Source: Deltaproteobacteria bacterium | GTDB taxonomy: Bacteria > Desulfobacterota > Desulfobaccia > Desulfobaccales > 0-14-0-80-60-11 | Reading direction: 5' to 3' | DNA: 62,074 nt | Assembly: GCA_016874915.1 (NCBI GenBank) | Contig: VGSW01000001.1 | Coordinates: 1 to 62,074, forward strand | Shown: one piece after another, positions 1-62,074 of the stretch | Layout: each line of letters begins with the position of its first letter | Position numbering within the stretch: position 1 is the first letter of the stretch | The notes under the pieces: generated by a model | What the model was told of the DNA's origin: nothing | The model's database searches: none | What the model saw: only the letters and a program-made list of their open reading frames with translations | Position numbers and translations under genes: made by a program

Positions 1-691
1 CCACCGGGTCCCCGGCCTCGAAGTCGATTTCCACGTATTGGGGCGTATCCGGGGCTTCCCGGGGATCCCGGGTAAGTTGGAACATGTCCGCCGGCGGCTC
101 CGCCCAGGGGTCTTCCAGGATGCCGCCCTCGAAGCTCAGGTGGAGCATATTCCGGTCCATGGAATAGGGCTTTCCCGTGGTCACCGGCACTGGGATGCCA
201 TGCTTTTGGGCATAGGCCACGCAGTCGGCCCGGCCCTGCAAATCCCACTCCCGCCAGGGGACGATGATCTTCAGGTCCGGGGCCAGGGCCTGGTAGGTGA
301 GCTCAAAGCGCACCTGGTCGTTGCCCTTGCCCGTGGCGCCGTGGGAGACCGCATCCGCGCCGGTGCGCCGGGCCACCTCCACCTGGCCCTTGGCGATAAC
401 CGGCCTGGCAATGGAAGTGCCCAAAAGATACGCCCCTTCATACAGGGCGTTGGCCCGGAACATGGGCCACACGAAGTCCCGGACGAACTCCTCTTTCAAG
501 TCCTCAATATAGACCTCGTCCGCGCCGGTGGCCAGGGCCTTGGCCCGAACCGGCTCCAGCTCCTCCCCCTGGCCCAAGTCCGCGGCAAAGGCCACCACCT
601 GGCATTTATAGGTCTCTTTGAGCCATTTGAGTATGACCGAGGTATCAAGGCCGCCGGAGTAAGCCAGGACGATTTTGTTGATATCAGGCAT
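1..691 (-). CDS. argG: argininosuccinate synthase, N-terminal part (gene continues past window start)
   Basis: Own minus-strand translation from ATG 691-689: [44 protein letters not shown]...[17 protein letters not shown]-loop SGGLDTS. Not in ORF track because no stop lies in the window. The + ORF 38..817 is its antisense shadow. Confidence 0.9.
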
Positions 692-754
692 GTGGTATTT
701 CCTGTAAATTTATTGCTGTATCAAGGTTATATTCAATGTCCTTTCTTAAACTTA

Positions 755-1429
755 TTATTCTTTAAGTTCGTTTACTCCAATATGTTTTCGAAAAGATTCC
801 TCAAGCACAGGAAATAACTCTTGAGACACTACCACTGCATTCCGCCAAGTTTCAATAAGCTCTTTAGCTACTACTGGCTCGAAATTACAAGGATCTCGAT
901 AGGAAACATCTTTAAATTTATAAGCAATGAACCATATTAAATACATTAGGCGCTCTATTGCATCAGCAGTATTCCTTGAAAAATAAATTCTTTTTTTCCT
1001 AAATTCATCAAACGCTGTTGAAGCCTGCTTGTAAATCTCTTTAGACTTAACTTCCTCATTTTTTTCACCTAAAGTTGCTTTAAAATACCTATCCCACTTG
1101 GTGGGGTCGCCATCTTTAGGTATTCGGTATTGCTCAAATAATTCCGTCTGTTCTTCAAGCAATTTGAAATGATAAACTAAAGAATGGATTTTGTCCAACA
1201 TACCAATAAGATCTGCAAAGACCTCATTAATCACCTGAGCTTGCTCGTCGTAAAGCTTACTGAATTGATAAAAATTCTTTTTATTAATTAATTCAATTTC
1301 CTGCTTGAATAACTCTGTGCGCTTCGTTAAAGCGCTCTCGAATAATTTTTTAAATATCCAGATAAATAACCCCAAAACTGTCCCATTAGTAACTACAGAG
1401 ATTGCAATAGTTGTCAAAATATCATTCAT
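755..1429 (-). CDS. hypothetical protein with N-terminal TM helix and helical domain; strongly AT-rich, foreign-looking
   Basis: ORF 755..1468 trimmed to MNDILTT (ATG at 1429), because the first 13 codons lie inside a palindromic repeat (1453-1511). One TM (ILTTIAISVVTNGTVLGLFIWIF). No family recognised. G+C visibly far below flanks. Confidence 0.5.
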   Translation of the reverse strand: MNDILTTIAISVVTNGTVLGLFIWIFKKLFESALTKRTELFKQEIELINKKNFYQFSKLYDEQAQVINEVFADLIGMLDKIHSLVYHFKLLEEQTELFEQYRIPKDGDPTKWDRYFKATLGEKNEEVKSKEIYKQASTAFDEFRKKRIYFSRNTADAIERLMYLIWFIAYKFKDVSYRDPCNFEPVVAKELIETWRNAVVVSQELFPVLEESFRKHIGVNELKE

Positions 1430-1573
1430 ATTATTTTGGCGACCAATTAGGTGTAAGGTGCCTCTCACGCACCAAAAGCCTTTTATTATTGGTGCGTGAG
1501 ACGCACCCTACATGCACAGGCTGGAAAGCCTGTGCCACCAGGGATTATCTTTCTTGCTGACCCCCGTCTCCGG

Positions 1574-2482
1574 TCATTTCAACATCCACTCCAACAATGC
1601 CTTCTGCAGGTGCAGCCGGTTCTCCGCCTGGTCCCAGGCCGCGGATTGGGGGCCGTCCAGGACTTCTGAGGTGATCTCTTCGCCCCGGTGGGCCGGGAGG
1701 CAGTGGAGCACGATGGCCTCGGGCCGGGCCAGTTTCAACAATTCAGCATTTACTTGATAAGGCTTGAAAATTTCCTTCCGAGCCGCGGCTTCGGCTTCCT
1801 GGCCCATGGAGGCCCAGACGTCGGTGTTGATGACGTGGGCCTGCTCCACGGCCCCCCGGGGGTCGGTCCCCAGGTGGATGGGCCGGCCTTCTTTCTGAGC
1901 CTGCTCCAAAAGGTCCATATCCGGCTCATAATCCATGGGACAGGCCAGGTAAAGGCTGAAATCCAGGTGCAGGGCCGCAGTGATCCAGGAGTTGGCCATG
2001 TTGTTACCGTCCCCCACCCAAGCCACCTTCAGCCCCGAAATTACCCCAAAGCGTTCCTGGATGGTCATGAGGTCGCTCAGCACCTGGCAGGGGTGGTGGG
2101 TGTCCGTGAGGCCGTTGATAATTGGAATAGTGGCGTGCCGGGCCAGGTCTGCCACGGTTTTCTGGGCGAAAGTGCGGATAACCACCGCGTCCACGTACCG
2201 GGACAGCACCCGGGCGGTGTCGCTGATGGGTTCCCCCCGGTCCAACTGGGTCTGGCCCGGGGCCAAGTAGATGCTGCTCCCCCCCAGTTGCGCCATGCCC
2301 GCCTCGAAGGACACCCGGGTGCGGGTGGAGGGCTTGTCAAAGATCATAGCCAGGGTTTTGCCCACCAGAGGCCGAAGGTTGTGGCCCTGGCGATGCAGGG
2401 CCTTGAGTTCCATGGCCCGCTTCAGGAGAGCTTCAATCTCTTCCCGGCTGAGGTCCAGTATGGTTAGTAAGTCTCGTTTCAT
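1574..2482 (-). CDS. argF: ornithine carbamoyltransferase
   Basis: 302 aa with STRTR, HPCQ and HCLPAHRGEE motifs, in an arg cluster. Confidence 0.92.
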   Translation of the reverse strand: MKRDLLTILDLSREEIEALLKRAMELKALHRQGHNLRPLVGKTLAMIFDKPSTRTRVSFEAGMAQLGGSSIYLAPGQTQLDRGEPISDTARVLSRYVDAVVIRTFAQKTVADLARHATIPIINGLTDTHHPCQVLSDLMTIQERFGVISGLKVAWVGDGNNMANSWITAALHLDFSLYLACPMDYEPDMDLLEQAQKEGRPIHLGTDPRGAVEQAHVINTDVWASMGQEAEAAARKEIFKPYQVNAELLKLARPEAIVLHCLPAHRGEEITSEVLDGPQSAAWDQAENRLHLQKALLEWMLK

Positions 2483-2500
2483 GTTGGTGCTCTTTATGTT

Positions 2501-2589
2501 GCGGTTCAGCGGTTCAGAGGTTCAGAACTTTTCCTTTCAACAGCAAACCCGCTAAACCGCCAGACCGCTAAACCGCCAACCGGCTGAAT
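2501..2589. repeat. palindromic element, family GCGGTTCAGCGG / AACCGCTAAACCGC
   Basis: Between argD and argF. Confidence 0.85.
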
Positions 2590-2601
2590 CTAAGACGCGC
2601 C

Positions 2602-3798
2602 CTACGGAAAAACTGCCTTAAACCCGTCGTGCAAAATCTCCAACGCCTGGTCCAGATCCCGGCGTTGGAGCACCAGGGGCGGCAGAAGCCGAATTATATT
2701 ACCCTGGGTGCAGTTAATCAAGAGACTCCGCTCCCGGCAGGCGTTCACCAGGGCCGCGCCTTCCTGGGTCAATTCCAGCCCCCACATGAGGCCCAAACCT
2801 CGTACCTCTTTGATGACCGGGAATTGTTTCTGGAGCCGCACCAGGCCCCGCCGTATGTATTTGCCCCGGGCCTTCACCGCGTCCATGAACTTGGGGCCGG
2901 TCATCTGGCGCAAGACCGCCAGGGCCGCGGCTGCGATCACCGGCCCGCCCCCGAAGGTGCTGGCGTGGGTGCCGGGGACCAAGGCTCCGGCCGCGTCTTC
3001 GGTGGCCAGGAGCGCGCCCATGGGGAGACCGTTGGCGATGCCCTTGGCCAGGGTCATGACGTCCGGCGTCACCCCGTAGTGCTCGTGGGCAAAGAGCTTG
3101 CCGGTGCGGCCCAGCCCTGTCTGCACTTCGTCGAAGACCAGGAGCAGGCCCTTTTCATCGCACAACCGGCGCAGTCCCGGCAAATAATCCGCATCCGGCA
3201 GGCAGACCCCGCCTTCCCCCTGGATAGGCTCCACCAGCACCGCGCAAACCCGCTCGTCCACGGCCCGGGCCGCGGCTTCCAGGTCATTGAAGGGCACAAA
3301 GATAAACCCCTCCAACAGCGGCTCGAAGCCCTTATGAAATTTCTCCTGGCCGGTGGCGGATAAAGCTCCGAGGGTGCGGCCATGAAAAGAATTATAGGTG
3401 CTGATGATGAAGTGCCGTCCCGGCCCGTATTTTTCGTGAGAGTAGCGGCGCGCCAGCTTGATGGCCCCTTCATTAACCTCCGCGCCGCTGTTGGCGAAAA
3501 AGACCCGGTCCGCGAAAGACAGGCGCACCAGCTCCTCCGCCAGCTCCGTCATGGGCGCGGTGTAGTAGAGGTTGGAGACGTGCACCAGCTTGGTAAGCTG
3601 CTCCGCCGCGGCCCGGGCCACTTCGGGATGGGCGTGGCCCAGGTTGCACACCGCCAGCCCGGCCACGAAGTCCAAATACTCCTTGCCGTCCGCGTCCCAC
3701 ACCCGGCAGCCGTCGCCCCTGACCAGCACCAGGGACTGCCGGCCGTAGGTCTGCATGACGACCTTATCCGCCCTTGTAATCCATCCCTGACTTAGCAA
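2602..3798 (-). CDS. argD: acetylornithine aminotransferase (class III PLP aminotransferase)
   Basis: 398 aa with SGAEVNEGAIKLAR, DEVQTGLGRTG and TLAKG (PLP Lys) motifs, between argB and argF. Start uncertain: TTG at 3798 or ATG at 3756. Confidence 0.87.
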   Translation of the reverse strand: MLSQGWITRADKVVMQTYGRQSLVLVRGDGCRVWDADGKEYLDFVAGLAVCNLGHAHPEVARAAAEQLTKLVHVSNLYYTAPMTELAEELVRLSFADRVFFANSGAEVNEGAIKLARRYSHEKYGPGRHFIISTYNSFHGRTLGALSATGQEKFHKGFEPLLEGFIFVPFNDLEAAARAVDERVCAVLVEPIQGEGGVCLPDADYLPGLRRLCDEKGLLLVFDEVQTGLGRTGKLFAHEHYGVTPDVMTLAKGIANGLPMGALLATEDAAGALVPGTHASTFGGGPVIAAAALAVLRQMTGPKFMDAVKARGKYIRRGLVRLQKQFPVIKEVRGLGLMWGLELTQEGAALVNACRERSLLINCTQGNIIRLLPPLVLQRRDLDQALEILHDGFKAVFP

Positions 3799-3817
3799 GT
3801 CTCCTCTCCCTTGGTGG

Positions 3818-4864
<1,047 letters not shown>

Positions 4865-4865
<1 letters not shown>

Positions 4866-6175
4866 TATAAAATATACCGGCTCAAATCCTCATCCTCGAT
4901 CAAATTCGCCAGCCGGTCCCGCACATATTCCGCGGTGATGGCGATTTCCTGCTCCTCTAATTCCGGGGCTTTGAAGGAGATATCCTCCAGGAGCTTTTCC
5001 ATTACCGTGTGCAGGCGCCGGGCCCCGATGTTCTCCGTGCGCTCATTGACCCGGGTGGCCAATAGGGCCAGTTCCTTCACCGCATCCGGCCGGAAATTGA
5101 GGCGGATGCCCTCGGTGGCCATGAGGGCGTGGTACTGCTTGATGAGGGCGTTTTCCGGCTCGGTCAGGATGCGCTCAAATTCCTCCGGCCCCAGGGAGTT
5201 CAGCTCCACCCGGATGGGGAAGCGGCCCTGCATCTCGGGGATCAGATCCGAGGGCTTGGACATGTGGAAGGCCCCGGACGCGATGAACAGGATATGGTCG
5301 GTCTTGACCATGCCGTACTTGGTGTTCACCGTGGTGCCTTCCACGATGGGCAGCAGGTCCCGCTGCACCCCCTCCCGGGAGACGTCGGGCCCCCGGGTGT
5401 GGTTCCGCCCCGCGATTTTGTCGATTTCGTCCAGGAAGATGATGCCGTTCTGCTCCACCTTGCGCCGGGCCTCTTCCACCACCCGGTCCATGTCGATGAG
5501 GCGCTGGGATTCCTCTTGCAAGAGCAATTCCCGGGCTTCGGCGATCTTGACCCGCCGGGTCTTGGTCTTCTGGGGAAAGAGGCCCCCCATCATTTCCCGC
5601 AAATTGAATTCCATTTCCTCCATGCCACTGGCGGAAAAAATCTCCACCACCGGGGCCAGGCGCTGGGTGACCTCCATGTCCACGTAGCGGTCATCCATCT
5701 TCCCGTCCCGGAGCATGGCACGGAGCCGGTCCCGGGTGGCGTCCTTCTCGCCTTCCGGAGGCGGGGCGCTGCCGGGCAGGAGCAGGTCCAGGAGCTTTTC
5801 CTCCACCGCCTCCTGGGCCTTGGCCTGGACCTTGTCCCGTTCCGCGGCCTTAACCATGTTCACCGCCAACTCCATCAGGTCCCGGACCATGGACTCCACG
5901 TCCCGGCCCACGTAGCCCACCTCGGTGAACTTGGTGGCCTCGATCTTTAAAAACGGCGAATGGGCCAGCTTGGCCAGCCGCCGCGCAATCTCGGTTTTGC
6001 CCACCCCGGTGGGCCCGATCATGATGATGTTTTTGGGCGCGATCTCATCCCGCAGCTCCTCGGGAACCTGCTGGCGCCGCCAGCGGTTGCGCAGGGCGAT
6101 GGCCACGGAGCGCTTGGCGTTCTCCTGGCCCACGATGTATTTATCCAACTCCGCCACGATCTCCCGGGGCGTCAT
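4865..6175 (-). CDS. hslU: ATP-dependent protease ATPase subunit HslU
   Basis: [17 protein letters not shown], Walker [29 protein letters not shown] 4865..6220 trimmed to ATG 6175, by analogy with the E. coli N-terminus MSEMTPREIV. Confidence 0.93.
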
Positions 6176-6245
6176 ATGATCCCCGGAACCGGGGAGACTC
6201 TTAGTCAACAACGTAATCAAAATTACTTGCCCCCTTTATGAAATT

Positions 6246-6356
6246 GAGAGCTCTGCAAAGATCCATTTTGTCATTCTGAGCGAAGCGAAGAATCTAGATT
6301 CTTCGGTCGCTTCGCTCCCTCAGAATGACAAATTAGGCGACTTTTGCAAAGGTTCT
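6246..6356. repeat. palindromic element, family GTCATTCTGAGCGAAGCGAAGAATC
   Basis: Inner inverted repeat 6270-6329, flanked by CTGCAAAG/CTTTGCAAA-type outer arms. Between the cyt-b-like gene and hslU. Confidence 0.85.
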
Positions 6357-6360
6357 TAAA

Positions 6361-6978
6361 TTATTCCTGGAGAAAAAACATCCGGCGCCATTTTTGCTCT
6401 CCCCAGATAGCATCCAGGAGGGTTCCGGTGAGGTGTAAACCCAGAAAAATGGGGATGAGCCAGTTGCCGATTTCGTGAATTTCTTTAATGAAGTGGATCA
6501 CTCCCCTGGCCTTAGCCCCAGGCTGCAGATAATTAAATAACAAACTTCCGGTTAGCGCCTGCCAGGAAAATACCAAGAGGCCGAAACCCTGGATTAGACC
6601 CTTGAGACCATCATGAGAGGCCCGCTGAGGAAGCTGGAGCCGGAGCAGAGTCTGGACGTCTTCCCAGGCGGCCAGGAGCCTTTCCCGGGTGCAGGGGCAC
6701 CAATCGGCGAAGCGGACGTTGGAAGGACCCCAAAAGCCATACATAATCCGCAGTAGCAGAAACAGGCTCACGGTGATGCCCAGCCAACTGTGCACCGTGA
6801 ATCCCAGGTGCGAGGCTTTTTTATAGTCCCCGGCTAATTCTCCGGTGACCCAGGCCAGGGTGCCCCCCACCGCCAGACCTGCGTGCAGAAACCGGGTGAA
6901 GTAATCGAACTCCTCTTTTGGCGTGAGGTCAGGGCTATTGTCAATTATCGGTGCGCTCTTCTGATTTACAAGTTCCAT
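6361..6978 (-). CDS. cytochrome b561 / Ni-hydrogenase b-type cytochrome-like membrane protein
   Basis: About 205 aa with four predicted TM helices. Conserved His residues in helices (FLHAGLAV, HSWLG, IHEIGNW, GLHLTG). Family call by pattern only. Confidence 0.45.
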   Translation of the reverse strand: MELVNQKSAPIIDNSPDLTPKEEFDYFTRFLHAGLAVGGTLAWVTGELAGDYKKASHLGFTVHSWLGITVSLFLLLRIMYGFWGPSNVRFADWCPCTRERLLAAWEDVQTLLRLQLPQRASHDGLKGLIQGFGLLVFSWQALTGSLLFNYLQPGAKARGVIHFIKEIHEIGNWLIPIFLGLHLTGTLLDAIWGEQKWRRMFFLQE

Positions 6979-6999
6979 GGTTACCAATCCTTTGATGAA

Positions 7000-7030
7000 G
7001 CTGTCAGCCGTCAGCTGTCAGCTTTCAGCT
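7000..7030. repeat. tandem heptamer block GCTGTCA/GCTTTCA
   Basis: gctgtcagccgtcagctgtcagctttcagct. Confidence 0.75.
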
Positions 7031-7115
7031 AAAAGCAAAAATGTAGGGTGCGCATTGCGCACCATGTAAGGTGGGAACGGCCCACTAGATTTCCATTTCA
7101 ATCATTGTCAATAAT

Positions 7116-7967
7116 TTAACTCAAAAGCCATTCTGCAAAGTTATCAAATTTGAATATTTTTCTCTTTCTATGACCAAACTGATTTATTAAGCGAAGCATA
7201 TTGTATTGGGCTATGTCTGAAGTTATAAACATATCACAATTTGTTAAATAAATTGATTGCTGTGTGTCAATGCTTCCAGGGTTTTTTGATTTAGCAAAAT
7301 TACTTGTTTTTATTGACCTTACAAACATACCGTATGTCATACTAGAAAGGAAAAATCTCCAATGTTCAGAATAGTTAATTAATCTAATAGCAATTTCATT
7401 ATCAACAGGCGAATCAGTCCCTTTATTTGCGAGATTAGATACAAAACTAGCAATAAATTCTAGTCTGTATTGTTTGATAAGTTTTGAAAAATTAGAGGCA
7501 AAAGAATGTCGCTCCATTTTGGATAAATTAGATATTTTTTCCTGCCAAAGATTTCGGCCATTATCATGAATACTTTGGTACCATTGCTCTTGATTTTTCT
7601 TCCATCCTATTATCTTGCTATATGCCTCTCCATCTATTTGCTCTGGCTCATTTAACATGACCCAAACTTCATCCCATTCTTCCCCGATTGAATAATTCAT
7701 ATCCGGAGCCCAAACCCTAACTGCCTCTACTGCCCACTTGAGAATTTCATTAGGCATTGCCATTGGACGATAATTACCACCAATATCTTTAGCCAATCCA
7801 AGCAGGCCTTCTCTACGTTCTTTCGTGGATTCTGAGGCAAGTTCAACAACATTAAAGATGCTTAAAAATACTTCTCCTTTAATTTTAATTGCATTTTTCA
7901 ATTCCAACATCTTTGCAGAATCATATAGTCTATTTATAGCACTCGTATCTAAATAAAATGTTTTCAT
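7116..7967 (-). CDS. PIN-like domain protein with large internal insertion; AT-rich
   Basis: ORF 7116..7991 trimmed to ATG 7967 (MKTFYLDTSAINRLYD). The N-terminal YLDTS, VVELAS, and C-terminal IDTQQSIYL...MFITSD resemble the four acidic PIN positions, separated by about 190 extra residues. G+C far below flanks. Starts 11 nt after the hslV stop. Confidence 0.45.
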   Translation of the reverse strand: MKTFYLDTSAINRLYDSAKMLELKNAIKIKGEVFLSIFNVVELASESTKERREGLLGLAKDIGGNYRPMAMPNEILKWAVEAVRVWAPDMNYSIGEEWDEVWVMLNEPEQIDGEAYSKIIGWKKNQEQWYQSIHDNGRNLWQEKISNLSKMERHSFASNFSKLIKQYRLEFIASFVSNLANKGTDSPVDNEIAIRLINYSEHWRFFLSSMTYGMFVRSIKTSNFAKSKNPGSIDTQQSIYLTNCDMFITSDIAQYNMLRLINQFGHRKRKIFKFDNFAEWLLS

Positions 7968-7977
7968 TTGATTTAGG

Positions 7978-8532
7978 TTACAACTCCTCAATAATTATCT
8001 CGGAATTCGTATAAACGCACAACGACGCGGCGATAGTCATGGCCTCCCGGCAGATGTCCGCGGGGGTGAGGTCCGTATGGGCCATCAAGGCCCGGGCCGC
8101 GGCCAGGGCGTAAGGCGCGCCGGAGCCGATGGCCATCACCCCTTCGTCGGGCTCGATGACGTCCCCGGTGCCGGAGATGAGGAAGGCCGCCTCTCCGTCC
8201 ACCGCCAACAGCAGGGCTTCCAGGCGCCTCAGGACTTTGTCGGTGCGCCAGTCCTTGGCCAGTTCCACCACCGACCGGGTGAGGTTCCCCCGATGGGCCT
8301 CCAATTTCCCCTCTAATCTCTCGAACAGGGTGAGGGCGTCGGCGGAGGCCCCGGCAAAGCCCACGATGATCTTGCCGTGATAGAGTTTGCGCACCTTCTT
8401 GGCCCGGTGTTTCATCACCATGTCGCCCAGGGACACCTGGCCGTCCCCGGCCACCGCGACTTTATTTCCCCGGCGCACCATGAGGATGGTGGTGCCGCGC
8501 CATTTATCATTAGAAAAGCTCATGGGTTTCAT
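7978..8532 (-). CDS. hslV: ATP-dependent protease subunit HslV
   Basis: 184 aa. GTTILMVRR (Thr nucleophile after a short propeptide), [23 protein letters not shown]. Confidence 0.92.
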
Positions 8533-8537
8533 ATCCT

Positions 8538-8628
8538 GGGGTTAAAAGGTTAAAAGGGGAAAAGGTTAAAAGGGAAATAAATAATTTTCTTCAAAACCCG
8601 TTCCCCCCATCCCTTTTTCCTTTTTCCA
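8538..8628. repeat. palindromic element, family GGTTAAAAGGGGAAAAGG
   Basis: Related copies at 8911-8955, 13786-13860, 29613-29706, 48095-48125, 48231-48262 and 48605-48680. Confidence 0.8.
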
Positions 8629-8706
8629 ATAAGCCTGGGGCCTGCCTGCCCAGCCCGGCAATTGGGAATATGTCAACTTCGGCGGGCACGGAGGCCCGCC
8701 CCACCG

Positions 8707-8800
8707 AACTAAAAAATTCCATTAGCACAGGCCTCTGGCCGGTGGACACCGCCAGTTCCTGCCAGTGACTTTCACACAGGCTGGAAGCCTGTGCCACTCA
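8707..8800 (-). repeat. double-hairpin element, family GGCACAGGCTTCCAGCCTGTG
   Basis: Its reverse complement reads gtggcacaggcttccagcctgtg-N28-ccggccagaggcctgtgctaatggaattttttag. Confidence 0.82.
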
Positions 8801-8934
8801 GGGTAGTATTAACCTCGTCCCCAAGCTGTGCTTGGGGGCTCACTGATGACCAAAGCTTAGGTTTGGATACATTCGCCTTCCCAAGTACAACCTGGGAACG
8901 AGAAGACCTTTTTGCCCTTTAACCTTTTCCCCTT

Positions 8935-9846
8935 TTAACCTTTTAACCCTTTCCCCCTGGGGTGGGTTTTATCATATTCCTCCATCAAATAATCCAGGTT
9001 CAAGTGCAAATATCTCTGCGTACTGGAAATGGACGCGTGCCCCAGCAGTTCCTGCACCGTCCGCAAATCCGCCTTGCCTTCCAAAAGGTGGGTGGCAAAG
9101 CTGTGGCGGAGGCCGTGGGGGGTCAGCCCCGGGCTCAAGCCCGCCAGCCGGGCCCATTTGTCCACGATGCGCGCCACCCCCCGGGTGCTGAGCCGCGCTC
9201 CGGCGGGGTTGACAAACAGGGCGGCTTCCTCGGGGCGGCCTTTTTTCTCTACGAGCTGGCGGCGCAAGGGCAAATACCCGGCCAAGGCCTTCCGGGCCGG
9301 GTCGCCCAGGAAAGCCAGCCGCTCCTTGGCCCCCTTGCCCCACACCCGCAGCACCCCTTCGTTAAAATCCAGGTCTTTCAAATCCAGCCCGGCCAACTCC
9401 GACAGCCGCAAGCCCCCGGAGTAAAAGACCTCCAGGATGGCCCGGTCCCGCCGGGGGCCGAAGCCGTCGCCTTGGGCCTCGCTTACCAAATGGAAAACCT
9501 CGTCCACCGACAAAAAGTGGGGGAGCGGCTTCTCCAGCTTGGGGCTGGGGGCCAGCCGGGCCGGGTTCTGGGTGACTACGCCCCGGCGCTGCAGAAACTT
9601 GAAAAAGGAGCGCAGGGCCGAGAGCTTCCGGGCCACCGTGGTCTTGCTCCGTCCTTTCAAAGCCAGGGCCAGGAAGGCCCGCACGTCTTTATAAGTCGCG
9701 TCCCCCAGGGAACGGTCTTCGCCCCCGTAATAGAAATCCAGAAACTGGGCCAAATCCAGGCGGTAGTTCCGCAAGGTGTGGGCCGACATCTGCCGCTCCA
9801 CCCGCAAGTATTGCAGGAAATCCTCCAGAAGTTCCCAGCCGCCCAT
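8935..9846 (-). CDS. xerC: tyrosine recombinase XerC/XerD family
   Basis: 303 aa. SAHTLRNYRLDL, HGLRHSFATHLL, LLGHASISSTQRYLH. Its position upstream of hslVU is typical for xerC. Confidence 0.82.
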   Translation of the reverse strand: MGGWELLEDFLQYLRVERQMSAHTLRNYRLDLAQFLDFYYGGEDRSLGDATYKDVRAFLALALKGRSKTTVARKLSALRSFFKFLQRRGVVTQNPARLAPSPKLEKPLPHFLSVDEVFHLVSEAQGDGFGPRRDRAILEVFYSGGLRLSELAGLDLKDLDFNEGVLRVWGKGAKERLAFLGDPARKALAGYLPLRRQLVEKKGRPEEAALFVNPAGARLSTRGVARIVDKWARLAGLSPGLTPHGLRHSFATHLLEGKADLRTVQELLGHASISSTQRYLHLNLDYLMEEYDKTHPRGKGLKG

Positions 9847-10019
9847 CTTGTTCCCGGGGAAAATAATTTCTGAAAACTAAAATATTATCATCAAATTACC
9901 ACAATGCAAAAAAATTGTCCGTTTGAAATCAATGATTTCCAAAGATTGTATGCCGTTAAGGCAATTTTAATATTGAATATATTCCAAAGAATTTCTATAT
10001 CTTTTATTGTCCATAATCT

Positions 10020-10160
10020 GAGGCTGTTGCAAAAGTTTGCCAAGTGGGAATAGTAGGTTATTTTTTGTCATTCTGAGCCACCCTTGGTGGCGAAGAATCT
10101 AGCCCCTTCGCTTCGCTCAGGGTGACAATTTGGGATTATTCGGGTAATTGCAACAGTCTC
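10020..10160. repeat. palindromic element, same family, with GAGRCTGTTGCAA outer inverted repeats
   Basis: Inner 10067-10126 (gtcattctgagcc...cgcttcgctcagggtgac). Outer gaggctgttgcaaaagt / gtaattgcaacagtctc. Confidence 0.85.
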
Positions 10161-10181
10161 AACCTAGAAAGGAGCTTTTTA

Positions 10182-10616
10182 ATGACCCTGGCGGAAGAAA
10201 TTAAGCAAATGGTGGCGGACCTCTCACCCGAGCTCACGGAAAAGAAAGGGATTTACACTCTGGAATGCCTGGTGGCGGAACGGAAAGCCTTTCTGTCCCG
10301 GAAAAAACTGGTGTACCAGGCCCGGTTCCGCATTGACGAGGCCAACAAGGAACTCCGCTTCACCGAAATGCTGAAGGAAACCGGATGGGGGCTTTCCGGC
10401 GGCGACATCGACACCAGCCCGGGCTTCGGCTTCAAGAAAGAAACCTACAAGCAGGGGCTGGGGGGCCGGGAAGGAACCATCGAAGAGCAATCCCGTTTGT
10501 TCGGGGAAAAGTATGAATATAAATGGGACCTGGGCCGAATCCGCCGGGAAGTGGAAGCCAAGGCCAAAGAAAAGGGGTACACTTTCACCTATGTGGTCAC
10601 CGGCGTGGGGTTGTAG
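10182..10616 (+). CDS. hypothetical protein
   Basis: ORF 10122..10616 trimmed to MTLAEEIKQ (ATG 10182, preceded by aaaggag). The upstream 20 codons lie in a repeat element. No family recognised. Confidence 0.45.
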   Translation: MTLAEEIKQMVADLSPELTEKKGIYTLECLVAERKAFLSRKKLVYQARFRIDEANKELRFTEMLKETGWGLSGGDIDTSPGFGFKKETYKQGLGGREGTIEEQSRLFGEKYEYKWDLGRIRREVEAKAKEKGYTFTYVVTGVGL

Positions 10617-10622
10617 TCGTTT

Positions 10623-10691
10623 CTCTTTTGGCGCGCTGGAGTCTTGGCTGGATATTTAATTTCTCCCGCCAAGACGCCAAGGCGCAAAGAA
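10623..10691. repeat. palindromic element with CTTGGCG-type sub-repeats
   Basis: ctcttttggcgcgctggagtcttggc ... gccaagacgccaaggcgcaaagaa. Confidence 0.75.
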
Positions 10692-10758
10692 TCATGGGGA
10701 AATTATTGAGAGGCCCCGTTCTCTATGGTAATATTACTACCGGGGAAGTGGGGGAGAA

Positions 10759-11922
10759 ATGGTAAAACTCAGGGAATTGCGGGACGCCCTGGAGCGCCAG
10801 GAGGAAAACCGCCTGTCGCCCTACGCCACCCGGAGCACCCAGGCCATCCGGCGGCGCTTCGAAGAGCGCATCAATGAAGGCCATCGCCAGGACTTCGCGG
10901 TGGACGCGGACCGCATCCTCCACTCCCGGGCCTACACCCGCTACATCGACAAGACTCAGGTCTTCTACCTCATCGACCACGAACACATCAGCCACCGGGT
11001 GCTCCACGTCCAGCTCCTGTCCAAGATCGCCCGGACCATCGGCCGCTATTTGCGCTTAAACGAAGACCTCCTGGAAGCCATCGCCCTGGGCCACGATATC
11101 GGCCACCCCCCCTTCGGCCACGACGGCGAGCGCATCCTTTCCGGCCTGTGCCAACTCCACGGCATCGGCCCCTTCCTCCACAGTGTCCAGGGGGTGCAGT
11201 TCGTAGATAAGGTGGAGAAACAGGGGCGGGGGCTCAACCTGTCGCTCCAGGTCCTGGATGGCATTTTGTGCCACGACGGCGAAGTGCACCAGGAACGGCT
11301 GGCCCCGGACCCGGACAAGACCTTCGCCCGCCTGGAGGAGGAAATCCGTCTCAAGCTGGCTCACCCCGAGGTTTCCCTCAAGCCCATGACCCTGGAAGGC
11401 TGCGTGGTGCGGCTGGCCGACACCATCAGTTACATCGGGCGGGACCTGGAAGACGCCATCACCCTCAACCTGGTGCGCCGGGAGGACCTGCCGGAGAACG
11501 CCGCCCGCCGCCTGGGCCGCACCAACGGCGTCATCGTTTACAGCCTGGTGGCGGACCTCATTACCCACAGTTTCGACAAAAACTACGTGGGCTACAGCCC
11601 GGAAGTGGGCCAGGCTTTAAAGGAGTTGAAGCAGTTTAACTACGACCGCATTTACAACAATCCCCGCATCAAGGAGGAGACGCCCAAGATCGAGGGCCTG
11701 TTCGCCGAGATGTTTAAGCTATTCCTGGATGATATCCGCCACCGGCGCCTGGAATCCCCCATCTGGCGGGATTTTCTCGGGGCCATGGACCAGGCTTATC
11801 TGGACCGCCACCAGCCGGCGGAAATGGTCCGGGACTATCTGGCCTCCATGACCGACGCCCAGTTCCTGCGCCGGTCCCAGGAAATGTTTTTTCCCCAGGC
11901 CCTGCCGGCCCGGTTCGCTTAG
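10759..11922 (+). CDS. dGTP triphosphohydrolase-like HD-domain protein
   Basis: 387 aa. DADRILHSRAYTRYIDKTQVF, SHRVLHVQ, ALGHDIGHPPFGHDGE. Confidence 0.8.
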   Translation: MVKLRELRDALERQEENRLSPYATRSTQAIRRRFEERINEGHRQDFAVDADRILHSRAYTRYIDKTQVFYLIDHEHISHRVLHVQLLSKIARTIGRYLRLNEDLLEAIALGHDIGHPPFGHDGERILSGLCQLHGIGPFLHSVQGVQFVDKVEKQGRGLNLSLQVLDGILCHDGEVHQERLAPDPDKTFARLEEEIRLKLAHPEVSLKPMTLEGCVVRLADTISYIGRDLEDAITLNLVRREDLPENAARRLGRTNGVIVYSLVADLITHSFDKNYVGYSPEVGQALKELKQFNYDRIYNNPRIKEETPKIEGLFAEMFKLFLDDIRHRRLESPIWRDFLGAMDQAYLDRHQPAEMVRDYLASMTDAQFLRRSQEMFFPQALPARFA

Positions 11923-12026
11923 AGGCAGTTTTCGGTTTTCGGTCTTCGGTTTTCGGTTAAAAGGATTGGGATTATTGAAGGATTGCAATTTGGGTTTGCA
12001 GCATTTGAGAAGGAAACCGGCATAAA

Positions 12027-12785
12027 ATGCTCAGGGTCATGACCTTCAACCTCCGGTTTGCCAACCCCGCGGACGGCCCCAACGAATGGCAGTATCGGAA
12101 GGAGTTGGTGGCGGACGTCATCCTGAGGCATGCCCCCGATCTGCTGGGCACCCAGGAAGGCACGGTGCCCCAGTTGGACTACCTCACGGAACACCTCACC
12201 GGGTATCTCCCCCTCACCGAACACCGGGAAGTGGACCCCACCTGCCAATACCCCACCATTTATTTCCGGGGTGACCGCTTCCAGGTGCAAATGAGCGGCG
12301 AGTTCTGGCTATCCGAAACCCCCGGGGCGCACCGCAGCCGCAGTTGGGGCAGCGCTTTTCCCCGCATGGCCACCTTTGGCCTTTTCCAGGTTGGGGACCG
12401 GGAATTTTATTTCATCGACACCCATCTGGATCATATCTCCGACGAGGCCCGGCTCCAGGGAGCCCGGATGATCCGGAATTATTTTTTTCCTTTGAACAAA
12501 CCGATAATCCTGGTAGGAGATTTCAACGAGCCCCCCGACAGTCCGGTGTACCGGGAGCTTATCGGGGCGCGCAGCCCCTTGCAGGACACCTGGCGGGCCG
12601 TGCATCCGCCGGGGGAAGAAGCCGCCACCCAGCACCAGTTCGACGGCCGGCCCCGGGGGGCCCGCATTGACTGGATCTTGGTTTCGGCTCCTTTCCAGGT
12701 CCGGAAGGGTTTGATCGTCACCGACCACAGAGGTGACCGCTATCCTTCTGATCATTTTCCTTATCTGGCAGAGGTAGATTACTGA
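12027..12785 (+). CDS. endonuclease/exonuclease/phosphatase (EEP) family protein
   Basis: 252 aa. MTFNLRF, LLGTQEG, VGDFNE, and C-terminal SDHFPYLAEV. Confidence 0.8.
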   Translation: MLRVMTFNLRFANPADGPNEWQYRKELVADVILRHAPDLLGTQEGTVPQLDYLTEHLTGYLPLTEHREVDPTCQYPTIYFRGDRFQVQMSGEFWLSETPGAHRSRSWGSAFPRMATFGLFQVGDREFYFIDTHLDHISDEARLQGARMIRNYFFPLNKPIILVGDFNEPPDSPVYRELIGARSPLQDTWRAVHPPGEEAATQHQFDGRPRGARIDWILVSAPFQVRKGLIVTDHRGDRYPSDHFPYLAEVDY

Positions 12786-12786
12786 C

Positions 12787-13773
12787 ATGTTACGGTTGTT
12801 GTGGCTGACCTTCACCTTGCTCGCTCTGGCGGCGCCCGGTTATGCCGCCAAACCTCCCCCGACCCCGCCCCTGTATGTCCAGGTGTTGGGCGGGGAAGAA
12901 GAATGCGTGGTGCCTCCCAAAACCACTTTAAACCGCCTAGCCCTGGAACGGGGAGTGAAGTGGACTATGCTGGCCCGGGAAAACAATATCCCCAAACCTT
13001 ACAAAATCAAGGCCGGCATGGTGCTCAAAATCAACACCAACCACATCGTGCCCATGGAACTGAGCCACGGATTCGTCATCAACCTGCCAGAGTTGCTTCT
13101 CTATTACTTCAAGGACGGCGTGTACCAGCGGCGCTACGCATTGGCGGTGGGTAAACCCTCCTGGCAAACTCCCACCGGGAATTATCATATTCGCAACAAA
13201 ACCAAAAACCCCACCTGGACCGTGCCGGAATCCATTCAAGAGGAGATGTTCAACGCCGGTCAGGAAGTGGTGGAGAAGGTTCCACCCGGCCCGAAAAACC
13301 CGCTGGGAAAATTCTGGATGGGCACCACCGCCCCCGGTGTGGGCATTCACGCCACCAACCGGCCCTGGAGCGTGGGCTACTTCGTGTCCCACGGCTGTAT
13401 CCGCATGCTGCCCGATGAGATCGAGCAGCTTTTCCCCCAGGTGGAGGTGGGCCTGCCGGTGAAGATCATCTACCGGCCGGTGAAGATGGCGGTTACCCCT
13501 CAGGGGCGCATCTATCTGGAAGTCCATCCCAATATTTACTCCAAAAAGTTGGACTACCTGCAGATAGTGAAGGAGATGGCCCAAAAATACCAGCTCAAGG
13601 ACCACATCGATTGGGAAAAAATCCCGCCCCTCCTGAAGACCAAAGATGGGGTGGCCCGGGACGTCACCCTGAAACCTATCCCTCCGAAGCCGGAAACTCA
13701 AACCGCCGGGACCGAGGCGCCCAGGGAAATGGGGCTTTTCCCTTTACAGGGCCAGGAAGCCAAGATAGAATAG
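12787..13773 (+). CDS. L,D-transpeptidase (YkuD) with LysM domain
   Basis: Signal peptide. LysM-like segment LNRLALERGVKWTMLARENNIPKPYKIKAGMVLKI. Catalytic SHGCIRM. Confidence 0.85.
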   Translation: MLRLLWLTFTLLALAAPGYAAKPPPTPPLYVQVLGGEEECVVPPKTTLNRLALERGVKWTMLARENNIPKPYKIKAGMVLKINTNHIVPMELSHGFVINLPELLLYYFKDGVYQRRYALAVGKPSWQTPTGNYHIRNKTKNPTWTVPESIQEEMFNAGQEVVEKVPPGPKNPLGKFWMGTTAPGVGIHATNRPWSVGYFVSHGCIRMLPDEIEQLFPQVEVGLPVKIIYRPVKMAVTPQGRIYLEVHPNIYSKKLDYLQIVKEMAQKYQLKDHIDWEKIPPLLKTKDGVARDVTLKPIPPKPETQTAGTEAPREMGLFPLQGQEAKIE

Positions 13774-13785
13774 GACCTTCCGGCG

Positions 13786-13860
13786 GGGGAAAAAGGGGAA
13801 AAGGTTAAAGGGAAAGTAACGAACAATTTTCTTCCCTCTTCCCTTTTTAACCATTACCCC
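13786..13860. repeat. palindromic element, family GGTTAAAAGGGGAAAAGG
   Basis: ggggaaaaaggggaaaaggttaaaggg...cttccctcttccctttttaacc. Confidence 0.8.
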
Positions 13861-13906
13861 CTGAGAGTATTTGGCCTTATGAGGCCGTTTTGAAAAAGGT
13901 AGTTCT

Positions 13907-14167
13907 TTGACGGATAAAGAAACTGATCCCCAACGTAATCAGGCCATCCGGCAAGAGAACCGCAACCTCCGGTATCTGCGTTTTCTGGTGGATCTGGCTT
14001 TGATGGAAATCCGGGCCGGCAGAGTCAGCCGGGAGCAGGCGGCCCGGATGGTGGAAAACGTCCGCAGCCAGGCCCTGAAGCTCTTCCCCGGCAAGGAAAC
14101 GGCCTTTGACCTCATTTACCGGCCCCGCTTCCAGCGGGCCATCACCGAGACCTTCAAGCTTCATTGA
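13907..14167 (+). CDS. small hypothetical protein (86 aa, TTG start)
   Basis: ORF only. No motif, weak RBS. Confidence 0.3.
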   Translation: MTDKETDPQRNQAIRQENRNLRYLRFLVDLALMEIRAGRVSREQAARMVENVRSQALKLFPGKETAFDLIYRPRFQRAITETFKLH

Positions 14168-14180
14168 AAAGGGTGAAAGT

Positions 14181-14762
14181 ATGTACGTATCTCGTTTGCT
14201 CAAGGTAGTATTGCTGATCGCGGCCCTGGCCATCCCGGCCCTGGCCCAGACCCAGACTCAGCCTCCCGGCCAGGCCCCCGCCCAGGCACCGGCCCCGGCG
14301 TCCGGGCCAGCGCCAGCTCACCCATCCAAGTGCGGTCCCGACCACGCCATTCTCTACAAGCGGGCCGCGGGGCTGCTGGACACTGCGGAGAAGAAGCTCA
14401 ACGCCCGCTACACTGCGGAGGCCAAGGCCCTGGCCAAGGAAGCCAATTCCCTGTTCACCATCCTTCAGAAGGAATGCGGGCCGGAGCAGCGCCAGCGGCT
14501 GCTCACCCCCAAGGAGGAGCAGCAGGAGGCCATCAACCAGAAGCTCTCCGCCGACGAAAGGAATGCCGCGGACCGCCTGATGAAATCCGCAGAAGACAAG
14601 GAGAAAAAGAGCGCCCAGATCGAAGCTGGCCAGCCGGAGCAATCTGCCAAACTGCAGCGAGAAGCCAAAGAGGAATACGAACAAGCCCACAAGCGTTACA
14701 TCAAGGCCCAGATTTACGCCCTGCGCAACCAGCAGATGATCTTCCGCTTCCTGGCGCCGTAG
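14181..14762 (+). CDS. secreted Pro/Ala/Gln-rich coiled-coil protein
   Basis: ORF 14106..14762 trimmed to MYVSRLLKVVLLIAALAIPALAQ (signal peptide), followed by a charged helical region. Confidence 0.5.
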   Translation: MYVSRLLKVVLLIAALAIPALAQTQTQPPGQAPAQAPAPASGPAPAHPSKCGPDHAILYKRAAGLLDTAEKKLNARYTAEAKALAKEANSLFTILQKECGPEQRQRLLTPKEEQQEAINQKLSADERNAADRLMKSAEDKEKKSAQIEAGQPEQSAKLQREAKEEYEQAHKRYIKAQIYALRNQQMIFRFLAP

Positions 14763-14867
14763 GTTGGATAGCAAATAAGAGTATTTGAGGGGAGAACCGG
14801 GAGATAACCAATCTCCCGTCCCCTTCAAGCTCCCCTTCCTATCCCCTACCCCCATAAAGGAACCACC

Positions 14868-15515
14868 TTGCCCCTTACTATTATCGGCGAAAAGGTCGGC
14901 CCTTATGAGGTCATCACCTATCTGGTAGCCTGCCTGGAAACCGGAGAAGCCTTGCTCATCGACCCCGGGGGGGCGGCCCCGGACCTTCTGGACCGGCTTA
15001 AGAAAGAAGGCTGGCACTTAAAGTTCATTGTCAACACCCACGGCCACGCGGACCACACCGCGGGCAACAATCATTGGGCCGCGGCCATGGGGGCCCCCAT
15101 CGTCATGCACCGCCTGGACTGGGAGTTCTTCCGCACCCCGGAAATGCAGGCCATGGCCCAGGCCGAGGGCTTTCCCCCCTTAAGCCGGATGGACTTGGTG
15201 GTGGAAGATGGCCAACACCTGGCCCTGGGCCGGTGGGAGGCCCGCGTCATTCACACCCCGGGCCATTCCCCCGGTTCCATCTGCCTCTATTTTCCCGGAC
15301 ACCTGTTCACCGGCGACACCCTCTTCGTGGGCGCCGCGGGGCGCACTGATCTGCCCGGAGCCTCCCTGGACACCCTCCTTCATTCTCTGGAACATCAGAT
15401 CATGCCCCTTCCCGACGACACCCGCATCTGGCCCGGCCATGACTACGGCGACACCCCCACTTCCACCCTGGGCGAAGAAAAAGAGAACAACCCCTTTTTA
15501 ACAGACTTCTTCTAA
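14868..15515 (+). CDS. MBL-fold metallo-hydrolase (glyoxalase II-like)
   Basis: 215 aa. NTHGHADHTAGN and HTPGHSPGS motifs. TTG start. Confidence 0.85.
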   Translation: MPLTIIGEKVGPYEVITYLVACLETGEALLIDPGGAAPDLLDRLKKEGWHLKFIVNTHGHADHTAGNNHWAAAMGAPIVMHRLDWEFFRTPEMQAMAQAEGFPPLSRMDLVVEDGQHLALGRWEARVIHTPGHSPGSICLYFPGHLFTGDTLFVGAAGRTDLPGASLDTLLHSLEHQIMPLPDDTRIWPGHDYGDTPTSTLGEEKENNPFLTDFF

Positions 15516-15519
15516 TACC

Positions 15520-15550
15520 CTTAGTGTTCTTGGTGTCTTGGTGGTTAAAT
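15520..15550. repeat. half element, family TTAACCACCAAGACACCAAGACAC
   Basis: cttagtgttcttggtgtcttggtggttaaat, after the MBL hydrolase gene. Confidence 0.75.
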
Positions 15551-15625
15551 TTTTCGGCCTTCCCCTGGGTCGTGATTTTTGCGAAAATTGGCATAAGTTG
15601 TCTATCTTTATTTGAGGTCTAGAGT

Positions 15626-16447
15626 TTGTTGGATAAACCGAAGAACTTGCCGCCCTCCGGTGAAGACCTAATGGAGCGATCCCTCCGCGAATTAATCCAT
15701 TATTACCGCCACTCCAGCGCCGGCCGCCGGGTGGGCGGCATTGTCCATCAGATGAACGGACCCCTGCAGGTGCTCTCCATGCAGATGGAGATGCTGGAGT
15801 ACAAGGCCCAGGAGGAGCTCCGCCATCTTCAGGAGTGTCCGCCGCCCCTGGCTGAGAAACTGGGAAAGCTGTTGGACTACCGCCAGGGGAAAATCCGCCA
15901 GTTCCGCCAGGAGCTGGAGAAATTACAGGCCCTTACCCGCCTCCTCCTTCAGCAGGGCGCCCATGAGGATCATCAGGACCGCATCATGATGGACCTCAAT
16001 CAGGTCTATCGGGAGGAACTGGATCTCTATCTGGCCCATCCCTTTTTTAAGCATCAGGTCACCAGGCGCTTCCACTTTCAGGAAGGCCTGCCCCTCATTC
16101 AGGGGCACTACCTTGATTTCAGCCAGAGTTTCCGCAACCTGGTGGACAACGCCCTGGAAGCCATGGAAGCCGCGCCCCGCCGGGAATTGACGGTGGAAAC
16201 CAGCCTCCAGGATGGCTTTAGGATAGTGAGCATCGGGGATACGGGGGTGGGGATTGAGCCGGAGGTCCTGCCCCGGATTTTTGAGCCTTTTTTCACCACC
16301 AAAGACGCCCCGGAACAGCCCCGGGCCGGGCTGGGCTTATTTATGGCCCGGCGGCTGCTGGCCCCTTATGGGGGGGAAATCCAGGTGACCAGCCGCCCCG
16401 GGGAGACCTGGGCGACGGTGCGCCTGCCGGTTAAGAAAATCAAATAA
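15626..16447 (+). CDS. soluble histidine kinase (HisKA-like + HATPase_c), no sensor domain or TM segment
   Basis: H-box-like GGIVHQMNGPLQ. N-box LVDNALEAM. G-boxes GDTGVGI and GLGLFMARR. No response regulator adjacent. Confidence 0.7.
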   Translation: MLDKPKNLPPSGEDLMERSLRELIHYYRHSSAGRRVGGIVHQMNGPLQVLSMQMEMLEYKAQEELRHLQECPPPLAEKLGKLLDYRQGKIRQFRQELEKLQALTRLLLQQGAHEDHQDRIMMDLNQVYREELDLYLAHPFFKHQVTRRFHFQEGLPLIQGHYLDFSQSFRNLVDNALEAMEAAPRRELTVETSLQDGFRIVSIGDTGVGIEPEVLPRIFEPFFTTKDAPEQPRAGLGLFMARRLLAPYGGEIQVTSRPGETWATVRLPVKKIK

Positions 16448-16450
16448 TAT

Positions 16451-16563
16451 TTAACCGCCGATGAACGCCGATTAACGCAGATTGGCCGGTTCAGGCGGAA
16501 CAAAGCCCGCCTGAACCGGCCAATTTCTTTATCTGTGTTTATCTGCGTTCATCGGCGGTTAAA
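16451..16563. repeat. palindromic element TTAACCGCCGATGAACGC...
   Basis: Outer arms ttaaccgccgatgaacgccgattaacgcagat / atctgtgtttatctgcgttcatcggcggttaa. Inner hairpin ggccggttcaggcgg...ccgcctgaaccggcc. Fills the gap between convergent stops. Confidence 0.88.
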
Positions 16564-16566
16564 TTT

Positions 16567-17826
16567 TCACTCCGGTGGCGGCCGGCGGTCCAGGTCGGCC
16601 GTCTGTAAAAAGACTTCCGCGGCCCGGCCGGCCTTGAAGTAACGGCTTATCCTTCGCAGTCGGGCCAACCGTTCCAGGGACGCGGGGTGAGCCGCCAGAT
16701 AATGGGTGGTTAAAAAAGGGTCCTTCTCCACCACCCCTGCGACCCGTTCCCAGAAGACCGGGGCTGCGTCCAGGTCATAGCCCGCCTGGCAGGCATACCA
16801 CAGGCCGTACGCGTCCGCCTCCCGCTCGTCATCCCGGGAAAAGATGCTCACCACCGCCTCCTGGGCCACCCGGCGGGTCTGTGGGTCCACCCCGGAGTGC
16901 CGCCAGTCCAGGACTCGGGGCAGAGAAAAGGTGCTGAAGGCCAAAACCGCCTCCCCCACAAATTTTCCCAGATCCCGGTGGAGGGCCCCCCGCACCAGGT
17001 GGCCGTGGGTCTGGTGGGCCAGTTCATGGCCCACCACCAGGGCGATTTCATGGTCGTTGAGGCAAAAATTCACCAGGCGCTGAGTCAGGATGATGCGGCC
17101 ATGCCCGGCGTAGGCGTTGACTTGAGGGTCGTGGGGATTGATCAGAATGCCGTATTCCGCCGGCAGGTGCTGGGGATAGAGACGCAGGGTGAACTTTTCC
17201 TCCTCCCGTTGGATCATCAGATCTACGGGACCACTTACGTACCGACCCTGGGCTTCCAGACCGATATGTTTGATATCCAGCAGCAGGGCGGGGAGCAGTT
17301 CTCCCGGCAGCATAACCAGGCTCTGGGCCGTGGTTCGCGGCTGGGCCCGGCCTTGGGACCGGTCCCCGGGGATAAAAAAGACAAAATCTTTCAACAAAGT
17401 CCGGGTGGTCCGGATATGGCGATCCCAGTCCGCGGTCCAGGCGGGCAGGGGCCAGTTGTTCACCGCCAGGATGAGGTCTCCCGCCTTGATGCCGGCGTCA
17501 TGGGCCGGGGAGGGCCGCCAGACGTTGTCCACCGCCACCTTGCCCGTTTCCGTCACCGACCAGTTGAATCCCAGGAAGGGGTAGGTGCGCCCGTGAATCT
17601 GGGGGACCACTGCCAGGAGGCGGATGAAGACCCGGCTGACCCGCTCCATGGCCCAGCTCTGGTGGGGATGGCGGCGGGCTGCGGCCAGTTGGGCCACTTC
17701 CACTTCCGGCGCGGCAGGACGGGGCCGGGTTACCTCGGCGCACCCGGCCAGAAGCATCAGGGCGAGGCAACCCGCTCCCAGCATTAATAATTTTGGATTA
17801 CGCAAAAATGCAGAAGCGCTCATCAT
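16567..17826 (-). CDS. M48-family zinc metallopeptidase lipoprotein with PDZ-like domain
   Basis: HELAHQTHGH. GIKAGDLILAVNNW. ORF 16567..17934 trimmed to MMSASAF..LLAGC (lipobox), because the upstream codons are a repeat element. Confidence 0.78.
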   Translation of the reverse strand: MMSASAFLRNPKLLMLGAGCLALMLLAGCAEVTRPRPAAPEVEVAQLAAARRHPHQSWAMERVSRVFIRLLAVVPQIHGRTYPFLGFNWSVTETGKVAVDNVWRPSPAHDAGIKAGDLILAVNNWPLPAWTADWDRHIRTTRTLLKDFVFFIPGDRSQGRAQPRTTAQSLVMLPGELLPALLLDIKHIGLEAQGRYVSGPVDLMIQREEEKFTLRLYPQHLPAEYGILINPHDPQVNAYAGHGRIILTQRLVNFCLNDHEIALVVGHELAHQTHGHLVRGALHRDLGKFVGEAVLAFSTFSLPRVLDWRHSGVDPQTRRVAQEAVVSIFSRDDEREADAYGLWYACQAGYDLDAAPVFWERVAGVVEKDPFLTTHYLAAHPASLERLARLRRISRYFKAGRAAEVFLQTADLDRRPPPE

Positions 17827-17836
17827 AAAAAGAAAA

Positions 17837-17917
17837 TAGTGGCACCGGCCTCTGGCCGGTGAAAAGCCTGCAAAGGAGTAATGTTTATTTTTCACCGGCC
17901 AGAGGCCGGTGCCACTA
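17837..17917. repeat. palindromic variant of the GGCAC...CCAGAGGCC family
   Basis: tagtggcaccggcctctggccggtgaaaa ... ttttcaccggccagaggccggtgccacta. Confidence 0.82.
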
Positions 17918-17981
17918 AAGACTTTTAGGTTCAAGAAATCAACAGCCTGTAACCATTAACTGGCCACTGGCCACACTGCAT

Positions 17982-20900
17982 TCAAAACCGCCAGCGGCAG
18001 GACACCCCCACGGTGAACAGCCGGTATTGGTCCACGAATTCCTGGAAATAAAAAACGTGCACATTGGTAAAGAAATTGTGGACCCACTCCCATTCCAGGG
18101 CGGCCAGCCCCTGGAGGGCCGGGCCCCATTGGCCGTGCTGGTTGACGCCCTGCACCGTGCCCTGGAGGATAAGCGTGGGCAGGCGGAAAATCTGCCGGTC
18201 AAAGTCCACCCCCAGACCCAGGGCCGCGTAACTCCGGGGGCTGAAGTATGCCTGTTGCTGCCGGTGGTAGGCGGCCAGGTAAACGTGGGGGGTGAACTCC
18301 AGGTGCATCCGGGGTTCCCGCCAGGCTTGCCAGGCCAAGCCCTGGTAAAGGGTAAGGCGCCGGTTATGGTCGGAGAAGAAGGCGCCGCCCACATTGCCCC
18401 GCCAATCCAGGCCCGGCCGGAACTGGTGGCCGAATCCCAGGTCTGCCTGGTTAAGGGAGGTTATCTGGGCCTTCTCCAGATTCAGCACCCCCTGGTAGAG
18501 GCGGGGATAGATGGAGCTTTCCTGGTCGAAAATGTCCCGGCGGCTATATTTCAGGGCCACCTCGGTGCGGTCGGCCCGGTATTTTAGCTCCACGGAGCCC
18601 AGAACCCGGTTGCGGTCTTCTTTGTCCGTAGATTTCAGGATGGCCTGGGGAAACATGGGATTGACAATGACCACCTTGGTGTGGTCCACCCGCTTCCAGT
18701 AGCGCCGCCCGATGATTTCCCCGCTCACCTGGAGCCGGTCGCTTACGGAAAGCGGCCCAACTCCCAAGGCCACCTCACCCCGGCGCAGACGGTTTTCCAT
18801 GGTGTCGGAAAGCTGCGTAAAACCGGGCCGCACCCTAACCCTGGAGTCCCGGGTGTTCTGGTTATACTCCCGATACTCCAGGGCCAGGCTGGCCGGCAGG
18901 ACCTTGGTGACCCAGAACCCCCCGGACATGCGGATTAGGCCGCCGTACAGCTTGTTGCTGTCGCGAAAATGGAGGGACTCGGGCTGGATCACGGGCAGCA
19001 CCTGCCACAGGAAAGCCGGCAGGTAGTTGCTGAGGCCCAATCCCCGGGCCGGCCATCCGGGTTCCCGGTCAAACCGGGAAAATTGCCAGGGCCGCGCCCC
19101 TTCTTCCGGACTCCGCAGACCCCGGGGTTGGGGAAAGCCCCGGGAGGCCACCTGGGGCCGCATCTGCTGGCGGACGTGCTCCAGTTCGTTGAGCAGCTCG
19201 ATGTCCTGGGGGGCCTGCTTCAGGGCCGCGGCAAATAGGCGGTGCGCTTCGGCCCAGTTCCCCAAAGCCCGGGCCTGCCGGGCCTGAGCCACTCGGGCCG
19301 CCTGGGATTCGGGGACGCTCCGGACGATCTCCTTATACAGACCCACGGCTTTCCGATCCCCCATGGCTTCCAGGGTGCGGGCCTGTTCCATGAGCAGCGT
19401 TTCCTTAGGGACCCGGCCTTTCAGATGGTCCAGGGTCTTCAGGGCCTCGTCATGGCTGCCTTCCAGGCGGCAGGCCTGGGCCCGGAGGAGGAGCCCGGAA
19501 GCCTGCTCCGGGTGGCCTTCGGGGATCAGGGCCGACACCGCCTTGACCCCTTCGTATTGGCCCCGTATCAGGTAAACCCTGGCCATTTCCAGACACGCCC
19601 CCGGGTCCTGACCCGCCTGGGTCAGGGAGGCCAGGGCCGGGCCCCAATCTTTCATCGCCATCTGGCACTGGAGGAGAAGCCGGGCGATATTTTTGTCCTG
19701 GGGCTTGAGTTTAAGCGCCCGGCGGTAATAACCCGCGGCCTCTTGCCGCTCCCCCAGCTCCATGGCCAGCCATCCCAGGTTCAGCAACTCTGCCGGGTTA
19801 TCCGGCCACTTATGGCGGCGATATTCCTTGAGCACGTGGAGCAGGTAATCCAGCTTGCCGGTTTGGCGTCCCAGCTTGCCGTCAAAATAGGCCAGGGTTG
19901 CGGCATGTTCCGGCCCTCCCACCCGGATGCCGGGAATCCCGTTCATGACGCGATTCAGGTCTTCATAGCGGGGCAGACGGGGCAGCAGGGCCGCCAGGAT
20001 CAGGAGACTGGGATGGTGGTAGCGGTCCTGCCGGAGATTCTGAACCAGCAGGTCAATGGCCCGGGAGAGATGCTTGGGCTGCGGGCTGTGGAAATAGCAC
20101 CTGGCTGCCAAGGCCCGGGCCTCCAGATTTAAATCGGTCAGAGGTTCCAGCTCCTTTTGGGACAGGGTCAAGGCCCGGGGAAAATCCCGGGCGGTGAGAT
20201 ACGCCTCCACCGCGGCCATCCGCACCCCCGGGTCCTGGGGGAGATCCAGGCGCAAGCGATTTAACAGGTCCAGGGCTTCCGGCACGCGGCCCAGGTAGGT
20301 GAGGATCCTGGCCTTTTCCAGACGCCCCGGCTGGTCTTGGGGAACATGTTTCAAGAAGAGGTCGTAGAACTTCAGGGCGGCCTCCAGGTCCCCCAGCCAT
20401 AACCAGAGATGGGCCTGCACTCGTAAAAGGGGCGGCTCCTGGGCGGCAGGGCAGTTTTTCAACTCCCGGACGCCCTCCTCCCACCGCTGGGCCTCCACCA
20501 GCAGGTGAACGCGTCTGAGGCGCAGTCGCAGGTCGTCTTTGAGCTTCAAAGCCTCCTGGTACTGCCCCAGGGCAGCCTCCCGGGTTTCGGGGGCAAAGGA
20601 CAGGGCCTCAGCCAATTGCTGGCGCACTTCCAGGTCCCGGGGCTGCTTTTCCAGATACTCCTGGAAATAGCGGGCCGCCTCCCCCCAATTTTTCTGGTAG
20701 AAATGCATCTGCCCCGAAAATAAAAGCAATTTGGGGTTGGCCGGGTCCTGACGGCGCAGCGGCCCTACCGCGTCCAGGGCTTCCCGGTGGCGCCGGGCGT
20801 AGGAATAGGTGAGAGCCGCTTCCCAGCGCAGTTCCCGGTCCAGCAGGAGCCGGTGGCCGGCCTCATCCCAGAAGGCTGCGGCCCGGCCAAAATTCCCCTT

Positions 20901-21953
20901 TTGGGCATAAAGCCGGGCCAGATTGACGATGGTTTCCTTATGACTGTCCCCCTGGCGCCAGGCCTCTTCATATTCTCTTAAAGACCGGGAAAAATCTTTG
21001 GTGAGAAGCAGTTCCAGGGCGTACCAGCGGCGCAGTTCCAACTCTGGTTTGGCTTGCATCAACGGGGCCAGCACCGCGGCGGCCTCCACGTGGCGGCCCT
21101 TTTGGGACCAGAGGCGGGCTAAAGTTAAAGCATATTCTTTTTTCCCCCGGTTCTGGGCATAGAGCCAGAGATAGTGGCCCAGGGCCTGGTCCGGGTCTTT
21201 GCCGGCCTCCGCGGCCCGGGCCGCCTCCTCCCTTAGGGAGGCGTCATCCGCGGCCTTTTCCAGGAGCCGCTGATATACCTGGCCTGCCGCCTGGTAATCG
21301 CGGCGCCAGTAGTGCAGCAAAGCCAGGCGGTGGACGGCCTCCTGGTTTTCCGGGTACTGGGCTATTTCTTCTTCCTGGAGCGCGATGGCTTCGGGATAGC
21401 GTTGCAACGCCGCCAGGAGGTCCACCAGGTAGCGGCGCACCAGGGGGTCCTGGTCCAAGAGATAGAGGCGCTGATAATAGGCCGCGGCCAGGGGGTGACA
21501 CTCGGGGTCCCGGGAGGCAATTTCGCCGGCGGCCTCCAGGATTTCCCGGGCGTCCGGATGGTCTTTAAGATATCCCGCCAGTAGGGCCAGGGCCTCTTGG
21601 CGGCGGTCCAGGCGGTCCAGGGCCTGGGCCTGGAACTTCAGGGCGCCGGTGGCCTCCGGGTCTTTCTCCCAAATGCGCCGACTCAATTCCAGGGCCGCCT
21701 GGCGGTCTCCGCATTTGAGATAAATCCAGGTCAGAAATATTCCATGGGGAGAGGTGGGCTCCCGCTGGTAAACTTTCCGGGCCAACTCCATGGCCCGGAA
21801 GTTATCGCCCCGGTATGCGGCTTCCTGGGCCTGGCGGAACAGAGTGGAGGTGGCCCTTATGAAGTCCGGGTCTTGGCGCCAGGCCGCCAGAAGGACCGCG
21901 GCCACAAAGCCCGGGAGGAGAAGCCAGAGTAACGCTCGCCTCATGTTATCCAT
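17982..21953 (-). CDS. TPR-repeat protein with C-terminal outer-membrane beta-barrel-like domain (BcsC/PgaA-like exporter)
   Basis: 1323 aa. Signal peptide, then about 900 aa of TPR-like helices. The C-terminal ~400 aa has alternating beta-strand pattern and ends ...VSCRWRF (aromatic OMP terminus). Overlaps the upstream GT2 gene by 8 nt. Confidence 0.7.
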   Translation of the reverse strand: MDNMRRALLWLLLPGFVAAVLLAAWRQDPDFIRATSTLFRQAQEAAYRGDNFRAMELARKVYQREPTSPHGIFLTWIYLKCGDRQAALELSRRIWEKDPEATGALKFQAQALDRLDRRQEALALLAGYLKDHPDAREILEAAGEIASRDPECHPLAAAYYQRLYLLDQDPLVRRYLVDLLAALQRYPEAIALQEEEIAQYPENQEAVHRLALLHYWRRDYQAAGQVYQRLLEKAADDASLREEAARAAEAGKDPDQALGHYLWLYAQNRGKKEYALTLARLWSQKGRHVEAAAVLAPLMQAKPELELRRWYALELLLTKDFSRSLREYEEAWRQGDSHKETIVNLARLYAQKGNFGRAAAFWDEAGHRLLLDRELRWEAALTYSYARRHREALDAVGPLRRQDPANPKLLLFSGQMHFYQKNWGEAARYFQEYLEKQPRDLEVRQQLAEALSFAPETREAALGQYQEALKLKDDLRLRLRRVHLLVEAQRWEEGVRELKNCPAAQEPPLLRVQAHLWLWLGDLEAALKFYDLFLKHVPQDQPGRLEKARILTYLGRVPEALDLLNRLRLDLPQDPGVRMAAVEAYLTARDFPRALTLSQKELEPLTDLNLEARALAARCYFHSPQPKHLSRAIDLLVQNLRQDRYHHPSLLILAALLPRLPRYEDLNRVMNGIPGIRVGGPEHAATLAYFDGKLGRQTGKLDYLLHVLKEYRRHKWPDNPAELLNLGWLAMELGERQEAAGYYRRALKLKPQDKNIARLLLQCQMAMKDWGPALASLTQAGQDPGACLEMARVYLIRGQYEGVKAVSALIPEGHPEQASGLLLRAQACRLEGSHDEALKTLDHLKGRVPKETLLMEQARTLEAMGDRKAVGLYKEIVRSVPESQAARVAQARQARALGNWAEAHRLFAAALKQAPQDIELLNELEHVRQQMRPQVASRGFPQPRGLRSPEEGARPWQFSRFDREPGWPARGLGLSNYLPAFLWQVLPVIQPESLHFRDSNKLYGGLIRMSGGFWVTKVLPASLALEYREYNQNTRDSRVRVRPGFTQLSDTMENRLRRGEVALGVGPLSVSDRLQVSGEIIGRRYWKRVDHTKVVIVNPMFPQAILKSTDKEDRNRVLGSVELKYRADRTEVALKYSRRDIFDQESSIYPRLYQGVLNLEKAQITSLNQADLGFGHQFRPGLDWRGNVGGAFFSDHNRRLTLYQGLAWQAWREPRMHLEFTPHVYLAAYHRQQQAYFSPRSYAALGLGVDFDRQIFRLPTLILQGTVQGVNQHGQWGPALQGLAALEWEWVHNFFTNVHVFYFQEFVDQYRLFTVGVSCRWRF

Positions 21954-23520
21954 AGACCAGCCTCGGATCCATGGCCGGGGTCCAGCGGGGTTTGCTAAAG
22001 GCCGCCAGCACCAGCTCGGATAATATCCAGATGGTCAGGGCCGAAAAGATGGCGTTGAAGGCCACCAGCCGGGGCATAGCCCACCCCAGCCCCAGGGACA
22101 GGAAGGGCATCGTCAGGTGCAGCCCTATCAAGGTCAGATGGGGGACCAGGTGCCACCATTTTTCCTTGAGGGCGAAGGGTTGAAGATTATTGACCCGGTA
22201 GCCGGGCTTCCGCCCCGGGGGACAAAACAGGGCCGTCAGGATGGCGGCGCCGTAAACCGGGAACAGGCTACCCAGGATTTTGAACTGTTTCAGGGCGCCC
22301 TTCCGGTAAAACAAAAAGCGGAACATTAAGAGGGTGGAAGCCAGGTAAGCCCCTCGGAGCAGCCAGTAGCCGGTTTCGTGGCCCAGCAAAAAGGAGTTGC
22401 CGCCCCAATATACCCACAGGGGAATGAGGTAAAAAATGGGAAAGACCAGGCCACTGGCCAGGTAGCTCACCATGATGATAAGGAAGTGAACCCGCTGCCT
22501 CCAGGCCAGGCCTTTTTTCCACAGGGGGTTGTCCCAGAAGAATAAGCGCATGGCGTCCAGGCACCATTGAAAGCGCTGCCGGCAAACTCCGGCCAGGGTG
22601 GCGGGTGCCAGCCCCCGGGACAGGGCATAGGGGAAATAAATCCCTTTCCATCCCCGGCTCACCAGTTCATAGGATGTGGTGAAATCCTCCACGATATTCC
22701 AGGTGGCAAAACCACCCAGGGCTTCCAAGGCCCGGCGGCGGTAAATAACCCCCGAGCCGCAGGAAATCACGGCATTGGCCTGGTCATTACTCAGCTGGAG
22801 AACTTCGTAAAAAATCTTGTCGCCGTTGTAAAATGGGTCACTGTGGGGCAAGAAGAATGACTGTTTGCTTTGGACATAAGCTACTTCCGGAATCTGGAAA
22901 AAACTCGTCAACCGGGTGAGGATATCCGGCGAGGGCACCTGGTCCGCATCCAGGACTAAGATCAGCTCTCCCTGGCTCCGATCCAGGCCGAAATTGAGGT
23001 TGCCGCTCTTGGCATGGTCCCGGGTAAGTCCCATCAGAGGACGGGAGAGAAAGTGAAACCCAAAAGATTGGGCCAGGTGGGCCACCTGGGATGAGCCCCC
23101 GTCATCCAGCACATAAACCGCATGAGCCGGATATCGGATGGCTTTGACCCCCCGAAGGGTGGCCAGGATCACTTCCCGGGGTTCCCCACAGCAAGGAATA
23201 AAGATGTCCACCGTGAAGGTTTGGGAGGATTTTCGACCCCGGGGCCGGTGATAGCGGAGGTGCCAGGTGTCCCAGGCCAGCAGGGCCATAAGGAGCAGGG
23301 CCAGGATTTCCGCGCTCCAAAACAGTAATCCCTGCCATTCCCCCTGGGCCAGCGTCAGCCGCCCCACCCAAAAGACATAGGCGGCCCCCAGGGATACGGT
23401 GAGCAGGGAAAAGGTCAAGGCCCAGAGACGGCGGGAACGGTCTTGGCCTTCCAGATACCGGCGGCCGGGCGCGCGCCGCGTCAGTTCCGCCCCAAAGAAA
23501 GAGAGGGGATTCCTGCACAT
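21946..23520 (-). CDS. processive family-2 glycosyltransferase, cellulose-synthase-like, no PilZ domain
   Basis: 524 aa. VLDDGG, HAKSGNLN, VLDADQVP, SCGSGVIYRR, VEDFTTS, QRFQW (QxxRW). TM helices on both sides. Confidence 0.85.
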   Translation of the reverse strand: MCRNPLSFFGAELTRRAPGRRYLEGQDRSRRLWALTFSLLTVSLGAAYVFWVGRLTLAQGEWQGLLFWSAEILALLLMALLAWDTWHLRYHRPRGRKSSQTFTVDIFIPCCGEPREVILATLRGVKAIRYPAHAVYVLDDGGSSQVAHLAQSFGFHFLSRPLMGLTRDHAKSGNLNFGLDRSQGELILVLDADQVPSPDILTRLTSFFQIPEVAYVQSKQSFFLPHSDPFYNGDKIFYEVLQLSNDQANAVISCGSGVIYRRRALEALGGFATWNIVEDFTTSYELVSRGWKGIYFPYALSRGLAPATLAGVCRQRFQWCLDAMRLFFWDNPLWKKGLAWRQRVHFLIIMVSYLASGLVFPIFYLIPLWVYWGGNSFLLGHETGYWLLRGAYLASTLLMFRFLFYRKGALKQFKILGSLFPVYGAAILTALFCPPGRKPGYRVNNLQPFALKEKWWHLVPHLTLIGLHLTMPFLSLGLGWAMPRLVAFNAIFSALTIWILSELVLAAFSKPRWTPAMDPRLVYG

Positions 23521-23604
23521 GAGCCAGGTTCCCCTCAGGTGAGACGTGTTAGTGAAACAGGAGGAAAGCTGCTGTTGCTGCTGGCAAATCCTTTGCTGTC
23601 CATA

Positions 23605-23630
23605 TTAACATTCCCTCCATGGAATGTTAA
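23605..23630. promoter_or_regulatory. perfect 10-bp inverted repeat TTAACATTCC-N6-GGAATGTTAA upstream of the GT2 gene
   Basis: Read directly. Overlaps a GGAGGG Shine-Dalgarno sequence (minus strand) of a 22-codon upstream ORF (23603..23535). Confidence 0.35.
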
Positions 23631-24044
23631 CAGCGCTTTGCACCCCCAGCGGCTGGGGTTAAGGCTGGGGCGAAACTTTGCTTGTCACTTGGCCGAAACG
23701 CGAAGAATTAAGTTATTTTAAATGGTTACCCTGCTGCTGCGCCTAATTTCAGGTAAACCAATCGATAAAGAGGCAATTTGAAACAGCTTCAAATTAGTTG
23801 AATAAAACTATATGATTTTTAAAATAAAAAAATCAAATAAAAATTTTTCTCCAACTCAATTTTTTAATTCTTTTTTTCAACAAGGAACAATTTGAGAAAC
23901 AGTACAAAATTATTATGGCTGAAATTTTATCAAGCTGAGCGCCCCGAAAAAGTCGGTCGCCCACTTTTGCTGAAATGAAGAGCAAAATACTATTACCTGA
24001 GTGGCATAGGCTTCCTGCCTGAGGGAAAGCGGTCTCAAAAGAGG

Positions 24045-25241
24045 TCAAATCACGAAATCTTCCTGGGGAACGGCCCGCTCTCGCAGTCCCAGGGCGGTTA
24101 CCTGGAAATTTTCGCCGTCCCCCAACTCCACCTGGTCTTTGCCGAAGAACCGCGCCGCGGCGATTCTTCCCAGGGAATCGGCTTTCATGATGCCGCTGCC
24201 GCTGTCGCCCCCTACCACGATGGCGCCCTCCAGACGGTCCACCAGGGGGGTCCGGTCGGCCAGGTGGTCGGCATAGTGGCCGGCCCAGGCATACTCGGGA
24301 GCGCGGCCTTGAAAAGCCGGGAAGTACGGTTCTATTTGCGGCCGAATCCGGTTCTCAAAAAAGTCTTCCTCGGCCACGGGTTGGTCTTCCAGACCCGGAG
24401 GTTGGTCCTCATTGGCAAATCCCAGGATGAAGGAGGCCGGAGCCGGCCGGAGATAAGCGCCCCCGGGGATGATGGTGAAAGGCAGGAGGTTGTAGTCGTT
24501 GAAGCCGGGGGTCTCCAGGAGGCGGCGCAAAGGACCTTCCCGGGCGGAAATGGCGAACAGCTGCCTTTTTCTCGGAACCACCGGCGCCTCCAGGCCGGCC
24601 CGGGCCAGGGTTTGGCCCAGCCAGGCTCCTGTGGCCACAATAACGGTGGGGGCCGGGATTTCATGGTCCCCCACCCTGACCCCCCGAATCCTGCCCGAGG
24701 GGTCCCGGAGGAACCCGGTGACTTCGCGGCCGTATTCGAATCTGCCGCCCCGGCTCTGAATTTCCCGTTCGTAATAGCCGCAAAGCTGGTTGGGGTTCAA
24801 TATCCCGCAATTCCGGCCCCAAATCCCGGCGGAGATGTCCCCCGGCCGGAGTTCGGGAAGGCGCCTTGTCAGCTCGGGGAGTTCCAGGATGGCAAACTTC
24901 ACCCCGGCTCGGGCCATGGCATTTAGGGGCTGCCGCTGCCTCTCCCTCTGGGCCGCGGTGAGCAGCCAGAGATAGCCCAGCCTCTTTAACCCAATGGGGA
25001 CCCCCTGCGCCTGCACCTCTTCATAAAAGGCGATACTGCCCCGGCTTAGATGGCGGTTCACCGGCGAGGAAAACATGTCCCGGTAGGCCGCGGCGCTTTT
25101 GGCGGTATTGGCCCTCCCCGGGCCTTTCAACCTTTCCAGAATCAGCAGGTTAAGGGCGCAGTTGCCTTGCAGAATATGATAAGCGGTGGCCAGGCCCAAG
25201 ATGCCAGCCCCGATAATGATGGCGTCAGGCCCCCCGGCCAT
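24045..25241 (-). CDS. FAD-dependent oxidoreductase (DAO family)
   Basis: 398 aa. N-terminal IIIGAGILGLATAY dinucleotide fold. Confidence 0.78.
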   Translation of the reverse strand: MAGGPDAIIIGAGILGLATAYHILQGNCALNLLILERLKGPGRANTAKSAAAYRDMFSSPVNRHLSRGSIAFYEEVQAQGVPIGLKRLGYLWLLTAAQRERQRQPLNAMARAGVKFAILELPELTRRLPELRPGDISAGIWGRNCGILNPNQLCGYYEREIQSRGGRFEYGREVTGFLRDPSGRIRGVRVGDHEIPAPTVIVATGAWLGQTLARAGLEAPVVPRKRQLFAISAREGPLRRLLETPGFNDYNLLPFTIIPGGAYLRPAPASFILGFANEDQPPGLEDQPVAEEDFFENRIRPQIEPYFPAFQGRAPEYAWAGHYADHLADRTPLVDRLEGAIVVGGDSGSGIMKADSLGRIAAARFFGKDQVELGDGENFQVTALGLRERAVPQEDFVI

Positions 25242-25306
25242 CTCCTCCCTCCTTCTATCCCCAGCCCCTAGAAGGGCGGTTCGCGAACCGCCCCCAGGGA
25301 ATTCCT

Positions 25307-25373
25307 GCTTCGAAAAGTTGTTGTTGGGGGAGGGCAGGGAGCATTTACAAAAAACTCCTTGGCCCTCCCCCCC
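25307..25373. repeat. palindromic element CTTCGAAAAGTTGTTGTTGGGGGAGGGCAGGGAGC
   Basis: Second copy in opposite orientation at 60015-60073. Adjacent GGGCGGTTCGCGAACCGCCC palindrome at 25274-25293. Confidence 0.82.
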
Positions 25374-25628
25374 AAATATCTTTTCATCCTTTACGGGTGA
25401 GCCAACGGCTCATGAACAACTGCTCTGAAAAGTTTTCGGTCTTCGGTCTTCGGTTTTCGGTTTGGAAAAAAGCGTAGGCTGGGAATGGCCCACCGAAAAC
25501 AGCTAAGGTAAAAGTAGAAACTACGATCGCCAGGTTCAAGCTAGGGCTTCAATTCAATACCAGGTTAACTGGTGTTAAAGGAAGCAAGGGGGCCGACTTC
25601 CGCGAAAAGTCAATTAAATTAGCCAGAT

Positions 25629-26567
25629 TTGCCCCTGTCCCCTGGCTCTGATTTTTTGTATAATCCCGCCGTGGACCTCGGCACTTTTCTCCAGCAGCTC
25701 ATCAACGCCCTATCCCTGGGGAGTCTCTATGCCCTCATCGCCATCGGCTATACCATGGTGTACGGCATCCTGCGCCTCATCAACTTCGCCCACGGCGATC
25801 TGCTCATGGTGGGGGCTTATGTGGGGGTCATGGGGGTGGGGATGTTCACCTGGCCGTGGCCTCTGGCCTTCGGCCTGGCGGTGGTGTTGACCGGCCTTCT
25901 GGGAGTGCTGTTGGAGCGGGGCGCCTACCGCCCGCTGCGCCAGGCCCCCCGCATCTCGCTGCTCATCTCCGCCATCGCCGCGTCTTTCTTGCTGGAAAAC
26001 CTGGCCCTGGTCATTTTCGGCGGGCGGCCCAATCCCTTTCCGGTCCCCCATTTTTTTCAAGGCGTTATTGCCTGGGGTGAACTCTTCATCCCTCGCCTCA
26101 GCCTCCTCATCCCCGGGGTAACCGCACTGTTTCTGGGCTTGCTTTTTTGGGTGGTGTACCGCACCCGGGCCGGGCGGGCCATGCGGGCCATCGCCTTTGA
26201 TATGGAAACCGTCAGCCTCATGGGCGTCAATATCAACCGCATCATCGCCCTGACTTTTCTATTAGGCTCGCTGTTGGCCGGGGCCGGGGGCCTGCTGTGG
26301 GCCATGAAATACCCCCAGGTCAACCCCTTCATGGGCATCCTTCCGGGGCTCAAGGCCTTCATTGCCGCGGTCCTGGGGGGCATCGGCAATCTAACCGGCG
26401 CAGTCCTGGGAGGGCTGCTCTTGGGCCTCCTGGAGATCATGATTCCGGCCTTATTTCCCGACTGGGCCGGCTACCGGGACGCCCTGGCCTTCGGCCTACT
26501 CATCATTCTTCTCCTGGTGCGGCCTACGGGGTTATTGGGAGAGGCGCTGGGCGAGGAAAAACTTTGA
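25629..26567 (+). CDS. livH: branched-chain amino acid ABC transporter permease
   Basis: FLQQLINALSLGSLYALIAIGYTMVYG. Multi-TM. Start uncertain: TTG at 25629 or GTG at 25671. Confidence 0.85.
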   Translation: MPLSPGSDFLYNPAVDLGTFLQQLINALSLGSLYALIAIGYTMVYGILRLINFAHGDLLMVGAYVGVMGVGMFTWPWPLAFGLAVVLTGLLGVLLERGAYRPLRQAPRISLLISAIAASFLLENLALVIFGGRPNPFPVPHFFQGVIAWGELFIPRLSLLIPGVTALFLGLLFWVVYRTRAGRAMRAIAFDMETVSLMGVNINRIIALTFLLGSLLAGAGGLLWAMKYPQVNPFMGILPGLKAFIAAVLGGIGNLTGAVLGGLLLGLLEIMIPALFPDWAGYRDALAFGLLIILLLVRPTGLLGEALGEEKL

Positions 26568-26638
26568 TCCACAGATTGCACAGATTTCATAGAAAAATAT
26601 TAACAAATAATCTGTGGCCATCTGTGTAATCTGTGGAT
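26567..26638. repeat. palindromic element, family ATCCACAGATT
   Basis: atccacagattgcacagatttca...aatctgtggccatctgtgtaatctgtggat. Begins at the last base of the livH stop codon. Confidence 0.88.
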
Positions 26639-26651
26639 TTAAAAAGGCGCC

Positions 26652-27692
26652 ATGAAACCTGCCCAAAAACTCTGGCTCAACCTGGCCGCCTTGGGAATGC
26701 TGGCCCTGGTTATCTGGGTGGCGGGCCGGTGGGCCAATGAGTACCAGGTGCGTTTGCTCAACAACATGGCCATCTTTATAACCCTGGCGGTGGGCTACAA
26801 CCTCATCAACGGGGTGTGCGGCCAGCTTCACCTGGGGCCCAACGCGTTCATCACCTTGGGGGCTTACACTGCGGCCCTCCTCACCCTGACGGCCGAAGAA
26901 AAGAGCCTGGTCTTCATTTTCACTCCCCTTTACTGGCCTTTAAGCGAAATCACTTTGCCCTTTCCCCTGGCGCTGCTGGCCGGCGGGGTAGTGGCCGCGG
27001 TTTTCGGGTTCCTCACCGGCTTCCCGGTCTTCCGGGTGCGGGGTGATTACCTGGCCATCATCACTTTGGGGTTCGGGGAGGTGGTCCGGGTCCTGGCCAA
27101 TAACCTCCAGGGCCTCACCAACGGCCCCTTGGGCCTCAAAGGATTGACGCCGTACACCAATTTGTGGTGGTCTTGGGGGGTAGCCGCGGCCGCGGTGGCC
27201 TTGGTGGTCTCCCTGGTGAACTCCAACTACGGCCGGGCCATGCAGGCCATCCGGGAAGATGAGACCGCGGCCCGGGCCATGGGCGTCGACTCCTTCCGTA
27301 TTCTGATGCTGGCTTATATCCTGAGCGCCTTTCTTTTCGGGGTGGGCGGCGGCTTGCTGGCCCATCTCATCACCACCATCTCGCCATCGCTTTTCACCTT
27401 TTTCCTCACCTTCAACCTACTCATCATCATCGTGGTGGGGGGGTTGGGGTCCACCACCGGGGCCGTTATTGCCGCCATCATCTTCACGGTGGCTGGCGAA
27501 TGGCTCCGGGTGGTGGAAGAGCCTATGACCCTTTGGGGCCTGAACCTTCCCGGCATCCCCGGCCTGCGCATGGTGATTTTTTCCCTACTCCTGCTCCTGG
27601 TGATTCTATTCTTCCGCCGGGGGTTGTTGGGACGCCGGGAGTTTTCCTGGGGAGCCTGGGGGCGGGCGGTGAGACATCTTTATAACCGCTGA
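26652..27692 (+). CDS. livM: branched-chain amino acid ABC transporter permease
   Basis: 346 aa multi-TM. GQLHLGPNAFITLGAYT, GDYLAIITLGFGE. Confidence 0.85.
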   Translation: MKPAQKLWLNLAALGMLALVIWVAGRWANEYQVRLLNNMAIFITLAVGYNLINGVCGQLHLGPNAFITLGAYTAALLTLTAEEKSLVFIFTPLYWPLSEITLPFPLALLAGGVVAAVFGFLTGFPVFRVRGDYLAIITLGFGEVVRVLANNLQGLTNGPLGLKGLTPYTNLWWSWGVAAAAVALVVSLVNSNYGRAMQAIREDETAARAMGVDSFRILMLAYILSAFLFGVGGGLLAHLITTISPSLFTFFLTFNLLIIIVVGGLGSTTGAVIAAIIFTVAGEWLRVVEEPMTLWGLNLPGIPGLRMVIFSLLLLLVILFFRRGLLGRREFSWGAWGRAVRHLYNR

Positions 27693-27741
27693 TGGAGACT
27701 ATGAGATAAATTGTGATTAGGGGTAAAAGCGATGATAGGAT

Positions 27742-27865
27742 TTAACCACAAAGACACCAAGACACCAAGCAATACAGAGAATGCATTTATTTGTGTCCTG
27801 GAGTTCCAGGACACAAATAATTATTCCTTGGTGAATCTTTGTGTCTTTGTGTCTTTGTGTTTAAA
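27742..27865. repeat. palindromic element, family TTAACCACCAAGACACCAAGACAC
   Basis: ttaaccacaaagacaccaagacaccaag ... cttggtgaatctttgtgtctttgtgtctttgtgtttaaa, with inner hairpin 27786-27820. Confidence 0.85.
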
Positions 27866-27886
27866 TATCTTTTGTTTCGGCCTGTA

Positions 27887-27981
27887 ATACCATTTTCTCT
27901 TTCAAGTGCAACAAACTTAATCTGTAACTTATTGATAATCCGTAATTATCTTTACCGAAAACCGAAGACCGAAAACCGTAT
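27887..27981 (-). mobile_element. MITE-like element ATACC...GGTAT, diverged copy
   Basis: ataccattttctctttcaagtgcaacaaac...ttattgataat...ccgaaaaccgaagaccgaaaaccgtat. In the livM-livG spacer. Confidence 0.7.
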
Positions 27982-27990
27982 AACTGGATC

Positions 27991-28749
27991 ATGGCATTTT
28001 TACAAACCCAAAGCCTGGGCATACGCTTCGGGGGCCTGCTGGCCCTGGAAGATTTTAATATCGCAGTGCCGAAAGGGGGCCTCTTCGGCCTCATCGGGCC
28101 CAACGGCGCGGGCAAGACCACGGTTTTCAACCTCATCAGCGGTTTTTTAAAGCCCACTGAAGGCCGCGTCTTATTCCAGGGGCAGGAAATCACCGGCTGG
28201 CCGCCTCACCGCATCACCTTCCTGGGCATCGCCCGCACCTTTCAGAACATCCGGCTCTTCGGGGAACTAAGCGTCCTGGACAACGTCCTGACGGGCGGCC
28301 ACTGCCGGGGCCGGGCCGCCTGGTGGGAGGCCGCGGCTCGCCTGCCCCGCTACCGCCGGGAGGAGAAGGAGCGTCTGGCCCAAGCCTGGATGTTGCTAGA
28401 GGATGTAGGGCTGGCGGATTTAGCCCAACAACCCGCCGGCAAACTCCCTTACGGCCACCAGCGCCGCCTGGAAATTGCCCGGGCTTTGGCCACCCGGCCC
28501 CGGTTCCTGCTCCTGGACGAACCTGCCGCGGGCCTCAATCCCCACGAGACGGTGGAATTGATGGACTTTATTAAAGGGGTTCAGGCCCGCCATCGCCTGA
28601 CCCTCCTGGTCATCGAGCACAACCTACGGCTGGTCATGGGCCTCTGTGAGCGCCTCACGGTGCTAAACCACGGCCTCACCATCGCCCAGGGCGCGCCCGG
28701 GGAGGTCCGGCGGGACCCCGCGGTGATCCAGGCTTATCTGGGCAAGTAA
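27991..28749 (+). CDS. livG: branched-chain amino acid ABC transporter ATP-binding protein
   Basis: GPNGAGKTT, LPYGHQRRLEIARAL, LLLDEPAAGL. Confidence 0.88.
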   Translation: MAFLQTQSLGIRFGGLLALEDFNIAVPKGGLFGLIGPNGAGKTTVFNLISGFLKPTEGRVLFQGQEITGWPPHRITFLGIARTFQNIRLFGELSVLDNVLTGGHCRGRAAWWEAAARLPRYRREEKERLAQAWMLLEDVGLADLAQQPAGKLPYGHQRRLEIARALATRPRFLLLDEPAAGLNPHETVELMDFIKGVQARHRLTLLVIEHNLRLVMGLCERLTVLNHGLTIAQGAPGEVRRDPAVIQAYLGK

Positions 28750-28906
28750 GCTATCAGCGGTCAGCTTGAAAAAATAGGACAAGGGTCTTTATACCGTCAC
28801 ATCTCTTTGAAAACGCAAGCTAATAATTGTGGTGACAGATTGCCGCTAAGCTTTAAGTATGTCTGAGTTTTAGCTGAAAGCTGAAAGCTGGCGGCTGAAA
28901 GCTGAT
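28749..28906. repeat. palindromic element with AGCTGAAAGCTGA-type arms
   Basis: agctatcagcggtcagct ... agctgaaagctgaaagctggcggctgaaagctgat. Fills the livG-livF spacer. Confidence 0.8.
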
Positions 28907-28910
28907 TGCC

Positions 28911-29612
28911 ATGTTAGAAATCCTCAACCTCAAAGTCAGCTACGGGGCCATCAAGGCCCTGGACGGGGTCAGCCTTCGGGTGGACCGGGGGGAGATCGCG
29001 GCCCTGCTGGGGGCCAACGGCTCCGGCAAGACCACCGCGCTCCGGGCCGTCACCGGCCAGGCCGCAATCCAGGAGGGCCGCATCCTGTTCGCCGGCCGGG
29101 AGATCCAGGGCCTGCCGCCCCACGAGATTATCCGCCGGGGCCTTGCGGTGGTTCCCGAAGGCCGCCGCATTTTCGCCAACCTCACGGTGGCCGAAAACCT
29201 GCTCATGGGGGCGTACTGGCGCCGGGAAAAAGACGCGGCCCGGGATATGAAGGAGATATTCAAAACCTTCCCCCGCCTGGCGGAACGCCGGGGGCAAAGG
29301 GCCGGCACTTTGAGCGGCGGCGAGCAGCAGATGCTGGCGTTGGGCCGGGCCTTGATGTCCCGCCCCCGCTTGCTCCTCCTGGATGAACCTTCTCTGGGAC
29401 TGGCGCCCCTGCTGGTCCGGGAAGTCTTTCACATCATCAAGAAGCTCCATGAGCGGGAAGTCACCATCCTCCTGGTGGAGCAAAACGCCGCGGCGGCTTT
29501 GGAGATCGCCCATTACGGCTACGTCTTGGAAACGGGCCGGATCGTTTTAGAGGGCAAGGGAAATGACTTGCTGGAACATCCGAGGCTGAAGGACGCCTAC
29601 TTGGGAGAATAA
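28911..29612 (+). CDS. livF: branched-chain amino acid ABC transporter ATP-binding protein
   Basis: GANGSGKTT, LSGGEQQMLALGRAL, LLLDEPSLGL. Confidence 0.88.
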   Translation: MLEILNLKVSYGAIKALDGVSLRVDRGEIAALLGANGSGKTTALRAVTGQAAIQEGRILFAGREIQGLPPHEIIRRGLAVVPEGRRIFANLTVAENLLMGAYWRREKDAARDMKEIFKTFPRLAERRGQRAGTLSGGEQQMLALGRALMSRPRLLLLDEPSLGLAPLLVREVFHIIKKLHEREVTILLVEQNAAAALEIAHYGYVLETGRIVLEGKGNDLLEHPRLKDAYLGE

Positions 29613-29706
29613 GGGGGTTAAAAAGGGGAAAAAGTAAAGAGGTTAAAAGGTTAAAAGGTTAAGAGGGGGAAGAAAATTATTTTTCCTTTTCCCCTTTTAG
29701 CCTTTC
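29613..29706. repeat. palindromic element, family GGTTAAAAGGGGAAAAGG
   Basis: Immediately after the livF stop. Confidence 0.8.
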
Positions 29707-29787
29707 GCCCCAAGGTTTTCCTCCTTGCCAACACTCGATGCCTGATTTATATTTCCCCAGATATTAACCTCGCGTGAGCCATAAATC

Positions 29788-30267
29788 GTGCTTTCCGACT
29801 TAGAGAAAAAAGTGATCCTGGCCCTGCAGCGGGACCTGGACGTGATCCCCTGTCCCTTCCTGGAACTGGCGGAACAGGTGGGAGCGCCGGAAGAAGAACT
29901 GCTGGCCGCCATCCGCGGCCTGAAGGATAAGGGCTACATCCGCCGGTTCGGGGCCACCCTGCGCCACCAAAAGTCCGGTTACGCGGCTAACGCCCTGGTG
30001 GCTTGGGCCGTGGCCGAAGAGGATATACCCCGTATCGGCAAAAAAATGGCCTCCTACCGGGAGGTGTCCCACTGCTACGCCCGGAGGCCGGCCCCGTCCT
30101 GGCCCTATAATCTGTACACCATGGTCCACGGGCGCACCCGGGAAGACTGCGTGGCCACCGCAGCCCGCATGGCCGCGGACACCGGCCTCACCCAATATGA
30201 GATGCTCTTCAGCGAAACGGAATTGAAGAAAACCACCATGCGGTATTTTCGGGAGGAAGAGTTTTAA
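29788..30267 (+). CDS. AsnC/Lrp-fold protein resembling siroheme decarboxylase AhbA/AhbB (NirD/L/G/H family)
   Basis: 159 aa. LDVIPCPFLELAEQVG...IRRFGATLRHQKSGY...VSHCYAR...YNLYTMVH pattern. Next to hemL. GTG start. Confidence 0.55.
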   Translation: MLSDLEKKVILALQRDLDVIPCPFLELAEQVGAPEEELLAAIRGLKDKGYIRRFGATLRHQKSGYAANALVAWAVAEEDIPRIGKKMASYREVSHCYARRPAPSWPYNLYTMVHGRTREDCVATAARMAADTGLTQYEMLFSETELKKTTMRYFREEEF

Positions 30268-30321
30268 TCCACAGATTCCACAGATTATTTTAATCTGTGT
30301 CAATCTGTGAAATCTGTGGAC
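30267..30321. repeat. palindromic element, family ATCCACAGATT
   Basis: atccacagattccacagatt...aatctgtgtcaatctgtgaaatctgtggac. Begins at the last base of the ahb-like stop codon. Confidence 0.88.
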
Positions 30322-30340
30322 ATAAATTTAGGAGTCATCT

Positions 30341-31624
30341 ATGACCAGCACCGCCAATTCGGAGCGGATCTTTCAGGCCGCGCGGCAGCTGATGCCCGGC
30401 GGCGTCAACAGCCCGGTGCGGGCCTGGGGGGCCGTGGGCGGCTCGCCCCGGGTCATCGCCCAAGGGAAAGGCGCCCGGGTTTATGACGTGGATGGCAATT
30501 CCTACCTGGATTACATGGCCTCCTGGGGGCCGTTGATCCTGGGCCACGCCTATCCGCAGGTGGTGGCCGCGGTGAGCCGGGCCGCGGCCCTGGGCGCCAG
30601 CTTCGGAGCGCCCACCCCGGGGGAGGTGGAGTTGGCCCAGGTGCTGCTGGGCGCCGTGCCGGGCCTGGAAATGGTCCGCCTGGTGAGTTCCGGCACCGAG
30701 GCCTGCATGAGCGCCTTGAGATTGGCCCGGGGCGCCACCGGCCGCGATCGGGTCATCAAGTTCGACGGCTGCTACCACGGCCACGCCGACTCCTTCCTGG
30801 TGGCCGCGGGAAGCGGGGTCCTCACCCACGCCATCCCCGGCAGCCCCGGCGTGCCCCAACCAATCGCCGACCTGACCCTGTCCCTGCCATACAACGATTT
30901 GGACGCGGTGCGCCGGGCCTTTAAGGACCACTCCGGGGAATTCGCCGCGGTCATGGTGGAGCCGGTGGCCGGGAACATGGGGGTGGTGCCGCCTCAGCCG
31001 GGGTTTCTGGAGGGACTGCGGCAAATTTGCACCGAGTCCGGGACTCTCCTTATCCTGGATGAAGTAATCACCGGTTTCCGGGTGGGGTGGGGGGGCGCCC
31101 AAGCTCTTTACGGCATCAAACCCGACCTCACCTGCCTGGGGAAAATCGTGGGTGGCGGCCTGCCCCTGGCCGCGTACGGCGGCCGCCGGGACCTGATGAG
31201 CCAGATGGCCCCCGAAGGCCCTATCTATCAGGCCGGCACCCTTTCCGGCAATCCCGTGGCCGTGGCCGCGGGGCTGGCCACCCTGGCAGCCCTGGAGCAG
31301 CCCGGAGTGTATGAAGACCTGGAAGAAAAAGGCGCCTGGCTGGAAAATGAACTGACCCGGGCCGCGGCGAAGGCCAAGGTCCCGGTGACCCTCAACCGGG
31401 TGGGGTCCATGATGACCCTGTTCTTCACCGCCGGCCCGGTCACTAACCTGGAGGAGGCCAAGAAGTCCGACCTTAAGCGCTTTTCCAGGTTTTTCCAGGG
31501 CATGCTGGCGGAAGGGATTTATCTGCCGCCCTCCCAATTCGAGGCCTTTTTCATTTCCCTGGCCCACACCCCGAAAGACCTGGAATTCACCGCGGCCGCG
31601 GCCCGGCGGGTGTTGGCTCTGTAG
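30341..31624 (+). CDS. hemL: glutamate-1-semialdehyde 2,1-aminomutase
   Basis: 427 aa. MPGGVNSPVRAW, ILDEVITGFRVG, LGKIVGGGLP (PLP Lys). Confidence 0.93.
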   Translation: MTSTANSERIFQAARQLMPGGVNSPVRAWGAVGGSPRVIAQGKGARVYDVDGNSYLDYMASWGPLILGHAYPQVVAAVSRAAALGASFGAPTPGEVELAQVLLGAVPGLEMVRLVSSGTEACMSALRLARGATGRDRVIKFDGCYHGHADSFLVAAGSGVLTHAIPGSPGVPQPIADLTLSLPYNDLDAVRRAFKDHSGEFAAVMVEPVAGNMGVVPPQPGFLEGLRQICTESGTLLILDEVITGFRVGWGGAQALYGIKPDLTCLGKIVGGGLPLAAYGGRRDLMSQMAPEGPIYQAGTLSGNPVAVAAGLATLAALEQPGVYEDLEEKGAWLENELTRAAAKAKVPVTLNRVGSMMTLFFTAGPVTNLEEAKKSDLKRFSRFFQGMLAEGIYLPPSQFEAFFISLAHTPKDLEFTAAAARRVLAL

Positions 31625-31681
31625 TTGCCAGTGGTTAGGGGGCCGGCTTATCCCCCTCGAGACCACCCCCTTATTTATATA

Positions 31682-31789
31682 ATACCGTTTTCGGTTTTCG
31701 GTTTTCAGTTTTCAGTTTTCGGTTAAATAAAATTTTATTATCAATGAGTTAGCCATTGAATTAATTGCATCTGAAACTGAACTTGGTAT
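31682..31789 (+). mobile_element. MITE-like element ATACC...GGTAT
   Basis: ataccgttttcggttttcggttttcag...ttattatcaatgagttagccattga...gcatctgaaactgaacttggtat. Between the convergent hemL and diguanylate cyclase genes. Confidence 0.85.
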
Positions 31790-31796
31790 AACAGGT

Positions 31797-34385
31797 TCAC
31801 GCCAGATTAAGCTGGTGCTCCCTCGGCTCCTCCTCGGGTTGGCTGGCCGCCACCCGGTCCCGGCCGGCGTGCTTGGCCCGGTAAAGGGCCTTGTCCGCCT
31901 TGACAATAACCGCGTCGCCGCTGGCGCCATCATCAGGAAAGATGGCGACCCCGATGGACAGAGTGACAGTTTCCAGGGATTGACCCTGGTACGTCACCCG
32001 CACCTTTTTAAAATCCCTCCGTAATTTTTCCGCCCGCTGCAGGCAGGTTTTCAAGTCAGCCCCCGGCAGGATCAACAGGAATTCTTCCCCGCCATAGCGG
32101 CAGGCAATGTCTTCAGTGCGGACCTGCGACTGGAGGAAATTGCCCAGCACCCGCAGCAGTTCGTCTCCCGCATGATGACCATAGGAGTCGTTAAATCTCT
32201 TAAAATGGTCCAGGTCGATCATCAACATGCCCAACGGGGAGCCCAGGCGCTTTAAACGGTTGATTTCCCGTTCCACCATTTCTTCCATGTAACGGCGGTT
32301 GAACAGGCCGGTGAGGGAGTCCCGGATGGCCTGGGTGCGCAGGGTTTCCCGCAGCCGCAAATTGCCCACCGCCAGAGAAATATGCTCGGCCACGGACACG
32401 GCCAAGCGCTTCTTATCTTCTTCGGGAAAATCCGCCTCGCCTGGGGTTTCGGCGGGGTGGCAAAAATTCAGGCGCAGGTGCAGGCATCCCAGGGCGTCTC
32501 CCTGGGCCACCAGGGGCACACACAAATAGCAGTCGATTTCCGGAGAGACATGGGGACAAGGCAAGCCGTCCTGGTGGTCCTTCACCCGGTGCACCCGGCC
32601 CCGCCTGGTGGCCCAACAATCGTCCGGCGGAAAATCAGCCTCCCGGGGAGGGGCCGCGCCCCAAAAAGCCACCATCTCCAGTAAGTTCCGGGAGTTGTTG
32701 AGAATATACAAAGCCCCGGAGTCCGCGGAAAATAACCTGGGGCTGAAACTGCAAACCGCGGCGTAAGCTTCCTCGAAAGAGTGGCACGACTGCAGGAGGT
32801 CGCTCATTTCATTGACGAGGGTGATCTTCCGGGTCTGCTCCCGAGAATCCTTGACCGCGGTTTGGAGCCGGGCGTTAAGTTCCTGCAATTCCACCTCCGT
32901 CCTTTTGCGCTCGCTGATGTCCATCAGCACTCCCTGGAGAAAGATAGGGCGGCCTTCCTGGTCTCTCACCACCCGGGTATCATCCCGGACCCAGACCGGT
33001 CGGCCGGAACGGGACAGGAGCCGGTATTCGGCGACAAAGGGCTCGCCGGTCTCATGACTCCGAGACAGCAGGGCCCGGACCTGCTCCTGGTCTTCGGGAT
33101 GAAGCTGCTTGCTCCACATTTCCGGTTCACTCTGCCACTCCGCGGCCGTAAAGCCCAATAAAGTCTCTATTTGGGGACTGATATATATGGTGGTATTGAC
33201 TTCATCCAGGGCCGCCATGTAAGCCACTGCGGGGATCTGCTCCACCAGGGTGCGATACTTGAATTCCGACTCCTGCAGGGCTTCCAGGGCCTGCCGTCGC
33301 TCCAACTCGCGTTGCTCAAGGGCGGCGGCCATATGGTCCAGGGCCTGGCCCAACTGGCCCAGCTCTCCCTTCTCCTTTCCCAGAGCCGTCCTGGCCTCCA
33401 AATCACCGGCTGCCAGCCGCTGGGCGGTGGTTCGAAAGATCTTTATCCGCCGGATGATAAGGATCCGGCCCAGGGGCAAGGCGATGAACAGGGTGAAGCC
33501 CACCGCTCCCGCCAGGGCCACCAGGTTGCGGATAAGAGTGCGCTCGGAAGGCCCAAATACCGCGTCAGTGGGAATCCCCAGGTATAAAAATCCTTTTTGA
33601 GGCAAGGCTTCCAGGGGCTGGAAAGCGTACAGACGGGGGACGCCGTCCATTCCCCGGGCCTCCGCCACTCCCCTTTCCTGCTCCATAATTATTTTAACCA
33701 CCTGAGCCCCGGCCATGGTTTTTCCCACCCATTTCTCCGGGTCGAGATACCGGAACAGGATATTGCCCTGTGAGTCAATAATGGTAAGATTGGCCTCGGG
33801 AGTCATATTGGTGAAGGGAAACAGTTCTCTGAGCCAGGCCAGGTCCAGGGCGGCAAAGACCACGGCCTCCACTTCCCCGGCTTTGTTCAAGGCCGGATAG
33901 GCACAGAGCATGGTGGCCTTGCCGGTTATCCGGCCTATCTGAAGTTCTCCTACGGCAAAATCTTTGGTCTGCAGGACCCGTTGAAACCAGTTTCGGTCAG
34001 TACTGAATACCGGGGTTTTCATGGGCTGGGCGCTGCAAAAAATAAAGCCCTCCCAATTCATCGCGCCCAGATTGCCATACAATCCCGGGTGTTTTTCCAA
34101 AATGCTGGCGAAAAAGGCCGAACATTTTTCCGCCTCTTTGCTCTGCACCGCGGGATAGTGGGCCAGGGAAGCCAACAGCTGGTGAGTCATTTTTAAAGTG
34201 TTTTCGAAGTTCCAGGAAAATTCCTTGACCAGCCGGAGAATCTCTTCCTGGGCGGCGTTGGCGGCCTGGCGGCGTTGCTCCAGCCCGTTGTATAGAATCA
34301 GCCCTAACCCCGGGGACGCGGCCAGAAAGACCAGCAGGGCGATGCGGAATAGCAGGCTGTTTAAAAATTTGGCCAAGGCAACCAT
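31797..34385 (-). CDS. sensor diguanylate cyclase (TM-Cache-HAMP-PAS-GAF-GGDEF)
   Basis: 862 aa. HAMP (LAAGDLEAR...), PAS (FKYRTLVEQIPAVAY...), GAF, and active-site RYGGEEF. Confidence 0.87.
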   Translation of the reverse strand: MVALAKFLNSLLFRIALLVFLAASPGLGLILYNGLEQRRQAANAAQEEILRLVKEFSWNFENTLKMTHQLLASLAHYPAVQSKEAEKCSAFFASILEKHPGLYGNLGAMNWEGFIFCSAQPMKTPVFSTDRNWFQRVLQTKDFAVGELQIGRITGKATMLCAYPALNKAGEVEAVVFAALDLAWLRELFPFTNMTPEANLTIIDSQGNILFRYLDPEKWVGKTMAGAQVVKIIMEQERGVAEARGMDGVPRLYAFQPLEALPQKGFLYLGIPTDAVFGPSERTLIRNLVALAGAVGFTLFIALPLGRILIIRRIKIFRTTAQRLAAGDLEARTALGKEKGELGQLGQALDHMAAALEQRELERRQALEALQESEFKYRTLVEQIPAVAYMAALDEVNTTIYISPQIETLLGFTAAEWQSEPEMWSKQLHPEDQEQVRALLSRSHETGEPFVAEYRLLSRSGRPVWVRDDTRVVRDQEGRPIFLQGVLMDISERKRTEVELQELNARLQTAVKDSREQTRKITLVNEMSDLLQSCHSFEEAYAAVCSFSPRLFSADSGALYILNNSRNLLEMVAFWGAAPPREADFPPDDCWATRRGRVHRVKDHQDGLPCPHVSPEIDCYLCVPLVAQGDALGCLHLRLNFCHPAETPGEADFPEEDKKRLAVSVAEHISLAVGNLRLRETLRTQAIRDSLTGLFNRRYMEEMVEREINRLKRLGSPLGMLMIDLDHFKRFNDSYGHHAGDELLRVLGNFLQSQVRTEDIACRYGGEEFLLILPGADLKTCLQRAEKLRRDFKKVRVTYQGQSLETVTLSIGVAIFPDDGASGDAVIVKADKALYRAKHAGRDRVAASQPEEEPREHQLNLA

Positions 34386-34486
34386 CCCTTTTCGTTAGCT
34401 TCTTATCGGCCTTTAAAAATATTTTCGTGAAGACTTTATTATCGTTAGCGACCGCATTGAAATGAAAAAAGCAGACATGCCATGAG

Positions 34487-34640
34487 TAGCACAGGCTTCC
34501 AGCCTGTGGGGAAGTCGCTGGAGAGAACAGACAGCGCCCCAGGCCAGAAGCTGGTGCCACTATTTTTTTAGTTAATGACTTCGAACTAGAGATATTTTTC
34601 TCTATTGCGCCCTCCCGAGCTTCCTTTTCGGACCACTGGC
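34487..34640 (+). repeat. ~155-nt composite element: two hairpins + T-run + conserved tail
   Basis: Aligns over its length with 48428-48585. Confidence 0.8.
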
Positions 34641-34779
34641 AATAATCGATTTTGTATTCCCGAATACCCTTTTCATACCGCCTGACTCTTTTCCAATAAA
34701 TAAATAGTGTCTGTCCCCCTTTTTTCCTTTTTCCGCCCTTTTTCCGAGCTGGAGCTTGGGAACTGAGGAGAAAGGGGGA

Positions 34780-34894
34780 GCGGGTTAGCGGGTTGGCTCT
34801 TGGCAGGTGTCTGGGTTTTGCTATCATCCCTTTGCTGGTCATCCGTTAACTGCCAACGGCTAACCCGCCAAACCGCTGAACCGCCAAACCGCCA
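34780..34894. repeat. palindromic element, family GCGGTTCAGCGG / AACCGCTAAACCGC
   Basis: Upstream of polA. Confidence 0.8.
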
Positions 34895-34940
34895 CCCCGA
34901 CCCCATTGACAATATGTCCCTAACGCATTAGGCTAACCGC

Positions 34941-37892
34941 ATGGCCGAAGAACCCCGGGTCCTATATCTCATTGACATCAGTTCCTATTTTTACCGGGCC
35001 TTTCATGCCATCCGGGGCCTGTCCACCTCCAAGGGCTTCCCCACCAACGCGGCGTTTGGCGTGACCAACATGCTCCTCAAAGTGCTGCGGGAGCGCCAGC
35101 CCCAATATTTGGCCCTGGTCTTTGATTCCAAGGCCCCCACCGTCCGCCATAAGCGCTACCCCGAGTATAAGGCCCACCGTCCGCCCATGCCCGAGGAGCT
35201 GGTGATGCAGCTCCCCTACATTCATAAGATTATAAAAGCCTTAAACCTGCCGGCCCTGGAGCTGGAAGGGTTTGAGGCCGACGACCTCATCTGCACCCTG
35301 GCGAAGAAGGCCCTGGACCAGGGTTTCCAGGTGGAGATCATCAGCGGCGACCGGGACCTGCTCCCTTGCGTCACGGCAGGGGTGGACATGTGGGATCCCA
35401 TGAAGGAGACCCGCTATGACCCGCAAGCCATCCGGGAGAAATACGGGCTGGAGCCGGAGCAGTTGGTGGACGTCAAATCCCTGGCCGGAGACCCCAGCGA
35501 CAATATCCCCGGGGTGCCGGGCATCGGGGAGAAGACCGCGCTCAAGCTCATCAGCCAATACCATAGCCTGGAAAACCTCCTGGCCCATGTGGACGAGATC
35601 AAGGAGAAATCCTTAAAGGCCCGCCTGAAAGAACATGCCGACCAGGCCCGCCTGAGCCGGGAGCTGGTGCTCCTGAACGAGAGCGTCCCCTTGCCGGTGG
35701 ACCCGGAGGCCCTCCACCCCGGGGCGCCGGACCGGGAGGCTTTGCGCCAACTATTCGTGGAGTTAGAGTTCAGCAAGTTTACCAAGGAACTGGGGTTTGA
35801 CCTGCCGGCGGCGGAGGCTTGTTTTCTGGCCCGTGGGGTGGAAGACCTGGAGGGGGTGGCCAGGGGGATAAGAGAAACCGGGGAGATGGGGATTTTTTTC
35901 ATCACCGCGGAACAGCACCCGGTGATGGCCGCGGTGGCGGGGGTGGGCCTGTCCTGGCACCCAGAGGAGGCGGCCTACGTTCCTTTGGAAGATATTACTA
36001 GGAACGGAAAAGAAGTTCCTTCACCCCCACCCCAGCCCTCCCCCCTCAAGGGGGAGGGGGTTAAAGGAAGCCTCTTCGGGGAGGGGGGAAAAGGAAGCCT
36101 CAGTGGGGCGGGGGTTGAAGGAATTCTCACCTCAGAAGGAGTTAAAGGAAGCCTCAAGGGGGAGGGGATTATACCAAGTTCGGTTTCTGGTGCAACAAAT
36201 CAAATTACTAACCTATTGATAATTAATAATTTATTAACCGAAAACCGAAAACCGAAAACCGAAAACGGTATTATTAAAGGAAACCTCACCGCGGGAATCT
36301 GGGAAAAATTAGGGCCCATGTGGGCGGACCCCGGGGTCCGTAAGATTGGCCCGGACCTGAAGGCCGCGGCAGTGCTAGGCCGCCGCTTCGGCCAGGACCT
36401 GGCCGGAATCACCGGCGACATCCTGCTGGCTTCCTACCTCCTCAACCCCGCCCGGTATGAACAGACCCTGGAGAACGTGGCCCTGCACCATCTGGGGATT
36501 AACCTCCCCGGCCCCAAGGACCTTACCGGGCGGCCGACGGCCGCCGCGGACCTCCCCCGCGACCTGGCCTGCCAATACGCCGCGGCCCGGGCCCAGGCGA
36601 GTTTAAATCTCTGGCCGCGGCTTAAAGCCCAATTGGAAAAAGAGGGCCTCTGGGACCTTTATCGCCAATTGGAGCTGCCGCTGCTGGCCGTCCTGGCCCG
36701 CATGGAGGAACGGGGCATCCTGGTGGACCAGGAATTTTTAAGGCGTTTCGGGCAAGACCTGGAAGTCCAGATGGCGCGCCTGGAACAGGAGATCTACGCC
36801 CTGGCGGGGGAGACCTTTCTGATTAACTCTCCCCAGCAACTCAGCCGCATCCTCTTTGACAAATTGAAAATCACCCCCCAGAAAAAGACCAAGGGCAAAA
36901 CCGCTTACTCCACCGACATGGAGGTGCTCCAGAGCCTGGCCCCGGAGGCGCCCATTGCCGCCAAGGTATTGGAGTACCGCGGCATGGGGAAACTCAAGGC
37001 GACTTACGTGGACGCGTTGCTGAAACTGGTGAATCCCGCCACCGACCGGGTGCACACCACCTTCCTGCAGTCCGTGGCCGCCACCGGACGCCTCTCCAGC
37101 CGGGACCCCAATCTGCAGAACATCCCGGTGCGGGGCGAACTGGGGGGCCAGCTCCGCCAGGCCTTCATACCTCCCCCGGGATGGGTTTTCCTGAGCGCGG
37201 ATTATTCCCAGATGGAGCTGCGGCTGCTGGCCCACTTCTCCGAAGACCCGGCCCTGCTTCGGGCCTTTCAGGAAAAGGTGGACATCCACCGGCAGACCGC
37301 CGCGGTGGTCTTCAATATCCACCCCGAACTGGTGACTTCGGAGATGCGCCGCCAAGCCAAGGTGGTGAACTTCGGCATCATCTACGGCATGAGCCCCTTC
37401 GGCCTGGCCAAACAGTTGGGGGTGGGAACCCGCATCGCCCACGAGTTCATCCAGCGGTATTTTGCCCGACACACCCAGGTCAAAGCCTACCTGGACCGAA
37501 CCCTGGAGGAGGCCCAGAAGCAGGGCTGGGTGACCACCCTATTGGGGCGGCGGCGCCAGATTCCCCAGATTAACAGCGCCAACCGCATCCTCCGCCAGGA
37601 GGCGGAGCGCGCCGCCATCAACACGCCGCTCCAGGGCACCGCGGCGGACATCATCAAGAAAGCCATGATCCAGGTGGAGGCGTATTTGCAAGAGGCGAAC
37701 CTGAAAGGGAGGATGCTGCTTCAGCTTCATGACGAGCTTCTGTTTGAGGCGCCCCGGGAAGAACTCCCGGAAACGGCCCGGCGGGTGCGCCGGGTCATGG
37801 AAGGGGTGGTGGAGTTGCGCGTCCCCCTGGTGGTGGATTTGCGCCAGGGCCACAACTGGGGAGAGATGTATCTACTGGATAAATCAATATAA
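34941..37892 (+). CDS. polA: DNA polymerase I, carrying an in-frame ~100-codon repeat-derived insertion
   Basis: 5'-nuclease domain (LIDISSYFYRAFHA, GDPSDNIPGVPGIGEKTA). Pol motifs A (LSADYSQMELRLLAH), B (RRQAKVVNFGIIYGMS) and C (LQLHDELLFE). 983 aa. Confidence 0.93.
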   Translation: MAEEPRVLYLIDISSYFYRAFHAIRGLSTSKGFPTNAAFGVTNMLLKVLRERQPQYLALVFDSKAPTVRHKRYPEYKAHRPPMPEELVMQLPYIHKIIKALNLPALELEGFEADDLICTLAKKALDQGFQVEIISGDRDLLPCVTAGVDMWDPMKETRYDPQAIREKYGLEPEQLVDVKSLAGDPSDNIPGVPGIGEKTALKLISQYHSLENLLAHVDEIKEKSLKARLKEHADQARLSRELVLLNESVPLPVDPEALHPGAPDREALRQLFVELEFSKFTKELGFDLPAAEACFLARGVEDLEGVARGIRETGEMGIFFITAEQHPVMAAVAGVGLSWHPEEAAYVPLEDITRNGKEVPSPPPQPSPLKGEGVKGSLFGEGGKGSLSGAGVEGILTSEGVKGSLKGEGIIPSSVSGATNQITNLLIINNLLTENRKPKTENGIIKGNLTAGIWEKLGPMWADPGVRKIGPDLKAAAVLGRRFGQDLAGITGDILLASYLLNPARYEQTLENVALHHLGINLPGPKDLTGRPTAAADLPRDLACQYAAARAQASLNLWPRLKAQLEKEGLWDLYRQLELPLLAVLARMEERGILVDQEFLRRFGQDLEVQMARLEQEIYALAGETFLINSPQQLSRILFDKLKITPQKKTKGKTAYSTDMEVLQSLAPEAPIAAKVLEYRGMGKLKATYVDALLKLVNPATDRVHTTFLQSVAATGRLSSRDPNLQNIPVRGELGGQLRQAFIPPPGWVFLSADYSQMELRLLAHFSEDPALLRAFQEKVDIHRQTAAVVFNIHPELVTSEMRRQAKVVNFGIIYGMSPFGLAKQLGVGTRIAHEFIQRYFARHTQVKAYLDRTLEEAQKQGWVTTLLGRRRQIPQINSANRILRQEAERAAINTPLQGTAADIIKKAMIQVEAYLQEANLKGRMLLQLHDELLFEAPREELPETARRVRRVMEGVVELRVPLVVDLRQGHNWGEMYLLDKSI
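36057..36164 (+). repeat. four tandem 27-nt units (GGGGTTAAAGGAAGCCTC...) inside polA
   Basis: Units at 36057, 36084, 36111 and 36138 encode GVKGSLFGE/GGKGSLSGA/GVEGILTSE/GVKGSLKGE. A degenerate fifth unit resumes at 36274, after the MITE. Confidence 0.85.
36171..36271 (-). mobile_element. MITE-like element ATACC...GGTAT, inside the polA reading frame
   Basis: Its reverse complement matches the other copies end to end (ataccgttttcggttttcgg...ttatcaataggttagtaat...accagaaaccgaacttggtat). Confidence 0.85.
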
Positions 37893-37985
37893 TTAGGTAA
37901 CTATTTGATATATTTGTATTATATATTTTTATCGAAAAAAAGATGCAAAAAGTAAAAAAAAATAGCTGGGAGGCCATAATTTTTC

Positions 37986-38014
37986 TTGATATTTTGCGGG
38001 CACTATTATTAAAT
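37986..38014 (+). promoter_or_regulatory. candidate sigma70-type promoter of the lpp-like genes
   Basis: TTGATA-17 nt-TTAAAT in an AT-rich tract about 50 nt upstream of ATG 38064. Confidence 0.35.
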
Positions 38015-38063
38015 TGTGGGCAACTTACTAACCTTCAACCATTTCTTTGAGAAGGGGGGATAG

Positions 38064-38354
38064 ATGATGAGGAAATTGGTAAGGAAGGGCTTTGCTTTGG
38101 CGATGCTCATGGCCTTTGTGGTGGCCATGGGAGCGGGCTGCTGCGACGTCTGCAAGAAAAACGTAGACGAAGCCAAGATGTACGCCGATCAAGCGGCGGC
38201 CTCGGCTTCTAAGGCGGACAGCGCGGCGCGGAACGCCGAAATGGCGGCTGCTGATGCTAAGGCTTCGGCGGATAAGGCTGAGGCTGCGGCGGATCGGGCT
38301 GAGGCTGCGGCTGCAAAAGCTGAGGCCTGCCTGATGAAGAAGATGCGGAAGTAA
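38064..38354 (+). CDS. OprI/Lpp-like alanine-rich lipoprotein ending in Lys
   Basis: Signal plus ..GAGC lipobox-like Cys. Ala/Asp/Lys-rich helix (ADQAAASASKADSAARNAEMAAADAKASADKAEAAADRAEAAAAKAE). C-terminus KKMRK. Confidence 0.6.
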   Translation: MMRKLVRKGFALAMLMAFVVAMGAGCCDVCKKNVDEAKMYADQAAASASKADSAARNAEMAAADAKASADKAEAAADRAEAAAAKAEACLMKKMRK

Positions 38355-38412
38355 AGCACCTGGGTACATCACTACTGGAGAGTGTGGTTCTCTCTCCGAA
38401 AGGGGGTAATCG

Positions 38413-38763
38413 ATGAGGAAGGCGATGAGAAAAGGCTATGCCCTGGCTCTCCTCGCGGTCTTTGCCCTGGTGCTGGGAGGTGCTGGCTGCTGCCAAAAGT
38501 ACTATGATCAGTGCAAGATGTACTCGGAGCAGGCCAAAGCTTCTTCAGATCGGGCCGCCGCGTCGGTGGTAAAGGCTGAGGCAGCCGCACAGGACGCTAA
38601 AGTCCCCGTACCGCGGGCCTCCGCTGCTGCCAACAAGGCGGAAGCGGCCGCCGCGCGGGCGGAAGACGCGGCTGAGAAAGTCTGCGCCAAGGTAAAGTTC
38701 AAGAAGGTTGTCAAAAAGGCGAGGGTGAAGAAGGCCAAACCGGTCAAAAAGATCAAGAAATAG
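38413..38763 (+). CDS. OprI/Lpp-like alanine-rich lipoprotein paralogue with Lys-rich tail
   Basis: Same signal/Cys architecture (LGGAGCC) and Ala-rich helix. Tail KFKKVVKKARVKKAKPVKKIKK. Confidence 0.6.
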   Translation: MRKAMRKGYALALLAVFALVLGGAGCCQKYYDQCKMYSEQAKASSDRAAASVVKAEAAAQDAKVPVPRASAAANKAEAAAARAEDAAEKVCAKVKFKKVVKKARVKKAKPVKKIKK

Positions 38764-38821
38764 GCCTAATTTATCCAGAATCATCGGGGGATTATGTCCC
38801 CCAACCCACCAAGAGTCAGGA

Positions 38822-38866
38822 GGTGTGGTGTGAGCTGTCGCTCGCCACACCTTCTGTCTTTTTTTT
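38822..38866 (+). terminator. rho-independent terminator after the second lpp-like gene
   Basis: GGTGTGG..GAGC-tgtc-GCTC.CCACACC stem, followed by ttctgtc and T8. Confidence 0.55.
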
Positions 38867-38948
38867 GGTTTTCGGTTTTCGGCGGCTTAAAAAGGCAAGT
38901 TGGTTACCCTATTGGGGGGGCCCCTGGGAAACTATCAGGGTTCATCTT

Positions 38949-39048
38949 ATACCGTTTTCGGTTTTCGGTTTTCAGTTTACGGTTAAATGAAATGTATTAT
39001 CAATAAGTTAGTCATAGATTTTGTTGCATCTGAAACTGAACTTGGTAT
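38949..39048 (+). mobile_element. MITE-like element ATACC...GGTAT
   Basis: Near-identical to the 48136 copy. Between the convergent lpp-like and ldt genes. Confidence 0.85.
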
Positions 39049-39168
39049 TACGCACCGATAAATGCTGACCAGGGCGAGGTCCTGGATACATAAAAAAGAG
39101 GGTATGGAAAACCCTACCCTCTTATTTCATCAATCATTTAATCCAATTAAAGCTAACAGGCTATCGGC

Positions 39169-40104
39169 TCAATCTCCGCCCCAACCGGCCAGGCCTCCCG
39201 TTTTAGTCACATCCATGGGCATGCCGTTCTGTTCTTCGATCACCTGCAGGACCTTGCGCATGTCCACCTGATCCGTCAGCCCCCGGTTCTCGATCAATCC
39301 CAGGACGTGAAGGAGCATGGAGCGGATCTTGAAATAAACGTCTTCGTGCACCGACAAGAAGATGCGCCCCTGGCGGAACCCCACCTTGGCCGGCTCGTAG
39401 ATATATTCCACCTTAGTGCCCACCGGCACCATGGGGAAAAGCTTCTTGACATGTTCCGGATACATGCGGGTGCAGCCGTGGCTCACCAGGCGCCCCACCC
39501 CCCAGGGCATGTGGGTGCCGTGGATGCCGTAGTCGCCCCAGGACAGGGTGAGCTTGTATTCTCCCAAGGGGTTGTCCGGCCCCGGCGGCATCACCGCCAT
39601 GCCGTACTTGGCTTGAAGGGACTTGGGGATGTGCCAGGCGGGGTTGGTCTTCTTTTCCACCACCCGGAACTCCCCCGACGGCGTCTTAAAGTCCAGGACC
39701 CCCATGCCGATGGGAAAGGTGGTGACCTGGGTGGCGTTGTGGGTGAAATAATAGAGGCGCATCTCCCCGGTGTTCACCACCAACTGGCGGTGGCGGCTGC
39801 CATCGGGCACGATCCAGATGGTGGGGATGGTCATCTGCGCGCCCGGAGGCGGCAGAAAGGGGTCCCAGCCGCGGTACATGGAACCGATCTCAGTGTAGCC
39901 CAAACCGAAGCGGCGGGCCACCTCCAGCAGATCTTCGCCTTTTTGCACCGTATAGTGCTGGGGAGAGCCGACCACCGTCACCGCCTGGGGGTCCAGCCCG
40001 GTGCGGGTGGACGGCAGGCGGATGGTGAACGGTCCCGCGGCCGGGGCCGGATAAGCCCAAACTAGGAATAATAAAACAACCAGCAGCGGCAGCCACTTGC
40101 GCAT
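39169..40104 (-). CDS. L,D-transpeptidase (YkuD) with LysM domain
   Basis: Signal peptide. LysM-like YTVQKGEDLLEVARRFGLGYTEIGSMY. Catalytic SHGCTRM. Confidence 0.85.
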   Translation of the reverse strand: MRKWLPLLVVLLFLVWAYPAPAAGPFTIRLPSTRTGLDPQAVTVVGSPQHYTVQKGEDLLEVARRFGLGYTEIGSMYRGWDPFLPPPGAQMTIPTIWIVPDGSRHRQLVVNTGEMRLYYFTHNATQVTTFPIGMGVLDFKTPSGEFRVVEKKTNPAWHIPKSLQAKYGMAVMPPGPDNPLGEYKLTLSWGDYGIHGTHMPWGVGRLVSHGCTRMYPEHVKKLFPMVPVGTKVEYIYEPAKVGFRQGRIFLSVHEDVYFKIRSMLLHVLGLIENRGLTDQVDMRKVLQVIEEQNGMPMDVTKTGGLAGWGGD

Positions 40105-40107
40105 AAT

Positions 40108-41157
<1,050 letters not shown>

Positions 41158-41178
41158 GATTTTTCCTTTAGGTAAAGA

Positions 41179-41244
41179 ATCCACAGATTTCACAGATTAA
41201 CACAGATAAAAAATAATCTGTGTCCATCTGCGCAATCTGTGGAT
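41179..41244. repeat. palindromic element, family ATCCACAGATT
   Basis: Between gatB and mtnA. Confidence 0.88.
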
Positions 41245-41254
41245 AATTCACATT

Positions 41255-42682
41255 CTATGCCAGCAATTTCTTAAAGACTTCGTTGGCCAACTGGGGGTTG
41301 GCCTGGCCTTTGGTCTTTTTCATGAGTTGGCCCACGAAAAAGCCCAGGACCTTGGTCTTGCCGGCCTTGTAGTCGGCCACCTCTTTGGGGTTGGCGGCCA
41401 GGATTTCCTGGGCCAGTTGGATGAGGGCGTCCTCGTCGCTTATCTGGGCCAGGCCCTGTTCCCGGATGATGGTTTCCGGGTTCCGGCCGGTGGCCACCAT
41501 CTGTTCAAAGACCGATTTGGCGATCTTGCCGCTGATGGCGCCTTGATCCACCAGAGCCAGGAGCCGGGCCAAGGCCTTAGGCGTCACCCGGCAGGAGGCG
41601 ATCCCCGCTGCCGTTTTTTTCAGTTCCCGGAGGAGCTCCACCATGATCCAGTTGCTCACCTGCTTGGGGTGCGGGAATTCCTGGACCGTTCTCTCAAAAT
41701 AATCCGCCAAGTCCTTGTCGCTAGTGAGCACTTCCGCGTCGTATTCCGGGAGGCCGTACTGCTCCTGGAAGCGCCGCCATTTGGCCTCCGGCAGTTCCGG
41801 CAGGCTCCGGCGCAGCCCTTCCAGCCAGGCCGGGTCAATTTTAATGGGCACCAGGTCCGGGTCGGGAAAGTAGCGGTAGTCGTGTGCCTCTTCCTTGCCC
41901 CGCATGGAGATGGTCTGGTTCTGGGACGCGTCCCACAGGCGGGTCTCCTGAATGATTTCCCGGCCCGCCGCGAGTAGCGCCCGTTGTCGCCGGATCTCGT
42001 ATTCCAGGGCCAGCTTCACGAAGCGGAAGGAGTTCATGTTCTTGAGTTCGGTCTTGGTGCCCAAACCCGCCGTCCCCAAGGGGCGCAACGAGACGTTGGC
42101 GTCGCAGCGCAGCGACCCCTCTTCCATGTTGCCGTCGCAGATTTCCAGATAGACGAGGATGTCCCGAATAGCCTTCAGGTATTGGGAGGCCTCCTCGGGG
42201 GTGCGGATATCCGGCTCGCTGACGATTTCAATGAGGGGCACCCCGGTGCGGTTTAAATCCACCAAGCTCACCGGGCGGGCCTCATGGTGGATGAGTTTCC
42301 CCGCGTCCTCCTCCAGGTGGATGCGGGTGATGCCGATGCGCCGCACCGCGCCGTTGACCCGGATATCCAGGTGCCCGTGCTCCGCCAGGGGCAGTTCGTA
42401 TTGGGAAATCTGATAGCCTTTGGGGAGGTCAGGGTAAAAATAATTTTTCCGGGCAAAGACCGACTCCGCGGCCACCCTGCAGTTGGTGGCCAGGGCCATT
42501 TTCACCGCGTATTCCAGGGCCTTTTCATTGAGCACCGGCAGGGACCCGGGCATTCCCTGGCACACCGGGCAGGTCTGGGTGTTGGGAGGCGCGCCGAAGG
42601 CGGTGGAGCAGCCGCAGAAAATTTTGGATTTGGTCAGGAGCTGGGCGTGGACTTCCAGCCCGATGACAGCTTCATATTCCAC
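41255..42682 (-). CDS. gatB: Asp/Glu-tRNA amidotransferase subunit B
   Basis: 475 aa. [35 protein letters not shown]. Confidence 0.93.
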
Positions 42683-42807
42683 TGGCTTCTTCCCTTGAAA
42701 AGTTTCGAGTTTTGAGTTGGCGTGCTTGGCGCGCCAGTAGAAGCTGAAATTATTGAAGGTTACCCAAATGGAGCATGTCTGTCAAGGCGGGGGCGATGGG
42801 TGTGTCA

Positions 42808-42855
42808 ATAGCACATACAGATGTCCGGTTTTCATAGCACATAAAATGTCCGGTT
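42808..42855. repeat. two ~22-nt direct repeats ATAGCACATA(c)A(g)ATGTCCGGTT
   Basis: 42808-42830 and 42834-42855, separated by 3 nt. In the divergent gatB / flavoprotein intergenic region. Confidence 0.8.
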
Positions 42856-43193
42856 GAGTTTTTTGATGATTTCCTTATCCTAAGGAGGTCTCGCCGGAGG
42901 ATAGGGCAACGCTGGGGAGCGACCCGAGCGCCGGCGGGATGTCCGGGGAAGAGGGGGAAGCGAAAAGCTTCCCCTTTCCCATTTTTAACCTCTTCTCTGG
43001 ACCCCAAAGCGATAAACCCCGCGGACAATTAATTTGCTATCAACAGTTTTTTTAGGGAAAAATATTTTTTCCAAAATTTTTGTGAGCCTTAAAAACTCGA
43101 GACGTAAAACCCCTGGTTCCATTTATAATGCACCCGGGGCGCCGCCATCGGGGACAGGGCGGCCCCGGTCAATTCTTCCCAGGAGGTAAGCTC

Positions 43194-43760
43194 ATGAAGG
43201 TCATTGCCATCTCCGGTTCTCCCCGCCCCCAGGGCAACACCTACCACCTGCTCCAGGAGGCCCTCCGGGTGCTCCAAGAGCAGGGCCTGGAGACGGAATA
43301 TGTTTCCCTGCACGACAAGCAGGTCCTGCCCTGCCGGGCCTGCCTGCAGTGCGCCAAGGACAAGAACCGCTGCGCCCAGGAAGACGACTTCATGCCCATC
43401 TTCGAGGCCATGGCCCGGGCCGACGGCCTCCTGATGGGCTCGCCGGTTTATTTCGGCTCCGCCACCCCCAACCTCATGGCCCTGCTGGACCGGGCCGGGT
43501 ACGTGGCCCGCCAGGGGGACAATCCTTTCTACCGCAAGGCGGGCAGTCCCATCGTGGTGGCTCGCCGGGCCGGGGTCAATTTCACCTACGCCCAACTGCA
43601 GTTCTGGTTCGTCATCATGGGCATGTATGTCCCCGGCTCCACCTATTGGCCCATCGCCTACGGCCTGAAACCGGGGGACGCCACCCAGGATACGGAAGGC
43701 ATGAAAACTGTGGCCACCCTGGCGGAAAACCTGGCCTATTTGATGAAAAGGCTGGCCTGA
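43194..43760 (+). CDS. iron-sulfur flavoprotein / NADPH-dependent FMN reductase family
   Basis: MKVIAISGSPRPQGNT. Compact Cys motif CRACLQCAKDKNRC (CX2CX2CX6C). AGGAGG RBS at 43181. ORF 43128.. trimmed. Confidence 0.7.
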   Translation: MKVIAISGSPRPQGNTYHLLQEALRVLQEQGLETEYVSLHDKQVLPCRACLQCAKDKNRCAQEDDFMPIFEAMARADGLLMGSPVYFGSATPNLMALLDRAGYVARQGDNPFYRKAGSPIVVARRAGVNFTYAQLQFWFVIMGMYVPGSTYWPIAYGLKPGDATQDTEGMKTVATLAENLAYLMKRLA

Positions 43761-43843
43761 TCAACTGCGGTCCGACGGCGGGAGTGCCGAACGGGCCATC
43801 GGCTCCCCCAGAGCCGAAAAAACTTTTCAAGGAGGATCGCCTT

Positions 43844-44863
43844 ATGCCTGCCAGCCTGGTTCATATGCTCATCGCCCGGGAGGTGCGGAAAAGCCTTATG
43901 GAGACGCCGGAAACCCGGAAGTTTGCCGAAGAGGTGCTGGATCGCTACCCAAAGTACATGGAGCTGGGCTCCATGGGCCCCGACCTTCCCTATTACGAAA
44001 GCATGGCCAAGGGCGCCCTGGATCTGCTGCTGAAGCGTTCCGACAAGCCCATGGGGGTGGACCAGTGGTCCTATCAGCTTCACTCCAAGGACCCCAACCT
44101 CTTTCCCCTGAAAATGCTGGAGGTTACCTGGAAAGAGACCGATATGGAAAAGGAGGACTGGGAAGAAGACGACCGCATGAAGTTCGCGTTTGTCTGCGGC
44201 TTTCTCACCCACATGGCCGCGGACCAGATCATCCACCCCATGGTGAACATCATCGCCGGGCCTTACTACAAGCGGGGACAGGCCCGGGAGAAGCACCGGG
44301 AATGCGAGATTTACCAGGACCTCCATATCTTTGGCCAGACCGGGGACAATTTCGGGGAACAAAAATTCAACCAGTGGTGCGACCTGAACCCGGGGTGGGG
44401 GGATAATACCACGGTGTGGTTCCGGTATTTTCTGCAAAAATCCTTCATCGAGGCCCACGCCGTGGCTCCCACGGAAGATAACCTGGAGGACTGGGTGGAC
44501 GGCACTCTCACCATCCTCCGGGGGCTGAACAGCATCGGCCCCTACCCCAAGGCCTTGGGGGACCTGGGGCCGGAGACCCCCCGGTACCAGGAATACATTC
44601 TCCTTAAACCGCCCTCGGACACCTCCCCGGAGAGGCGGGAGGATTATGAGCACCTGAAGGACTTGACCTATGACGATTTTTATAAAGATGCGGTGGAGCT
44701 GGCGGGGGTATATGTCCGGGCCGCGGGGAAAATTTACGACTCCGATGAATTGGACGACGACCTCCGGAAAAAGTTTCAAAAAGTGGTGCGCAACGCCGAC
44801 CTGAGCGCTCCCCTGGAGAAGAACATCCTGAGAAAGGCCAAGGCAGCCCTGAAAGACTGGTGA
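43844..44863 (+). CDS. possible zinc-dependent phospholipase C / S1-P1 nuclease-fold protein
   Basis: Real start MPASLVHMLIAREV (ATG 43844, AGGAGG at 43830) inside the long ORF 43349..44863. H..., GSMGPDLPYY and GFLTHMAADQIIHP patterns. Weak family call. Confidence 0.4.
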   Translation: MPASLVHMLIAREVRKSLMETPETRKFAEEVLDRYPKYMELGSMGPDLPYYESMAKGALDLLLKRSDKPMGVDQWSYQLHSKDPNLFPLKMLEVTWKETDMEKEDWEEDDRMKFAFVCGFLTHMAADQIIHPMVNIIAGPYYKRGQAREKHRECEIYQDLHIFGQTGDNFGEQKFNQWCDLNPGWGDNTTVWFRYFLQKSFIEAHAVAPTEDNLEDWVDGTLTILRGLNSIGPYPKALGDLGPETPRYQEYILLKPPSDTSPERREDYEHLKDLTYDDFYKDAVELAGVYVRAAGKIYDSDELDDDLRKKFQKVVRNADLSAPLEKNILRKAKAALKDW

Positions 44864-44998
44864 GAATTGGGAATAAGGGCGGGGCGGAAACCATCACCTG
44901 TCAAGCCCCGCGCCTACGGACGGGAAGCGGGAGACGCCGCCCAGGAACGCCCAAGACATGAAAACCGCGGCCCCCCGCGCCTCATTTAAGTCTGAGGG

Positions 44999-46099
44999 CT
45001 AGTTGCCGCAGCAACTGTTTCCAACCACACCGCTGTCGATGCGGGTGTAACCCTGGGCTTTGGCGCCGCCGCAGGCTTCGTATATGATGGCAGCACCCTT
45101 CACGTCCACCACGACGTAATTATTCTTTTTGGTCACCGTCCAACGGGTAACGGCCGGGTCCACGGAGGTGTATTTGCTGAAGGGCGCCCCCGCGTCGCCG
45201 GCAATAACCTGGACCACCGCATTCTTCATGTCCTTGTCAACACTGCCATCCAATATCATCTTGTCATAGAGATGCTCATGGCCGCAAAAAAACATGGCCA
45301 CCTTATAGAGGTCCATATTTTTCCAGAGAGCCTCCAAGGACTTCTTATCCCGTTTCAAGGTGGAACTGACGGGAAAAACCGGCATATGGCTGAAAACGAA
45401 TTTATGGACGGCATCGGTATTTTTGAGCAAACCGTCCAGCCAGTTGAGCTGGGTGTCGGTGATGCCCCCTTCCAGGATTTTGTCCACGGTTTTCTTTTTA
45501 TCTTTAACTTGCCACATATAGTAGGAGTCCAGGACCACGAATAAGGACTTCTCCTGGCCCTCGCCATACTCAAAGTAATAAGCCAGTTTGGCGTAATTGG
45601 GGTGGCCCGGAGGGTAGGTGTCAGGCATATCCTTGAATACCTGTTGATAAAGGACCTGGTTGGAGTGCCGGTAGTCCGGCGGTTTGGCTTCGTCATAAAT
45701 CTCGTGGTTGCCCTTTACCACGTAGAGTTGAATTTCATCGGGCCGGGTGGGGTTGGTGGTCAGGGGAGACATCACTTCCACCCATCTCCGCAAGAAGGTG
45801 TCGTCCCCCTCGGCATTACCGATGCGGGAAGCCATGTCCCCCCCGAAAACCACGAAGTCCGGCTGGGGGTTTAGCGCCACGATCTTGTCCCGGATAGCCT
45901 TCAACTCCGTTTCGTTGATCATGCCATTGGGACCCTCTTTGTAATCGCCCCGGCTGTCCGCCAGAAAAACGAAGCGGAAGTCGGCCAGCCCGGAGCCGGC
46001 CAGGAGGGTGGCCCAGAACAGGGCGGCGACGATTAACGAAGCTAGAATCTTGATGGGTTTCCTTTGGTTCATGCCAAATTGTCCTCTCGAATTCATCAT
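44999..46099 (-). CDS. secreted calcineurin-like metallophosphoesterase
   Basis: FLADSRGD, VFGGDMA, GNHE, GHEH. Signal peptide. Start codon overlaps the upstream stop (ATGA). Confidence 0.8.
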   Translation of the reverse strand: MMNSRGQFGMNQRKPIKILASLIVAALFWATLLAGSGLADFRFVFLADSRGDYKEGPNGMINETELKAIRDKIVALNPQPDFVVFGGDMASRIGNAEGDDTFLRRWVEVMSPLTTNPTRPDEIQLYVVKGNHEIYDEAKPPDYRHSNQVLYQQVFKDMPDTYPPGHPNYAKLAYYFEYGEGQEKSLFVVLDSYYMWQVKDKKKTVDKILEGGITDTQLNWLDGLLKNTDAVHKFVFSHMPVFPVSSTLKRDKKSLEALWKNMDLYKVAMFFCGHEHLYDKMILDGSVDKDMKNAVVQVIAGDAGAPFSKYTSVDPAVTRWTVTKKNNYVVVDVKGAAIIYEACGGAKAQGYTRIDSGVVGNSCCGN

Positions 46100-48033
46100 T
46101 TCCGAACCTGAAGGCGTTCGGTGATGGATGGAAAATATTCCTTCTGGGTGTGGGGCAAAAACAGGGCCGCGATGTACTGGTCCATGAAGCCCGGGGTTTC
46201 GGACAGCTCGAAGTTGGTCATCATGTCCGCCACCCGGCGCTCCTCTTCCAGCATTTCCCGGGAAAAGGCCAGCAGGGTGGCCCCTTGGAGCGAGCCGTTG
46301 CCTACGAACTGGAACTTATCCCGGGGCAGGTCCGGCAGCAGGCCGATGGCGATGGCGTTGTCCACGTTGATGAAGCTGCCGAAGGCCCCGGCCAGGATGA
46401 CCTGTTCCAGGTCCTGGAGCCTGAGGCCCACGCCCTCTAGCAGAGTCATGTACCCGGCGAACATGGCCCCCTTGGCCCGCATGATGTTATCAATGTCCAC
46501 TTCGCTTAAGGTGATGTCCTGGCCGATCTCGGTATCCTCAGCGTGGGCCAGGACGTATTCCTTGCCGCTTTCGCTCATCCGGATCCGGGGCGCACAGGTA
46601 ATGAGGTCGTCCCGGAATTTGCCGTTGGGGAGAATTATCCCCGCTTCCATCAGGTTGGCCAGGAGGTTGATGAGCCCGGAGCCGCAGATGCCCTTGGGCT
46701 TCACCATGTCGATGGTCAGGATCATGGGCTCGCAGGTGTCGGGGTTGATGCTCACTTCCTCGATGGCCCCGCTGGTGGCCCGCATGCCGAAGCGGATGCC
46801 GCCGCCTTCGAAGGCCGGGCCGGCGGAGCAGGCGGCGCAGGCCAGCCACTGCTGGTTGCCGATGACGATCTCGCCGTTGGTGCCGATGTCGATGAACAGG
46901 GTGAGCCGGGACTCTTTATAGAGGCCCGAAGCCAGGACCCCGGCCACGATGTCGCCGCCCACGTAACTGCTGACGGAACTGACGCAGTAAATGAATACAT
47001 GCTCCGGCACTTCCAGGCCCAGGTCCCTGGCCCGCACCGGCGGGGTGTGGCAGACCGTGGGGGTGTAAGGGGTGAGACGGATGTATTTGGGATCGATGCC
47101 GTAAAAGAGGTGGGTCATGGTGGTGTTGGCGGCCAAAGTGATGTGGGAGACTTCGTCCACCGGCAACTTGTGCCGTTTGAGCAGCCGGTGCATCACCTGG
47201 TTGATGGTGGCCGCCACCGAGCGCTGGAGTTTTTCCAGCCCCCCGGGTTTCTGGGTGTAGAGGATGCGGGTGATGACGTCGTCCCCGTAGCTGAGCTGGG
47301 CATTGTAGTCCGCGGCCTGGCCCAGGATTTCCCCTGACGCCAGGTCCAGGAGCTGGACCCACACCGTGGTGGTGCCGATGTCCACCGCCAGGGCGAAGTG
47401 GCGGCCGGCGGTGTTCCCGGGTTCGAGGTTGACGATGCGGGGCTTGCGGGAGAGGCGCTGGGCGAAGTCCAGGGTGGCGGTGACCTGGAAGTTGTCTTCC
47501 CGCATCACCCGGCCCAGTTTCCGCAGCAGGAAGAAGTCAGTGGCCAGGTTGTCCAGGGCGTAGCGCCGGCCCAGGCCGTTTTCCAGGCGGGTCAGGTCGC
47601 AGATGTTGTCCGCCAGGGAGGCGGGGGTAAGCTCGACAAATTTTTTCTGAAAGGCCGGGTTGTAAAGACCCTGGTCCTTCAGCGCCGCGATATTGATGGG
47701 GCTGGGGCGCAGGGCCATGCCGGCCTTGCGGCGCACCAGGGTTTTGCGGTCCAGGAGGGATTCGGGGGGGATGCGGATGACGACGTCGGAGACCACCTGG
47801 GACTGACAGGCCTGGCGGTAACCCAGGTTCCACTCCTCGTCGGTGAGCAGCGCCCCCTGGGAGCTTACCAGGTCTCCCTGTTCCAGTAGGACCCGGCATT
47901 TGCCGCACACCCCTTCACCGCCGCAGGAGGCGTTGATGTGCACCCCGGCTTCCAGGGCGGCCCGGAGCAGGTTCTCCCCTTCGGGCACTTCCACGGTGAT
48001 GTCGTATGGTTTAAAAGTGACGCGTCGTACCAC
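46096..48033 (-). CDS. [2Fe-2S] ferredoxin + ASKHA ATPase protein (RACo-like corrinoid reductive activator, DUF4445)
   Basis: N-terminal CGGEGVCGKCRV plant-type ferredoxin motif. VDIGTTTV and IDIGTNGE ASKHA phosphate motifs. 645 aa. Confidence 0.68.
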   Translation of the reverse strand: MVRRVTFKPYDITVEVPEGENLLRAALEAGVHINASCGGEGVCGKCRVLLEQGDLVSSQGALLTDEEWNLGYRQACQSQVVSDVVIRIPPESLLDRKTLVRRKAGMALRPSPINIAALKDQGLYNPAFQKKFVELTPASLADNICDLTRLENGLGRRYALDNLATDFFLLRKLGRVMREDNFQVTATLDFAQRLSRKPRIVNLEPGNTAGRHFALAVDIGTTTVWVQLLDLASGEILGQAADYNAQLSYGDDVITRILYTQKPGGLEKLQRSVAATINQVMHRLLKRHKLPVDEVSHITLAANTTMTHLFYGIDPKYIRLTPYTPTVCHTPPVRARDLGLEVPEHVFIYCVSSVSSYVGGDIVAGVLASGLYKESRLTLFIDIGTNGEIVIGNQQWLACAACSAGPAFEGGGIRFGMRATSGAIEEVSINPDTCEPMILTIDMVKPKGICGSGLINLLANLMEAGIILPNGKFRDDLITCAPRIRMSESGKEYVLAHAEDTEIGQDITLSEVDIDNIMRAKGAMFAGYMTLLEGVGLRLQDLEQVILAGAFGSFINVDNAIAIGLLPDLPRDKFQFVGNGSLQGATLLAFSREMLEEERRVADMMTNFELSETPGFMDQYIAALFLPHTQKEYFPSITERLQVRK

Positions 48034-48135
48034 TATTAGGCCCTGATAAAGGAATTATGATGGCCGTAAAGGCTAAATTCTTAAGATTCTACCACAAAAA
48101 GGGGGAAGGGGAAAAGGCTAAATGGGGAAGAGGTA

Positions 48136-48229
48136 ATACCGTTTTCGGTTTTCCGTTTTCGGTTAAAAGAAATTGTATTATCAATAAGTTAGCCATAGAA
48201 TTTGTTGCATCTGAAACTGAACTTGGTAT
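48136..48229 (+). mobile_element. MITE-like element ATACC...GGTAT
   Basis: ataccgttttcggttttccgttttcggttaaaagaaattgtattatcaataagttagccatagaatttgttgcatctgaaactgaacttggtat. Confidence 0.85.
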
Positions 48230-48427
48230 AAAAAGGTTAAAAGGGCGAAAAGGCGAATAGGGGAAAATAGGAGGAATCGATCAATTTCGCGTCCCCGAAC
48301 CCAAATTGGGGTGGGAATTTTTATCTCACCCCCCTTTTAACCTCTACCGATTGTTTCTTTAACTCCGGACGGGACCTTTGAGAACCGGGCGCCTCTTACT
48401 GAAAAGAATAAAGACAAAATCTTTAAT

Positions 48428-48585
48428 GGCACAGGCTTCCAGCCTGTGGTTGCCTTGCTGAATCAACAACTCTGTCCACAGGCCAGAGGCCTGTGCCACT
48501 AAATTTTTTCAGGTTGGTAATTTCGTTCGAAATATGATCTTTTTTGCACCCTCTCCGACTTACCTTTTCGGAGCTAAGGGAATAA
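48428..48585 (+). repeat. ~155-nt composite element: two hairpins + T-run + conserved tail
   Basis: ggcacaggcttccagcctgtgg-N28-cacaggccagaggcctgtgccactaaatttttt...gcaccctctccgacttaccttttcggagc. Confidence 0.8.
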
Positions 48586-48707
48586 TCTATAATCTCTTAA
48601 CTACTTATCCTTCTCCTTTTCGCCCTTCCGCTATAACTTCTTCCCCCTTTTAACCTTTTCACCCTTTCCCGCCGGTGTTATTTTATAAATAAATAAGAGG
48701 ACCCTCA

Positions 48708-49379
48708 ATGGCCAATCGGTTGGTAACTCTGCTGGAGGACCTATACGAAAAATTGTGGCAGGCTTTCGGGCCTCAAGGGTGGTGGCCGGGGGACACGCCT
48801 TTCGAGGTGGCGGTGGGGGCCATCCTCACCCAAAATACCAACTGGACCAACGTGGCCCGGGTCCTGGACGGTTTGAAGGAAGAGGGGCTCATGGACTCCG
48901 GGCGTCTCCGGGAGATGCCGGTGGCGGAGCTGGCCCGGCTTCTTAAGCCCGCGGGTTACTACAACATCAAGGCCCAGCGCCTGCGCCATTTTTTGGATTT
49001 TTTGGCGGATACGGCCGGGGGTTCCATGGAGGCCCTGGCCCGGCAGGAACTGGAGCACTTGCGCCCGGCGCTGCTCCGGGTCAAGGGTATCGGCCCGGAG
49101 ACCGCGGACAGCATCCTGCTTTACGCTCTTAATAAACCCACTTTCGTGGTGGATGCCTATACTCACCGCATCTTGAGCCGCCATTACCTGGCCCCGGAAA
49201 ACTGCACCTACGAAGAACTGCGCCGGCTGTTCATGGACTCCCTTCCTCCGGAAGTGCCCCTCTACCAAGAGTATCACGCCCTGCTGGTGCGCCTGGGCAA
49301 GGAGTTCTGCCGGCCCCGGCCTCTTTGCCTCACCTGCCCTGTAAAAGATTGGCCCGAGGGCTGGGAATACCCGTCCTGA
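48708..49379 (+). CDS. endonuclease III-related HhH-GPD protein
   Basis: AILTQNTNW, VKGIGPETADSILLYAL...VVDAYTHRI, and C-terminal Cys cluster CRPRPLCLTCP. Confidence 0.72.
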   Translation: MANRLVTLLEDLYEKLWQAFGPQGWWPGDTPFEVAVGAILTQNTNWTNVARVLDGLKEEGLMDSGRLREMPVAELARLLKPAGYYNIKAQRLRHFLDFLADTAGGSMEALARQELEHLRPALLRVKGIGPETADSILLYALNKPTFVVDAYTHRILSRHYLAPENCTYEELRRLFMDSLPPEVPLYQEYHALLVRLGKEFCRPRPLCLTCPVKDWPEGWEYPS

Positions 49380-49538
49380 GGCCAGGCTGCTCTCCAAGCT
49401 TCGGAGAAAAGTCGGAGCCATTGGGTCAAGCGTCTCTCCTGTTAAGACCCCGCAACTGTTGAACATTAAGAAAATTAGAGACGATTTTAGCTCCGCCTGG
49501 TTTGTTTATGGAATGGTTATTGCTATGAATGGGTAAAC

Positions 49539-49754
49539 ATGGCATACATTGACAAAGACGATTTTTTCCCCATCTGGTGGCCTGAACCCCTCCCCGACGA
49601 CTTTTTTTCCGGCGTCTCCGTTGAGGTCCTGGGCCAATTGCGGGAGGCGGTAGCCGAAACCCTGGAGGAAGAATCCTTCGGCTTCATCTTCCAGGGCTGG
49701 TTCGGACCCTTCCTGTTAGGCCCTTCCACCCGCTTGCTGAGAGGCCGCTGCTAA
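49539..49754 (+). CDS. small acidic hypothetical protein (71 aa)
   Basis: ORF only. Confidence 0.3.
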   Translation: MAYIDKDDFFPIWWPEPLPDDFFSGVSVEVLGQLREAVAETLEEESFGFIFQGWFGPFLLGPSTRLLRGRC

Positions 49755-49923
49755 ACTGTTGTTTTCGGTTTTCGGTAAAAAGATTTCCACCTTCTAGTTT
49801 GTCTGCTCATGTGATCCGTCGCTCCCATTTCCAGCCAGATTTTTCCCCCTCCCGCCCGGAATAATGATAATATGAGGGCCGGTATCAAGCCGGTTATACT
49901 TCAAACCACTTTTGTTCAAAGAT

Positions 49924-50547
49924 ATGGACATTATCGCCCTGGAGCAGCACAGCGCCGCACAACTGGTGGATAAACTTCGCCGGGTGCCCCTGCTGGAGCA
50001 GCCGGATGTTTTCGTTTATGAACATGCCCTGATCACCCTGGAGCGGATTCATACCGACTATCTTAATCCGGCCCAAAACTATATCTGGCTCCAGGAGCTA
50101 CGCAAGACCCAGGAACTGCACTGGAGTCTGGCAGCCTTGGGAGTGGACCTCTTCCGCCTGGACGGCTACGTCACTTATACGGTGCGCCAGGCCGACGGCT
50201 CCGAGGCGACCTATGACCTCTATCCCCCCATCGTGGAGGAGTCCGTGGAAGCCGACGGCACTCTAACCGCGGTGATCAATGACGGCATGCATCGGGTCTA
50301 TCTGGCCCGCCTGGAGTGGATCATTCCCCAGGTGGTCTATATCCGCGGGGTCCCCAAGGCTTTCCCCTATTACGCCTTTCCCCGCCCGGAGGGCTGGGAG
50401 GGGCTGGACCTCCTGGCGGAAAACCCCAATCCTCAGACTTACTTGAAAAAATGCCACCGGCAGCGGGAGAATAAAAAACTCTTTCGTGACTTCCAGGCGG
50501 TCTTCCACAACGTGGGCCGTCCCCGCAGCCGGCTTTTGAAGAGTTAG
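49924..50547 (+). CDS. stand-alone ParB/sulfiredoxin-like nuclease-domain protein
   Basis: LNPAQNYIW..., PPIVEE...VINDGMHRVYLAR resembles the ParBc DGxHR core. Start ATG 49924 (or TTG 49912). Confidence 0.45.
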   Translation: MDIIALEQHSAAQLVDKLRRVPLLEQPDVFVYEHALITLERIHTDYLNPAQNYIWLQELRKTQELHWSLAALGVDLFRLDGYVTYTVRQADGSEATYDLYPPIVEESVEADGTLTAVINDGMHRVYLARLEWIIPQVVYIRGVPKAFPYYAFPRPEGWEGLDLLAENPNPQTYLKKCHRQRENKKLFRDFQAVFHNVGRPRSRLLKS

Positions 50548-50627
50548 CCGTGAGCAGTAAGCAGTGAGCAGTGGAGTTTATCCTCCGCCAATAACTAACT
50601 GCTAACTGCTCACTGCTCACTGCTAAC
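50543..50627. repeat. palindromic element, family GTGAGCAGTGAGCAG
   Basis: gttagccgtgagcagtaagcagtgagcagtg ... taactaactgctaactgctcactgctcactgctaac. Contains the stop codon of the ParB-like gene. Confidence 0.85.
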
Positions 50628-50645
50628 TGTGAACGGAGTGAACTT

Positions 50646-51536
50646 ATGAGCCTCTTCCTCCTTGGAATCCTCGTCGCCCTGGCCCTCATCGTTTTTGGCG
50701 GGCAGATCGGGCAGTTGCAGCTTCGCCCGCAAATCCGTTATGCCCTGGCCGCCCTGGTGTTGGCCGGCACCCTGATTTTTTCCATGGTCCGGGTGGTTCC
50801 CCCGGGCCACGTGGGTGTCCTGGTGCTGTTGGGGAAGGTTTACGGCAGCATCGGCGAAGGCGTGCACCTTATCAATCCCGTGGCCAACATGGAACTCTTG
50901 AGCGTGCGCACCCGGGAAATCTTCGAACACGCCGAAACCCCCTCCCGGGAAGGGCTGATTATGGTAATCGAAGTCACCTGCCTCTACCGTCTGGACGCCC
51001 AGGCCGCGGCCCAGGTGTACCGCCAAATCGGGCCCAATTACGAGGCGGTGGTGGTAAAGCCTCAATTCCGTTCAGCCATCCGGGCGGTCACCGCCAGGCA
51101 TGAAGCCAAGGACCTTTACACCTCCAGCCGGGAAATGATTTCCCAGGAGATGTCCAAAGACCTGGCCGAAGAGCTGCGCCAACGCGGCATGGTGCTGGAA
51201 AATATCCTGTTGCGCAATATCCAACTGCCCAAGGCTGTGGTGGAGGCTATCAACGCCAAACTGGCCGCGGACCAGGAAGCCCAGCGCATGCGCTTCGTCC
51301 TGGAAAAGGAAAAGCAGGAGGCGGACCGCAAGCGCATCGAAGCCCAGGGCATCCAGGACTTCCAGAAGATCGTGTCCCAGGGCCTCAGCGAGCAGCTCCT
51401 GCGCTGGAAGGGCATTGAGGCCACCCGGTCTTTGGCCGAATCCAACAACAGCAAGATGGTCATCATCGGCGGCCGGGACGGCCTGCCCTTGATTCTCAAT
51501 ACCGGGCCGGAGGCTCCGGGCCGGAAAAGTGATTGA
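50646..51536 (+). CDS. SPFH/band-7 (prohibitin/HflC-like) membrane protein
   Basis: N-terminal TM, SPFH core (VPPGHVGVLVLLGKV...), coiled-coil EAQRMRFVLEKEKQEADRKRIEAQG. Confidence 0.85.
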   Translation: MSLFLLGILVALALIVFGGQIGQLQLRPQIRYALAALVLAGTLIFSMVRVVPPGHVGVLVLLGKVYGSIGEGVHLINPVANMELLSVRTREIFEHAETPSREGLIMVIEVTCLYRLDAQAAAQVYRQIGPNYEAVVVKPQFRSAIRAVTARHEAKDLYTSSREMISQEMSKDLAEELRQRGMVLENILLRNIQLPKAVVEAINAKLAADQEAQRMRFVLEKEKQEADRKRIEAQGIQDFQKIVSQGLSEQLLRWKGIEATRSLAESNNSKMVIIGGRDGLPLILNTGPEAPGRKSD

Positions 51537-51568
51537 CAATTTTCAGATAAGGGAAATATTTTGAATTT

Positions 51569-52036
51569 ATGAAAGGTGAAATCCGCGGGTCCTTTTGGCT
51601 GTGGGTCTCCTTCGTGACCTGGGTGGTGTTGGCGGGGACCGCGCCGGCGGGGGCGGAAGTCCGGGAGGCCAACGCCGGCCGGGGCGGGGAAACCCTGGAC
51701 CTCAACTCCCTGGCGGCCCCGGGACGGATCACCATGGTGGAGTTTTACAGTCCCTACTGCCCGCCGTGCCTCAGCCTGGCGCCGCTGCTGGAGCAACTGG
51801 CCGCCAGACGCTCCGACCTTTCTATCCGGAAGGTCAACATTAACCGTCCCGAGATCAAGGGCATCGACTGGAAGTCCCCCTTGGTGCGCCAATACAGCAT
51901 CCGTTCGGTGCCGTATTTCGTGATCTTTGACCCCAAGGGAAAAGTCGCGGCCCATGGCAAAGCCGCAACCCGGCAACTGGAGGACTGGCTTACGGAAGCC
52001 AGACTTTTAAACATGGGGGAAAAGGGGAAAAAGTAA
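51569..52036 (+). CDS. secreted thioredoxin-like protein
   Basis: Signal peptide. MVEFYSPYCPPCLSL (CPPC). Confidence 0.75.
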   Translation: MKGEIRGSFWLWVSFVTWVVLAGTAPAGAEVREANAGRGGETLDLNSLAAPGRITMVEFYSPYCPPCLSLAPLLEQLAARRSDLSIRKVNINRPEIKGIDWKSPLVRQYSIRSVPYFVIFDPKGKVAAHGKAATRQLEDWLTEARLLNMGEKGKK

Positions 52037-52138
52037 CCAATAATCAGTAAGTAATCAGTAATCAGTAATCAGTAATCAGTGATCAGTGATCAGTCGATTT
52101 CCAATTGGTTACTGGTCACTGATTACTGGTCACTGATT
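52036..52138. repeat. palindromic element whose left arm is an (AATCAGT)n heptamer array
   Basis: Six contiguous heptamers at 52053-52094, plus one at 52042. Right arm actggtcactgattactggtcactgatt. Confidence 0.88.
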
Positions 52139-52147
52139 AAAGGAGTA

Positions 52148-52564
52148 ATGGGCATGGGCAAAATTAGTTGGCACCTTTTACTCTTGGTCGCGGCGATAAT
52201 GGGTTTGGTTTTAAGTTGCGGTCTGCCTTCCGGCGCCGCGGCGCCTCCCCTTACCGCGGCCGCGGCCCAGCAGACCATAGACAATTGGAATCCCCAGTAT
52301 TGTAAGGTCGCGGAATTTTATGGCTTTTACAAGTCCGAGGCCGGCCCGGAGCAGGTGGCCTACGTCTTGATGGCCAACCCCAGCGACCGGGCCCAGAAAC
52401 CCGCGGTCTATGCCGCCCGTTTTCAACTCCTTACCTCAAAGGACGGCCAGCAACGCTGGTTTTTGACCAGCCTGGTGACCCACGGCTCGGGCCTGACCCG
52501 CCGCCAGGGCTGGGATAATCTCATCATTCCGGTTAAGGAGGGAGGGGCCTCCTCTTCCCGGTAA
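52148..52564 (+). CDS. hypothetical lipoprotein
   Basis: ORF 52079.. trimmed to MGMGKISWHLLLLVAAIMGLVLSC (lipobox). Upstream codons are a heptamer repeat. Confidence 0.5.
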   Translation: MGMGKISWHLLLLVAAIMGLVLSCGLPSGAAAPPLTAAAAQQTIDNWNPQYCKVAEFYGFYKSEAGPEQVAYVLMANPSDRAQKPAVYAARFQLLTSKDGQQRWFLTSLVTHGSGLTRRQGWDNLIIPVKEGGASSSR

Positions 52565-52571
52565 TCCTCTC

Positions 52572-54200
52572 TTGGACGCCGGACCCCATCCACCGCATCC
52601 GGAGTCGTCCGCCGCGGCTTCCCTGGCGGCTTTGCAGGAATCTTACTTTTCCCTTCTGGCCCGGGGATTTTCCACCCTGTGCCTCCATGACGAATTCACT
52701 TTCTTCCCCCGGGTCCAAAAAGCCTGGGATTACTGGTTTCAGCCGCCCTGCCTGGAAGGGTCTTTTGTGGCCGGGGTCGCGGCCCGGCTGGGGGATTTGC
52801 TCTCCCCCCTGGAAGGCCTTCCTCCCCTGCCAGAGGGTTCTCAGGAAGAAGCTGACGCGGTCCTGCTGCGCCAGTCACTGCGAAGCGTCATCCGGGAACT
52901 AGGCCCCGGCGGTCCCTGGGAGACGGACCTCTTTTTCTACCTGAAGACCGCGTCCCTGGCCTTAGCCCCCTTGCTCGCCCGCCCCGACCGCCTGGATTGG
53001 CAAAACCGGGAAAAGCTGGGGGAGCTGTTAGCCGGAGTGGCCAGGCTGTTTAAATGGGGGGCCGGGCAGGTGGGCCATCTCAGCCAGCCTGCCCGCGTCC
53101 TCGGGAAAGGCGTGTTTGGCGACGCCCGCCGTTTTTTCCACCAGGCGCTGCCGGGGTTTCTGGAGGAGCACTTTCCTAAACGCGCCTGGCGGGTCCCCTT
53201 GCAGGAGATCCACCGCAGCCTGGAGCATTTCTGCGAAAAGTCGCTCCTTCTTCCCGTGACGCCTTTTGCCCGGGGTGAGGCGGGATTGACCGGGATTCTC
53301 GCAGCCAGTTGGGGCTGGCCCCATGACCTGGATACCGCCGCGGCCCTGCTGGAAGAAGAAATTCGGGAAAGCCGGGCGGCCTTGGATCATTATGCTTCCC
53401 AGGTCGCCCCCGGTTCCGCCTGGCCGGAGGCCCTGGCGCGGCTTAAGCCCGCCGGCCCGGTGGACATCCTAAGACTGTACCGGGAGGAAGTGGTCCGCGT
53501 ATGGCGGTTCTGGCAAGGCTCCGGGATGTTGCCCCCCCTTAAAGGCCGGGTCATGGTAGCCGAGACTCCCGTTTACCTCCGGAGCCTCAGGTCTTCGGCC
53601 TCCTATGCCGCGCCCGGGGGGCCGCCGGAAGAAGCGCCGGGTTATTTTTACGTTACCCCCGAAATCGAGGACGCGAGCCACCACTTCCGCCACCATCGTT
53701 TTTTGAGCGCCCATGAAACGGTGCCCGGGCACCATCTTCTGGACACCCTGCGCCTGTCCCTGGCCGCGCCGATCCCTCGTCAATACGAGTCTCCCCTGTT
53801 TTATGAAGGCTGGGCCTGCTATGGGGAAACCTTGTGCTTAAGTGAGGGGTATCTAAACTCCCCCGGAGATTACCTGGTGGGCTGGCAGCGCCGCCTTTGG
53901 CGCGCTTTAAGGGGCTGGGCGGACCTGGAGCTGCAGCGGGGCCGCTGGAGCCTGGAGGAAACCCGGGCTGCCCTAAGCCTGGCTGCCTATCCCGAACCCA
54001 CCGTCCGCCTCCAGGCTCTGCACCTGGCCCTCAACCCCGGCTATCAGCTTTGCTACACCCTGGGCCTCAAAGAAATGCTGCGCCTCCGGGAAGGCTTCGC
54101 CCCGGCCCTGGGCCTGGCGCGCTTTCATGACCTGGTGCTCTTGGGCGGCCAACTGCCTTTTTCATTAATAGAAAAACGATTGCAGGCCGCCACGGGATAA
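52572..54200 (+). CDS. DUF885-like putative metallopeptidase-fold protein
   Basis: 542 aa with HETVPGHHLLD (HExxPGHH signature of DUF885). TTG start. Confidence 0.55.
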   Translation: MDAGPHPPHPESSAAASLAALQESYFSLLARGFSTLCLHDEFTFFPRVQKAWDYWFQPPCLEGSFVAGVAARLGDLLSPLEGLPPLPEGSQEEADAVLLRQSLRSVIRELGPGGPWETDLFFYLKTASLALAPLLARPDRLDWQNREKLGELLAGVARLFKWGAGQVGHLSQPARVLGKGVFGDARRFFHQALPGFLEEHFPKRAWRVPLQEIHRSLEHFCEKSLLLPVTPFARGEAGLTGILAASWGWPHDLDTAAALLEEEIRESRAALDHYASQVAPGSAWPEALARLKPAGPVDILRLYREEVVRVWRFWQGSGMLPPLKGRVMVAETPVYLRSLRSSASYAAPGGPPEEAPGYFYVTPEIEDASHHFRHHRFLSAHETVPGHHLLDTLRLSLAAPIPRQYESPLFYEGWACYGETLCLSEGYLNSPGDYLVGWQRRLWRALRGWADLELQRGRWSLEETRAALSLAAYPEPTVRLQALHLALNPGYQLCYTLGLKEMLRLREGFAPALGLARFHDLVLLGGQLPFSLIEKRLQAATG

Positions 54201-54273
54201 GTTAGATAGTGAGCAGTGAGCAGTTGGCTGTTAGCAGTTAGTAGCTAAAACTCAAAACTCGAAACTCAAAACC
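54201..54273. repeat. GTGAGCAG block followed by AAAACTC heptamer block
   Basis: gttagatagtgagcagtgagcagttggctgttagcagttagtagct + aaaactcaaaactcgaaactcaaaacc. Confidence 0.8.
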
Positions 54274-54275
54274 CC

Positions 54276-55679
54276 ATGACCGACCAAGACCTCGAAAAAC
54301 AAATCCCCGGTTTTCACTGCGAATGGAACCTGGGCAGCCCCGGCGGCTGGTACTACCAGGAAATGGCCCAGGAGCTGGGAGCGCTGGCCTGGAGCCGCTT
54401 AAAGCCGCATCTTAAGCTTCCCTATGACCTGGATTATCAAGCTCCCCTCTTTCACCCGGCAGGCCAATTTGCGGGGATGCTCCTGCGGGCCCACCTGCAG
54501 CGCCACGGCCCCAGCCCGCCCTTTATGGTGCTCCTGGCGGAGATCGAGACCCTGGATTCAGTCGTCGAAAACCGCCGCATGGTGGATTTTCTCAATTCCC
54601 TGCAAGGGGTGGAGGCAGCTCTGGCCGCGCCGGAGCACCTGGAGCTGAGCCGGGGCCGGGTGACGCTCCAGGGCCGGCCCGTAAGCCTGTTTTATGTGGA
54701 CTTCAACAACGACACTCTGCTCAAGATGGGCCGGAACATTGACATTTCTCCGGTTATTGAAGCCATTCGCCAGGGCCTGGTGGTCAACCCCCGGGGCATG
54801 GAGCCGGTGGGGGTCAAGGGAGTATTTGAAGCTATAACCGGGCGATTTCAACATCTCTTAAGCGAGAGTACGGCGCGCCGCACCCCCTGGACCCGGGTTT
54901 TTTATCCCCGGTGCACCACGGGGCCTAAAGGAGAGGAGATCGCCGATCTCATTGAGTGGACCCGGCGGAACTTTTCCTGCCTCATCCTCAAGCCCTCCCA
55001 GGGGTATTCCGGAATAGGGATTTTTCCGGGCCCCCAAATCCCGGACCCCGACGCCGCCATCCAGGAAGCCCTGGCTAAAGGCGGATATATCGTGCAGTCC
55101 ATGGTGCCTGTGGAAACCTGGCAGGAATGCTATCCCCTGCCGGAACCCGGCGGCGGCGGAGTATGCATTGAGGTGCGCCAGACCGATTTCCGCTGCTTCA
55201 TCACCGACGCCGGGGTAATCGGTTTTTTAGGGCGTTTCGGGGGCATTCCCACCAACGTCGGCTCCGGCGGCGGCACCCAATCCCTGGCGTTGATCAAAGA
55301 CGACGTGGGCCTCCAGGGGGCCGACGACTTTTTCAACCGGGCCTTGGAAGACCTGCCTTACCACATCTATGAAGAGGTTCGTGAAGAAGTGGAGCAGCGC
55401 TCTTTGGACCTGGGTTTCACCTATCTGCTGGGTCCCATCCCCACCAGTCTCAAACCCCGGATGCTTAAAGAGGCTCACCTCCGGGGTCTGGCCCACTATG
55501 CCCGGAACCTGTGGCAGGATGCCCTGGCCCTGGAGAAGCTGTGGCGGGAAGGAAAGCTGGATGACGTGGCCCCCATCACCCCGGAGGAGGGGGAACTGGC
55601 CCTGGCCGCGCCCTGGGAAGGCCGCCCGGCCTTGATGGTGTCCGATGGGTTGTATAACTTTCGGGGAGCAGGGTTTTAA
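54276..55679 (+). CDS. ATP-grasp-like enzyme (glutathionylspermidine-synthase-like fold?)
   Basis: 467 aa. ILKPSQGYSGIGIF, DFRCFI, GRFGGIPTNVGSGGG patterns. Weak call. Confidence 0.4.
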   Translation: MTDQDLEKQIPGFHCEWNLGSPGGWYYQEMAQELGALAWSRLKPHLKLPYDLDYQAPLFHPAGQFAGMLLRAHLQRHGPSPPFMVLLAEIETLDSVVENRRMVDFLNSLQGVEAALAAPEHLELSRGRVTLQGRPVSLFYVDFNNDTLLKMGRNIDISPVIEAIRQGLVVNPRGMEPVGVKGVFEAITGRFQHLLSESTARRTPWTRVFYPRCTTGPKGEEIADLIEWTRRNFSCLILKPSQGYSGIGIFPGPQIPDPDAAIQEALAKGGYIVQSMVPVETWQECYPLPEPGGGGVCIEVRQTDFRCFITDAGVIGFLGRFGGIPTNVGSGGGTQSLALIKDDVGLQGADDFFNRALEDLPYHIYEEVREEVEQRSLDLGFTYLLGPIPTSLKPRMLKEAHLRGLAHYARNLWQDALALEKLWREGKLDDVAPITPEEGELALAAPWEGRPALMVSDGLYNFRGAGF

Positions 55680-55680
55680 A

Positions 55681-55758
55681 GTCAGGTTTCAGGTTTCAGG
55701 TTTTAGGTTTTAGGTTTTACTGACCACTGACCACTGGCCACTGATCACTGACCACTGG
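55681..55758. repeat. GGTTTCA/GGTTTTA heptamer block followed by CTGACCA/CTGATCA block
   Basis: gtcaggtttcaggtttcaggttttaggttttaggtttta + ctgaccactgaccactggccactgatcactgaccactgg. Confidence 0.85.
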
Positions 55759-55767
55759 CAACAAGAC

Positions 55768-56553
55768 ATGTCCGACCCCACCCCCCCTAAGGTTCCCCCC
55801 GACTGGTGGCAGAGCCTCTTTGACGAGGTGTACCTCCAGACCGACGCCCGCACCGTTCAGGACGGGGACCTGACCCGGCGGGAAGTGGACGGCCTCATCC
55901 AGGCCCTGAAACTCGAGCCTCACGAGACCATCCTGGATTTGTGCGGCGGCCACGGCCGCCACGCCCTGGAGTTGGCCCGCCGGGGATACCGCCGGGTGAC
56001 GGTCCTGGACTTTTCTTTTCCTCTCCTTACCTTGGGAAAGGCCCAGGCCCGGGAAAGCCGCCTGCCCGTGGCCTTCATCCGGGGCGACGCGGCTTGCGCC
56101 CCTTTGGCCGGGGACAGCTTCCAGGTGGTCATGATCCTGGCCAACTCCTTCGGATACGGGGCTGCGCCGGAGGACGATGTGGCAATTCTGCGGGAATGTC
56201 ATCGTGTCCTCCACCCCGGGGGCCGTCTCTTTCTGGAGGTGGCCGACCCTGATTATATCCGGCGTCAACTTTCAGCCCAGTCCTGGCATGAGGCGGGCGA
56301 CCTGGTGGTCTGCCGCCAACGCTGGCTTATGGAAGAGTATTTGTTCTGCCGGGAGCTGGTCCTGTCCCGGAGCGGGGGACTGGTGCGGGATCGGGGGTAC
56401 AAGGTGAGGCTTTACGCTGCGGCCAGGCTGGGGGACAGCCTGAAAAAAGCCGGCTTCACCCAGATTGAGGTGGCCGGCCAGCCGGACCTTTACGCCCGGG
56501 AGGGCGACTACGGCGCCCTCAACCGCCGCCTGGGGGCCACGGCCTGGAAGTGA
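55768..56553 (+). CDS. class I SAM-dependent methyltransferase
   Basis: Motif I ILDLCGGHGRHALELA; VLDFS; LHPGGRLFLE. Confidence 0.85.
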   Translation: MSDPTPPKVPPDWWQSLFDEVYLQTDARTVQDGDLTRREVDGLIQALKLEPHETILDLCGGHGRHALELARRGYRRVTVLDFSFPLLTLGKAQARESRLPVAFIRGDAACAPLAGDSFQVVMILANSFGYGAAPEDDVAILRECHRVLHPGGRLFLEVADPDYIRRQLSAQSWHEAGDLVVCRQRWLMEEYLFCRELVLSRSGGLVRDRGYKVRLYAAARLGDSLKKAGFTQIEVAGQPDLYAREGDYGALNRRLGATAWK

Positions 56554-56562
56554 AGAAAAGGA

Positions 56563-56632
56563 TTAACCACCAAGACACCGAGACACAAAGGTTCACCAAG
56601 GGAATCTCTGTGTCTTGGTGTCTCGTGGTTAA
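56563..56632. repeat. palindromic element, family TTAACCACCAAGACACCAAGACAC
   Basis: Between the convergent methyltransferase and hemerythrin genes. Followed by a T-run. Confidence 0.85.
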
Positions 56633-56657
56633 ATTTTTTCTGCCCCATGACGGAACG

Positions 56658-57368
56658 TTAAACTTTTGGAGTGTACTGGGCGATATCCGCGATCCCCAGC
56701 TCCTTTTCCAGGCCGGCCACTAGTTCCAGGATTTTCTCATATCCGCCTTTACCGAAACGGGCTTCTTCCTGAGCCTGCCATTTCTTGCCCAGTGCGATAA
56801 ATTCCTGGGGCGACGTCACGAGGCGCAAGACGGGAAACAGCCCCGCATCTTCCCGAGCCGTATGGGGGCGGTACATCCGGGCAAAGAGGTGGAGATACGC
56901 TCCCACCTGGACCCTCCCGGCCAGCCTTCCCAGTCCCTCGGGGGTGCCCTGGCCTTTGACCAGGCCCAGCACCTGCCGGCCGGCTTGGTGCTGCTCCCTA
57001 AGGACCTTCACCAGGCTTGCAAATGCCTCGACTTTTTCCAGATGAGGGAAGAGGAGCTCCTCTTCCAGCTTTTCGTGATGATCCTGGACAAAGCTCCGGC
57101 CCAACTCCAGGGAGGCGGTGAGGACCCCGGGCGGCACGTCCCGGTCGTACTTCAACCGCCCTGCCATTTCTTCAAACGCCAGGAGCAGGCGCTGAAGCAC
57201 CCCGTGATCCCGCATTACCTTCTCCGGCGGCAGCACCGGGACTTTATCTTCCTTTGGGCCGCAGCCCAGAATGCCGGCGGATCCCGCCAGGGCCGCGGCC
57301 CCCAGCAGGGCGCTTCCGCGGACCAGAAAATCTCGGCGGGAGTTTCTGACATGGGTAAGGTTTTCCAT
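56658..57368 (-). CDS. Tat-signal lipoprotein with hemerythrin-like (HHE) domain
   Basis: SRRDFLV twin-Arg motif, ILGC lipobox, DHGVLQRLL...HHEKLEEELLFPHLE. Confidence 0.68.
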   Translation of the reverse strand: MENLTHVRNSRRDFLVRGSALLGAAALAGSAGILGCGPKEDKVPVLPPEKVMRDHGVLQRLLLAFEEMAGRLKYDRDVPPGVLTASLELGRSFVQDHHEKLEEELLFPHLEKVEAFASLVKVLREQHQAGRQVLGLVKGQGTPEGLGRLAGRVQVGAYLHLFARMYRPHTAREDAGLFPVLRLVTSPQEFIALGKKWQAQEEARFGKGGYEKILELVAGLEKELGIADIAQYTPKV

Positions 57369-57503
57369 TATTCGGTTTCCCTCCCCCCTCTAAAACCAGT
57401 TTCCGGTTTTCGGCTAAAACCTAAACCTTGAACTTTGAACCTTGAACTTAAATTTTAGCCCCAGACCCCTACTCCCTATCTATTCCCTACTCCTATTCCC
57501 TAA

Positions 57504-57535
57504 ATAAAAAAGCCCTCAAAAGGGGCTTTGAGGGC
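57504..57535 (-). terminator. rho-independent terminator after the 57602..57937 gene
   Basis: Minus strand reads GCCCTCAAAgcccctTTTGAGGGC followed by TTTTTTATTT. Confidence 0.7.
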
Positions 57536-57601
57536 TCTTTACCAGAATTGAACCGTGTTACCGTCCCGCAGGGATTCCTTCAGGCAGCAAAAATTGCCGG
57601 T

Positions 57602-57937
57602 TTACTGGATTTCCGGGGAAACCGGCAAAGGTGTGAGGACCGGGGCCAACTTCTCATACTTCATGCCGAAAGCCCGGGCCTCAAATGCCTTGGGATTAAA
57701 AGCCTTGGTCAGCTCCACCTCTTCCGGGGTCAGGATACGAACGATGCCGAACTGATCCACGATGGCAAACCGTTCACCCTTGGCCAGGCAAGAGGCCACC
57801 GTTTCCTCCCCCTTGAGTTCCTTTTTGGAGACGCACAGCAGCTTGGCGCCCCCCTTGGCTTGCCCCAGGGCGATGGAAGAGACGAAAAAGACTGCGGCCA
57901 GCGCCACGATCAACCCTACCACCAGTTTAGAACGCAT
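57602..57937 (-). CDS. small secreted hypothetical protein
   Basis: 111 aa. Signal peptide. GAGGAGGAAGGAG RBS upstream. Followed by a strong terminator. Confidence 0.55.
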   Translation of the reverse strand: MRSKLVVGLIVALAAVFFVSSIALGQAKGGAKLLCVSKKELKGEETVASCLAKGERFAIVDQFGIVRILTPEEVELTKAFNPKAFEARAFGMKYEKLAPVLTPLPVSPEIQ

Positions 57938-58152
57938 ACTCCTTCCTCCTCTTAATGGTAGATACCCGGCTTCCCCCCCGTCGAGTGAACGAGTAAAAGC
58001 CGCCCAAACTCCTTTCTGCCGCTATAATATAGTTCGGCGCCAAGGAAAGTCAACTTAATTATTTTAGGCCCCTAAAAAATTCCTTTATTTAAAGAAATAA
58101 GGAGCCTGTAATTGGGGACGGTTTACCTGAGGAACGCCCGTAGTAAATCAGC

Positions 58153-58378
58153 TTATGATTGTTTAAGTGGTTTTGGGTACACATATCTTTTGGTCCATTG
58201 AAAAGGCGCGGCCTTGGGGTTATATGACTCGGTAAGATTATCAATGGCTTCACGGACTTGGTGCGGATGGGTGAAGTTTCCTCCCTGCAAAGCGCCTCGT
58301 TCCAAGATGCTGAACCAGATCTCGCATTGGTTCAGCCAGGAGGCATAGGTGGGGGTATAGTGAAAATGGACCTTGGGG
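58153..58378 (-). pseudogene. C-terminal fragment of an IS630-family DDE transposase
   Basis: Own translation: PKVHFHYTPTYASWLNQCEIWFSILERGALQGGNFTHPHQVREAIDNLTESYNPKAAPFQWTKRYVYPKPLKQS*. Typical IS630 C-terminus including the catalytic E (NQCE). The N-terminal ~270 codons are missing, replaced by a repeat. Confidence 0.78.
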
Positions 58379-58640
58379 CAGGGTGGACATAACCCGATGA
58401 AAAATGTCCATCTTGTCCACCTTGGGAGGGGGCGAAAAAAAGCTGGTTTTTGTCCATCTTGTTCATCTTGGGAGAGCTACATAAAACTTAATCGGTTCAA
58501 CCGACAAAAAATTAGTTTTTTCACCCTCGGCCCCACCTGATCATCGGCACCTTTTGCGTCTTCGTGCCGGAAGAGCTGGTGCTGGCCGCGGATGCCGTCT
58601 GTGTGGGCCTTTGCGCCGATCTGGAGGCTATTAAAATATC

Positions 58641-58776
58641 TATCAGGCTGTTAAAAAACCTTTTTTTTCGTCATCCTGAGCGAAGCGAAGGATCTCAACT
58701 ACATGAAAAGACGAGATTCTTCGCTTCGCTCCGAATGACAATGTTGATATTTTGCTAGTTTTTCAACAGCCTGATA
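58641..58776. repeat. palindromic element, same family; complete copy next to a half copy
   Basis: Outer tatcaggctgttaaaaaac / gtttttcaacagcctgata. Inner gtcatcctgagcgaagcgaag...cttcgcttcgctccgaatgac. A half copy at 58779-58835 matches the right half of the 10020 element. Confidence 0.85.
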
Positions 58777-58956
58777 GACCCTTCGCTTCGCTCAGGGTGA
58801 CAATTCGGGATTATTGCAGTAATTGCAATAGTTTCAAGTTGGCCCATTGGGACAGGCGAGGCTTGGCGGGCACGGAGGCCCGCCCCACCAATGTAAGGGT
58901 TTCATGACGGAAAGCTGCCGGCGCAGGCTGCAGTGGAGCGGAAAACTGAAAACTTT

Positions 58957-59877
58957 CTATTTTCCCCGAAAAGCCGCGATGGTTCGCTTCAGGCCCTCGG
59001 TCAGGCTCATCCAGGGCTGCCAGCCCAAGAGTTCCCGGGCGCGGCTGCACTCCAAGGCGCTGCGGCGCTGTTCCCCCGGCTTGGCCGGGCCGTGCGCCGG
59101 CCCCAGAAGCGAACCGGTGAATTCCTGGAGCTTGAGATAGATGGTGAGGATGTCTGTTTCCACGCCGGTGCCGATGTTGAAGATTCCGGCCCGGGGGTAG
59201 TTCAGGGCCGCCATATTGGCCGCCACTACGTCCCCCACAAAAACGAAATCCCGGGTCTGGAGGCCGTTGCCGTTGATGATGGGCTGCCGGCCGGCCAAAA
59301 ACCTTTCAGTGAAAATGGCCACCACTCCCGCTTCCCCCAGGGCGTTTTGACGGGGACCGTAAACGTTGGCGTAGCGGAGGGAAATGGGAATGACGCCGTG
59401 CTCCCGATGATAGACGCGCAGGTAATGCTCCACTGCCAGTTTGGCCACGCCGTAGGGGCATTCGGGTTGGGCCGGGTCCGTCTCCCGAGCCGGGACCGGG
59501 GCCTCGTCACCGTACATGGCCCCGCCGGTGGACGCGAAAATAATCCTTTCCACCCCGGCCTGAACCGCAGCCTGGAAAAGATTTAACGATCCTAGGATGT
59601 TTTCCTGGGCATCAAAAAGGGGGTCTTCCACCGACATCCGGACGCTCATCTGGGCCGCGTGGTGGATTATGACCTGGGGCCGCCACTGCCGGATAAGGTC
59701 ATGGGTATCCCGAGACTTGATGTCATAAGGATAAAATTGGGCCGGGGCCGGGACAAATTCCCGCCGCCCGGTGCTGAGGTTATCCACCACCGCCACCTCC
59801 CAGCCGGCGGCCACCAGGGCGTCAGCCACATGGGAGCCGATGAACCCTGCGCCGCCGGTGACCAGAGCTCGTTTCAT
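58957..59877 (-). CDS. NAD-dependent epimerase/dehydratase (UDP-glucose 4-epimerase-like)
   Basis: VTGGAGFIGSH. PYGVAKLAVEHY (YxxxK). Confidence 0.87.
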   Translation of the reverse strand: MKRALVTGGAGFIGSHVADALVAAGWEVAVVDNLSTGRREFVPAPAQFYPYDIKSRDTHDLIRQWRPQVIIHHAAQMSVRMSVEDPLFDAQENILGSLNLFQAAVQAGVERIIFASTGGAMYGDEAPVPARETDPAQPECPYGVAKLAVEHYLRVYHREHGVIPISLRYANVYGPRQNALGEAGVVAIFTERFLAGRQPIINGNGLQTRDFVFVGDVVAANMAALNYPRAGIFNIGTGVETDILTIYLKLQEFTGSLLGPAHGPAKPGEQRRSALECSRARELLGWQPWMSLTEGLKRTIAAFRGK

Positions 59878-60014
59878 CCCATCTCCTTTTTTATTGAAAT
59901 TTTATCGTTTTTGACCATTTTTGCTATGGTAATTCCCCATTTTTTTAAGGGATGATTTCGGCTCATTTATCCCTGGGGGAGCCATACTGCCAATTAATGA
60001 TGAAAAGATATTTT

Positions 60015-60073
60015 TGGGGGGAGGGCCAGGGAGCAACGCTCCCTGCCCTCCCCCAACAACAACTTTTCGAAGC
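60015..60073. repeat. palindromic element, same family as 25307
   Basis: ggggggagggccagggagcaacgctccctgccctcccccaacaacaacttttcgaagc. Confidence 0.82.
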
Positions 60074-60319
60074 AAAAGTTGACGATTTTTGCAGGGCTCG
60101 TAAATTTCTTCTCCAATATCCGGTGTCCCCGGCTGAAGTCTGCGGCTACATTAATGCCGGGAAATTTTGCCGAAGCTATTCTAATTTCCAATTTTCCAGA
60201 AAAATTAGGTGAACTCTCCCTTGAACCCTGTTAATATAGGGTCATTGGGAGGATTGACGCAACGTCCTTTAGTTCTTAATTTTTAACGAAGCCGCACCAC
60301 CGGAACAAAGGAGGGGGAT

Positions 60320-61720
60320 ATGCCTGGTTGGGCGCGTCTCGGGGGATTGTTCTTAGGACTGCTGTTGGCGCTGGCGCCGGCGGTGGCCAACGCCGCGGAG
60401 GGTCCGGTATTAACCCTGCCGCAACTCATCAACATGGCCTTGAAATTCAGTCCGGAAGTCAAGGCCAGCAAAAGCGAAGTGAACCTGGCCAAGGAACAGC
60501 GCAACGAAGCCCACGGTTACCGCTATCCGCAGTTTGACGCTACCGTGATGACCGGGGTGGTGCCTAACGCCCGTCTGCCCATTGTCGCAGGAGTAGGCAA
60601 TCCCCTGGTTTATCCCGACCCCAAAAATAAGCTGCACGGCGTCAACATTTTTGGCCGCATGGAATTCAGCGTGGTCCAGCCTCTTTACACCTTCGGCAAG
60701 ATCGCACTCCGGGAAGAAGCCGCCAACAAAAACATCAAGGTGAAAGAACTCGGGGTGGACGCCAAGAAAGGGGAAGTGATCTTACAGGTCTCCGAGGCAT
60801 ATTACGGCCTCATCCTGTCGGAGCAGGGCAAGGACGCCGTGCGGGAGGCCCGGTCTTACCTCAACGACACCCGGGAGCGCATTGACCGTTTGCTCCGGAT
60901 CAATTCGCCCAATGTCCGGGAGACGGACCGCTATCGCCTGGCGGTTTATGAAGGCGGAATTGAAAAATTCGGGGCACAGGCGGAAGAAGGAGTCAAGGTG
61001 GCCTATGCGGCCTTGAAGGCCCTAACCGGCTCCGAACAAAATTTCAAAGTGCCCACAGATCTCCCTGGCCCCACAGCGCCCCAGCCCCTGGACCACCACA
61101 TCCGCAATGCCTTGGATCTGCGGCCCGAGTTCAAACAGCTTAAAGAGGGCCTGGCCGCCCGGCAACTGTTGGTGGACGCCGCCCGGGCCGACCGCTATCC
61201 TTCCTTCTTCCTGGCGGTGGTGGGTCAGTTGGCCGGCGCCCCGGGCCGCAAGCACATACAGGACCCATACATCATCGACTATTTCAATGATAGATACGCC
61301 TTCCCCTTTGTGGGCGCCAAATGGCACTTCGACTTCGGCATTCTGAAAGCCAAGGTCAACCAGGCTAAAGCTGAGCTGGAACAGCTCCAGTACACCGAGA
61401 AGACCGCGCTCATGGGCATCCCGGTGGAAGTGGCCCAGGTTCACGGCAAAGTCCAGGAAAATTACAAGGCCTCGATAGGATTGGAGAAATCTTACGTCAA
61501 CGCCCGCCGCTGGCTGATCACCGCGTTCAGCAACTTCGACATGGGCATCGGGAAGTTGGAGGACATCTTCAATGCCTTTGAAAGGTACGGGTTCTCCCGG
61601 GGCGACTTCTTGATGGCCCTGTATGAATACAACGTAAACGCCGCCAAGCTGAACAAGGTCACCGGCGCGTTCCGCCGCTCCCTGCCGGCAGAAGCTGTCG
61701 CGCTCCCGGCCAAGAAGTAG
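60320..61720 (+). CDS. TolC-family outer membrane efflux protein
   Basis: 466 aa. Signal peptide. Two-repeat OEP pattern (LTLPQLINMALKFSPEVKA..., LDLRPEFKQLKEGLAA...). Confidence 0.78.
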   Translation: MPGWARLGGLFLGLLLALAPAVANAAEGPVLTLPQLINMALKFSPEVKASKSEVNLAKEQRNEAHGYRYPQFDATVMTGVVPNARLPIVAGVGNPLVYPDPKNKLHGVNIFGRMEFSVVQPLYTFGKIALREEAANKNIKVKELGVDAKKGEVILQVSEAYYGLILSEQGKDAVREARSYLNDTRERIDRLLRINSPNVRETDRYRLAVYEGGIEKFGAQAEEGVKVAYAALKALTGSEQNFKVPTDLPGPTAPQPLDHHIRNALDLRPEFKQLKEGLAARQLLVDAARADRYPSFFLAVVGQLAGAPGRKHIQDPYIIDYFNDRYAFPFVGAKWHFDFGILKAKVNQAKAELEQLQYTEKTALMGIPVEVAQVHGKVQENYKASIGLEKSYVNARRWLITAFSNFDMGIGKLEDIFNAFERYGFSRGDFLMALYEYNVNAAKLNKVTGAFRRSLPAEAVALPAKK

Positions 61721-61748
61721 GGAATAGGGGTTAGTTAGGGACAATGCT

Positions 61749-61924
61749 GTTCACTTAAGCACCAAGAGATGAAGCGATTTCATTTCTCTTGTCATTCTGA
61801 GGGAGCCGAAGGCTACCGAAGAATCTCTAAATACGAGATGCTTCGCTTCGCTCAGCATGACAAGAAGACAATAAAATGTAGAGTGGGCACTGCCCACCAA
61901 TTCCTTAGAATCGCTTAAGTGAAC
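61749..61924. repeat. palindromic element, same family, with TTCACTTAAGC outer arms
   Basis: Inner 61791-61861. Outer ttcacttaagc / gcttaagtgaa. Confidence 0.8.
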
Positions 61925-62027
61925 CGTATTGGGGTTAGGGAGTAGGGATTAGTACTACTACGTTAGATAATATCTCCCATATCGCCCATGATAGGCCAAC
62001 CATTGGATATTACTGACAATCAGTTTT

Positions 62028-62074
62028 GTCACCCTGAGCCGTAGGCGAAGGGTCTAGATTCTTCGCTTCGCTCA
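62028..62074. repeat. palindromic element, same family, truncated by window end
   Basis: gtcaccctgagccgtaggcgaagggtctagattcttcgcttcgctca. Confidence 0.8.

Follow-up and report, generated by a model that had tools for sequence, protein, structure and literature searches.

Intergenic tandem-unit hairpins and a mixed repeat population in a deltaproteobacterial genome segment

The closest described systems are the STRR hairpins of cyanobacteria, the GGGAATC inverted pairs of Xanthomonas, and the heptanucleotide families of Geobacter metallireducens, the last of which were proposed as IHF/HU binding sites (PMC2700814). Heptamers are the commonest class of long simple-sequence repeats in many bacteria, and polymerase slippage has been given as their cause (Mrazek 2007, summarised in PMC4679880). 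Here, the window is the whole 62,074-nt stretch of DNA analysed, from an uncultured Deltaproteobacteria bacterium. Its intergenic tandem-unit hairpins were confirmed as real. The repeat population is mixed and comprises tandem-unit arrays and hairpins, a MITE, and REP-like hairpins with larger palindromes. Dominant among them are long simple-sequence repeats of the STRR/LSSR type with 7–10-nt units, mostly arranged as two inverted arrays.

Tandem Repeats Finder detected 50 arrays of period 7, 8, 10, or 11 in the whole window. The comparison of intergenic with coding DNA, which the sequence-only reading had suggested, placed 44 of them in gaps (4.44 per kb) and 6 in genes (0.115 per kb), a 39-fold difference in density. 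Shuffled gaps contained 0.9 ± 0.9 arrays (maximum 4; 100 dinucleotide shuffles). Periods of intergenic arrays were 7 (21 arrays), 8 (17), 9 (7), and 10 (2). Clustering of 48 intergenic arrays at ≤1 mismatch gave 20 unit families, in agreement with the earlier estimate of about twenty; they did not collapse into one REP family, and the tandem-unit hairpins had no common GTAG/CGTC tag. All motifs listed earlier were found within ~0–30 nt of their positions, and the array at 55719 is present but consists of ACTGACC units, a 2-nt variant of the reported ACTGATT. Approximately 17 elements were inverted pairs of arrays, folding into 18–50-bp hairpins with z-scores of −2 to −15; about one-third of all arrays were one-armed. 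Among 42 gaps of ≥70 nt, an array was present in 25, a strong inverted repeat in 17, and either in 32, so the claim that nearly every gap longer than 70 nt holds such an element was overstated. In the comparison with gatB loci, the values were 0.81 arrays and 0.24 partnered arrays per kb here vs. 0.18 and 0.03 per kb at 80 loci of other bacteria. JGI assemblies from three other samples were 99.96–100% identical over 11.6–23 kb, without gaps; since independent assemblies reproduce the repeats, they are not assembly artefacts. The paired hairpins and arrays are listed below in window coordinates, with the strand given where one is assigned; L numbers denote contigs of related lineages.

2501..2582, paired 8-mer hairpin, GCGGTTCA x3 / AAACCGCY x3.7, argD-argF spacer
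3817..3903, paired 7-mer hairpin, GTTGACA x4 / AACTGTC x4.6, argB-argD spacer; right arm overlaps the argB stop
4786..4867, paired 8-mer hairpin, AGCGGGTT x4.4 / AAACCGCT x3.1, hslU-argB spacer
6999..7030, + strand, one-armed AGCTGTC x4.6 array
8540..8627, purine/pyrimidine pair, GGTTAAAA x4 / CCTTTTT, weak hairpin; distal partner at 8906-8952
10637..10690, paired CGCCAAGA-type hairpin
13787..13844, weak pair, GGGAAAAA / TCTTCCC
15528..15543, + strand, half element, TCTTGGTG x2 with GGTTAAAT end
16449..16564, 10-mer-armed hairpin around a 20-bp GC hairpin (16479-16526), convergent genes; dG −85, z −15, flanks T-rich on both strands; candidate bidirectional terminator
17959..17974, + strand, ACTGGCC x2.3 array
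25432..25463, + strand, one-armed GTTTTCG x4.6 array
26568..26638, CACAGATT 9-mer hairpin, livH-livM gap, from the first base after the livH stop to 13 nt short of the livM start
27740..27866, CACCAAGA 8-mer hairpin with inner 15-bp hairpin (27787-27820) and T-rich tail
27954..27978, + strand, CGAAAAC x3.6 leader array that stops 12 nt short of the livG start
28750..28905, AGCTGAA-type pair with long loop, livG-livF spacer
29616..29705, GGTTAAAA x6 / CCTTTTCC hairpin after livF; ortholog kept in L096 and L099
30268..30320, CACAGATT hairpin, asnC-aminotransferase spacer
34779..34894, AGCGGGTT / CCGCCAAA pair, divergent gap upstream of polA
38862..38882, + strand, TTTTCGG x3 immediately following a conserved terminator; likewise in L084
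41176..41247, CACAGATT hairpin, spacer of gatB and an IF-2B-family gene
42702..42718, − strand, AAAACTC-type leader array closely preceding the gatB start; L084 has the ortholog
48231..48276, + strand, AAAAGGYG 8-mer array; distal inverted partner at 48646-48667
49761..49776, + strand, GTTTTCG x2.3 after a small ORF
50542..50634, 7-mer hairpin GTGAGCA / CTAACTG, overlapping the ParB-CE-domain gene stop by 6 nt and stopping 11 nt short of the Band_7 (SPFH-domain) gene start
52032..52139, AATCAGT x9.4 / ACTGRTY x4.3 hairpin that follows the thioredoxin gene
54208..54272, + strand, adjacent GAGCAGT/TAGCAGT x4.9 and AAAACTC x3.7 arrays, stopping 3 nt short of the start at 54276
55684..55757, + strand, adjacent AGGTTTY x5.1 and ACTGACC x5.6 arrays
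56563..56635, CACCAAGA hairpin, convergent genes, T-tracts on both strands
57424..57502, + strand, AACCTTG x3.4 and CCCTAYT arrays

In the JGI annotation, a spurious 51-aa gene spans the hairpin at 27732-27887, an example of the false ORFs that the repeats had been said to create.

Several of the further families that had been counted among the tandem-unit elements proved to be GTAG-type REP-like hairpins or larger palindromes, a separate, ordinary component.

1453..1538, REP-like set: inverted pair of GTAR-tagged hairpins and a GCACAGGC hairpin
7043..7085, + strand, two REP-like hairpins, GTAG/GTAA-tagged
8681..8798, GGCGGGCACGGAGGCCCGCC hairpin and two GCACAGGC hairpins in inverted orientation, REPIN-like
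17828..17926, two TAGTGGCACCGGCC hairpins in inverted orientation, REPIN-like
48416..48509, two GGCACAGGC hairpins in inverted orientation, REPIN-like
6270..6329, 60-nt palindrome, GTCATTCTGAGCGAAGCGAAG...; more copies at 10067-10126, 58670-58803, 61791-61861, and from 62028 onward
25308..25385, CTTCGAAAAGTTGTTGTTGGGGGAGGGC palindrome; second copy, inverted, at 60016-60072

In place, the arrays lengthen and shorten through slippage by whole units, and concerted change makes their units alike. Between the strain contigs L096 and L097, which are 99.75% identical over 11.6 kb, every multi-nucleotide indel consisted of whole units (14 nt, two units; 7 nt, one unit), and the common generating process postulated by the sequence-only reading is thus directly visible. 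The L093 ortholog of 55684..55757 has ~3 AGGTTTY units (vs. 5) and ~4 ACTGATT units (vs. ACTGACC x5.6), the same substitution having occurred in each unit. The argD-argF hairpin of L088 has four units vs. three, with GCGGTTCA replaced by GCGGTTTG (each unit shows CA>TG); both versions keep a stable sense hairpin (−40.6 and −48.2 kcal/mol). Since orthologous arrays differ in unit number and by concerted substitutions, separate families can arise by drift, through slippage and homogenisation.

In L092, one of the orthologous gaps had no array. Five gaps of the liv operon were compared in three lineages. At four of them, all sampled lineages had a hairpin or an array of ≥3 units; at the fifth, livM-livG, L099 has just two leader units in 21 nt. 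Between livH and livM, one lineage has the CACAGATT hairpin where the others have a GTTAGCA hairpin, and the livG-livF gap carries AGCTGAA, ACTGGCC, or a GTAG-REP pair, depending on the lineage. The family was constant and the unit number altered in the asnC-aminotransferase and livF-asnC gaps; the L096 ortholog of 30268..30320 has arms of three units each and has gained an inner hairpin. In L084 and L085, GTTTTCG arrays occupy the spacer of gatB and the IF-2B-family gene instead of CACAGATT. Retention of a hairpin or array in the liv gaps, while family or class varies by lineage, suggests a selecting mechanism. Given the fast hairpin turnover, the array-less L092 gap, and the 21-nt L099 gap, any requirement is loose. 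Identical units (e.g., GAGCAGT, GTTTTCG, and CACAGATT) occur at non-orthologous sites of genomes ~15–30% diverged, with families recurring in non-orthologous gaps of L084, L085, L092, and L096; in-place slippage alone does not account for this recurrence.

One family, a MITE of 92–106 nt with a GTTTTCG array as its arm, is proven to be mobile by transposition with 3-bp TWA target duplication (TSD).

31683..31788, + strand, MITE copy 1, TACC...GGTA, GTTTTCG x5.4 arm, TSD TAA
38950..39047, + strand, MITE copy 2, TSD TTA
48137..48228, + strand, MITE copy 3, TSD TAA
36172..36270, − strand, MITE copy inside polA, TSD TTA
36044..36171, + strand, 27-nt x4.7 in-frame repeats of GGGGAGGGGGTTAAAGGAAGCC type, polA linker
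11925..12023, + strand, diverged MITE relative, GTTTTCG x4.4 and module, dGTPase-exonuclease spacer

All four copies have matched direct TAA/TTA duplications (null expectation 0.23% per element), and their lengths (92, 98/99, and 106 nt) differ in ~7-nt steps. The polA copy adds 99 nt plus the 3-bp duplication, 102 nt in frame; its removal restores the 27-nt repeat unit, and it is not present in polA of L084 and L085. The element at 11925..12023 is 63% identical to the 91-nt D4 reference copy and has no matched duplication. The sequence-only reading had preferred a generating or selecting mechanism to one mobile family; slippage is now seen and selection suggested, but for this family mobility is proven.

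It is possible, though unlikely, that every tandem-unit hairpin is a non-autonomous mobile element (MITE-, REP-, or PATE-like) served in trans by transposases encoded elsewhere, the tandem units being subterminal transposase-binding repeats and the filling of gaps reflecting insertion tolerance. The proven MITE with its insertion inside a gene, the families shared between non-orthologous gaps, the coexisting true GTAG REP-like elements, and the non-periodic termini and loop motifs common to copies (TCCACAGATT...AATCTGTGGA, ATTTAACC...GGTTAAAT, and CCTTGGTGAA) are all consistent with this. However, 15 of the 17 paired hairpins lack a TWA or TTAA flanking duplication, and the other two are bounded by TTAA, which is palindromic and hence uninformative on duplication. 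No flanking direct repeat above chance was found at the 13 hairpins tested, no transposase was found within the 62 kb, and Pfam detected no IS200/IS605 or RAYT domain in the window's proteins, in line with the earlier remark on IS200/IS605-type transposases. The lack of a common tag, the evolution of orthologous arrays in place, and the conversion of one family into another also argue against general mobility.

In co-directional gaps, spacer-filling hairpins begin at −13 to +20 nt relative to the upstream stop and end 5–20 nt ahead of the next start; in longer gaps, the hairpin hugs one gene end only. Sense-strand T-runs were absent at co-directional hairpins, except 27740. Both convergent-gap elements had T-rich flanks on both strands, and their inner hairpins were the best terminator-scan matches; terminator-pattern matches were not enriched over shuffles, and most co-directional hairpins had no U-tracts. 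Nine GUUUUCG-type arrays, including the AGGTTTY array at 55684, followed a stop codon in sense orientation, and at least five CGAAAAC or AAAACUC arrays immediately preceded a start codon in that orientation. For 12 of 14 hairpins, the sense RNA was more stable than its antisense counterpart (p = 0.013), part of the bias being given by composition-matched shuffles; in the L088 variant of the argD-argF hairpin, the antisense strand was more stable.

Judging from these positions, the repeats probably punctuate operons and terminate transcripts at the RNA level, having arisen by slippage with some mobility. Paired arrays would act in the transcript. Within operons, an imperfect hairpin of 18–50 bp, reaching from the stop codon of the preceding gene almost to the Shine-Dalgarno sequence of the following one, would protect the 3' end or serve processing, possibly as an RNase III substrate, and leave the ribosome-binding site free. 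Between convergent genes, paired arrays with flanking A/T tracts may be bidirectional terminators. One-armed GUUUUCG arrays would give U-rich tails after stops and terminators; CGAAAAC and AAAACUC arrays would give A-rich unstructured leaders just before start codons. Selection would retain some hairpin or array per gap, while slippage, homogenisation, and occasional insertion would keep swapping the sequence, resulting in many families of one design.

That the arrays are functionless by-products of intergenic DNA prone to slippage and palindrome-templated correction appears distinctly unlikely. Rapid turnover with replacement of families between lineages, whole-unit indels within a population, and the heptamer prevalence mentioned above (Mrazek 2007, summarised in PMC4679880) agree with neutrality, but the precise placement from stop codon to Shine-Dalgarno sequence, the orientation rule for one-armed arrays, the retention at four of five liv gaps despite family or class change, and the argD-argF hairpin, altered in both arms between strains yet still stable, do not. 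Very improbable, too, is a role as DNA-level binding sites for nucleoid-associated or other DNA-binding proteins: cooperative sites are typically periodic repeats, unit sequences are conserved across diverged genomes, and the Geobacter hypothesis (PMC2700814) is a precedent, but there are ~20 different unit sequences, 7–10-nt periods are out of helical phase, sister lineages retain the site although its units have changed in concert, and the elements are tightly tied to stop and start codons, not promoters. Although the window comes from a metagenome assembly, an assembly artefact or chance low-complexity feature is refuted by the independent assemblies, the shuffles, and the same design in relatives.

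Operon punctuation and termination at the RNA level is the reading we favour for a repeat type that is already known in cyanobacteria, Xanthomonas, and Geobacter, and of which this deltaproteobacterial window is a rich new example.

The genes of the window were mapped roughly from GC3 content, Pfam matches, and JGI gene calls, which gave 52.2 kb of coding and 9.9 kb of intergenic DNA. Tandem Repeats Finder (TRF) detected 50 arrays with a period of 7, 8, 10, or 11 nt in the window, 44 of them between genes, at 4.44 per kb, and the other 6 within coding DNA, at 0.115 per kb, so that the intergenic concentration claimed by the sequence-only reading was borne out. Dinucleotide-preserving shuffling of the gaps (100 runs) yielded 0.9 ± 0.9 arrays compared to the 44 seen intergenically. 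The commonest intergenic period was 7 nt (n = 21), followed by 8 (17), 9 (7), and 10 (2), and the periods of the coding arrays were mostly multiples of three. About 17 elements were inverted array pairs, with fold z-scores from −2 to −15. Altogether, the arrays show the features of long simple-sequence repeats (LSSR) and STRR: excess over chance, predominance of heptamers, variation in unit number, a mainly intergenic location, and pairing into hairpins. The estimate of about twenty families agreed with our clustering of 48 intergenic arrays into 20 unit families at ≤1 mismatch, and each motif listed by the sequence-only reading was found within ~30 nt of the position assigned to it. Its statement that nearly every gap holds an inverted repeat was too strong: among gaps of at least 70 nt, an array was present in 25 of 42, a strong inverted repeat in 17 of 42, and either in 32 of 42. 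As a whole, the observation of dense, diverse palindromes sharing a design and not a sequence was confirmed.

The window derives from a metagenome assembly. Its PolA has an identical counterpart at NCBI, a DNA polymerase I from a Deltaproteobacteria MAG, and Desulfobaccales and Thermodesulfobacteriota MAGs are the closest named relatives. Among the matches listed in a GatB scan of GTDB species representatives, the best reached 75% identity. JGI assemblies from samples 3300020222, 3300020074, and 3300020109 contained stretches of 11.6–23 kb matching the window gap-free with 99.96–100% identity. Since the repeats are reproduced in assemblies of three other samples, assembly artefact is excluded. 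The gatB neighbourhoods of 80 other bacteria (1.25 Mb) served as background; the density in the window exceeded theirs 4.5-fold for arrays and 8-fold for partnered arrays. Clear tandem-unit hairpins were also present in loci of Desulfobacterales, Geobacteraceae, and Acidobacteriota; the design is therefore not unique to this host. Rfam covariance models gave no match in the window at gathering score; at E ≤ 1, two spurious miRNA-precursor matches to long hairpins were the only ones.

The repeats also disturb annotation, as the sequence-only reading had warned for false ORFs and N-terminal extensions. A JGI gene call of 51 aa (27732–27887) spans a CACCAAGA hairpin, the start of the ORF at 10122–10616 lies inside a dispersed 63-nt repeat, and the longest-ORF starts of two genes (52079–52159 and 41158–41193) run into hairpins. 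Two low-GC islands on the minus strand, 755–1468 and 7116–7991 (GC 0.35–0.36 vs. ~0.59 overall), are inserted in the arg and hslVU clusters with REP-like hairpins at their borders. Each carries one ORF (237 and 291 aa, respectively), possibly acquired horizontally; neither these nor other unannotated ORFs matched Pfam, NCBIfam, or PADLOC. About 1 kb at 57938–58956 has no convincing gene and contains clustered GTCATCCTGAGCG palindromes as well as two TGTCCATCTTGTYCAYCTTGGGAG direct repeats (58405–58474). One small ORF there (58153–58305) was considered as the C-terminal remnant of an IS630-type transposase and rejected, having no profile support.

Contigs of related strains and sister lineages showed how the arrays change. 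Two of them, L096 and L097, have identical LivM and 99.75% identity over 11.6 kb, and their only multi-nucleotide indels are 14 nt, or two units, in a GAAACTY array and 7 nt, or one unit, in a GTCAGGT array. In L093, where the flanking genes are 85% identical, both arrays are kept in the gap orthologous to 55680–55767. Its AGGTTTY array has shortened from five units to three, and ACTGACC × 5.6 has become ACTGATT × 4 by the same two substitutions in each unit. The argD–argF hairpin of L088 (argF ~88% identical) has four units in place of three, every unit changed from GCGGTTCA to GCGGTTTG, and its partner arm changed too; the sense-strand hairpin is still stable (−40.6 vs. −48.2 kcal/mol). L088 corresponds to window 1928–14775. 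Between ~2700 and 14775, a single substitution (4689) separates the two; over the final ~80 nt of argD, the argD–argF hairpin, and argF, identity is ~88%. Either recombination with a breakpoint beside the repeat or chimeric assembly of strains accounts for this switch of identity.

The liv operon was compared between the window and two sets of relatives, L096–L098 and L099; LivM of the window is 86% identical to that of each relative.

Elements in the gaps of the liv operon in the window and its relatives
livH–livM gap: window, CACAGATT hairpin; L096–L098, GTTAGCA hairpin; L099, GTTAGCA hairpin
livM–livG gap: window, CGAAAAC leader; L096–L098, GAAACTC leader; L099, two AAAACTG/AAAACTC units in a 21-nt gap
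livG–livF gap: window, AGCTGAA pair; L096–L098, ACTGGCC hairpin; L099, GTAG REP pair
livF–asnC gap: window, GGTTAAAAGG/CCTTTTCC hairpin; L096–L098 and L099, the same family
asnC–aminotransferase gap: window, CACAGATT hairpin; L096–L098, CACAGATT with arms one unit longer, plus a new inner hairpin; L099, contig ends earlier

Position is thus kept while sequence is replaced, a pattern arguing that a hairpin of some kind, of any origin, may be required between bacterial cistrons. At greater distance (L092, ~70–78% nucleotide identity), certain orthologous gaps contain different elements or none, and the same unit families occur elsewhere. The L092 gap orthologous to 55680–55767 has a run of >50 G followed by a C-rich tract (L092:11400–11480), possibly an assembly or sequencing artefact.

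One family moves. The GTTTTCG-armed element is the only family here that is a MITE by definition, and the window contains four copies:

31683–31788, MITE copy
38950–39047, MITE copy
48137–48228, MITE copy
36172–36270, MITE copy inside polA, reverse orientation

All four have TACC...GGTA ends and matched direct TAA or TTA duplications, for which the chance rate is 0.23% per element. The polA copy (99 nt) together with its 3-nt duplication makes 102 nt, so the insertion is in frame and adds ~34 residues. With these 99 + 3 nt cut out, the 27-nt repeat unit at the site is whole again; the MITE is absent from polA of two related contigs (L084 and L085), a filled and empty site. Copy lengths differ in ~7-nt steps; hence the array arm of the MITE also slips. 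The element resembles bacterial IS-derived MITEs in being ~100 nt long, non-coding, and multicopy, in its short terminal inverted repeats (TACC...GGTA), its 3-bp TWA duplication, and its tolerance in frame; it differs in having, as one arm, a heptamer array that varies by slippage. Certain groups of the IS5 family typically produce a TNA/TWA duplication of 3 bp.

Another copy, ~83% identical, lies at a non-orthologous site between thiC and a gene of 207 aa (L096:2262–2377). The right end of the MITE with its target duplication (31757–31791, 39016–39050, and 48197–48231) reads TTGCAT-N16-TGGTATAAY, like an outward extended −10 promoter; a consensus promoter scan did not call this candidate. The linker of polA (34941–37892) is variable and of low complexity in this clade, with 27-nt (9-aa, LKGEGVKGS-like) repeats whose DNA resembles the intergenic GGTTAAAGG family. 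In the window, this segment, including the MITE, occupies 36044–36270, and PolA has 983 aa compared to ~890 aa in typical homologs.

The strongest of the rivals, though itself rather unlikely, is a model in which all the arrays are mobile elements. The main point for more mobility than demonstrated is the recurrence of identical units at non-orthologous sites. For the search for target-site duplications, the filter on terminal inverted repeats was relaxed because its strict version missed the true MITE. The other paired hairpins had no flanking direct repeat above chance in 13 tested, and a TWA/TTAA duplication was lacking at 15 of 17; the TTAA borders of two paired hairpins are uninformative because TTAA is palindromic.

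The window also has a separate, ordinary REP-like component: short GC hairpins tagged with GTAG or GTAA, REPIN-like inverted doublets GGCACAGGC...GCCTGTG, 60-nt GTCATTCTGAGCGAAGCGAAG palindromes, and GGGGGAGGGC palindromes. A literature search by sequence string for the non-tandem families found nothing relevant. Two REP-like hairpins end genes: at 2590–2605, argD takes its TAG stop codon from the GTAG tag (of this hairpin, the window has a truncated and L088 a complete version), and livG of L099 is ended likewise (L099:7825–7835). REP, REPIN, and BIME elements are intergenic hairpins of 20–40 bp, often inverted doublets; they follow genes in gaps of the co-directional or convergent type, lie at times within genes for replication or repair, and have proposed roles in mRNA stabilisation and termination (PMC3733652, PMC3116915). 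A subset of the window (GTAGGGTGCGCATTGCGCACC and others) fits the GTAG-tagged type. Tandem-unit hairpins, in contrast, span 53–156 nt and have periodic arms; they carry no common GTAG/CGTC tag, and by tag and size they fall outside the REP definition. Such tags occur solely in a separate subset of elements, at 1453–1511, 7043–7085, and 61878–61898. GGTTAAA(T), present at several array ends, was considered as a common tag and rejected, being confined to related families. As the sequence-only reading had stated, no RAYT or IS200/IS605 domain was found among the proteins of the 62-kb window.

The placement of the hairpins was regular. Gap-filling co-directional hairpins start from −13 to +20 nt relative to the upstream stop codon, so several overlap it, and end 5–20 nt ahead of the following start codon, so the stem stops just short of the Shine–Dalgarno sequence. 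Hairpins in longer gaps lie close to only one of the two gene ends. A sense-strand T-run was seen among co-directional hairpins at 27740 alone. Both convergent-gap elements (16449–16564 and 56563–56635) have T-rich flanks on both strands, and the first encloses a 20-bp GC hairpin, the top match of the terminator scan. A GC-rich stem-loop with U-tract was present at these two and at 27740–27866 and absent at the other co-directional hairpins; matches of the terminator-pattern scan as such were not above shuffles. A comparison of sense with antisense folding, in which sense RNA was more stable in 12 of 14 hairpins, was set aside, since shuffles of matched composition reproduce the bias in part and its direction is opposite in the L088 variant.

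One-armed arrays followed an orientation rule. Those of GTTTTCG type, including the AGGTTTY array at 55684, are in sense orientation after stops or terminators (9 cases in the window, L084, and L085). CGAAAAC and AAAACTC arrays are in sense orientation directly before start codons; examples in the window are:

27954–27978, CGAAAAC leader array ending 12 nt before livG
54247–54272, leader array ending 3 nt before the gene at 54276
42702–42718, leader array before gatB

Start-proximal leader arrays also precede a gene of the IF-2B family (L084, L085) and livG (L096, L099).

Two processes were demonstrated: whole-unit slippage with homogenisation operates on the arrays, and transposition operates for one family. 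The interpretation first offered, a common generating or selecting mechanism rather than one mobile family, holds as to the common process and the lack of any single REP family, and needs correction in that one family transposes. From position and fold, we infer that the paired arrays work as RNA hairpins. Within operons, they would punctuate the transcript, shielding upstream 3′ ends or serving as processing sites, and could leave the following ribosome-binding site free of pairing; in convergent gaps, they probably terminate transcription in both directions. Stems of 18–50 bp are in the size range cleaved by RNase III, and in E. coli, upstream mRNA is stabilised by REP elements. Selection for some hairpin at a site, with a fast mutational supply, may have produced many families of one design. 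Neutral slippage junk is a second, also rather unlikely rival, which takes slippage without such selection; the third, that the arrays are DNA-level protein-binding sites, we regard as very unlikely.

We also considered a dedicated enzyme (a transposase, HUH nuclease, or primase-like protein) that would stutter or nick at a short core every 7–8 nt and copy arm to arm, and regard it as improbable. The shared design would then come from this generator and not from generic slippage, and the core could be ACTG/CAGT. Counting arms and orthologs, which are non-independent, ACTG/CAGT was present in the unit of 14 of 42 heptamer arrays (window and L084–L094) and of 2 of 33 from other phyla. NNNCAGT units include AATCAGT, GAGCAGT, GGTCAGT, and TGACAGT, and ACTG stays intact where ACTGACC units have changed in concert to ACTGATT. 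Many heptamers of the window have this NNNCAGT core in common with STRR1 (CCCCAGT) and STRR3 (CAACAGT). The core is enriched in this clade and not in other phyla, and we keep it only as a lead. Such a generator, if real, would be a mechanism common to cyanobacterial STRRs and Beggiatoa TAACTGA repeats and would account for identical units at non-orthologous gaps of diverged genomes.

Slippage and homogenisation, with selection for RNA hairpins, remain our preferred reading. Heptamer-type repeat hairpins have been known for 35 years in cyanobacteria, Xanthomonas, and Geobacter, and their origin and function are still unexplained. The array set of this lineage is unusually dense and diverse, and co-occurring strains and sister species were sampled in the same metagenomes; therefore, slippage rates, concerted change, family replacement, and hairpin retention are measurable from reads. 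RNA 3′ ends could be mapped in matching metatranscriptomes. What makes the present case valuable is the comparison of relatives, with arrays polymorphic by slippage, units changed in concert, hairpins retained while their family is replaced, and a MITE lying in frame within polA, together with the prospect that function could be tested on data from the same lake samples. In practice, such repeats generate false ORFs and N-terminal extensions and can occupy essential genes such as polA with the frame intact.

Among known systems, cyanobacterial STRRs, e.g., at hupS–hupL, are tandem 7-bp intergenic units able to form a hairpin between co-transcribed genes, with proposed roles in transcript stability, translational coupling, or termination (PMC2670836). 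The window likewise has tandem intergenic units foldable into a hairpin; it differs in phylum, in units of 7–10 nt, in ~20 families within 62 kb, and in mostly inverted pairs reaching from stop codon to ribosome-binding site. In Xanthomonas, GGGAATC forms intergenic heptamer arrays with 70–75 convergent inverted pairs, in the same gene context across species with varying length and sequence, for which slippage was invoked (Rehm et al., 2015; PMC4692102). Intergenic heptamer arrays, inverted pairs, and kept position with length variation are common to both; the Xanthomonas repeat is a single G-rich unit read as a G-quadruplex, whereas here many families are not G-rich and most have no G4 potential. 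Geobacter metallireducens has numerous multicopy intergenic families, including four to five tandem heptanucleotides GGACCGG and MTYCTGA, drawn as looping back and switching strands, between and even within genes; the interpretation given to them, IHF/HU sites or regulatory RNAs, had no comparative evidence behind it (Aklujkar et al., 2009; PMC2700814). It is also a delta-proteobacterium with numerous heptanucleotide families, but the unit sequences differ. In marine Beggiatoaceae, TAACTGA forms sense direct repeats ending a few nucleotides before start codons, almost never inverted (1 of 170 sets) (MacGregor, 2015; PMC4679880). The CGAAAAC and AAAACTC leader arrays just before starts are similar, and tandem TAACTGA, read as (TATCAGT)n, has the same CAGT core; TAACTGA is, however, one unit sequence, itself absent among our start-proximal leader arrays, and inverted pairs dominate here. 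According to the survey of Mrazek, as summarised in PMC4679880, heptamers are the most frequent class of long simple-sequence repeat, and slippage of the polymerase was put forward as their cause. The tandem-unit hairpins of the window, among which a MITE and REPs are interspersed, are an unusually rich case of this STRR/LSSR-hairpin kind.

Follow-up and report, generated by a model that had tools for sequence, protein, structure and literature searches.

A probable stand-alone split-PIN nuclease gene as accessory cargo in a variable slot between hslV and hslU

The AT-rich open reading frame that parts hslV from hslU in the stretch of DNA analysed here (the window, 62,074 nt of contig VGSW01000001.1 from a member of the Desulfobaccales) most likely encodes a PIN-type nuclease whose catalytic domain is split by a large helical insert, as sequence conservation and a structure model indicate, and across this bacterial family the gap in which it lies serves as a slot for variable cargo. 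Our preferred reading, to which we assign a probability of about 0.55, is that the protein would be a stand-alone split-PIN nuclease carried as accessory cargo, acting in a self-contained and auto-inhibited way, with the neighbouring cytochrome b gene independent of it; this reading draws on sequence, a predicted structure and analogy with a known defence protein. Rather than being a partner of the protease, the gene is most likely defence or toxin cargo made up of a single gene, which, if confirmed, would remove the apparent oddity of a protease-tied nuclease.

The hslV-hslU locus

Read along the minus strand, the locus runs through xerC, hslV, the 283-aa AT-rich ORF, REP-like repeats, a cytochrome b561-like gene, a palindrome and hslU, with the following features.

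8935..9846, minus strand: xerC-type tyrosine recombinase (Pfam Phage_integrase, 6e-42, plus SAM-like N domain)
7978..8532, minus strand: hslV, proteolytic subunit (NCBIfam NF003964 HslV equivalog, 278 bits)
7968..7977, minus strand: 10-nt spacer from the hslV stop to the split-PIN ATG, read from the sequence
7773..7967, minus strand: predicted N-terminal PIN half, residues 1-65 (beta1 with D7-T8-S9, beta2, E42 helix)
7293..7772, minus strand: predicted insert, residues 66-225, all-helical (eight helices, one of them 34 residues long at 113-146; AF2)
7119..7292, minus strand: predicted C-terminal PIN half, residues 226-283 (D234 helix with G-S-I-D-T-Q-Q, strand F-I-T-S-D251, helix, strand, helix)
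7116..7118, minus strand: split-PIN stop codon TAA, read from the sequence
6999..7090, no strand: REP-like palindromes at 7043-7063 and ~7069-7085 and tandem AGCTGWC-type repeats at 6999-7026 (repeat scan)
6361..6978, minus strand: cytochrome b561-family gene, 205 aa, four TM helices (PF01292, Ni_hydr_CYTB, 7e-22)
6267..6332, no strand: dispersed palindrome with arms GTCATTCTGAG..GCGAAGCGA in the cytochrome b-hslU interval (inverted repeats)
4865..6220, minus strand: hslU, AAA+ unfoldase subunit and right border of the slot (TIGR00390, 662 bits)

Every feature named in an earlier note on this DNA was found where that note had placed it, and the 1.75 kb that it gave for the separation of hslV and hslU proved to be a gap of 1757 nt (6221-7977). 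Equivalog matches to both HslV and HslU on one strand, with xerC upstream, identify an hslVU operon, and synteny places xerC 5' of hslV in nearly all relatives; hslU starts with TTG, with an alternative ATG at 6178. The AT-rich ORF (7116-7967, minus strand, 283 aa) has its ATG 10 nt past the TAA of hslV, and the composition drops exactly at the ORF start, as had been noticed, from a GC of 0.62-0.70 to 0.29-0.33. The ORF as a whole has a GC of 0.33 and a GC3 of 0.26, against a host GC3 of 0.81-0.87 and a host GC of 62%, the values for hslV being 0.62 (GC) and 0.83 (GC3). The hslV-to-ORF junction is not an artefact of assembly, since it recurs in four further assemblies made independently. The junction alignment shows the slot bounded on its left by the conserved last codons of hslV, GAGGAGTTGTAA. 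Scans for promoters and terminators did no better than on shuffled sequence, and an Rfam scan of 6100-8700 found no structured or antitoxin RNA, only chance miRNA-model matches on the palindrome.

A PIN core split by a helical insert

The ORF product is one of a large family that lacks annotation, with 564 representatives at 50% clustering, nearly all of 275-300 aa, and with no Pfam, NCBIfam or PADLOC model. Across 90 diverse members the best-conserved positions are D7, E42, D234 and D251, and these fall on the four signature positions of PIN domains; D234 is invariant, and conservation reaches at least 90% at D7, T8, S9, E42, T249 and D251. PF01850 is matched at E≤0.01 by 20 of these 90 members (best 3.8e-5), and no other Pfam family is recurrent. 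The resemblance of the two ends of the protein to a PIN nuclease, which the earlier note had suggested, is borne out at the level of the family by the conserved quartet, the PF01850 matches and the order of elements in the AF2 model, but the window's own protein stays under the Pfam cut-off, at 14.1 bits against a PF01850 gathering score of 23.6 (E=0.075), with a match confined to residues 5-53 of the N-terminal half. For this protein Pfam gave only sub-threshold PIN and DUF2433 matches, NCBIfam only noise, and PADLOC no match.

When the insert columns are removed, hhalign pairs the core of the family over its full length with seven VapC proteins from the same genome, all four signature positions being in register (P=7e-4 and 1e-3), at probabilities that are low, 14-26%, and the C-terminal half aligns to the 'D..IAA' and 'T-x-D' positions of PIN domains. 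From E42 to D234 we count 191 residues, in agreement with the roughly 190 estimated earlier between the second and third acidic positions. The insert is no peculiarity of this copy; it is a fixed feature of the 564-representative family, kept in all full-length members.

The AF2 model (pLDDT 89.9, pTM 0.87, with 79-94 pLDDT over the insert) runs through beta1, two helices, beta2, the E42 helix, a helix, the insert, a helix, a strand, a helix, a strand and a helix, which is the order of a PIN core interrupted by an eight-helix insert. In a Foldseek search the top entries by probability and by target-normalised TM-score were PIN proteins, at E-values of 1.5-3.6 and none at or below 1e-3; they include 5h4g_A (probability 0.63, TMt 0.57) and 1y82, 1ye5 and 1v96 (TMt 0.53-0.56), all with E-values that are not significant. 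The model of DS-3, a validated split-PIN protein discussed below, scored no better in the same search, with only weak PIN matches. Foldseek against a viral library found nothing, and profile searches against PDB sequences with the 30- and 90-member alignments returned helical-bundle noise only (ferritin, apolipoprotein E). The insert therefore has no recognisable relative. Of the searches that had been proposed for confirming the fold and identifying the insert, the profile comparisons thus favour a PIN domain at family level, the structure search gave weak PIN matches, and neither identified the insert. The protein would consist of a VapC-like PIN core (D7, E42, D234, T249-x-D251) with its halves parted by a helical insert of about 160 residues.

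Likeness to VapC toxins and to DS-3

VapC toxins of type II VapBC modules (PF01850) constitute Group 2 of the PIN-like classification (PMC5499597). The split-PIN protein has in common with them the strand and helix order of the core, the positions of D (beta1), E (helix 3), D (helix before beta3) and T-x-D, and the D7/E42 numbering, which is that of Shigella VapC, mutant entries of which are among the Foldseek matches. It differs from VapC in that it is twice the size, carries the helical insert, lacks an adjacent antitoxin gene in all loci read, and does not conserve across its family the fourth canonical acidic residue that follows the last strand, D234 taking the helix position.

The earlier observation that no antitoxin-sized partner ORF is visible is upheld by tight spacing in five loci and by the lack of a shared neighbour in 10 contexts. 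No antitoxin-sized ORF was found at the window locus, nor is there an adjacent, co-oriented small antitoxin gene of the kind that defines type II VapBC modules. The five hslV-linked loci have no room for a partner gene, the tightest of them (L032 and L039) offering 10-13 nt upstream and 22 nt downstream of the split-PIN gene, and an all-against-all BLASTP of 21 neighbouring ORFs from the 10 contexts returned no conserved partner.

Judged by architecture, the closest known analogue of the split-PIN protein is DS-3 (working name PIN8, WP_022645725.1, 340 aa, from E. coli), a one-protein anti-phage system reported in the DefensePredictor study (Science 2026, PMC13092281). The two parts of its PIN domain lie at opposite ends of the protein, the substitutions D7A and E42A abolish defence (PMC13092281, main text, Tables S8 and S11), and its proposed mode of action is that of a self-contained nuclease whose PIN site is freed on phage infection or similar stress. 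Both proteins are encoded by a single gene without antitoxin or partner, both have the catalytic D7 and E42 with identical numbering, and in the AF2 models both have an N half of ~65-75 and a C half of ~55-60 residues with a long helical insert at the same topological position; once the inserts are taken out, the two cores can be aligned over their full length with their acidic positions in register (P=0.0025). There is, however, no whole-length homology, a profile-profile hhalign of the family alignments covering residues 1-47 (P=0.013), and the insert is ~160 residues here against ~215 in DS-3, with different helix counts. One short, non-collinear motif is common to the two inserts (SEHWRFFL against AEFYRFIL, P=0.0014). 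DS-3 is experimentally validated, whereas the family described here is known from sequence and model.

If the analogy holds, the split-PIN protein would likewise be a self-contained, auto-inhibited nuclease, in which the helical insert may replace the missing antitoxin or serve as a sensor, and the PIN site could be freed on phage infection or similar stress, as proposed for DS-3. To our knowledge, DS-3 is as yet the sole demonstrated case of one-protein split-PIN defence. Confirmation would define a large unannotated family with a constant split-PIN architecture, and the occurrence on this core of another insert, unrelated to the first, would point to a PIN domain with a built-in regulator as a recurrent design; the family would also offer a contrast for learning how such nucleases stay silent.

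A variable cargo slot

Close homologues (75-77% identity) lie 10-13 nt past hslV in three further lineages, represented by four other assemblies (L032, L037, L038 and L039), and their spacers are homologous. The synteny comparison that had been called for thus finds the same gene at the same place in relatives, where it is still AT-rich, but in only 2 of the 83 genomes of the order and in none of the 40 nearest relatives. The claim that hslV and hslU are split by foreign-looking cargo stands, while the notion of a one-off arrangement does not: the gap holds at least one gene in 14 of the 19 genomes of bacterial family f1 that were read, with contents varying by genome, and carries cargo in 2 of 10 genomes of family f2, with at least nine kinds across the two families. 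Among these contents are DarT1+NADAR, DUF4258+DUF2283, AT-rich orphans, membrane orphans, a small exporter and cytochrome b. Pfam and PADLOC both identify DarT1-NADAR, and Pfam also identifies DUF4258-DUF2283; the remaining cargo belongs to no family, or is the cytochrome b or the small exporter.

Core-gene-flanked defence hotspots, of which the core defence hotspots of Pseudomonas aeruginosa are an example (PMC10250203), resemble this slot in having conserved flanking genes and cargo that differs by genome, including known defence or toxin-antitoxin (TA) genes, here DarT1-NADAR and DUF4258-DUF2283, together with AT-rich orphans. The hslV-hslU slot differs from them in lying inside the two-gene operon of one protease complex and not between unrelated core genes, in its tiny cargo of one or two genes (0.4-1.7 kb), in the lack of mobility genes, and in that one of its residents, cytochrome b, is metabolic. 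Nothing relevant to a hotspot at hslV/hslU turned up in the literature. If confirmed, the use of a two-gene operon of one protease complex as a variable cargo slot would caution against operon-based inference of function, and the slot would be a handy place in genomes of the Desulfobaccales type to look for small defence or TA genes not yet described.

The split-PIN gene is probably transcribed with hslV, because the spacer is 10 nt long and has no promoter-like site. Adjacency alone does not support a link between the nuclease and HslUV. We consider it quite unlikely that the two are functionally tied, by cotranscription from the hslVU stress promoter, which would make expression heat- or stress-induced, and by HslUV degrading or activating the protein or other slot toxins, so that the protease operon would be the controller of its embedded cargo. 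Such a tie would fit the 10-13-nt spacer past hslV in all four lineages, the maintenance of the junction across at least two genera, the recurrence of toxin-type cargo in the slot (DarT1-NADAR, DUF4258-DUF2283) and the distance of only 22 nt before hslU in L032 and L039, where the gene must consequently be transcribed with the operon. It is at odds with the absence of the gene from 81 of the 83 genomes of the order, with the presence of non-toxin cargo in the slot (cytochrome b, small exporter, membrane orphans), with the REP hairpin that follows the split-PIN gene (weak and terminator-like, with a T-run, at 7063-7047), and with the more distant family members (34-55% identity), which occur in unrelated contexts with no hslVU nearby. 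The broader proposal that the hslVU operon is a docking and control site for toxin cargo, with the split-PIN, DarT and DUF4258 toxins expressed under stress and restrained or released by HslUV proteolysis, seems to us decidedly improbable. Classical antitoxins are degraded by Lon or Clp, and if this proposal were true, HslUV would take the role of these proteases toward antitoxins, wired in cis.

Contexts of distant family members

Near the distant members we found Shedu SduA, HEPN/MNT, ParE pairs, DUF4258, DUF2326/CTD10, Mrr, DUF2971 and an integrase. Metabolic contexts exist too, as for the L062 homologue (54% identity), which has an ABC ATPase gene of a liv-type operon on either side. The GC of the split-PIN gene is under that of its flanks in 9 of 10 contexts.

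These contexts bear on whether the gene might instead encode a housekeeping or niche RNA-processing nuclease, useful to few lineages and without a role in conflict. The very patchy occurrence (2 of 83 genomes of the order), the GC below that of the flanks, the repeated presence of TA and defence genes beside family members and the DarTG-type and other TA cargo that otherwise fills the slot all argue against such a role, and we regard it as unlikely, even though strong purifying selection, an architecture fixed over 564 representatives, the absence of a PADLOC match and the metabolic character of some neighbourhoods would agree with it. A one-gene defence or toxin cargo is the reading that we retain.

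Selection and inheritance

The gene has exactly 283 codons in the four hslV-linked lineages, and identity at third codon positions (0.67-0.78) is lower than at positions 1 and 2 (~0.87), which together argue for purifying selection. Compared between genera at the nucleotide level, it has diverged about as far (0.80) as hslV (0.81), and so has the DUF2283 cassette; given this agreement with hslV, lateral spread and a long vertical history with many losses are equally possible. A single insertion event would have made the hslV-to-ORF junction, which is now present in at least four lineages and at least two genera. The idea that the cassette brought its own hslV 3' end was rejected, as the last 45 nt of hslV in the window match the family consensus; replaced hslV ends were seen in the same-genus G001 and in G007 (with a 49-codon hslV remnant), both of which carry a DUF4258-DUF2283 cassette.

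The split-PIN cassette consists of little more than the ORF and lacks an integrase, terminal repeats and an att duplication. This bareness is what one would expect of a selfish, free-standing nuclease of the homing type that targets conserved intergenic sites in operons and spreads among related genomes by cleavage and by repair from flanking homology, and the same could be said of its occurrence at one site in two genera while the nearest relatives are without it, of the homologue lodged between the two liv-type ABC ATPase genes, and of its persistent AT-richness in a 62% GC host, the derived changes in the window lineage being 17 AT>GC against 19 GC>AT. Nevertheless, VapC-like PIN proteins are established as RNases or structure-specific nucleases and not as site-specific DNA endonucleases (PMC5499597), the other cargo of the slot is not nuclease-driven, the divergence of the gene tracks hslV as vertical descent predicts, and most other contexts are defence- or TA-rich islands and not conserved operon spacers, so that we judge a homing origin very unlikely.

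The cytochrome b gene and the repeats

The gene at 6361-6978, described earlier as cytochrome-b561-like with four TM segments, is indeed of that family, scoring 78.4 bits with PF01292 against a cut-off of 30.1 and covering profile positions 2-177 of 179. It has a GC of 0.54 and a GC3 of 0.64, and orthologues occur at the same place in six relatives from two families (G001, G002, G009, G013, G017 and G032), with H32, H57, H63, H168 and H182 invariant in all six. The cytochrome b gene is an independent, older and recurrent resident of the slot. The full-length Pfam match and the conserved histidines in membrane helices are as in other members of the cytochrome b561 family; unlike them, it has no hydrogenase or other redox partner adjacent to it, and its score with the hydrogenase cytochrome b equivalog is too low for a match (17 against 121 bits).

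The repeat elements described in the earlier note are real and are dispersed across the genome. The palindrome GGTGCGCAATGCGCACCCTAC (7043-7063) has 37 genome-wide copies at ≤3 mismatches and the one at 6267-6332, which belongs to no Rfam family, has 9, against 0 for the respective controls; the REP-like repeats are ordinary genome-wide elements. REP palindromes and tandem repeats make up the native spacer module between hslV and hslU, which is also present in empty sites and recurs between the two genes in G020 and L038.

Cargo between hslV and hslU

In the window, hslV and hslU are separated by an AT-rich open reading frame, repeats, a cytochrome gene and a palindrome. The earlier note described this arrangement correctly in all details; its interpretation is supported only in part. 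The features are as follows.

8935-9846, minus strand: xerC, the most upstream of the set
7978-8532, minus strand: hslV (NCBIfam equivalog, 278 bits)
7116-7967, minus strand: split-PIN gene, 283 aa (from ORF reading)
6999-7090: repeat block between the split-PIN and cytochrome genes, made of repeats dispersed genome-wide
6361-6978, minus strand: cytochrome b561-family gene (PF01292)
6267-6332: palindrome between the cytochrome gene and hslU, a dispersed repeat
4865-6220, minus strand: hslU (NCBIfam equivalog, 662 bits)

Only 10 nt lie between the hslV stop and the start of the split-PIN gene, whose GC is 0.33 and GC3 0.26, as against a GC3 of 0.81-0.87 in xerC, hslV and hslU; the cytochrome gene is intermediate in composition (GC 0.54, GC3 0.64). 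The repeats fall into families scattered over the genome, 37 copies of one and 9 of another (reversed-pattern controls gave 0), and an Rfam search with them matched no family.

The separation of the two protease genes is thus real, but it is no one-off, since the same slot holds varying cargo in related genomes (numbered G). Among 19 genomes of the window's bacterial family, 14 have it occupied, versus 2 of 10 in the sister family; empty slots measure 89-283 bp, those of the window's family with the same REP module.

Cargo of the hslV-hslU slot in related genomes
Complete DarT1 with NADAR antitoxin: G022 (L047:670-2330; Pfam DarT 9e-19, NADAR-DarT1 4e-85; GC 0.27-0.29)
DUF4258-DUF2283 pair: G001, G007, G012
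DUF2283 alone: G010, G017
AT-rich orphan, 146 aa: G003/G023
AT-rich orphan, 249 aa: G010
AT-rich orphan, 132 aa: G014
Orphan, 153 aa: G021
Small exporter: G018
Membrane orphan: G028
Cytochrome gene: G001, G002, G009, G013, G017, G032

G001, from the same genus as the window, has the order hslV, DUF4258, DUF2283, cytochrome b, hslU, and the split-PIN gene of the window sits at the exact position of its DUF4258-DUF2283 pair. In G024 the slot (L005:1038-1500) is 463 bp long with a GC of 0.35 and no ORF above 48 aa, and may hold what is left of an AT-rich cargo gene that has decayed.

History of the split-PIN gene

The split-PIN gene was found in none of the 40 nearest relatives, and among 83 genomes of the order just two have it, that of the window and G062, a Desulfobaccales metagenome-assembled genome of another genus. 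Copies that are 75-77% identical occur in four other assemblies, all directly after hslV, and because the junctions are homologous, they point to what would be a single original insertion. Downstream, hslU follows directly in G062 and in the near-identical contig L039; REP elements intervene in L038, and REPs, the cytochrome gene and the palindrome in the window. Nucleotide identity between two genera is 0.80 for the split-PIN gene and 0.81 for hslV, the DUF2283 cassette likewise being about as similar as hslV. The present distribution would fit either descent with many losses or lateral exchange through conserved flanks.

All four lineages have kept the 283 codons, and identity is 0.67-0.78 at third positions versus about 0.87 at positions 1 and 2; judged by this comparison, the gene is under purifying selection. 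Singleton changes number 88 AT>GC versus 57 GC>AT overall, and 17 versus 19 in the window lineage, as polarised by parsimony on four sequences, which is crude. These counts hint that the gene may not be drifting to host composition, with an equilibrium GC far under the 0.62 of the host. Of 10 other contexts, 9 likewise have the gene at a lower GC than the DNA flanking it.

Irregularities of hslV

Several relatives show irregular hslV genes. In G062 (L032:5944-5989, JBAVAG010000025) a TGA stands at the Cys codon of all relatives (A-S-L-C-V-Y-T-N), so that the last 12 residues would go. Since L039, which comes from another sample, reads TGC there, the TGA is either an assembly error or a variant of the strain. 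After the DUF4258-DUF2283 cassette of G007, just before hslU (L007:767-865), the final 49 codons of hslV occur again in diverged form; the cassette appears to have come with a replacement hslV 3' end, the old end being left as a remnant. In G001 (L003:630-676) the identity of hslV to the window drops to 67% in the final 45 nt, as against 87-98% over most of the remaining gene; this end is unlike all other relatives too, which would fit a 3' exchange tied to the DUF4258-DUF2283 cassette. Finally, the hslV match of G011 (G011:C31:106621-107165) is spread over three frames and contains one TGA, so that the gene is probably frameshifted or broken.

The cytochrome gene

The cytochrome gene does belong to PF01292, and five histidines of its product are invariant; kept in the slot in two bacterial families, it is an older resident. 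Around 6940-7040 of the window, the stretch directly before the gene and its opening codons (cttcatcaaaggattggtaaccATGGAACTTG) look like the hslU leader and its ATGGAA start at empty sites, such as that of G020 (cttcataaaaggacttgtaaatATGGAATTG). This resemblance, from a short alignment by eye, suggests that the gene landed just inside the hslU leader, and its translation may begin at a duplicate of the hslU start.

A family of probable PIN proteins with a helical insert

By itself, the window protein matches Pfam PIN only over residues 5-53 (E=0.075, 14.1 bits, under the 23.6-bit cut-off), no Pfam family scores above threshold, and NCBIfam and PADLOC returned nothing; the fold assignment therefore rests on the family. 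The latter comprises 58 clusters at 90% identity and, at E<=1e-3, 564 representatives at 50% identity, 127 of them at E<=1e-30. The insertion of about 190 residues noticed earlier is present, but it is a fixed part of the family rather than an accident of the window copy, since nearly all representatives are 275-300 aa long and align end to end. Across 90 diverse members, reaching down to 20% identity, D234 is invariant, and D7, T8, S9, E42, R52, R138, G231, T249 and D251 are at least 90% conserved. The only Pfam family to recur among the 90 is PF01850 (PIN), matched by 20 of them at E<=0.01 (best E-value 3.8e-5). With the insert columns removed, hhalign matched the core over its full length to seven canonical VapC proteins of the same genome (P=7e-4 and 1e-3), placing D7, E42, D234 and D251 on the four PIN signature positions.

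The AlphaFold model (pLDDT 89.9, pTM 0.87) has an N part of strand, two helices, strand, the E42 helix and a further helix; an insert of eight helices over residues 72-219; and a C part with a helix from D234, a strand ending in T-x-D251, a helix, a strand and a last helix. Foldseek against the PDB gave nothing at E<=1e-3, and its top entries by probability and target-normalised TM-score are PIN proteins (5h4g_A, probability 0.63, TMt 0.57; 1y82, 1ye5 and 1v96, TMt 0.53-0.56; then VapC and SMG6 entries). No relative of the helical insert was detectable by sequence or fold searches. The PIN-like character proposed for the ORF is supported at family level, and we put the probability of a PIN fold at about 85%.

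A solitary gene in the company of defence genes

The split-PIN gene has no antitoxin gene, as had been noted for the window. In five hslV-linked loci only 10-13 nt precede it, in the tightest only 22 nt follow it, and 21 neighbouring ORFs from 10 other contexts share no mutual similarity. Distant members adjoin Shedu SduA; DUF4258 and a HEPN/MNT pair; ParE-type pairs, a WYL/TnsA protein, DUF2971 and an integrase; CTD10/MC6/DUF2326; and IS-type genes. A shortened copy (95 aa, C-terminal part only; L036:5983-7095) adjoins an Mrr-type restriction endonuclease gene. At L062:4177-7343, a liv-type transporter operon has a 54%-identical homologue and a 180-aa orphan between two ABC ATPase genes, which is the second example of a site inside an operon. 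Together with the toxin-antitoxin cargo of the hslV-hslU slot, these neighbours make a circumstantial case for a defence or toxin gene.

A parallel is offered by DS-3 (PIN8, WP_022645725.1, 340 aa), a one-protein anti-phage system of E. coli that has no cognate antitoxin, is proposed to be auto-inhibited until infection, and loses defence in the D7A and E42A mutants (PMC13092281). The AF2 model of its sequence (Table S8 of PMC13092281), built from 20 homologues (pLDDT 90.5), has the split-PIN layout, with an insert of ten helices at the same topological position. Its Foldseek matches are equally weak (VapC and Utp24 at E 0.7-3, TMt 0.3-0.43), so the weak scores of the split-PIN model are no argument against a PIN fold. 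Profile-profile comparison of the two aligned only the first 47 residues (P=0.013), and the cores with inserts removed aligned throughout (P=0.0025); the inserts have in common only one short non-collinear motif (SEHWRFFL vs AEFYRFIL). We would thus call the protein DS-3-like by architecture, and not a demonstrated member of the DS-3 family.

What we describe is a one-protein split-PIN system in a hotspot flanked by core genes. Beyond its observed architecture, conserved acidic set, lack of a partner gene, slot and operon-tight spacing, we propose that the gene would be transcribed with hslV, that its product would act as a nuclease at a PIN-type metal site, and that the helical insert may auto-inhibit or sense, releasing the nuclease upon infection or stress. 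The coupling to HslUV suggested in the earlier note has adjacency as its sole point in favour, and we regard it as improbable. The system is of moderate interest because its unannotated family is large, its architecture parallels a defence design validated only recently, and its hotspot lies, unusually, inside a protease operon.

Two further AT-rich stretches were seen in the window. Upstream of xerC, a gap with a GC of 0.34 is followed by a plus-strand 164-aa ORF without a Pfam family (9850-10616), and between argF and argG lies another AT-rich ORF (755-1429, minus strand, 224 aa; no Pfam family above threshold), perhaps a further small piece of cargo inserted between operon genes of this genome.

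Follow-up and report, generated by a model that had tools for sequence, protein, structure and literature searches.

The 62-kb stretch of DNA analyzed here (the window) contains five copies of a short repeat, three of which belong to the group that we designate subfamily A and lie on the forward strand. The first of these (31683-31788, +) has five heptamers in its left arm, is bracketed by a TAA duplication at 31680-31682 and 31789-31791, and is situated between two convergent genes, an aminotransferase gene (30341-31624, +) and a GGDEF gene (31797-34385, -). The second (48137-48228, +) has three heptamers and a TAA duplication (48134-48136 and 48229-48231) and is located 104 nt upstream of the RACo gene (46096-48033, -). 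In the third (38950-39047, +) the duplication is TTA (38947-38949 and 39048-39050), and the copy is placed upstream of the 3' end of a YkuD gene (39169-40104, -). The subfamily B copy (27888-27980, -), whose right arm reads GAGAAAATGGTA and whose duplication is TTA in the orientation of the element, is flanked by branched-chain amino-acid permease and ATPase genes, and at least 10 other copies in the host genome (G000) have exactly the same core. Additionally, a subfamily C copy (36172-36270, -), 99 bp that together with the 3-bp duplication make 102 bp, resides inside polA (34941-37892, +) and is identical in sequence to a copy on contig C187. All five copies had been proposed in an earlier, sequence-only reading of the window; each is present and they align end to end, with exact limits 1-2 nt inside those drawn there, and the common layout of TTTTCGG heptamers, an AT-rich core (with TATCAATAAGTTA) and a right arm of the form TTGCA..GAAA..GGTA was confirmed. 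Beside the subfamily B copy, at 27787-27860, a hairpin with a perfect 15-bp stem (TTATTTGTGTCCTGGAGTTCCAGGACACAAATAA) adjoins tandem repeats of the CACAAAGA type, a motif that recurs in the flank of the copy on contig C40.

Further heptamer-bearing sequences are scattered through the window. The sequence at 11926-12022 (+) is a diverged, near-full-length relative with a heptamer left arm, the termini GGCAG...CCGGC and a decayed core, while the blocks at 25432, 38862, 49758 and 57398 are short heptamer arrays with neither core nor right arm. Among these four, only the first (25432-25469, +; four units followed by an A-run) scores below E = 0.001 against the profile of the repeat, and there the match is weak and confined to the left arm (E = 8e-4). 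All five had been suggested as possible decayed arms; this does not hold for 11926, which is a diverged whole element, and the other four are best described as solo heptamer blocks.

The host genome is a metagenome-assembled genome of a Desulfobaccales bacterium of the sulfate-reducer type, comprising 3.73 Mb in 302 contigs with 57% G+C and 5% contamination, and because it is fragmented all copy numbers given here are minimum estimates. A hidden Markov model built from the five window copies resulted in 188 matches, 61 of them full length, which bears out the expectation of further copies elsewhere in the genome. These full copies range from 84 to 135 bp, have no coding capacity and are dispersed over many contigs; the window, with five copies where 1.0 would be expected from the genome-wide density, is enriched (Poisson P = 0.004). 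Alignment of 60 copies with their flanks showed that the ends TACC (or TACG)...GGTA are common to all subfamilies and, together with heptamer-like inner repeats, form terminal repeats that are imperfect, the two arms being unequal. The order of parts begins with a left arm of 2-9 GTTTTCG heptamers (mode 4), followed by GGTTAAAA, an AT-rich core that contains ATTATCAATAAGTTA, a conserved TTTGTTGCA block and the right arm. At least five subfamilies can be distinguished, and the 49 well-delimited copies fall into subfamilies A (24), B (15), C (3), D (2) and E (2), with three singletons. In 67 pairs the two copies are identical outside the heptamer array, from which it follows both that array length evolves faster than point substitutions accumulate and that amplification has been recent.

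The sequences that flank the copies show that the target duplication is 3 bp long and of the form T-N-A. Of 41 informative copies, 39 carry concordant triplets on both sides (TAA/TAA in 23 and TTA/TTA in 16) and two are discordant. These triplets constitute a direct repeat rather than part of the element, since the bases of an inverted repeat would co-vary as complements and these do not. The sequence-only reading had proposed a TA duplication, for the reason that TA forms the first two bases of the element itself (TAcc...ggTA); the true duplication lies outside of it and is TAA or TTA. A model of TA-only duplication, when forced onto the TAA and TTA sites, needs an extra base at one or the other element end, and it is excluded by the agreement of the middle base (W) between the two flanks and by a copy in the relative G003 with TCA/TCA flanks.

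Empty sites provide an independent view of insertion. The filled site CAGTAA[element]TAAGAGG on contig C112 has an uninterrupted paralog within the window (48346-48478, -; 95% identity over 133 nt) that reads CAGTAAGAGG with a single TAA and is thus an exact empty site. Exact paralogous empty sites also exist in G000 for the copies C37_24564, C37_24383 and C9_21919, and many more lie inside a G-rich repeat family. Comparison with relatives, which the sequence-only reading had proposed as a check, likewise yielded filled and empty alleles, at polA in the same-genus genome G001 and upstream of RACo in L129. The latter site is filled in G000, empty in L129 (the closest relative), filled at a different offset in the G012 lineage, and empty in approximately 49 others. 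When 42 joined flanks were searched in G001, most intergenic flanks were too diverged to align; one site was clearly empty, one insertion was clearly shared and one case was nested. Paralogous sites within G000 worked better. The insertion C3_20795 is old and is occupied in G001 too. Taken together, the many near-identical dispersed copies, their ends, the target duplications, the empty sites, the nesting in other repeats and an IS with matching ends (below) establish that the repeat is a MITE, as had been suggested.

A duplication of the form TWA is typical of PIF/Harbinger transposons and some IS5 subgroups (PMC2213677), and for this reason partners of that type were looked for first. IS5-type transposases are indeed present in G000; however, the genome has no DDE_Tnp_4 gene, the MITE ends are missing from all of approximately 50 IS5-type loci across 41 genomes, the multi-copy IS5-type element that we examined has unrelated ends (TGAGACCTCTGC) with small derivatives that are themselves inserted in MITEs, and the ends that do match belong to an IS630-family IS. 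A Tourist-like MITE of an IS5 or PIF/Harbinger-type transposon is accordingly very improbable.

The IS5-type element represents a second mobile family in these genomes. It is approximately 1244 bp long, encodes a 328-aa transposase between the ends TGAGACCTCTGC...GCAGAGGTCTCA, and occurs in G021 at loci L046 and L048-L051; non-coding derivatives of approximately 215 bp occur in G000 (C112:2906-3124, C8:7205-7423, C164:2709-2926, C36:16631-16841 and others). Several heptamer MITEs have a truncated right arm that directly adjoins an end of this family (...CTGAACT|TGAGACC), and in G021 the complete IS sits in the context ...GCAACCT|IS|AACCTGGTAT, so that it may insert preferentially into the MITE right arm. 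The converse nesting was observed as well, with MITE C30_9161 inserted in an IS5-type derivative.

The matching ends were found by searching G000 with the right arm only, which returned a single isolated right arm (C49:4897-4922, -) directly downstream of an IS630-family (DDE_3) frame. The candidate parent at this position (G000:C49, ~4893-6013, -) is an IS of about 1.1 kb with the structure TTA|TACCAAATTCGCATTGACATGCAACAAAT...ATTTGTTGCATTAGAAAGCGAACTTGATA|TTA, and it supplies the full-length element with matching ends that the sequence-only reading had suggested be sought. Its terminal repeats of approximately 30 bp are equal to the MITE right arm and contain the TTGTTGCA block, whose strong conservation in the MITEs is explained by its place within the IS terminal repeat. 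The first of its two open reading frames matches HTH_33 (4e-17), HTH_32 and HTH_28, and the second matches DDE_3 (9e-22). Homologs with 64-79% protein identity occur in G017, G028, G031, G003 and G023; the copy on G003:C49 reads TAA|TACCAAATTC...GAACTTGGTA|TAA and that on G017:C22 reads TTA|TACCATTTTCG...GAAAATGGTA|TAA, that is, with discordant flanks. Over about 29 nt the ends of these two and of G000:C49 align with the MITE right arm, which upholds the IS630/Tc1-mariner origin that had been put forward for the repeat. IS630-family elements classically duplicate TA, and a 3-bp duplication is therefore atypical for the family; no precedent for it was found in the literature searched.

No complete and undamaged IS was seen among the copies examined: ORF2 of G000:C49 carries a 1-nt frameshift, G003:C49 has an internal deletion that leaves 869 bp from end to end, and in G028 and G031 the alignment covers only part of the IS. 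In G017:C22 (locus L182) ORF2 is interrupted by a 124-bp insertion (ATGCTACTGCGTTCAGTAGTCC...GTAGTAGGATT) that looks like another small element. In every IS copy ORF1 stops at a conserved run of eight A residues (TTTTAAAAAAAAC; at ~5455 in G000:C49 and at the same place in G017:C22 and other homologs), with ORF2 in the +1 frame, and this junction suggests that programmed frameshifting or transcriptional slippage could produce the full transposase. The only IS630-family remnant in the window is a C-terminal transposase stump (58153-58377, -; DDE_3 positions 106-139) which belongs to a different clade and is followed by no MITE-like terminal repeat, in agreement with the earlier judgment that it is not linked to the MITE.

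Identification of this IS also bears on whether the repeat could be a palindrome of the REP/REPIN type spread by a domesticated Y1 (RAYT) transposase. Such an origin would account for a small, intergenic, imperfect palindrome in many copies, and G000 contains nine Y1_Tnp-like matches, but no MITE copy lies within 2 kb of any Y1_Tnp locus, the ends match a DDE-type IS, and the copies have regular 3-bp target duplications. Y1 transposases are not known to make such duplications, and we regard this as the least credible of the explanations considered.

Whereas the right arm equals the full IS repeat, the left arm shares with it only TACCnTTTTCG, lacks its inner half and continues with GTTTTCG repeats. 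The IS repeat itself holds two degenerate heptamer-like units, AGTTCAG TTTCAGA, and from this resemblance the heptamer array looks like an expansion of the inner motif of the IS repeat. A comparison of the left arm with viral contigs gave no exact match. Beyond the 61 full-length copies, G000 harbors more than 120 partial or solo heptamer arms and arrays without the MITE core (e.g., C8:35166-35211, C65:5158-5191 and C16:1622-1659, as well as 25432, 49758 and 57398 in the window). Many of the core-less arrays directly follow a stop codon and open with GGCAG or AGACG instead of TACCG, and some are hairpins made of an array, a loop and an inverted array, one of which is followed by a T-run in the manner of a terminator. 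They may belong to older families related to this one or form a class of their own. On contigs C71 and C49, heptamer arrays close to IS630-like genes were considered as possible IS ends and rejected, as they are separate small elements.

Gene context was assessed with rough gene calls from a home-made caller. Only one of the 61 copies is intragenic (polA); 52 have a called gene on either side, and of these 32 are located between co-directional, 16 between convergent and 4 between divergent gene pairs. Convergent gaps thus hold 31% of copies while making up 19% of intergenic length, a mild excess, and divergent gaps show a deficit (8% versus 15%). Gene 3' ends are faced by the heptamer side 33 times and by the GGTA side 36 times, which amounts to no orientation preference. 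A candidate outward sigma-70 promoter in the right arm, TTGCAT-N16-TATAAn, was rejected (the scan made no call and the -35 hexamer matches at 3/6 positions); 18 of the 52 copies have their GGTA end turned toward a gene 5' end, with no bias toward gene starts.

The sequence-only reading had noted that G:U pairs could form in RNA from one strand only and had taken this as a hint of a strand-specific RNA structure. The asymmetry is real in silico, with the top-strand RNA more stable in 48 of 49 copies (-19.3 versus -10.9 kcal/mol), but the advantage of the top-strand fold over composition-matched shuffles is only 1.25 SD, and the asymmetry is mainly an effect of G+U composition. This small margin and the random orientation lend no support to a selected strand-specific RNA. 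Moreover, the window as a whole has no Rfam match at gathering thresholds, the two sides of the element face the 3' end of the upstream gene about equally (33 versus 36, above), and differences in the arms between subfamilies are uncompensated. That the repeat acts as a small RNA or cis-acting mRNA element relying on G:U pairs is consequently most unlikely.

The polA insertion (36172-36270) is read through in frame, contributing 34 codons and no stop to a protein of 983 aa in which it occupies the linker between the 5'-3' exonuclease and polymerase parts. The polA gene of G001 has no MITE at this place. The insertion lies inside an older G-rich tandem repeat with a 27-nt period that is present in G000, G001 and G012 and absent from G009, G013 and G003. 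In the window this linker repeat occupies 36020-36170 and 36274-36290, with the unit CCTCAAGGGGGAGGGGGTTAAAGGAAG read as LKGEGVKGS; G-rich palindromic repeats related to it flank many MITE copies and are frequent hosts for insertion.

The AT-rich core matches the IHF consensus (WATCAANNNNTTR) on the top strand in 49 of 60 copies from G000 and in 21 of 40 copies from relatives, compared with 0.5% of shuffled sequences. Across subfamilies ATCAA and TTR are kept while the intervening N4 varies (TAAG, TAGG, TATG or TGTA), and approximately 50 of the 223 IHF consensus sites in the genome lie inside the MITE family. At least five HU/IHF-type (DNABII) proteins are encoded in G000, with candidates on contigs C44, C182 and C260, and all of them score below the IHF equivalog cut-offs. 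By analogy with Correia elements and BIMEs (PMC10969869, PMC3184786), the consensus match may plausibly be a site of IHF action, and the core may more generally be a site for a host nucleoid protein.

The MITE family was detected in 31 of 41 related genomes, covering two families within a single order, and in 40 copies from 15 relatives the ends, the heptamer arm and the TTGTTGCA block are preserved and the T-N-A flanks match. Between some copies of G001 and G000 the identity is 97-100% (for example, C332:862-956 versus window 27889-27983), whereas polA DNA is only ~87% identical, indicative of recent activity or bursts, exchange, or cross-contamination between metagenome bins.

These observations raise the question of whether the repeat, having spread by transposition, is now kept for a host function as an IHF-type site for nucleoid-protein binding or bending, or as a 3'-end hairpin for stabilizing or terminating transcripts. 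Precedents for elements with host functions are the Correia, ERIC and BIME sequences (PMC10969869, PMC3184786), and such a function would be consistent with a core motif conserved in the IHF-consensus pattern over two families of the order, with the large share of genomic consensus sites inside the family and with the mild convergent-gene excess. However, orientation relative to genes is random, the hairpin has no following T-run, occupancy of orthologous sites differs between close relatives, identical copies reflect recent spread rather than ancient fixed sites, and IHF is not clearly identified in G000. Host retention is therefore unlikely as the main explanation, although it is the alternative to which we give most weight.

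In our view the repeats are, very probably, a non-autonomous transposon that is derived from an IS630-family IS and was moved by it in trans, trans-mobilization being the part that we infer. The right arm of about 30 bp (TACCAAGTTCnnTTTCnnATGCAACAAAT, read inward) is the terminal inverted repeat of the IS, and the left arm retains the outer ~11 nt of that repeat (TACCnTTTTCG) followed by the GTTTTCG array, which may stand in for the inner repeat and changes in length between two and nine units by slippage. Integration takes place at T-N-A, nearly always TAA or TTA, with 3 bp duplicated. In the AT-rich core an A-tract precedes the IHF-consensus match, and bending there could join the unequal ends for the transposase. 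Surviving copies are mostly intergenic and randomly oriented, with the one 102-bp in-frame insertion in the polA linker tolerated. Beyond this general scheme, it is possible, and we propose it only tentatively, that this IS630 clade and its MITEs both integrate with a 3-bp T-N-A stagger and replace the inner terminal repeat with a slippage-prone heptamer array. If true, the stagger and the heptamer arm would constitute a natural variant of Tc1-mariner integration geometry and of transposon-end recognition. The IHF-type core, conserved across an order, might in this view be exapted by the host.

For the Desulfobaccales, which are known almost only from metagenome bins, these results provide a defined MITE family with a parent IS, a target rule, subfamilies and insertion polymorphisms, which should help with annotation, account for contig breaks and supply strain markers. 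For an IS630-type element the 3-bp duplication is a small mechanistic oddity, as is the variable heptamer arm, and the in-frame copy in polA is a further case in which an essential gene tolerates mobile DNA. The current understanding of MITEs is unchanged by this; it is an ordinary kind of mobile DNA that is well documented here.

Among known systems, the IS630-derived bacterial MITEs (such as Nezha/ISNpu3 in Anabaena-Nostoc and MITEEc1) resemble the present family in being small and non-coding, in having a terminal repeat in common with an HTH plus DDE_3 IS, and in their target direct repeats, filled and empty sites and hairpin-forming sequence (PMC3184786). The present family is set apart by its architecture, in that the duplication is 3-bp T-N-A instead of TA and the full terminal repeat is found on one arm only, the other being a variable heptamer microsatellite. 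Correia elements of Neisseria share a size of ~100-150 bp, inverted ends, many copies, a central IHF consensus and occasional intragenic copies (PMC10969869, PMC3184786). They differ in that they duplicate TA, have no known parent IS and are unrelated in sequence and phylum; furthermore, their IHF site and outward promoters are experimentally shown, whereas here the core is a consensus match only and the promoter-like TTGCAT-N16-TATAAn has no orientation bias toward genes. The BrickBuilt MITE of Porphyromonas gingivalis likewise contains a tandem array of variable copy number (PMC4596501), but its 23-nt minisatellite is in the body of the element, while the 7-nt unit described here forms an arm and resembles the inner IS repeat. 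Finally, the stop-free, in-frame insertion in a housekeeping gene, here polA, recalls the Rickettsia palindromic elements (PMC10969869); those elements are mostly intragenic, as opposed to 1 of 61 copies here, and the polA copy fits better with a rare tolerated accident than with a habit.

Follow-up and report, generated by a model that had tools for sequence, protein, structure and literature searches.

In-frame insertion of short mobile repeats into bacterial genes is well documented, with precedents among the Rickettsia palindromic elements (RPEs), ERIC and QMITE. RPEs are palindromic mobile repeats of ~150 bp which sit in-frame in housekeeping genes and are compatible with the fold of the host protein; most copies of several RPE families lie in-frame in ORFs, and no clear TWA duplication is described for them (Ogata et al. 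2000 and 2002, as summarised in PMC10969869). ERIC, BOX, the Coxiella elements QMITE1/2 and the Anabaena MITEs are non-autonomous elements with terminal inverted repeats (TIR) that are mainly intergenic and occasionally give in-frame fusions or internal insertions, and QMITE2 loci, with their 7–9-bp direct repeats, are hotspots for nested insertion (PMC10969869, PMC5896051). A Porphyromonas gingivalis MITE carrying a minisatellite is reported to vary in length by internal tandem repeat (PMC4596501). MITEs mobilised by IS5/PIF-Harbinger have short TIRs and a 3-bp 5'-TWA-3' duplication, a signature of PIF/Harbinger, which is related to bacterial IS5 (PMC4482050). REP elements are dispersed, many-copy imperfect palindromes of 20–40 bp, bearing a GTAG or CGTC tetranucleotide at one end (PMC3733652) and associated with a RAYT transposase. 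In-frame MITE fusions have been called "not unusual" (PMC10969869), and a preliminary description of the DNA analysed here, which held an open-reading mobile repeat in an essential gene to be unusual, therefore overstated the case.

We suggest that at the polA locus analysed here a single loop of DNA polymerase I (PolA), being structurally permissive, has very probably taken three successive repeat-DNA events: a G/C-run palindrome, a 27-nt tandem array and a MITE (Table 1). The locus provides a natural example of how a conserved housekeeping protein can be lengthened, but not broken, by mobile and repetitive DNA. It also allows relative dating, as two older layers are common to relatives and the third, a very recent one, is matched by an identical sibling copy.

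As first reported, polA reads as one 983-codon ORF, and its product is complete, with full matches to the Pfam families 5_3_exonuc_N, 5_3_exonuc, DNA_polI_exo1 and DNA_pol_A, the last of these spanning 2–381 of 381 (E = 1e-157). The 5'-3' exonuclease domain (residues 8–265) lies upstream of the insert. The best sequence matches in the PDB are Taq, M. smegmatis Pol1, Klenow and Bst. A Pfam sweep of the 37 ORFs in the window (the whole stretch of 62,074 nucleotides that was analysed) shows the genes around polA to be chromosomal housekeeping genes. Purifying selection acts on the part of polA outside the insert, with a dN/dS of 0.12–0.15 vs relatives and 0.11–0.12 in the polymerase domain; because the insertion is recent (see below), these values are uninformative on selection since the insertion event. 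An identical database protein exists, the exact 983-aa sequence being placed on 5 contigs by the cluster table. The 983-aa gene model is probably correct and a frameshift or chimera flag unwarranted. The source of the sequence is a Desulfobaccales-like, uncultured sulfate-reducer-like MAG.

Typical PolA orthologues are 884–896 aa long and have only ~5–13 residues at the position of the insert. Klenow alignment puts the insert in the 3'-5' exonuclease-like domain, after ExoI and before ExoII, where it had been placed by hand before, and orthologue alignment delimits it, the block of the nearest relatives being repetitive and MITE-free. The exonuclease carboxylates, which had looked substituted, are indeed replaced: in the HMMER alignment Klenow D424 is paired with Ala and D501 with Arg, the register of the same alignment puts D355 on Ile and E357 on Ala, and orthologue alignment shows carboxylate replacement to be common to the whole clade. 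The domain has a confidently predicted exonuclease fold and has lost all four catalytic carboxylates (D355, E357, D424, D501). The same is true of Taq- and Bst-type DNA polymerase I, in which the exonuclease fold is kept with the catalytic carboxylates gone; those enzymes, however, have a short loop where ~100 repeat-derived residues are found here. In the AlphaFold model residues 352–449 have a pLDDT of 23–38 and no secondary structure between confident flanks, and superposition on the Bst and Klenow large fragments (TM 0.84–0.86) leaves ~110 gap columns at the insert. The insert is predicted to form a disordered surface loop. A catalytically dead, structurally kept domain can serve as an insertion sink.

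Table 1. Features of the polA locus and the other MITE copies in the window
Feature	Position	Strand	Remarks
polA, DNA polymerase I	34941..37892	+	Single intact ORF, 983 aa, protein MBM4272865.1
Lineage-specific insert, ~100 extra codons (101; residues ~352–452)	~35994..36296	+	Orthologue and Klenow alignments
Layer 1, G/C-run palindromic (REP-like) element CACCCCCACCCCAG-CCCTCCCCCC-TCAA-GGGGGAGGGGG	36022..36060	+	Translates to PPPQPSPLKGEG
Layer 2, in-frame 27-nt (9-codon, GEGVKGSLx) array	36044..36171	+	Four complete units and start of fifth
Left TTA target-site duplication	36169..36171	+	Copy alignment
Layer 3, 99-bp MITE (TACC...GGTA)	36172..36270	+	Imperfect inverted-repeat arm, AT-rich core CTAACCTATTGATAAT, four AAAACCG heptads
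Right TTA target-site duplication	36271..36273	+	Copy alignment
Rest of fifth 27-nt unit (TTAAAGGAAACCTCACCGCGG)	36274..36294	+	81% identity to reference unit; split by MITE
Intergenic MITE copy, 93-bp subfamily	27888..27980	+	TAA duplication
Intergenic MITE copy, 106 bp	31683..31788	-	TTA duplication
Intergenic MITE copy, 98 bp	38950..39047	-	TAA duplication
Intergenic MITE copy, 92 bp	48137..48228	-	TTA duplication; nested in another short-unit array element

The palindrome CCCTCCCCCCTCAAGGGGGAGGGGG of layer 1, at 36036–36060, has 9-bp G/C arms and a 5-nt loop, folds as a hairpin at the DNA level and occurs a single time in the window, with 0 occurrences expected by chance. It had been listed earlier as one part of the repeat block; the palindrome is there, but it is a separate dispersed repeat and not merely a part of the array. 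Its full motif is found at 4 non-polA sites in ~400 kb (L010, L019, L022 and L035), of which L022 additionally has a shorter CCCTCCCC/GGGGAGGG hairpin, as well as within the polA of L004 and L005. Neither of the REP tags, GTAG and CGTC, lies within 36022–36060.

For layer 2, TRF gives a period of 27 nt, 4.7 copies and 67% matches, and repeat comparison finds four in-register 27-nt copies, the units being ~67–76% identical to each other. Both the four tandem units and the resumption of a fifth one behind the MITE had been noted before and were recovered here; the remainder of the fifth unit has its homologue in the last unit of L005, which is uninterrupted. Unit number differs among the polA genes of L004, L005 and L006. 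Layers 1 and 2 are common to the three nearest relatives only and are variable in length: besides the PolA described here, the SPPPQPSPLKGEGVKGS block is confined to P0002, P0003 and P0004, with differing lengths and the MITE peptide in none of them. Three related lineages have 35–75 extra repeat-derived residues in the same loop, and this older block (layers 1 and 2) persists across lineages at dS 0.5–1.0.

Layer 3 corresponds to the full ~100-bp element of the preliminary description, with termini that were one base off (TACC...GGTA, not ATACC...GGTAT). The GC content is 0.33 in the MITE vs ~0.63 for polA. Just one of its six frames is open, which is the frame used by polA and adds ~33 low-complexity residues (IPSSVSGATNQITNLLIINNLLTENRKPKTENG). 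With 99+3 = 102 nt and a suitable orientation and phase, the polA frame stays open, an outcome expected, by a crude estimate, for ~10% of random insertions of this MITE family into coding sequence. The polA genes of L004, L005 and L006 have no MITE, and in L005 the last 27-nt unit is unbroken exactly at the TTA-MITE-TTA position of the window, so that the element did land inside an existing array, as had been proposed. An empty-site allele would read GGGGAGGGGATTATTAAAGG. Relative to the homologous L005 unit the window has 105 extra nt and not 102, one surplus ATT codon which we count against the explanation preferred here. One sibling, L011:8758-8856, matches the polA copy at 100% identity, every other copy being ≤83% identical to it, and the identical sibling indicates that the insertion into polA is recent.

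In total, 30 distinct MITE copies were compared, 5 in the window (vs 0 expected) and 25 from other contigs (35 loci, ~400 kb). The other four copies in the window are all intergenic, as stated previously, and of all 30 only the one in polA is internal to a real gene. Copies are 85–120 bp long, with lengths of 85, 92, 99, 106 and 120 bp stepping by whole heptads. A perfect TTA or TAA duplication flanks 28 of the 30; being direct and not inverted, it lies outside the TIR. The TACC/GGTA termini are likewise perfect in 28/30 copies, with imperfect extended arms (24 nt, 75% complementary). Target positions were T in 29/30, W in 30/30 and A in 30/30; a preference for G-run/TTAAAGG arrays, suspected from the 48.1 kb and L035 copies, was discarded since the counts demand T-W-A only. 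The family has the characters of a MITE, namely small size (below ~300–500 bp), lack of a transposase, TIR, target-site duplication, dispersed copies and presence/absence polymorphism. The window and the 35 loci (~400 kb) yielded no autonomous partner sharing these termini, and the Pfam sweep no transposase among the 37 window ORFs. L012 and L014, which had not been picked up as short copies, proved to be ordinary ones whose 3' ends are mutated. From the TWA duplication, we suggest that an IS5/PIF-Harbinger-type DDE transposase may mobilise the family in trans. Short TIRs are likewise shared with IS5/PIF-Harbinger-mobilised MITEs (PMC4482050), but neither a cognate transposase nor a full-length IS was found here.

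Very probably, a dispersed G/C-run palindrome joined the ExoI-ExoII loop in an ancestor common to a small Desulfobaccales-like sub-clade, the exonuclease-like domain having probably been catalytically dead before its entry. A 27-nt (9-codon) unit beside the palindrome would then have been amplified, presumably in this order, and the array would since have grown and shrunk by slippage or unequal recombination with in-frame variants alone surviving. Recently, and in this lineage only, a 99-bp non-autonomous cut-and-paste MITE entered TTA in the fifth unit and duplicated it. The gene now encodes ~34 added residues in a ~100-residue loop predicted to be disordered, which the protein very probably tolerates, with PolA function probably retained.

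The insertion could instead be a recent hit that is deleterious, whether mildly or strongly, and perhaps present in part of the population, with the polymerase maybe impaired. The cell would then survive because the upstream 5'-3' nuclease is left intact and because polA is a gene that model bacteria do not strictly need. At 100% identity to its sibling copy the insertion is very young, leaving little time for selection so far, and this is the sole genic copy among 30. We nevertheless consider a damaging insertion unlikely. Nothing closes the ORF, the flanking domain has a confidently predicted fold and the loop already accepts repeat-derived residues in three related lineages; further to that, with the exonuclease-like domain dead across the clade, the insertion disturbs no active site.

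It is quite unlikely that the ExoI-ExoII loop is a recurrent landing pad, where repeat DNA arriving in waves (palindrome, minisatellite, MITE) would be kept as a growing disordered region specific to the lineage and functional, for instance as a spacer or interaction segment, or that the MITE family keeps a stop-free frame adaptively so that its copies can persist in genes, in the manner of RPEs but outside Rickettsia. Very unlikely, too, is an adaptive, exapted module, in which the insert would act as a disordered linker or interaction region or the open frame of the MITE as a coding-DNA survival strategy, as proposed for RPEs. The latter reading could draw on the +2 frame, the one used in polA, being open in 13/30 MITE copies, on three successive repeat events at one loop and on the retention of the older block across lineages. 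However, 29 of the 30 copies lie outside genes, the older block is freely variable in length and sequence among relatives, as neutral low-complexity sequence would be, and heptads that contain no stop (AAAACCG, giving KPKTENR) are enough to explain the open frame. When 1.84 billion representatives were searched exhaustively by phmmer, the 101-aa insert had 10 weak matches, all of them short spurious ORFs over intergenic copies, and no second real protein with an internal MITE copy was found. Word-indexed protein searches, for which these low-complexity queries are a weak probe, returned only one 48-aa spurious ORF for the MITE peptide and nothing for the older-block peptide.

An assembly artefact, in which the metagenome assembly became chimeric or collapsed at a repeat and so produced the MITE or the array copy number, is highly improbable. 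The window does come from a MAG, an identical 99-bp copy exists at L011 and no retrieved locus overlaps the window as an independent assembly of the junction; a look-up of contigs encoding the 983-aa protein (P0001) had no entry for it, and a metagenome scan did not bring up the contig of the window. Yet both flanks of the MITE are polA and together rebuild one 27-nt unit, and TTA is duplicated just as flanking bases are at the family's other perfect sites, while a chimeric join would attach a foreign flank and not return to the polA codon phase. The array units are divergent enough for assembly, and the exact protein is placed on 5 contigs. Removal of the MITE as an intron or intein, giving a mature PolA without it, is suggested by nothing further than the interruption of a conserved gene and is hardly credible, given that no Rfam family, intron families included, reaches the gathering thresholds anywhere in the window (so that the MITE matches no known RNA or intron), that the 34-residue peptide is far below intein size and has no Pfam match, and that the duplication and the dispersed intergenic copies are hallmarks of a transposon.

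We conclude that three successive repeat-DNA events in a permissive loop agree best with these data. Membership of the RPEs was rejected: the 983-aa protein has no RPE-type Pfam match, the host is Desulfobaccales-like and the copies are not mainly in ORFs, in contrast to several RPE families (PMC10969869), which also differ in sequence and host. Nothing explicit on polA as an RPE host was found in a phylogenomics paper on Rickettsia. Nested insertion in the polA loop recalls QMITE2, but sequences, sizes and duplications are unlike those of the ERIC, BOX, QMITE and Anabaena elements, this family being 85–120 bp long with a TWA duplication and an internal heptad microsatellite. Length variation by internal repeats is shared with the P. 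gingivalis MITE, an unrelated element in an unrelated organism (PMC4596501). We found no published description of a MITE family of 85–120 bp with TACC/GGTA ends, TWA duplication and a variable heptad tract, and record it here from uncultured sulfate-reducer-like MAGs. The database "proteins" P0121-P0131 are many small spurious ORFs over MITE copies, and one of them, P0130, reads through two copies of the palindrome.

The polA gene of the window is, as the preliminary description had it, a single open 983-codon ORF (34941-37892, forward strand), and with all its Pfam domains in place its product is predicted to be a complete DNA polymerase I. The closest solved structures are those of Taq, M. 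smegmatis Pol1, Klenow and Bst, the identical public record is MBM4272865.1 ('MAG: DNA polymerase I [Deltaproteobacteria bacterium]'), and among named relatives Desulfobaccales and Desulfobacca MAGs come closest. Measured against the three nearest relatives, dN/dS is 0.125-0.15 outside the insert and 0.11-0.12 in the polymerase domain. The neighbourhood is that of an ordinary chromosome, with gatB and genes for arginine biosynthesis, a branched-chain amino-acid ABC transporter and a XerC/D-type recombinase; no transposase was found among the flanking genes in the window. Directly 3' of polA, in a position kept in the corresponding loci of the nearest relatives (L004-L006), lie two small paralogous Ala/Lys-rich ORFs of 96 and 116 aa (38064-38354 and 38413-38763), which match no Pfam family and show CC motifs, N-termini of signal/lipoprotein-like type and an in-frame tandem repeat of 21 nt (38256-38326).

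Coordinates of polA features and of repeats in the window
Feature	Position	Remarks
5_3_exonuc_N	PolA residues 8-169	Pfam
5_3_exonuc	PolA residues 171-265	Pfam
DNA_polI_exo1	PolA residues 461-517	Pfam
DNA_pol_A	PolA residues 598-975	Pfam, full-length, E = 1e-157
Palindrome (layer 1)	36036-36060	CCCTCCCCCC-TCAA-GGGGGAGGGGG
27-nt tandem array	36044-36171	4.7 copies
TTA duplication flanking the MITE	36169-71 and 36271-73	
MITE in polA	36172-36270	99 bp
Resumed 27-nt unit	36274-36294	
Spacer short-unit array elements	2501-2582, 3817-3903, 4786-4867, 8540-8627, 8906-8956, 16451-16561, 27747-27860, 29616-29720, 34726-34894, 48090-48135 and 48231-48276, 48620-48670, 50542-50629, 52016-52139, 54208-54272, 55684-55759, 57424-57502	

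The palindrome, the tandem units, the complete element and the resumed unit described earlier are all present. Typical PolA orthologues, 884-896 aa long, have 5-13 residues where the window protein has about 100. Longer proteins occur only in the three nearest relatives (P0002, 951 aa; P0003, 927 aa; P0004, 969 aa; 78-86% identical to the window PolA); they share the SPPPQPSPLKGEGVKGS... block, differing in unit number and sequence, and the MITE-encoded segment is absent from all three in the orthologue alignment. Their polA DNA has the palindrome as well, and after it between one and five 27-nt units. The final one in L005, GGGGGAGGGGGCTAAAGGAAGCCGCACCGCGGGA, is the uninterrupted counterpart of GGGGGAGGGGA[TTA-MITE-TTA]TTAAAGGAAACCTCACCGCGGGA in the window and thus an empty site, save for one unexplained extra ATT codon in the window; the suggestion that the MITE had landed inside the array is thereby borne out. 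The P0004 insert also holds an extra unrelated segment of 15-17 residues, AAFGDTGKPERPHGT, between repeat units (L005:2727-2778), so that in L005 the loop has been extended by a further lineage-specific piece. Four sites outside polA, on other contigs (L010, L019, L022 and L035), carry the palindrome motif, CCACCCCCACCCYAA-CCCTCCCCC-loop-GGGGGAGGG, and a spurious database protein, P0130, reads through it twice; this makes it a dispersed, REP-like repeat, if one without the GTAG/CGTC tag of classical REPs. A shorter hairpin, CCCTCCCC/GGGGAGGG, is also found in L022. We infer that the palindrome was captured first, that a 9-codon unit was then amplified, its copy number still changing, and that the MITE inserted last.

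Alignment to Klenow with the insert taken out (E about 1e-9) places it at '...PVAHDYLDAPDQISRERALELL...', between ExoI and ExoII, as proposed. The catalytic carboxylates were also correctly described as substituted: D424 (NLKYD) aligns with Ala (DLKAA) and D501 (YAAEDA) with Arg (YAAARA), while D355 and E357 correspond to Ile and Ala by register counted back in the same alignment. These substitutions are present throughout the clade in the orthologue alignment (FFLTGEQHPV...), so that only the structure of the 3'-5' exonuclease-like domain survives, as it does in Taq and Bst polymerases. In an AlphaFold2 model built on 50 orthologues, residues 352-449 have no secondary structure (pLDDT 23-38), and the model is confident on either side (strand 343-348, helix 449-462). 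Compared with the Bst and Klenow large fragments, it gives a target-normalised TM of 0.84-0.86 with about 110 gap columns.

The MITE set comprises 30 distinct copies: the window supplied 5, scanned species-representative genomes another 3 (from Syntrophales, Desulfobacterales and 'Deltaproteobacteria' MAGs), and 29 metagenome contigs, nearly all of one sample series, the remainder. The copies have common TACC...GGTA ends, a left arm TACCAAGTTCAGTTTCAGATGCAAC, an AT-rich core CTAACTTATTGATAAT and a right arm of 2-7 AAAACCG/AAAACTG heptads partly complementary to the left; length classes of 85, 92, 99, 106 and 120 bp differ by whole heptads, and further subfamilies measure 93 and 98 bp. The same trinucleotide, TTA/TTA or TAA/TAA, stands on both sides in 28 of the 30. 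Being direct and not inverted, these flanks come from target-site duplication and do not belong to the terminal repeat; counted by position, the target is T-W-A with no further preference. Since 3-bp TWA duplications are the hallmark of PIF/Harbinger transposons, relatives of bacterial IS5 (PMC4482050), the element would be mobilised in trans by a DDE transposase of the PIF/Harbinger / IS5 kind. The window and about 400 kb of related loci yielded no full-length partner, and no Rfam family matched. A divergent cousin (arm GTTGCATGGGAAACAGAACTTGAGA) lies in L005 at 5395-5500, in the spacer 3' of the two small ORFs, at the place matching window copy 38950-39047; the superfamily is thus present in relatives although their polA is MITE-free. 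Four GTTTTCG heptad tracts elsewhere in the window (11928-12015, 25432-25463, 38862-38882 and 49761-49776) appear to be older members of the family that have decayed or been truncated, the first keeping the layout GGTTAAAAGG...TTGCA without the termini.

The insertion into polA added 102 nt, or 34 codons, and lowers GC locally from about 0.63 to 0.33. Only one of its six reading frames is open, the one used by polA; the other five have 1-5 stop codons each. Length plus duplication is divisible by three in 18/30 copies, and the corresponding frame is open in 13/30. Taken over all copies, orientations and phases, an average of about 10% of random coding insertions would stay open, so that no special mechanism is needed, only a site tolerating 34 extra residues. 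The other four window copies lie between genes, in line with the element having been called otherwise intergenic, and none of the 29 other copies is internal to a real gene; three open stretches span such copies, either at their extreme edge or as GC-rich antisense noise. When 1.84 billion representative proteins were searched exhaustively by HMMER, with the 101-residue insert as query, the only matches were ten short and evidently spurious ORFs over intergenic copies. Public collections contain many such 'proteins' of 48-140 aa, the open +2 frame of intergenic copies (...IPSSVS.ATN...LLTENRKPKTENGI...; P0121-P0131, P0130 deriving from the REP-like palindrome), all of it noise that the repeat has introduced into annotation.

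One copy on another contig, L011:8758-8856, matches the polA copy at 100% identity, and no other copy exceeds 83%; the L011 copy, whose flanks (tcccctgggggc-TTA ... TTA-ctccagccatcc) are unrelated, is either the sibling or the source of the polA copy, and the insertion is therefore recent. Less probably, it may be deleterious or polymorphic, the event being too young for dN/dS to inform. A chimeric join is improbable, since both flanks are polA, jointly rebuild one 27-nt unit and bear the duplication typical of the family, although the metagenome contigs and related loci gave no independent assembly of the junction. An adaptive role for the insert is not supported, as the older block varies freely among relatives and the family is overwhelmingly intergenic. 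Nothing in the Pfam and Rfam results supports removal of the MITE as an intron or intein.

The preliminary observation is thus confirmed and its interpretation essentially right, except that a mobile repeat kept in frame was considered unusual. Bacterial genes are well known to take up small palindromic mobile repeats in frame: Rickettsia RPEs are the extreme case, the same is seen with ERIC, BOX, Coxiella QMITEs and Anabaena MITEs, and a 2024 review called it 'not unusual' (PMC10969869, PMC5896051). The window MITE works like these families but falls outside them by sequence, host and duplication type and, unlike the RPEs, is genic in only 1/30 copies. Three things set the case apart: three layers of repeats are nested at one loop, the evidence for an empty site is clear, and the insert lies in a dead domain of an enzyme of replication and repair.

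At L035:7480-7660 a 120-bp copy sits at GGGGGAGGGGAT-TAA, directly 3' of the REP-like palindrome also found in polA, oppositely oriented and offset by one base from where the polA copy stands; with n = 2, this is suggestive of a local hotspot. A second example of a MITE landing inside another repeat is the copy at 48137-48228, nested at TAA within a GGGGAAAAGG/AAAAGGTTAAAAGGG array (48090-48276). Almost every intergenic spacer of the window holds a small element in which an array of 7-8-nt units (GGTTAAAA, GTTGACA, AGCGGGTT or ACTGACC, for example) faces its inverse, resembling the heptamer STRR repeats of cyanobacteria. With about 20 of these in 62 kb, the window is an unusually repeat-dense housekeeping region for a genome of roughly 62% GC. 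Another short hairpin repeat, with GGCACAGGCTTCCAGCCTGTGCCAC- and GGCCAGAGGCCTGTGCCAC-type sequences, occurs in spacers at 8775-8800 and 48428-48500 and in flanks in L017 and L022.
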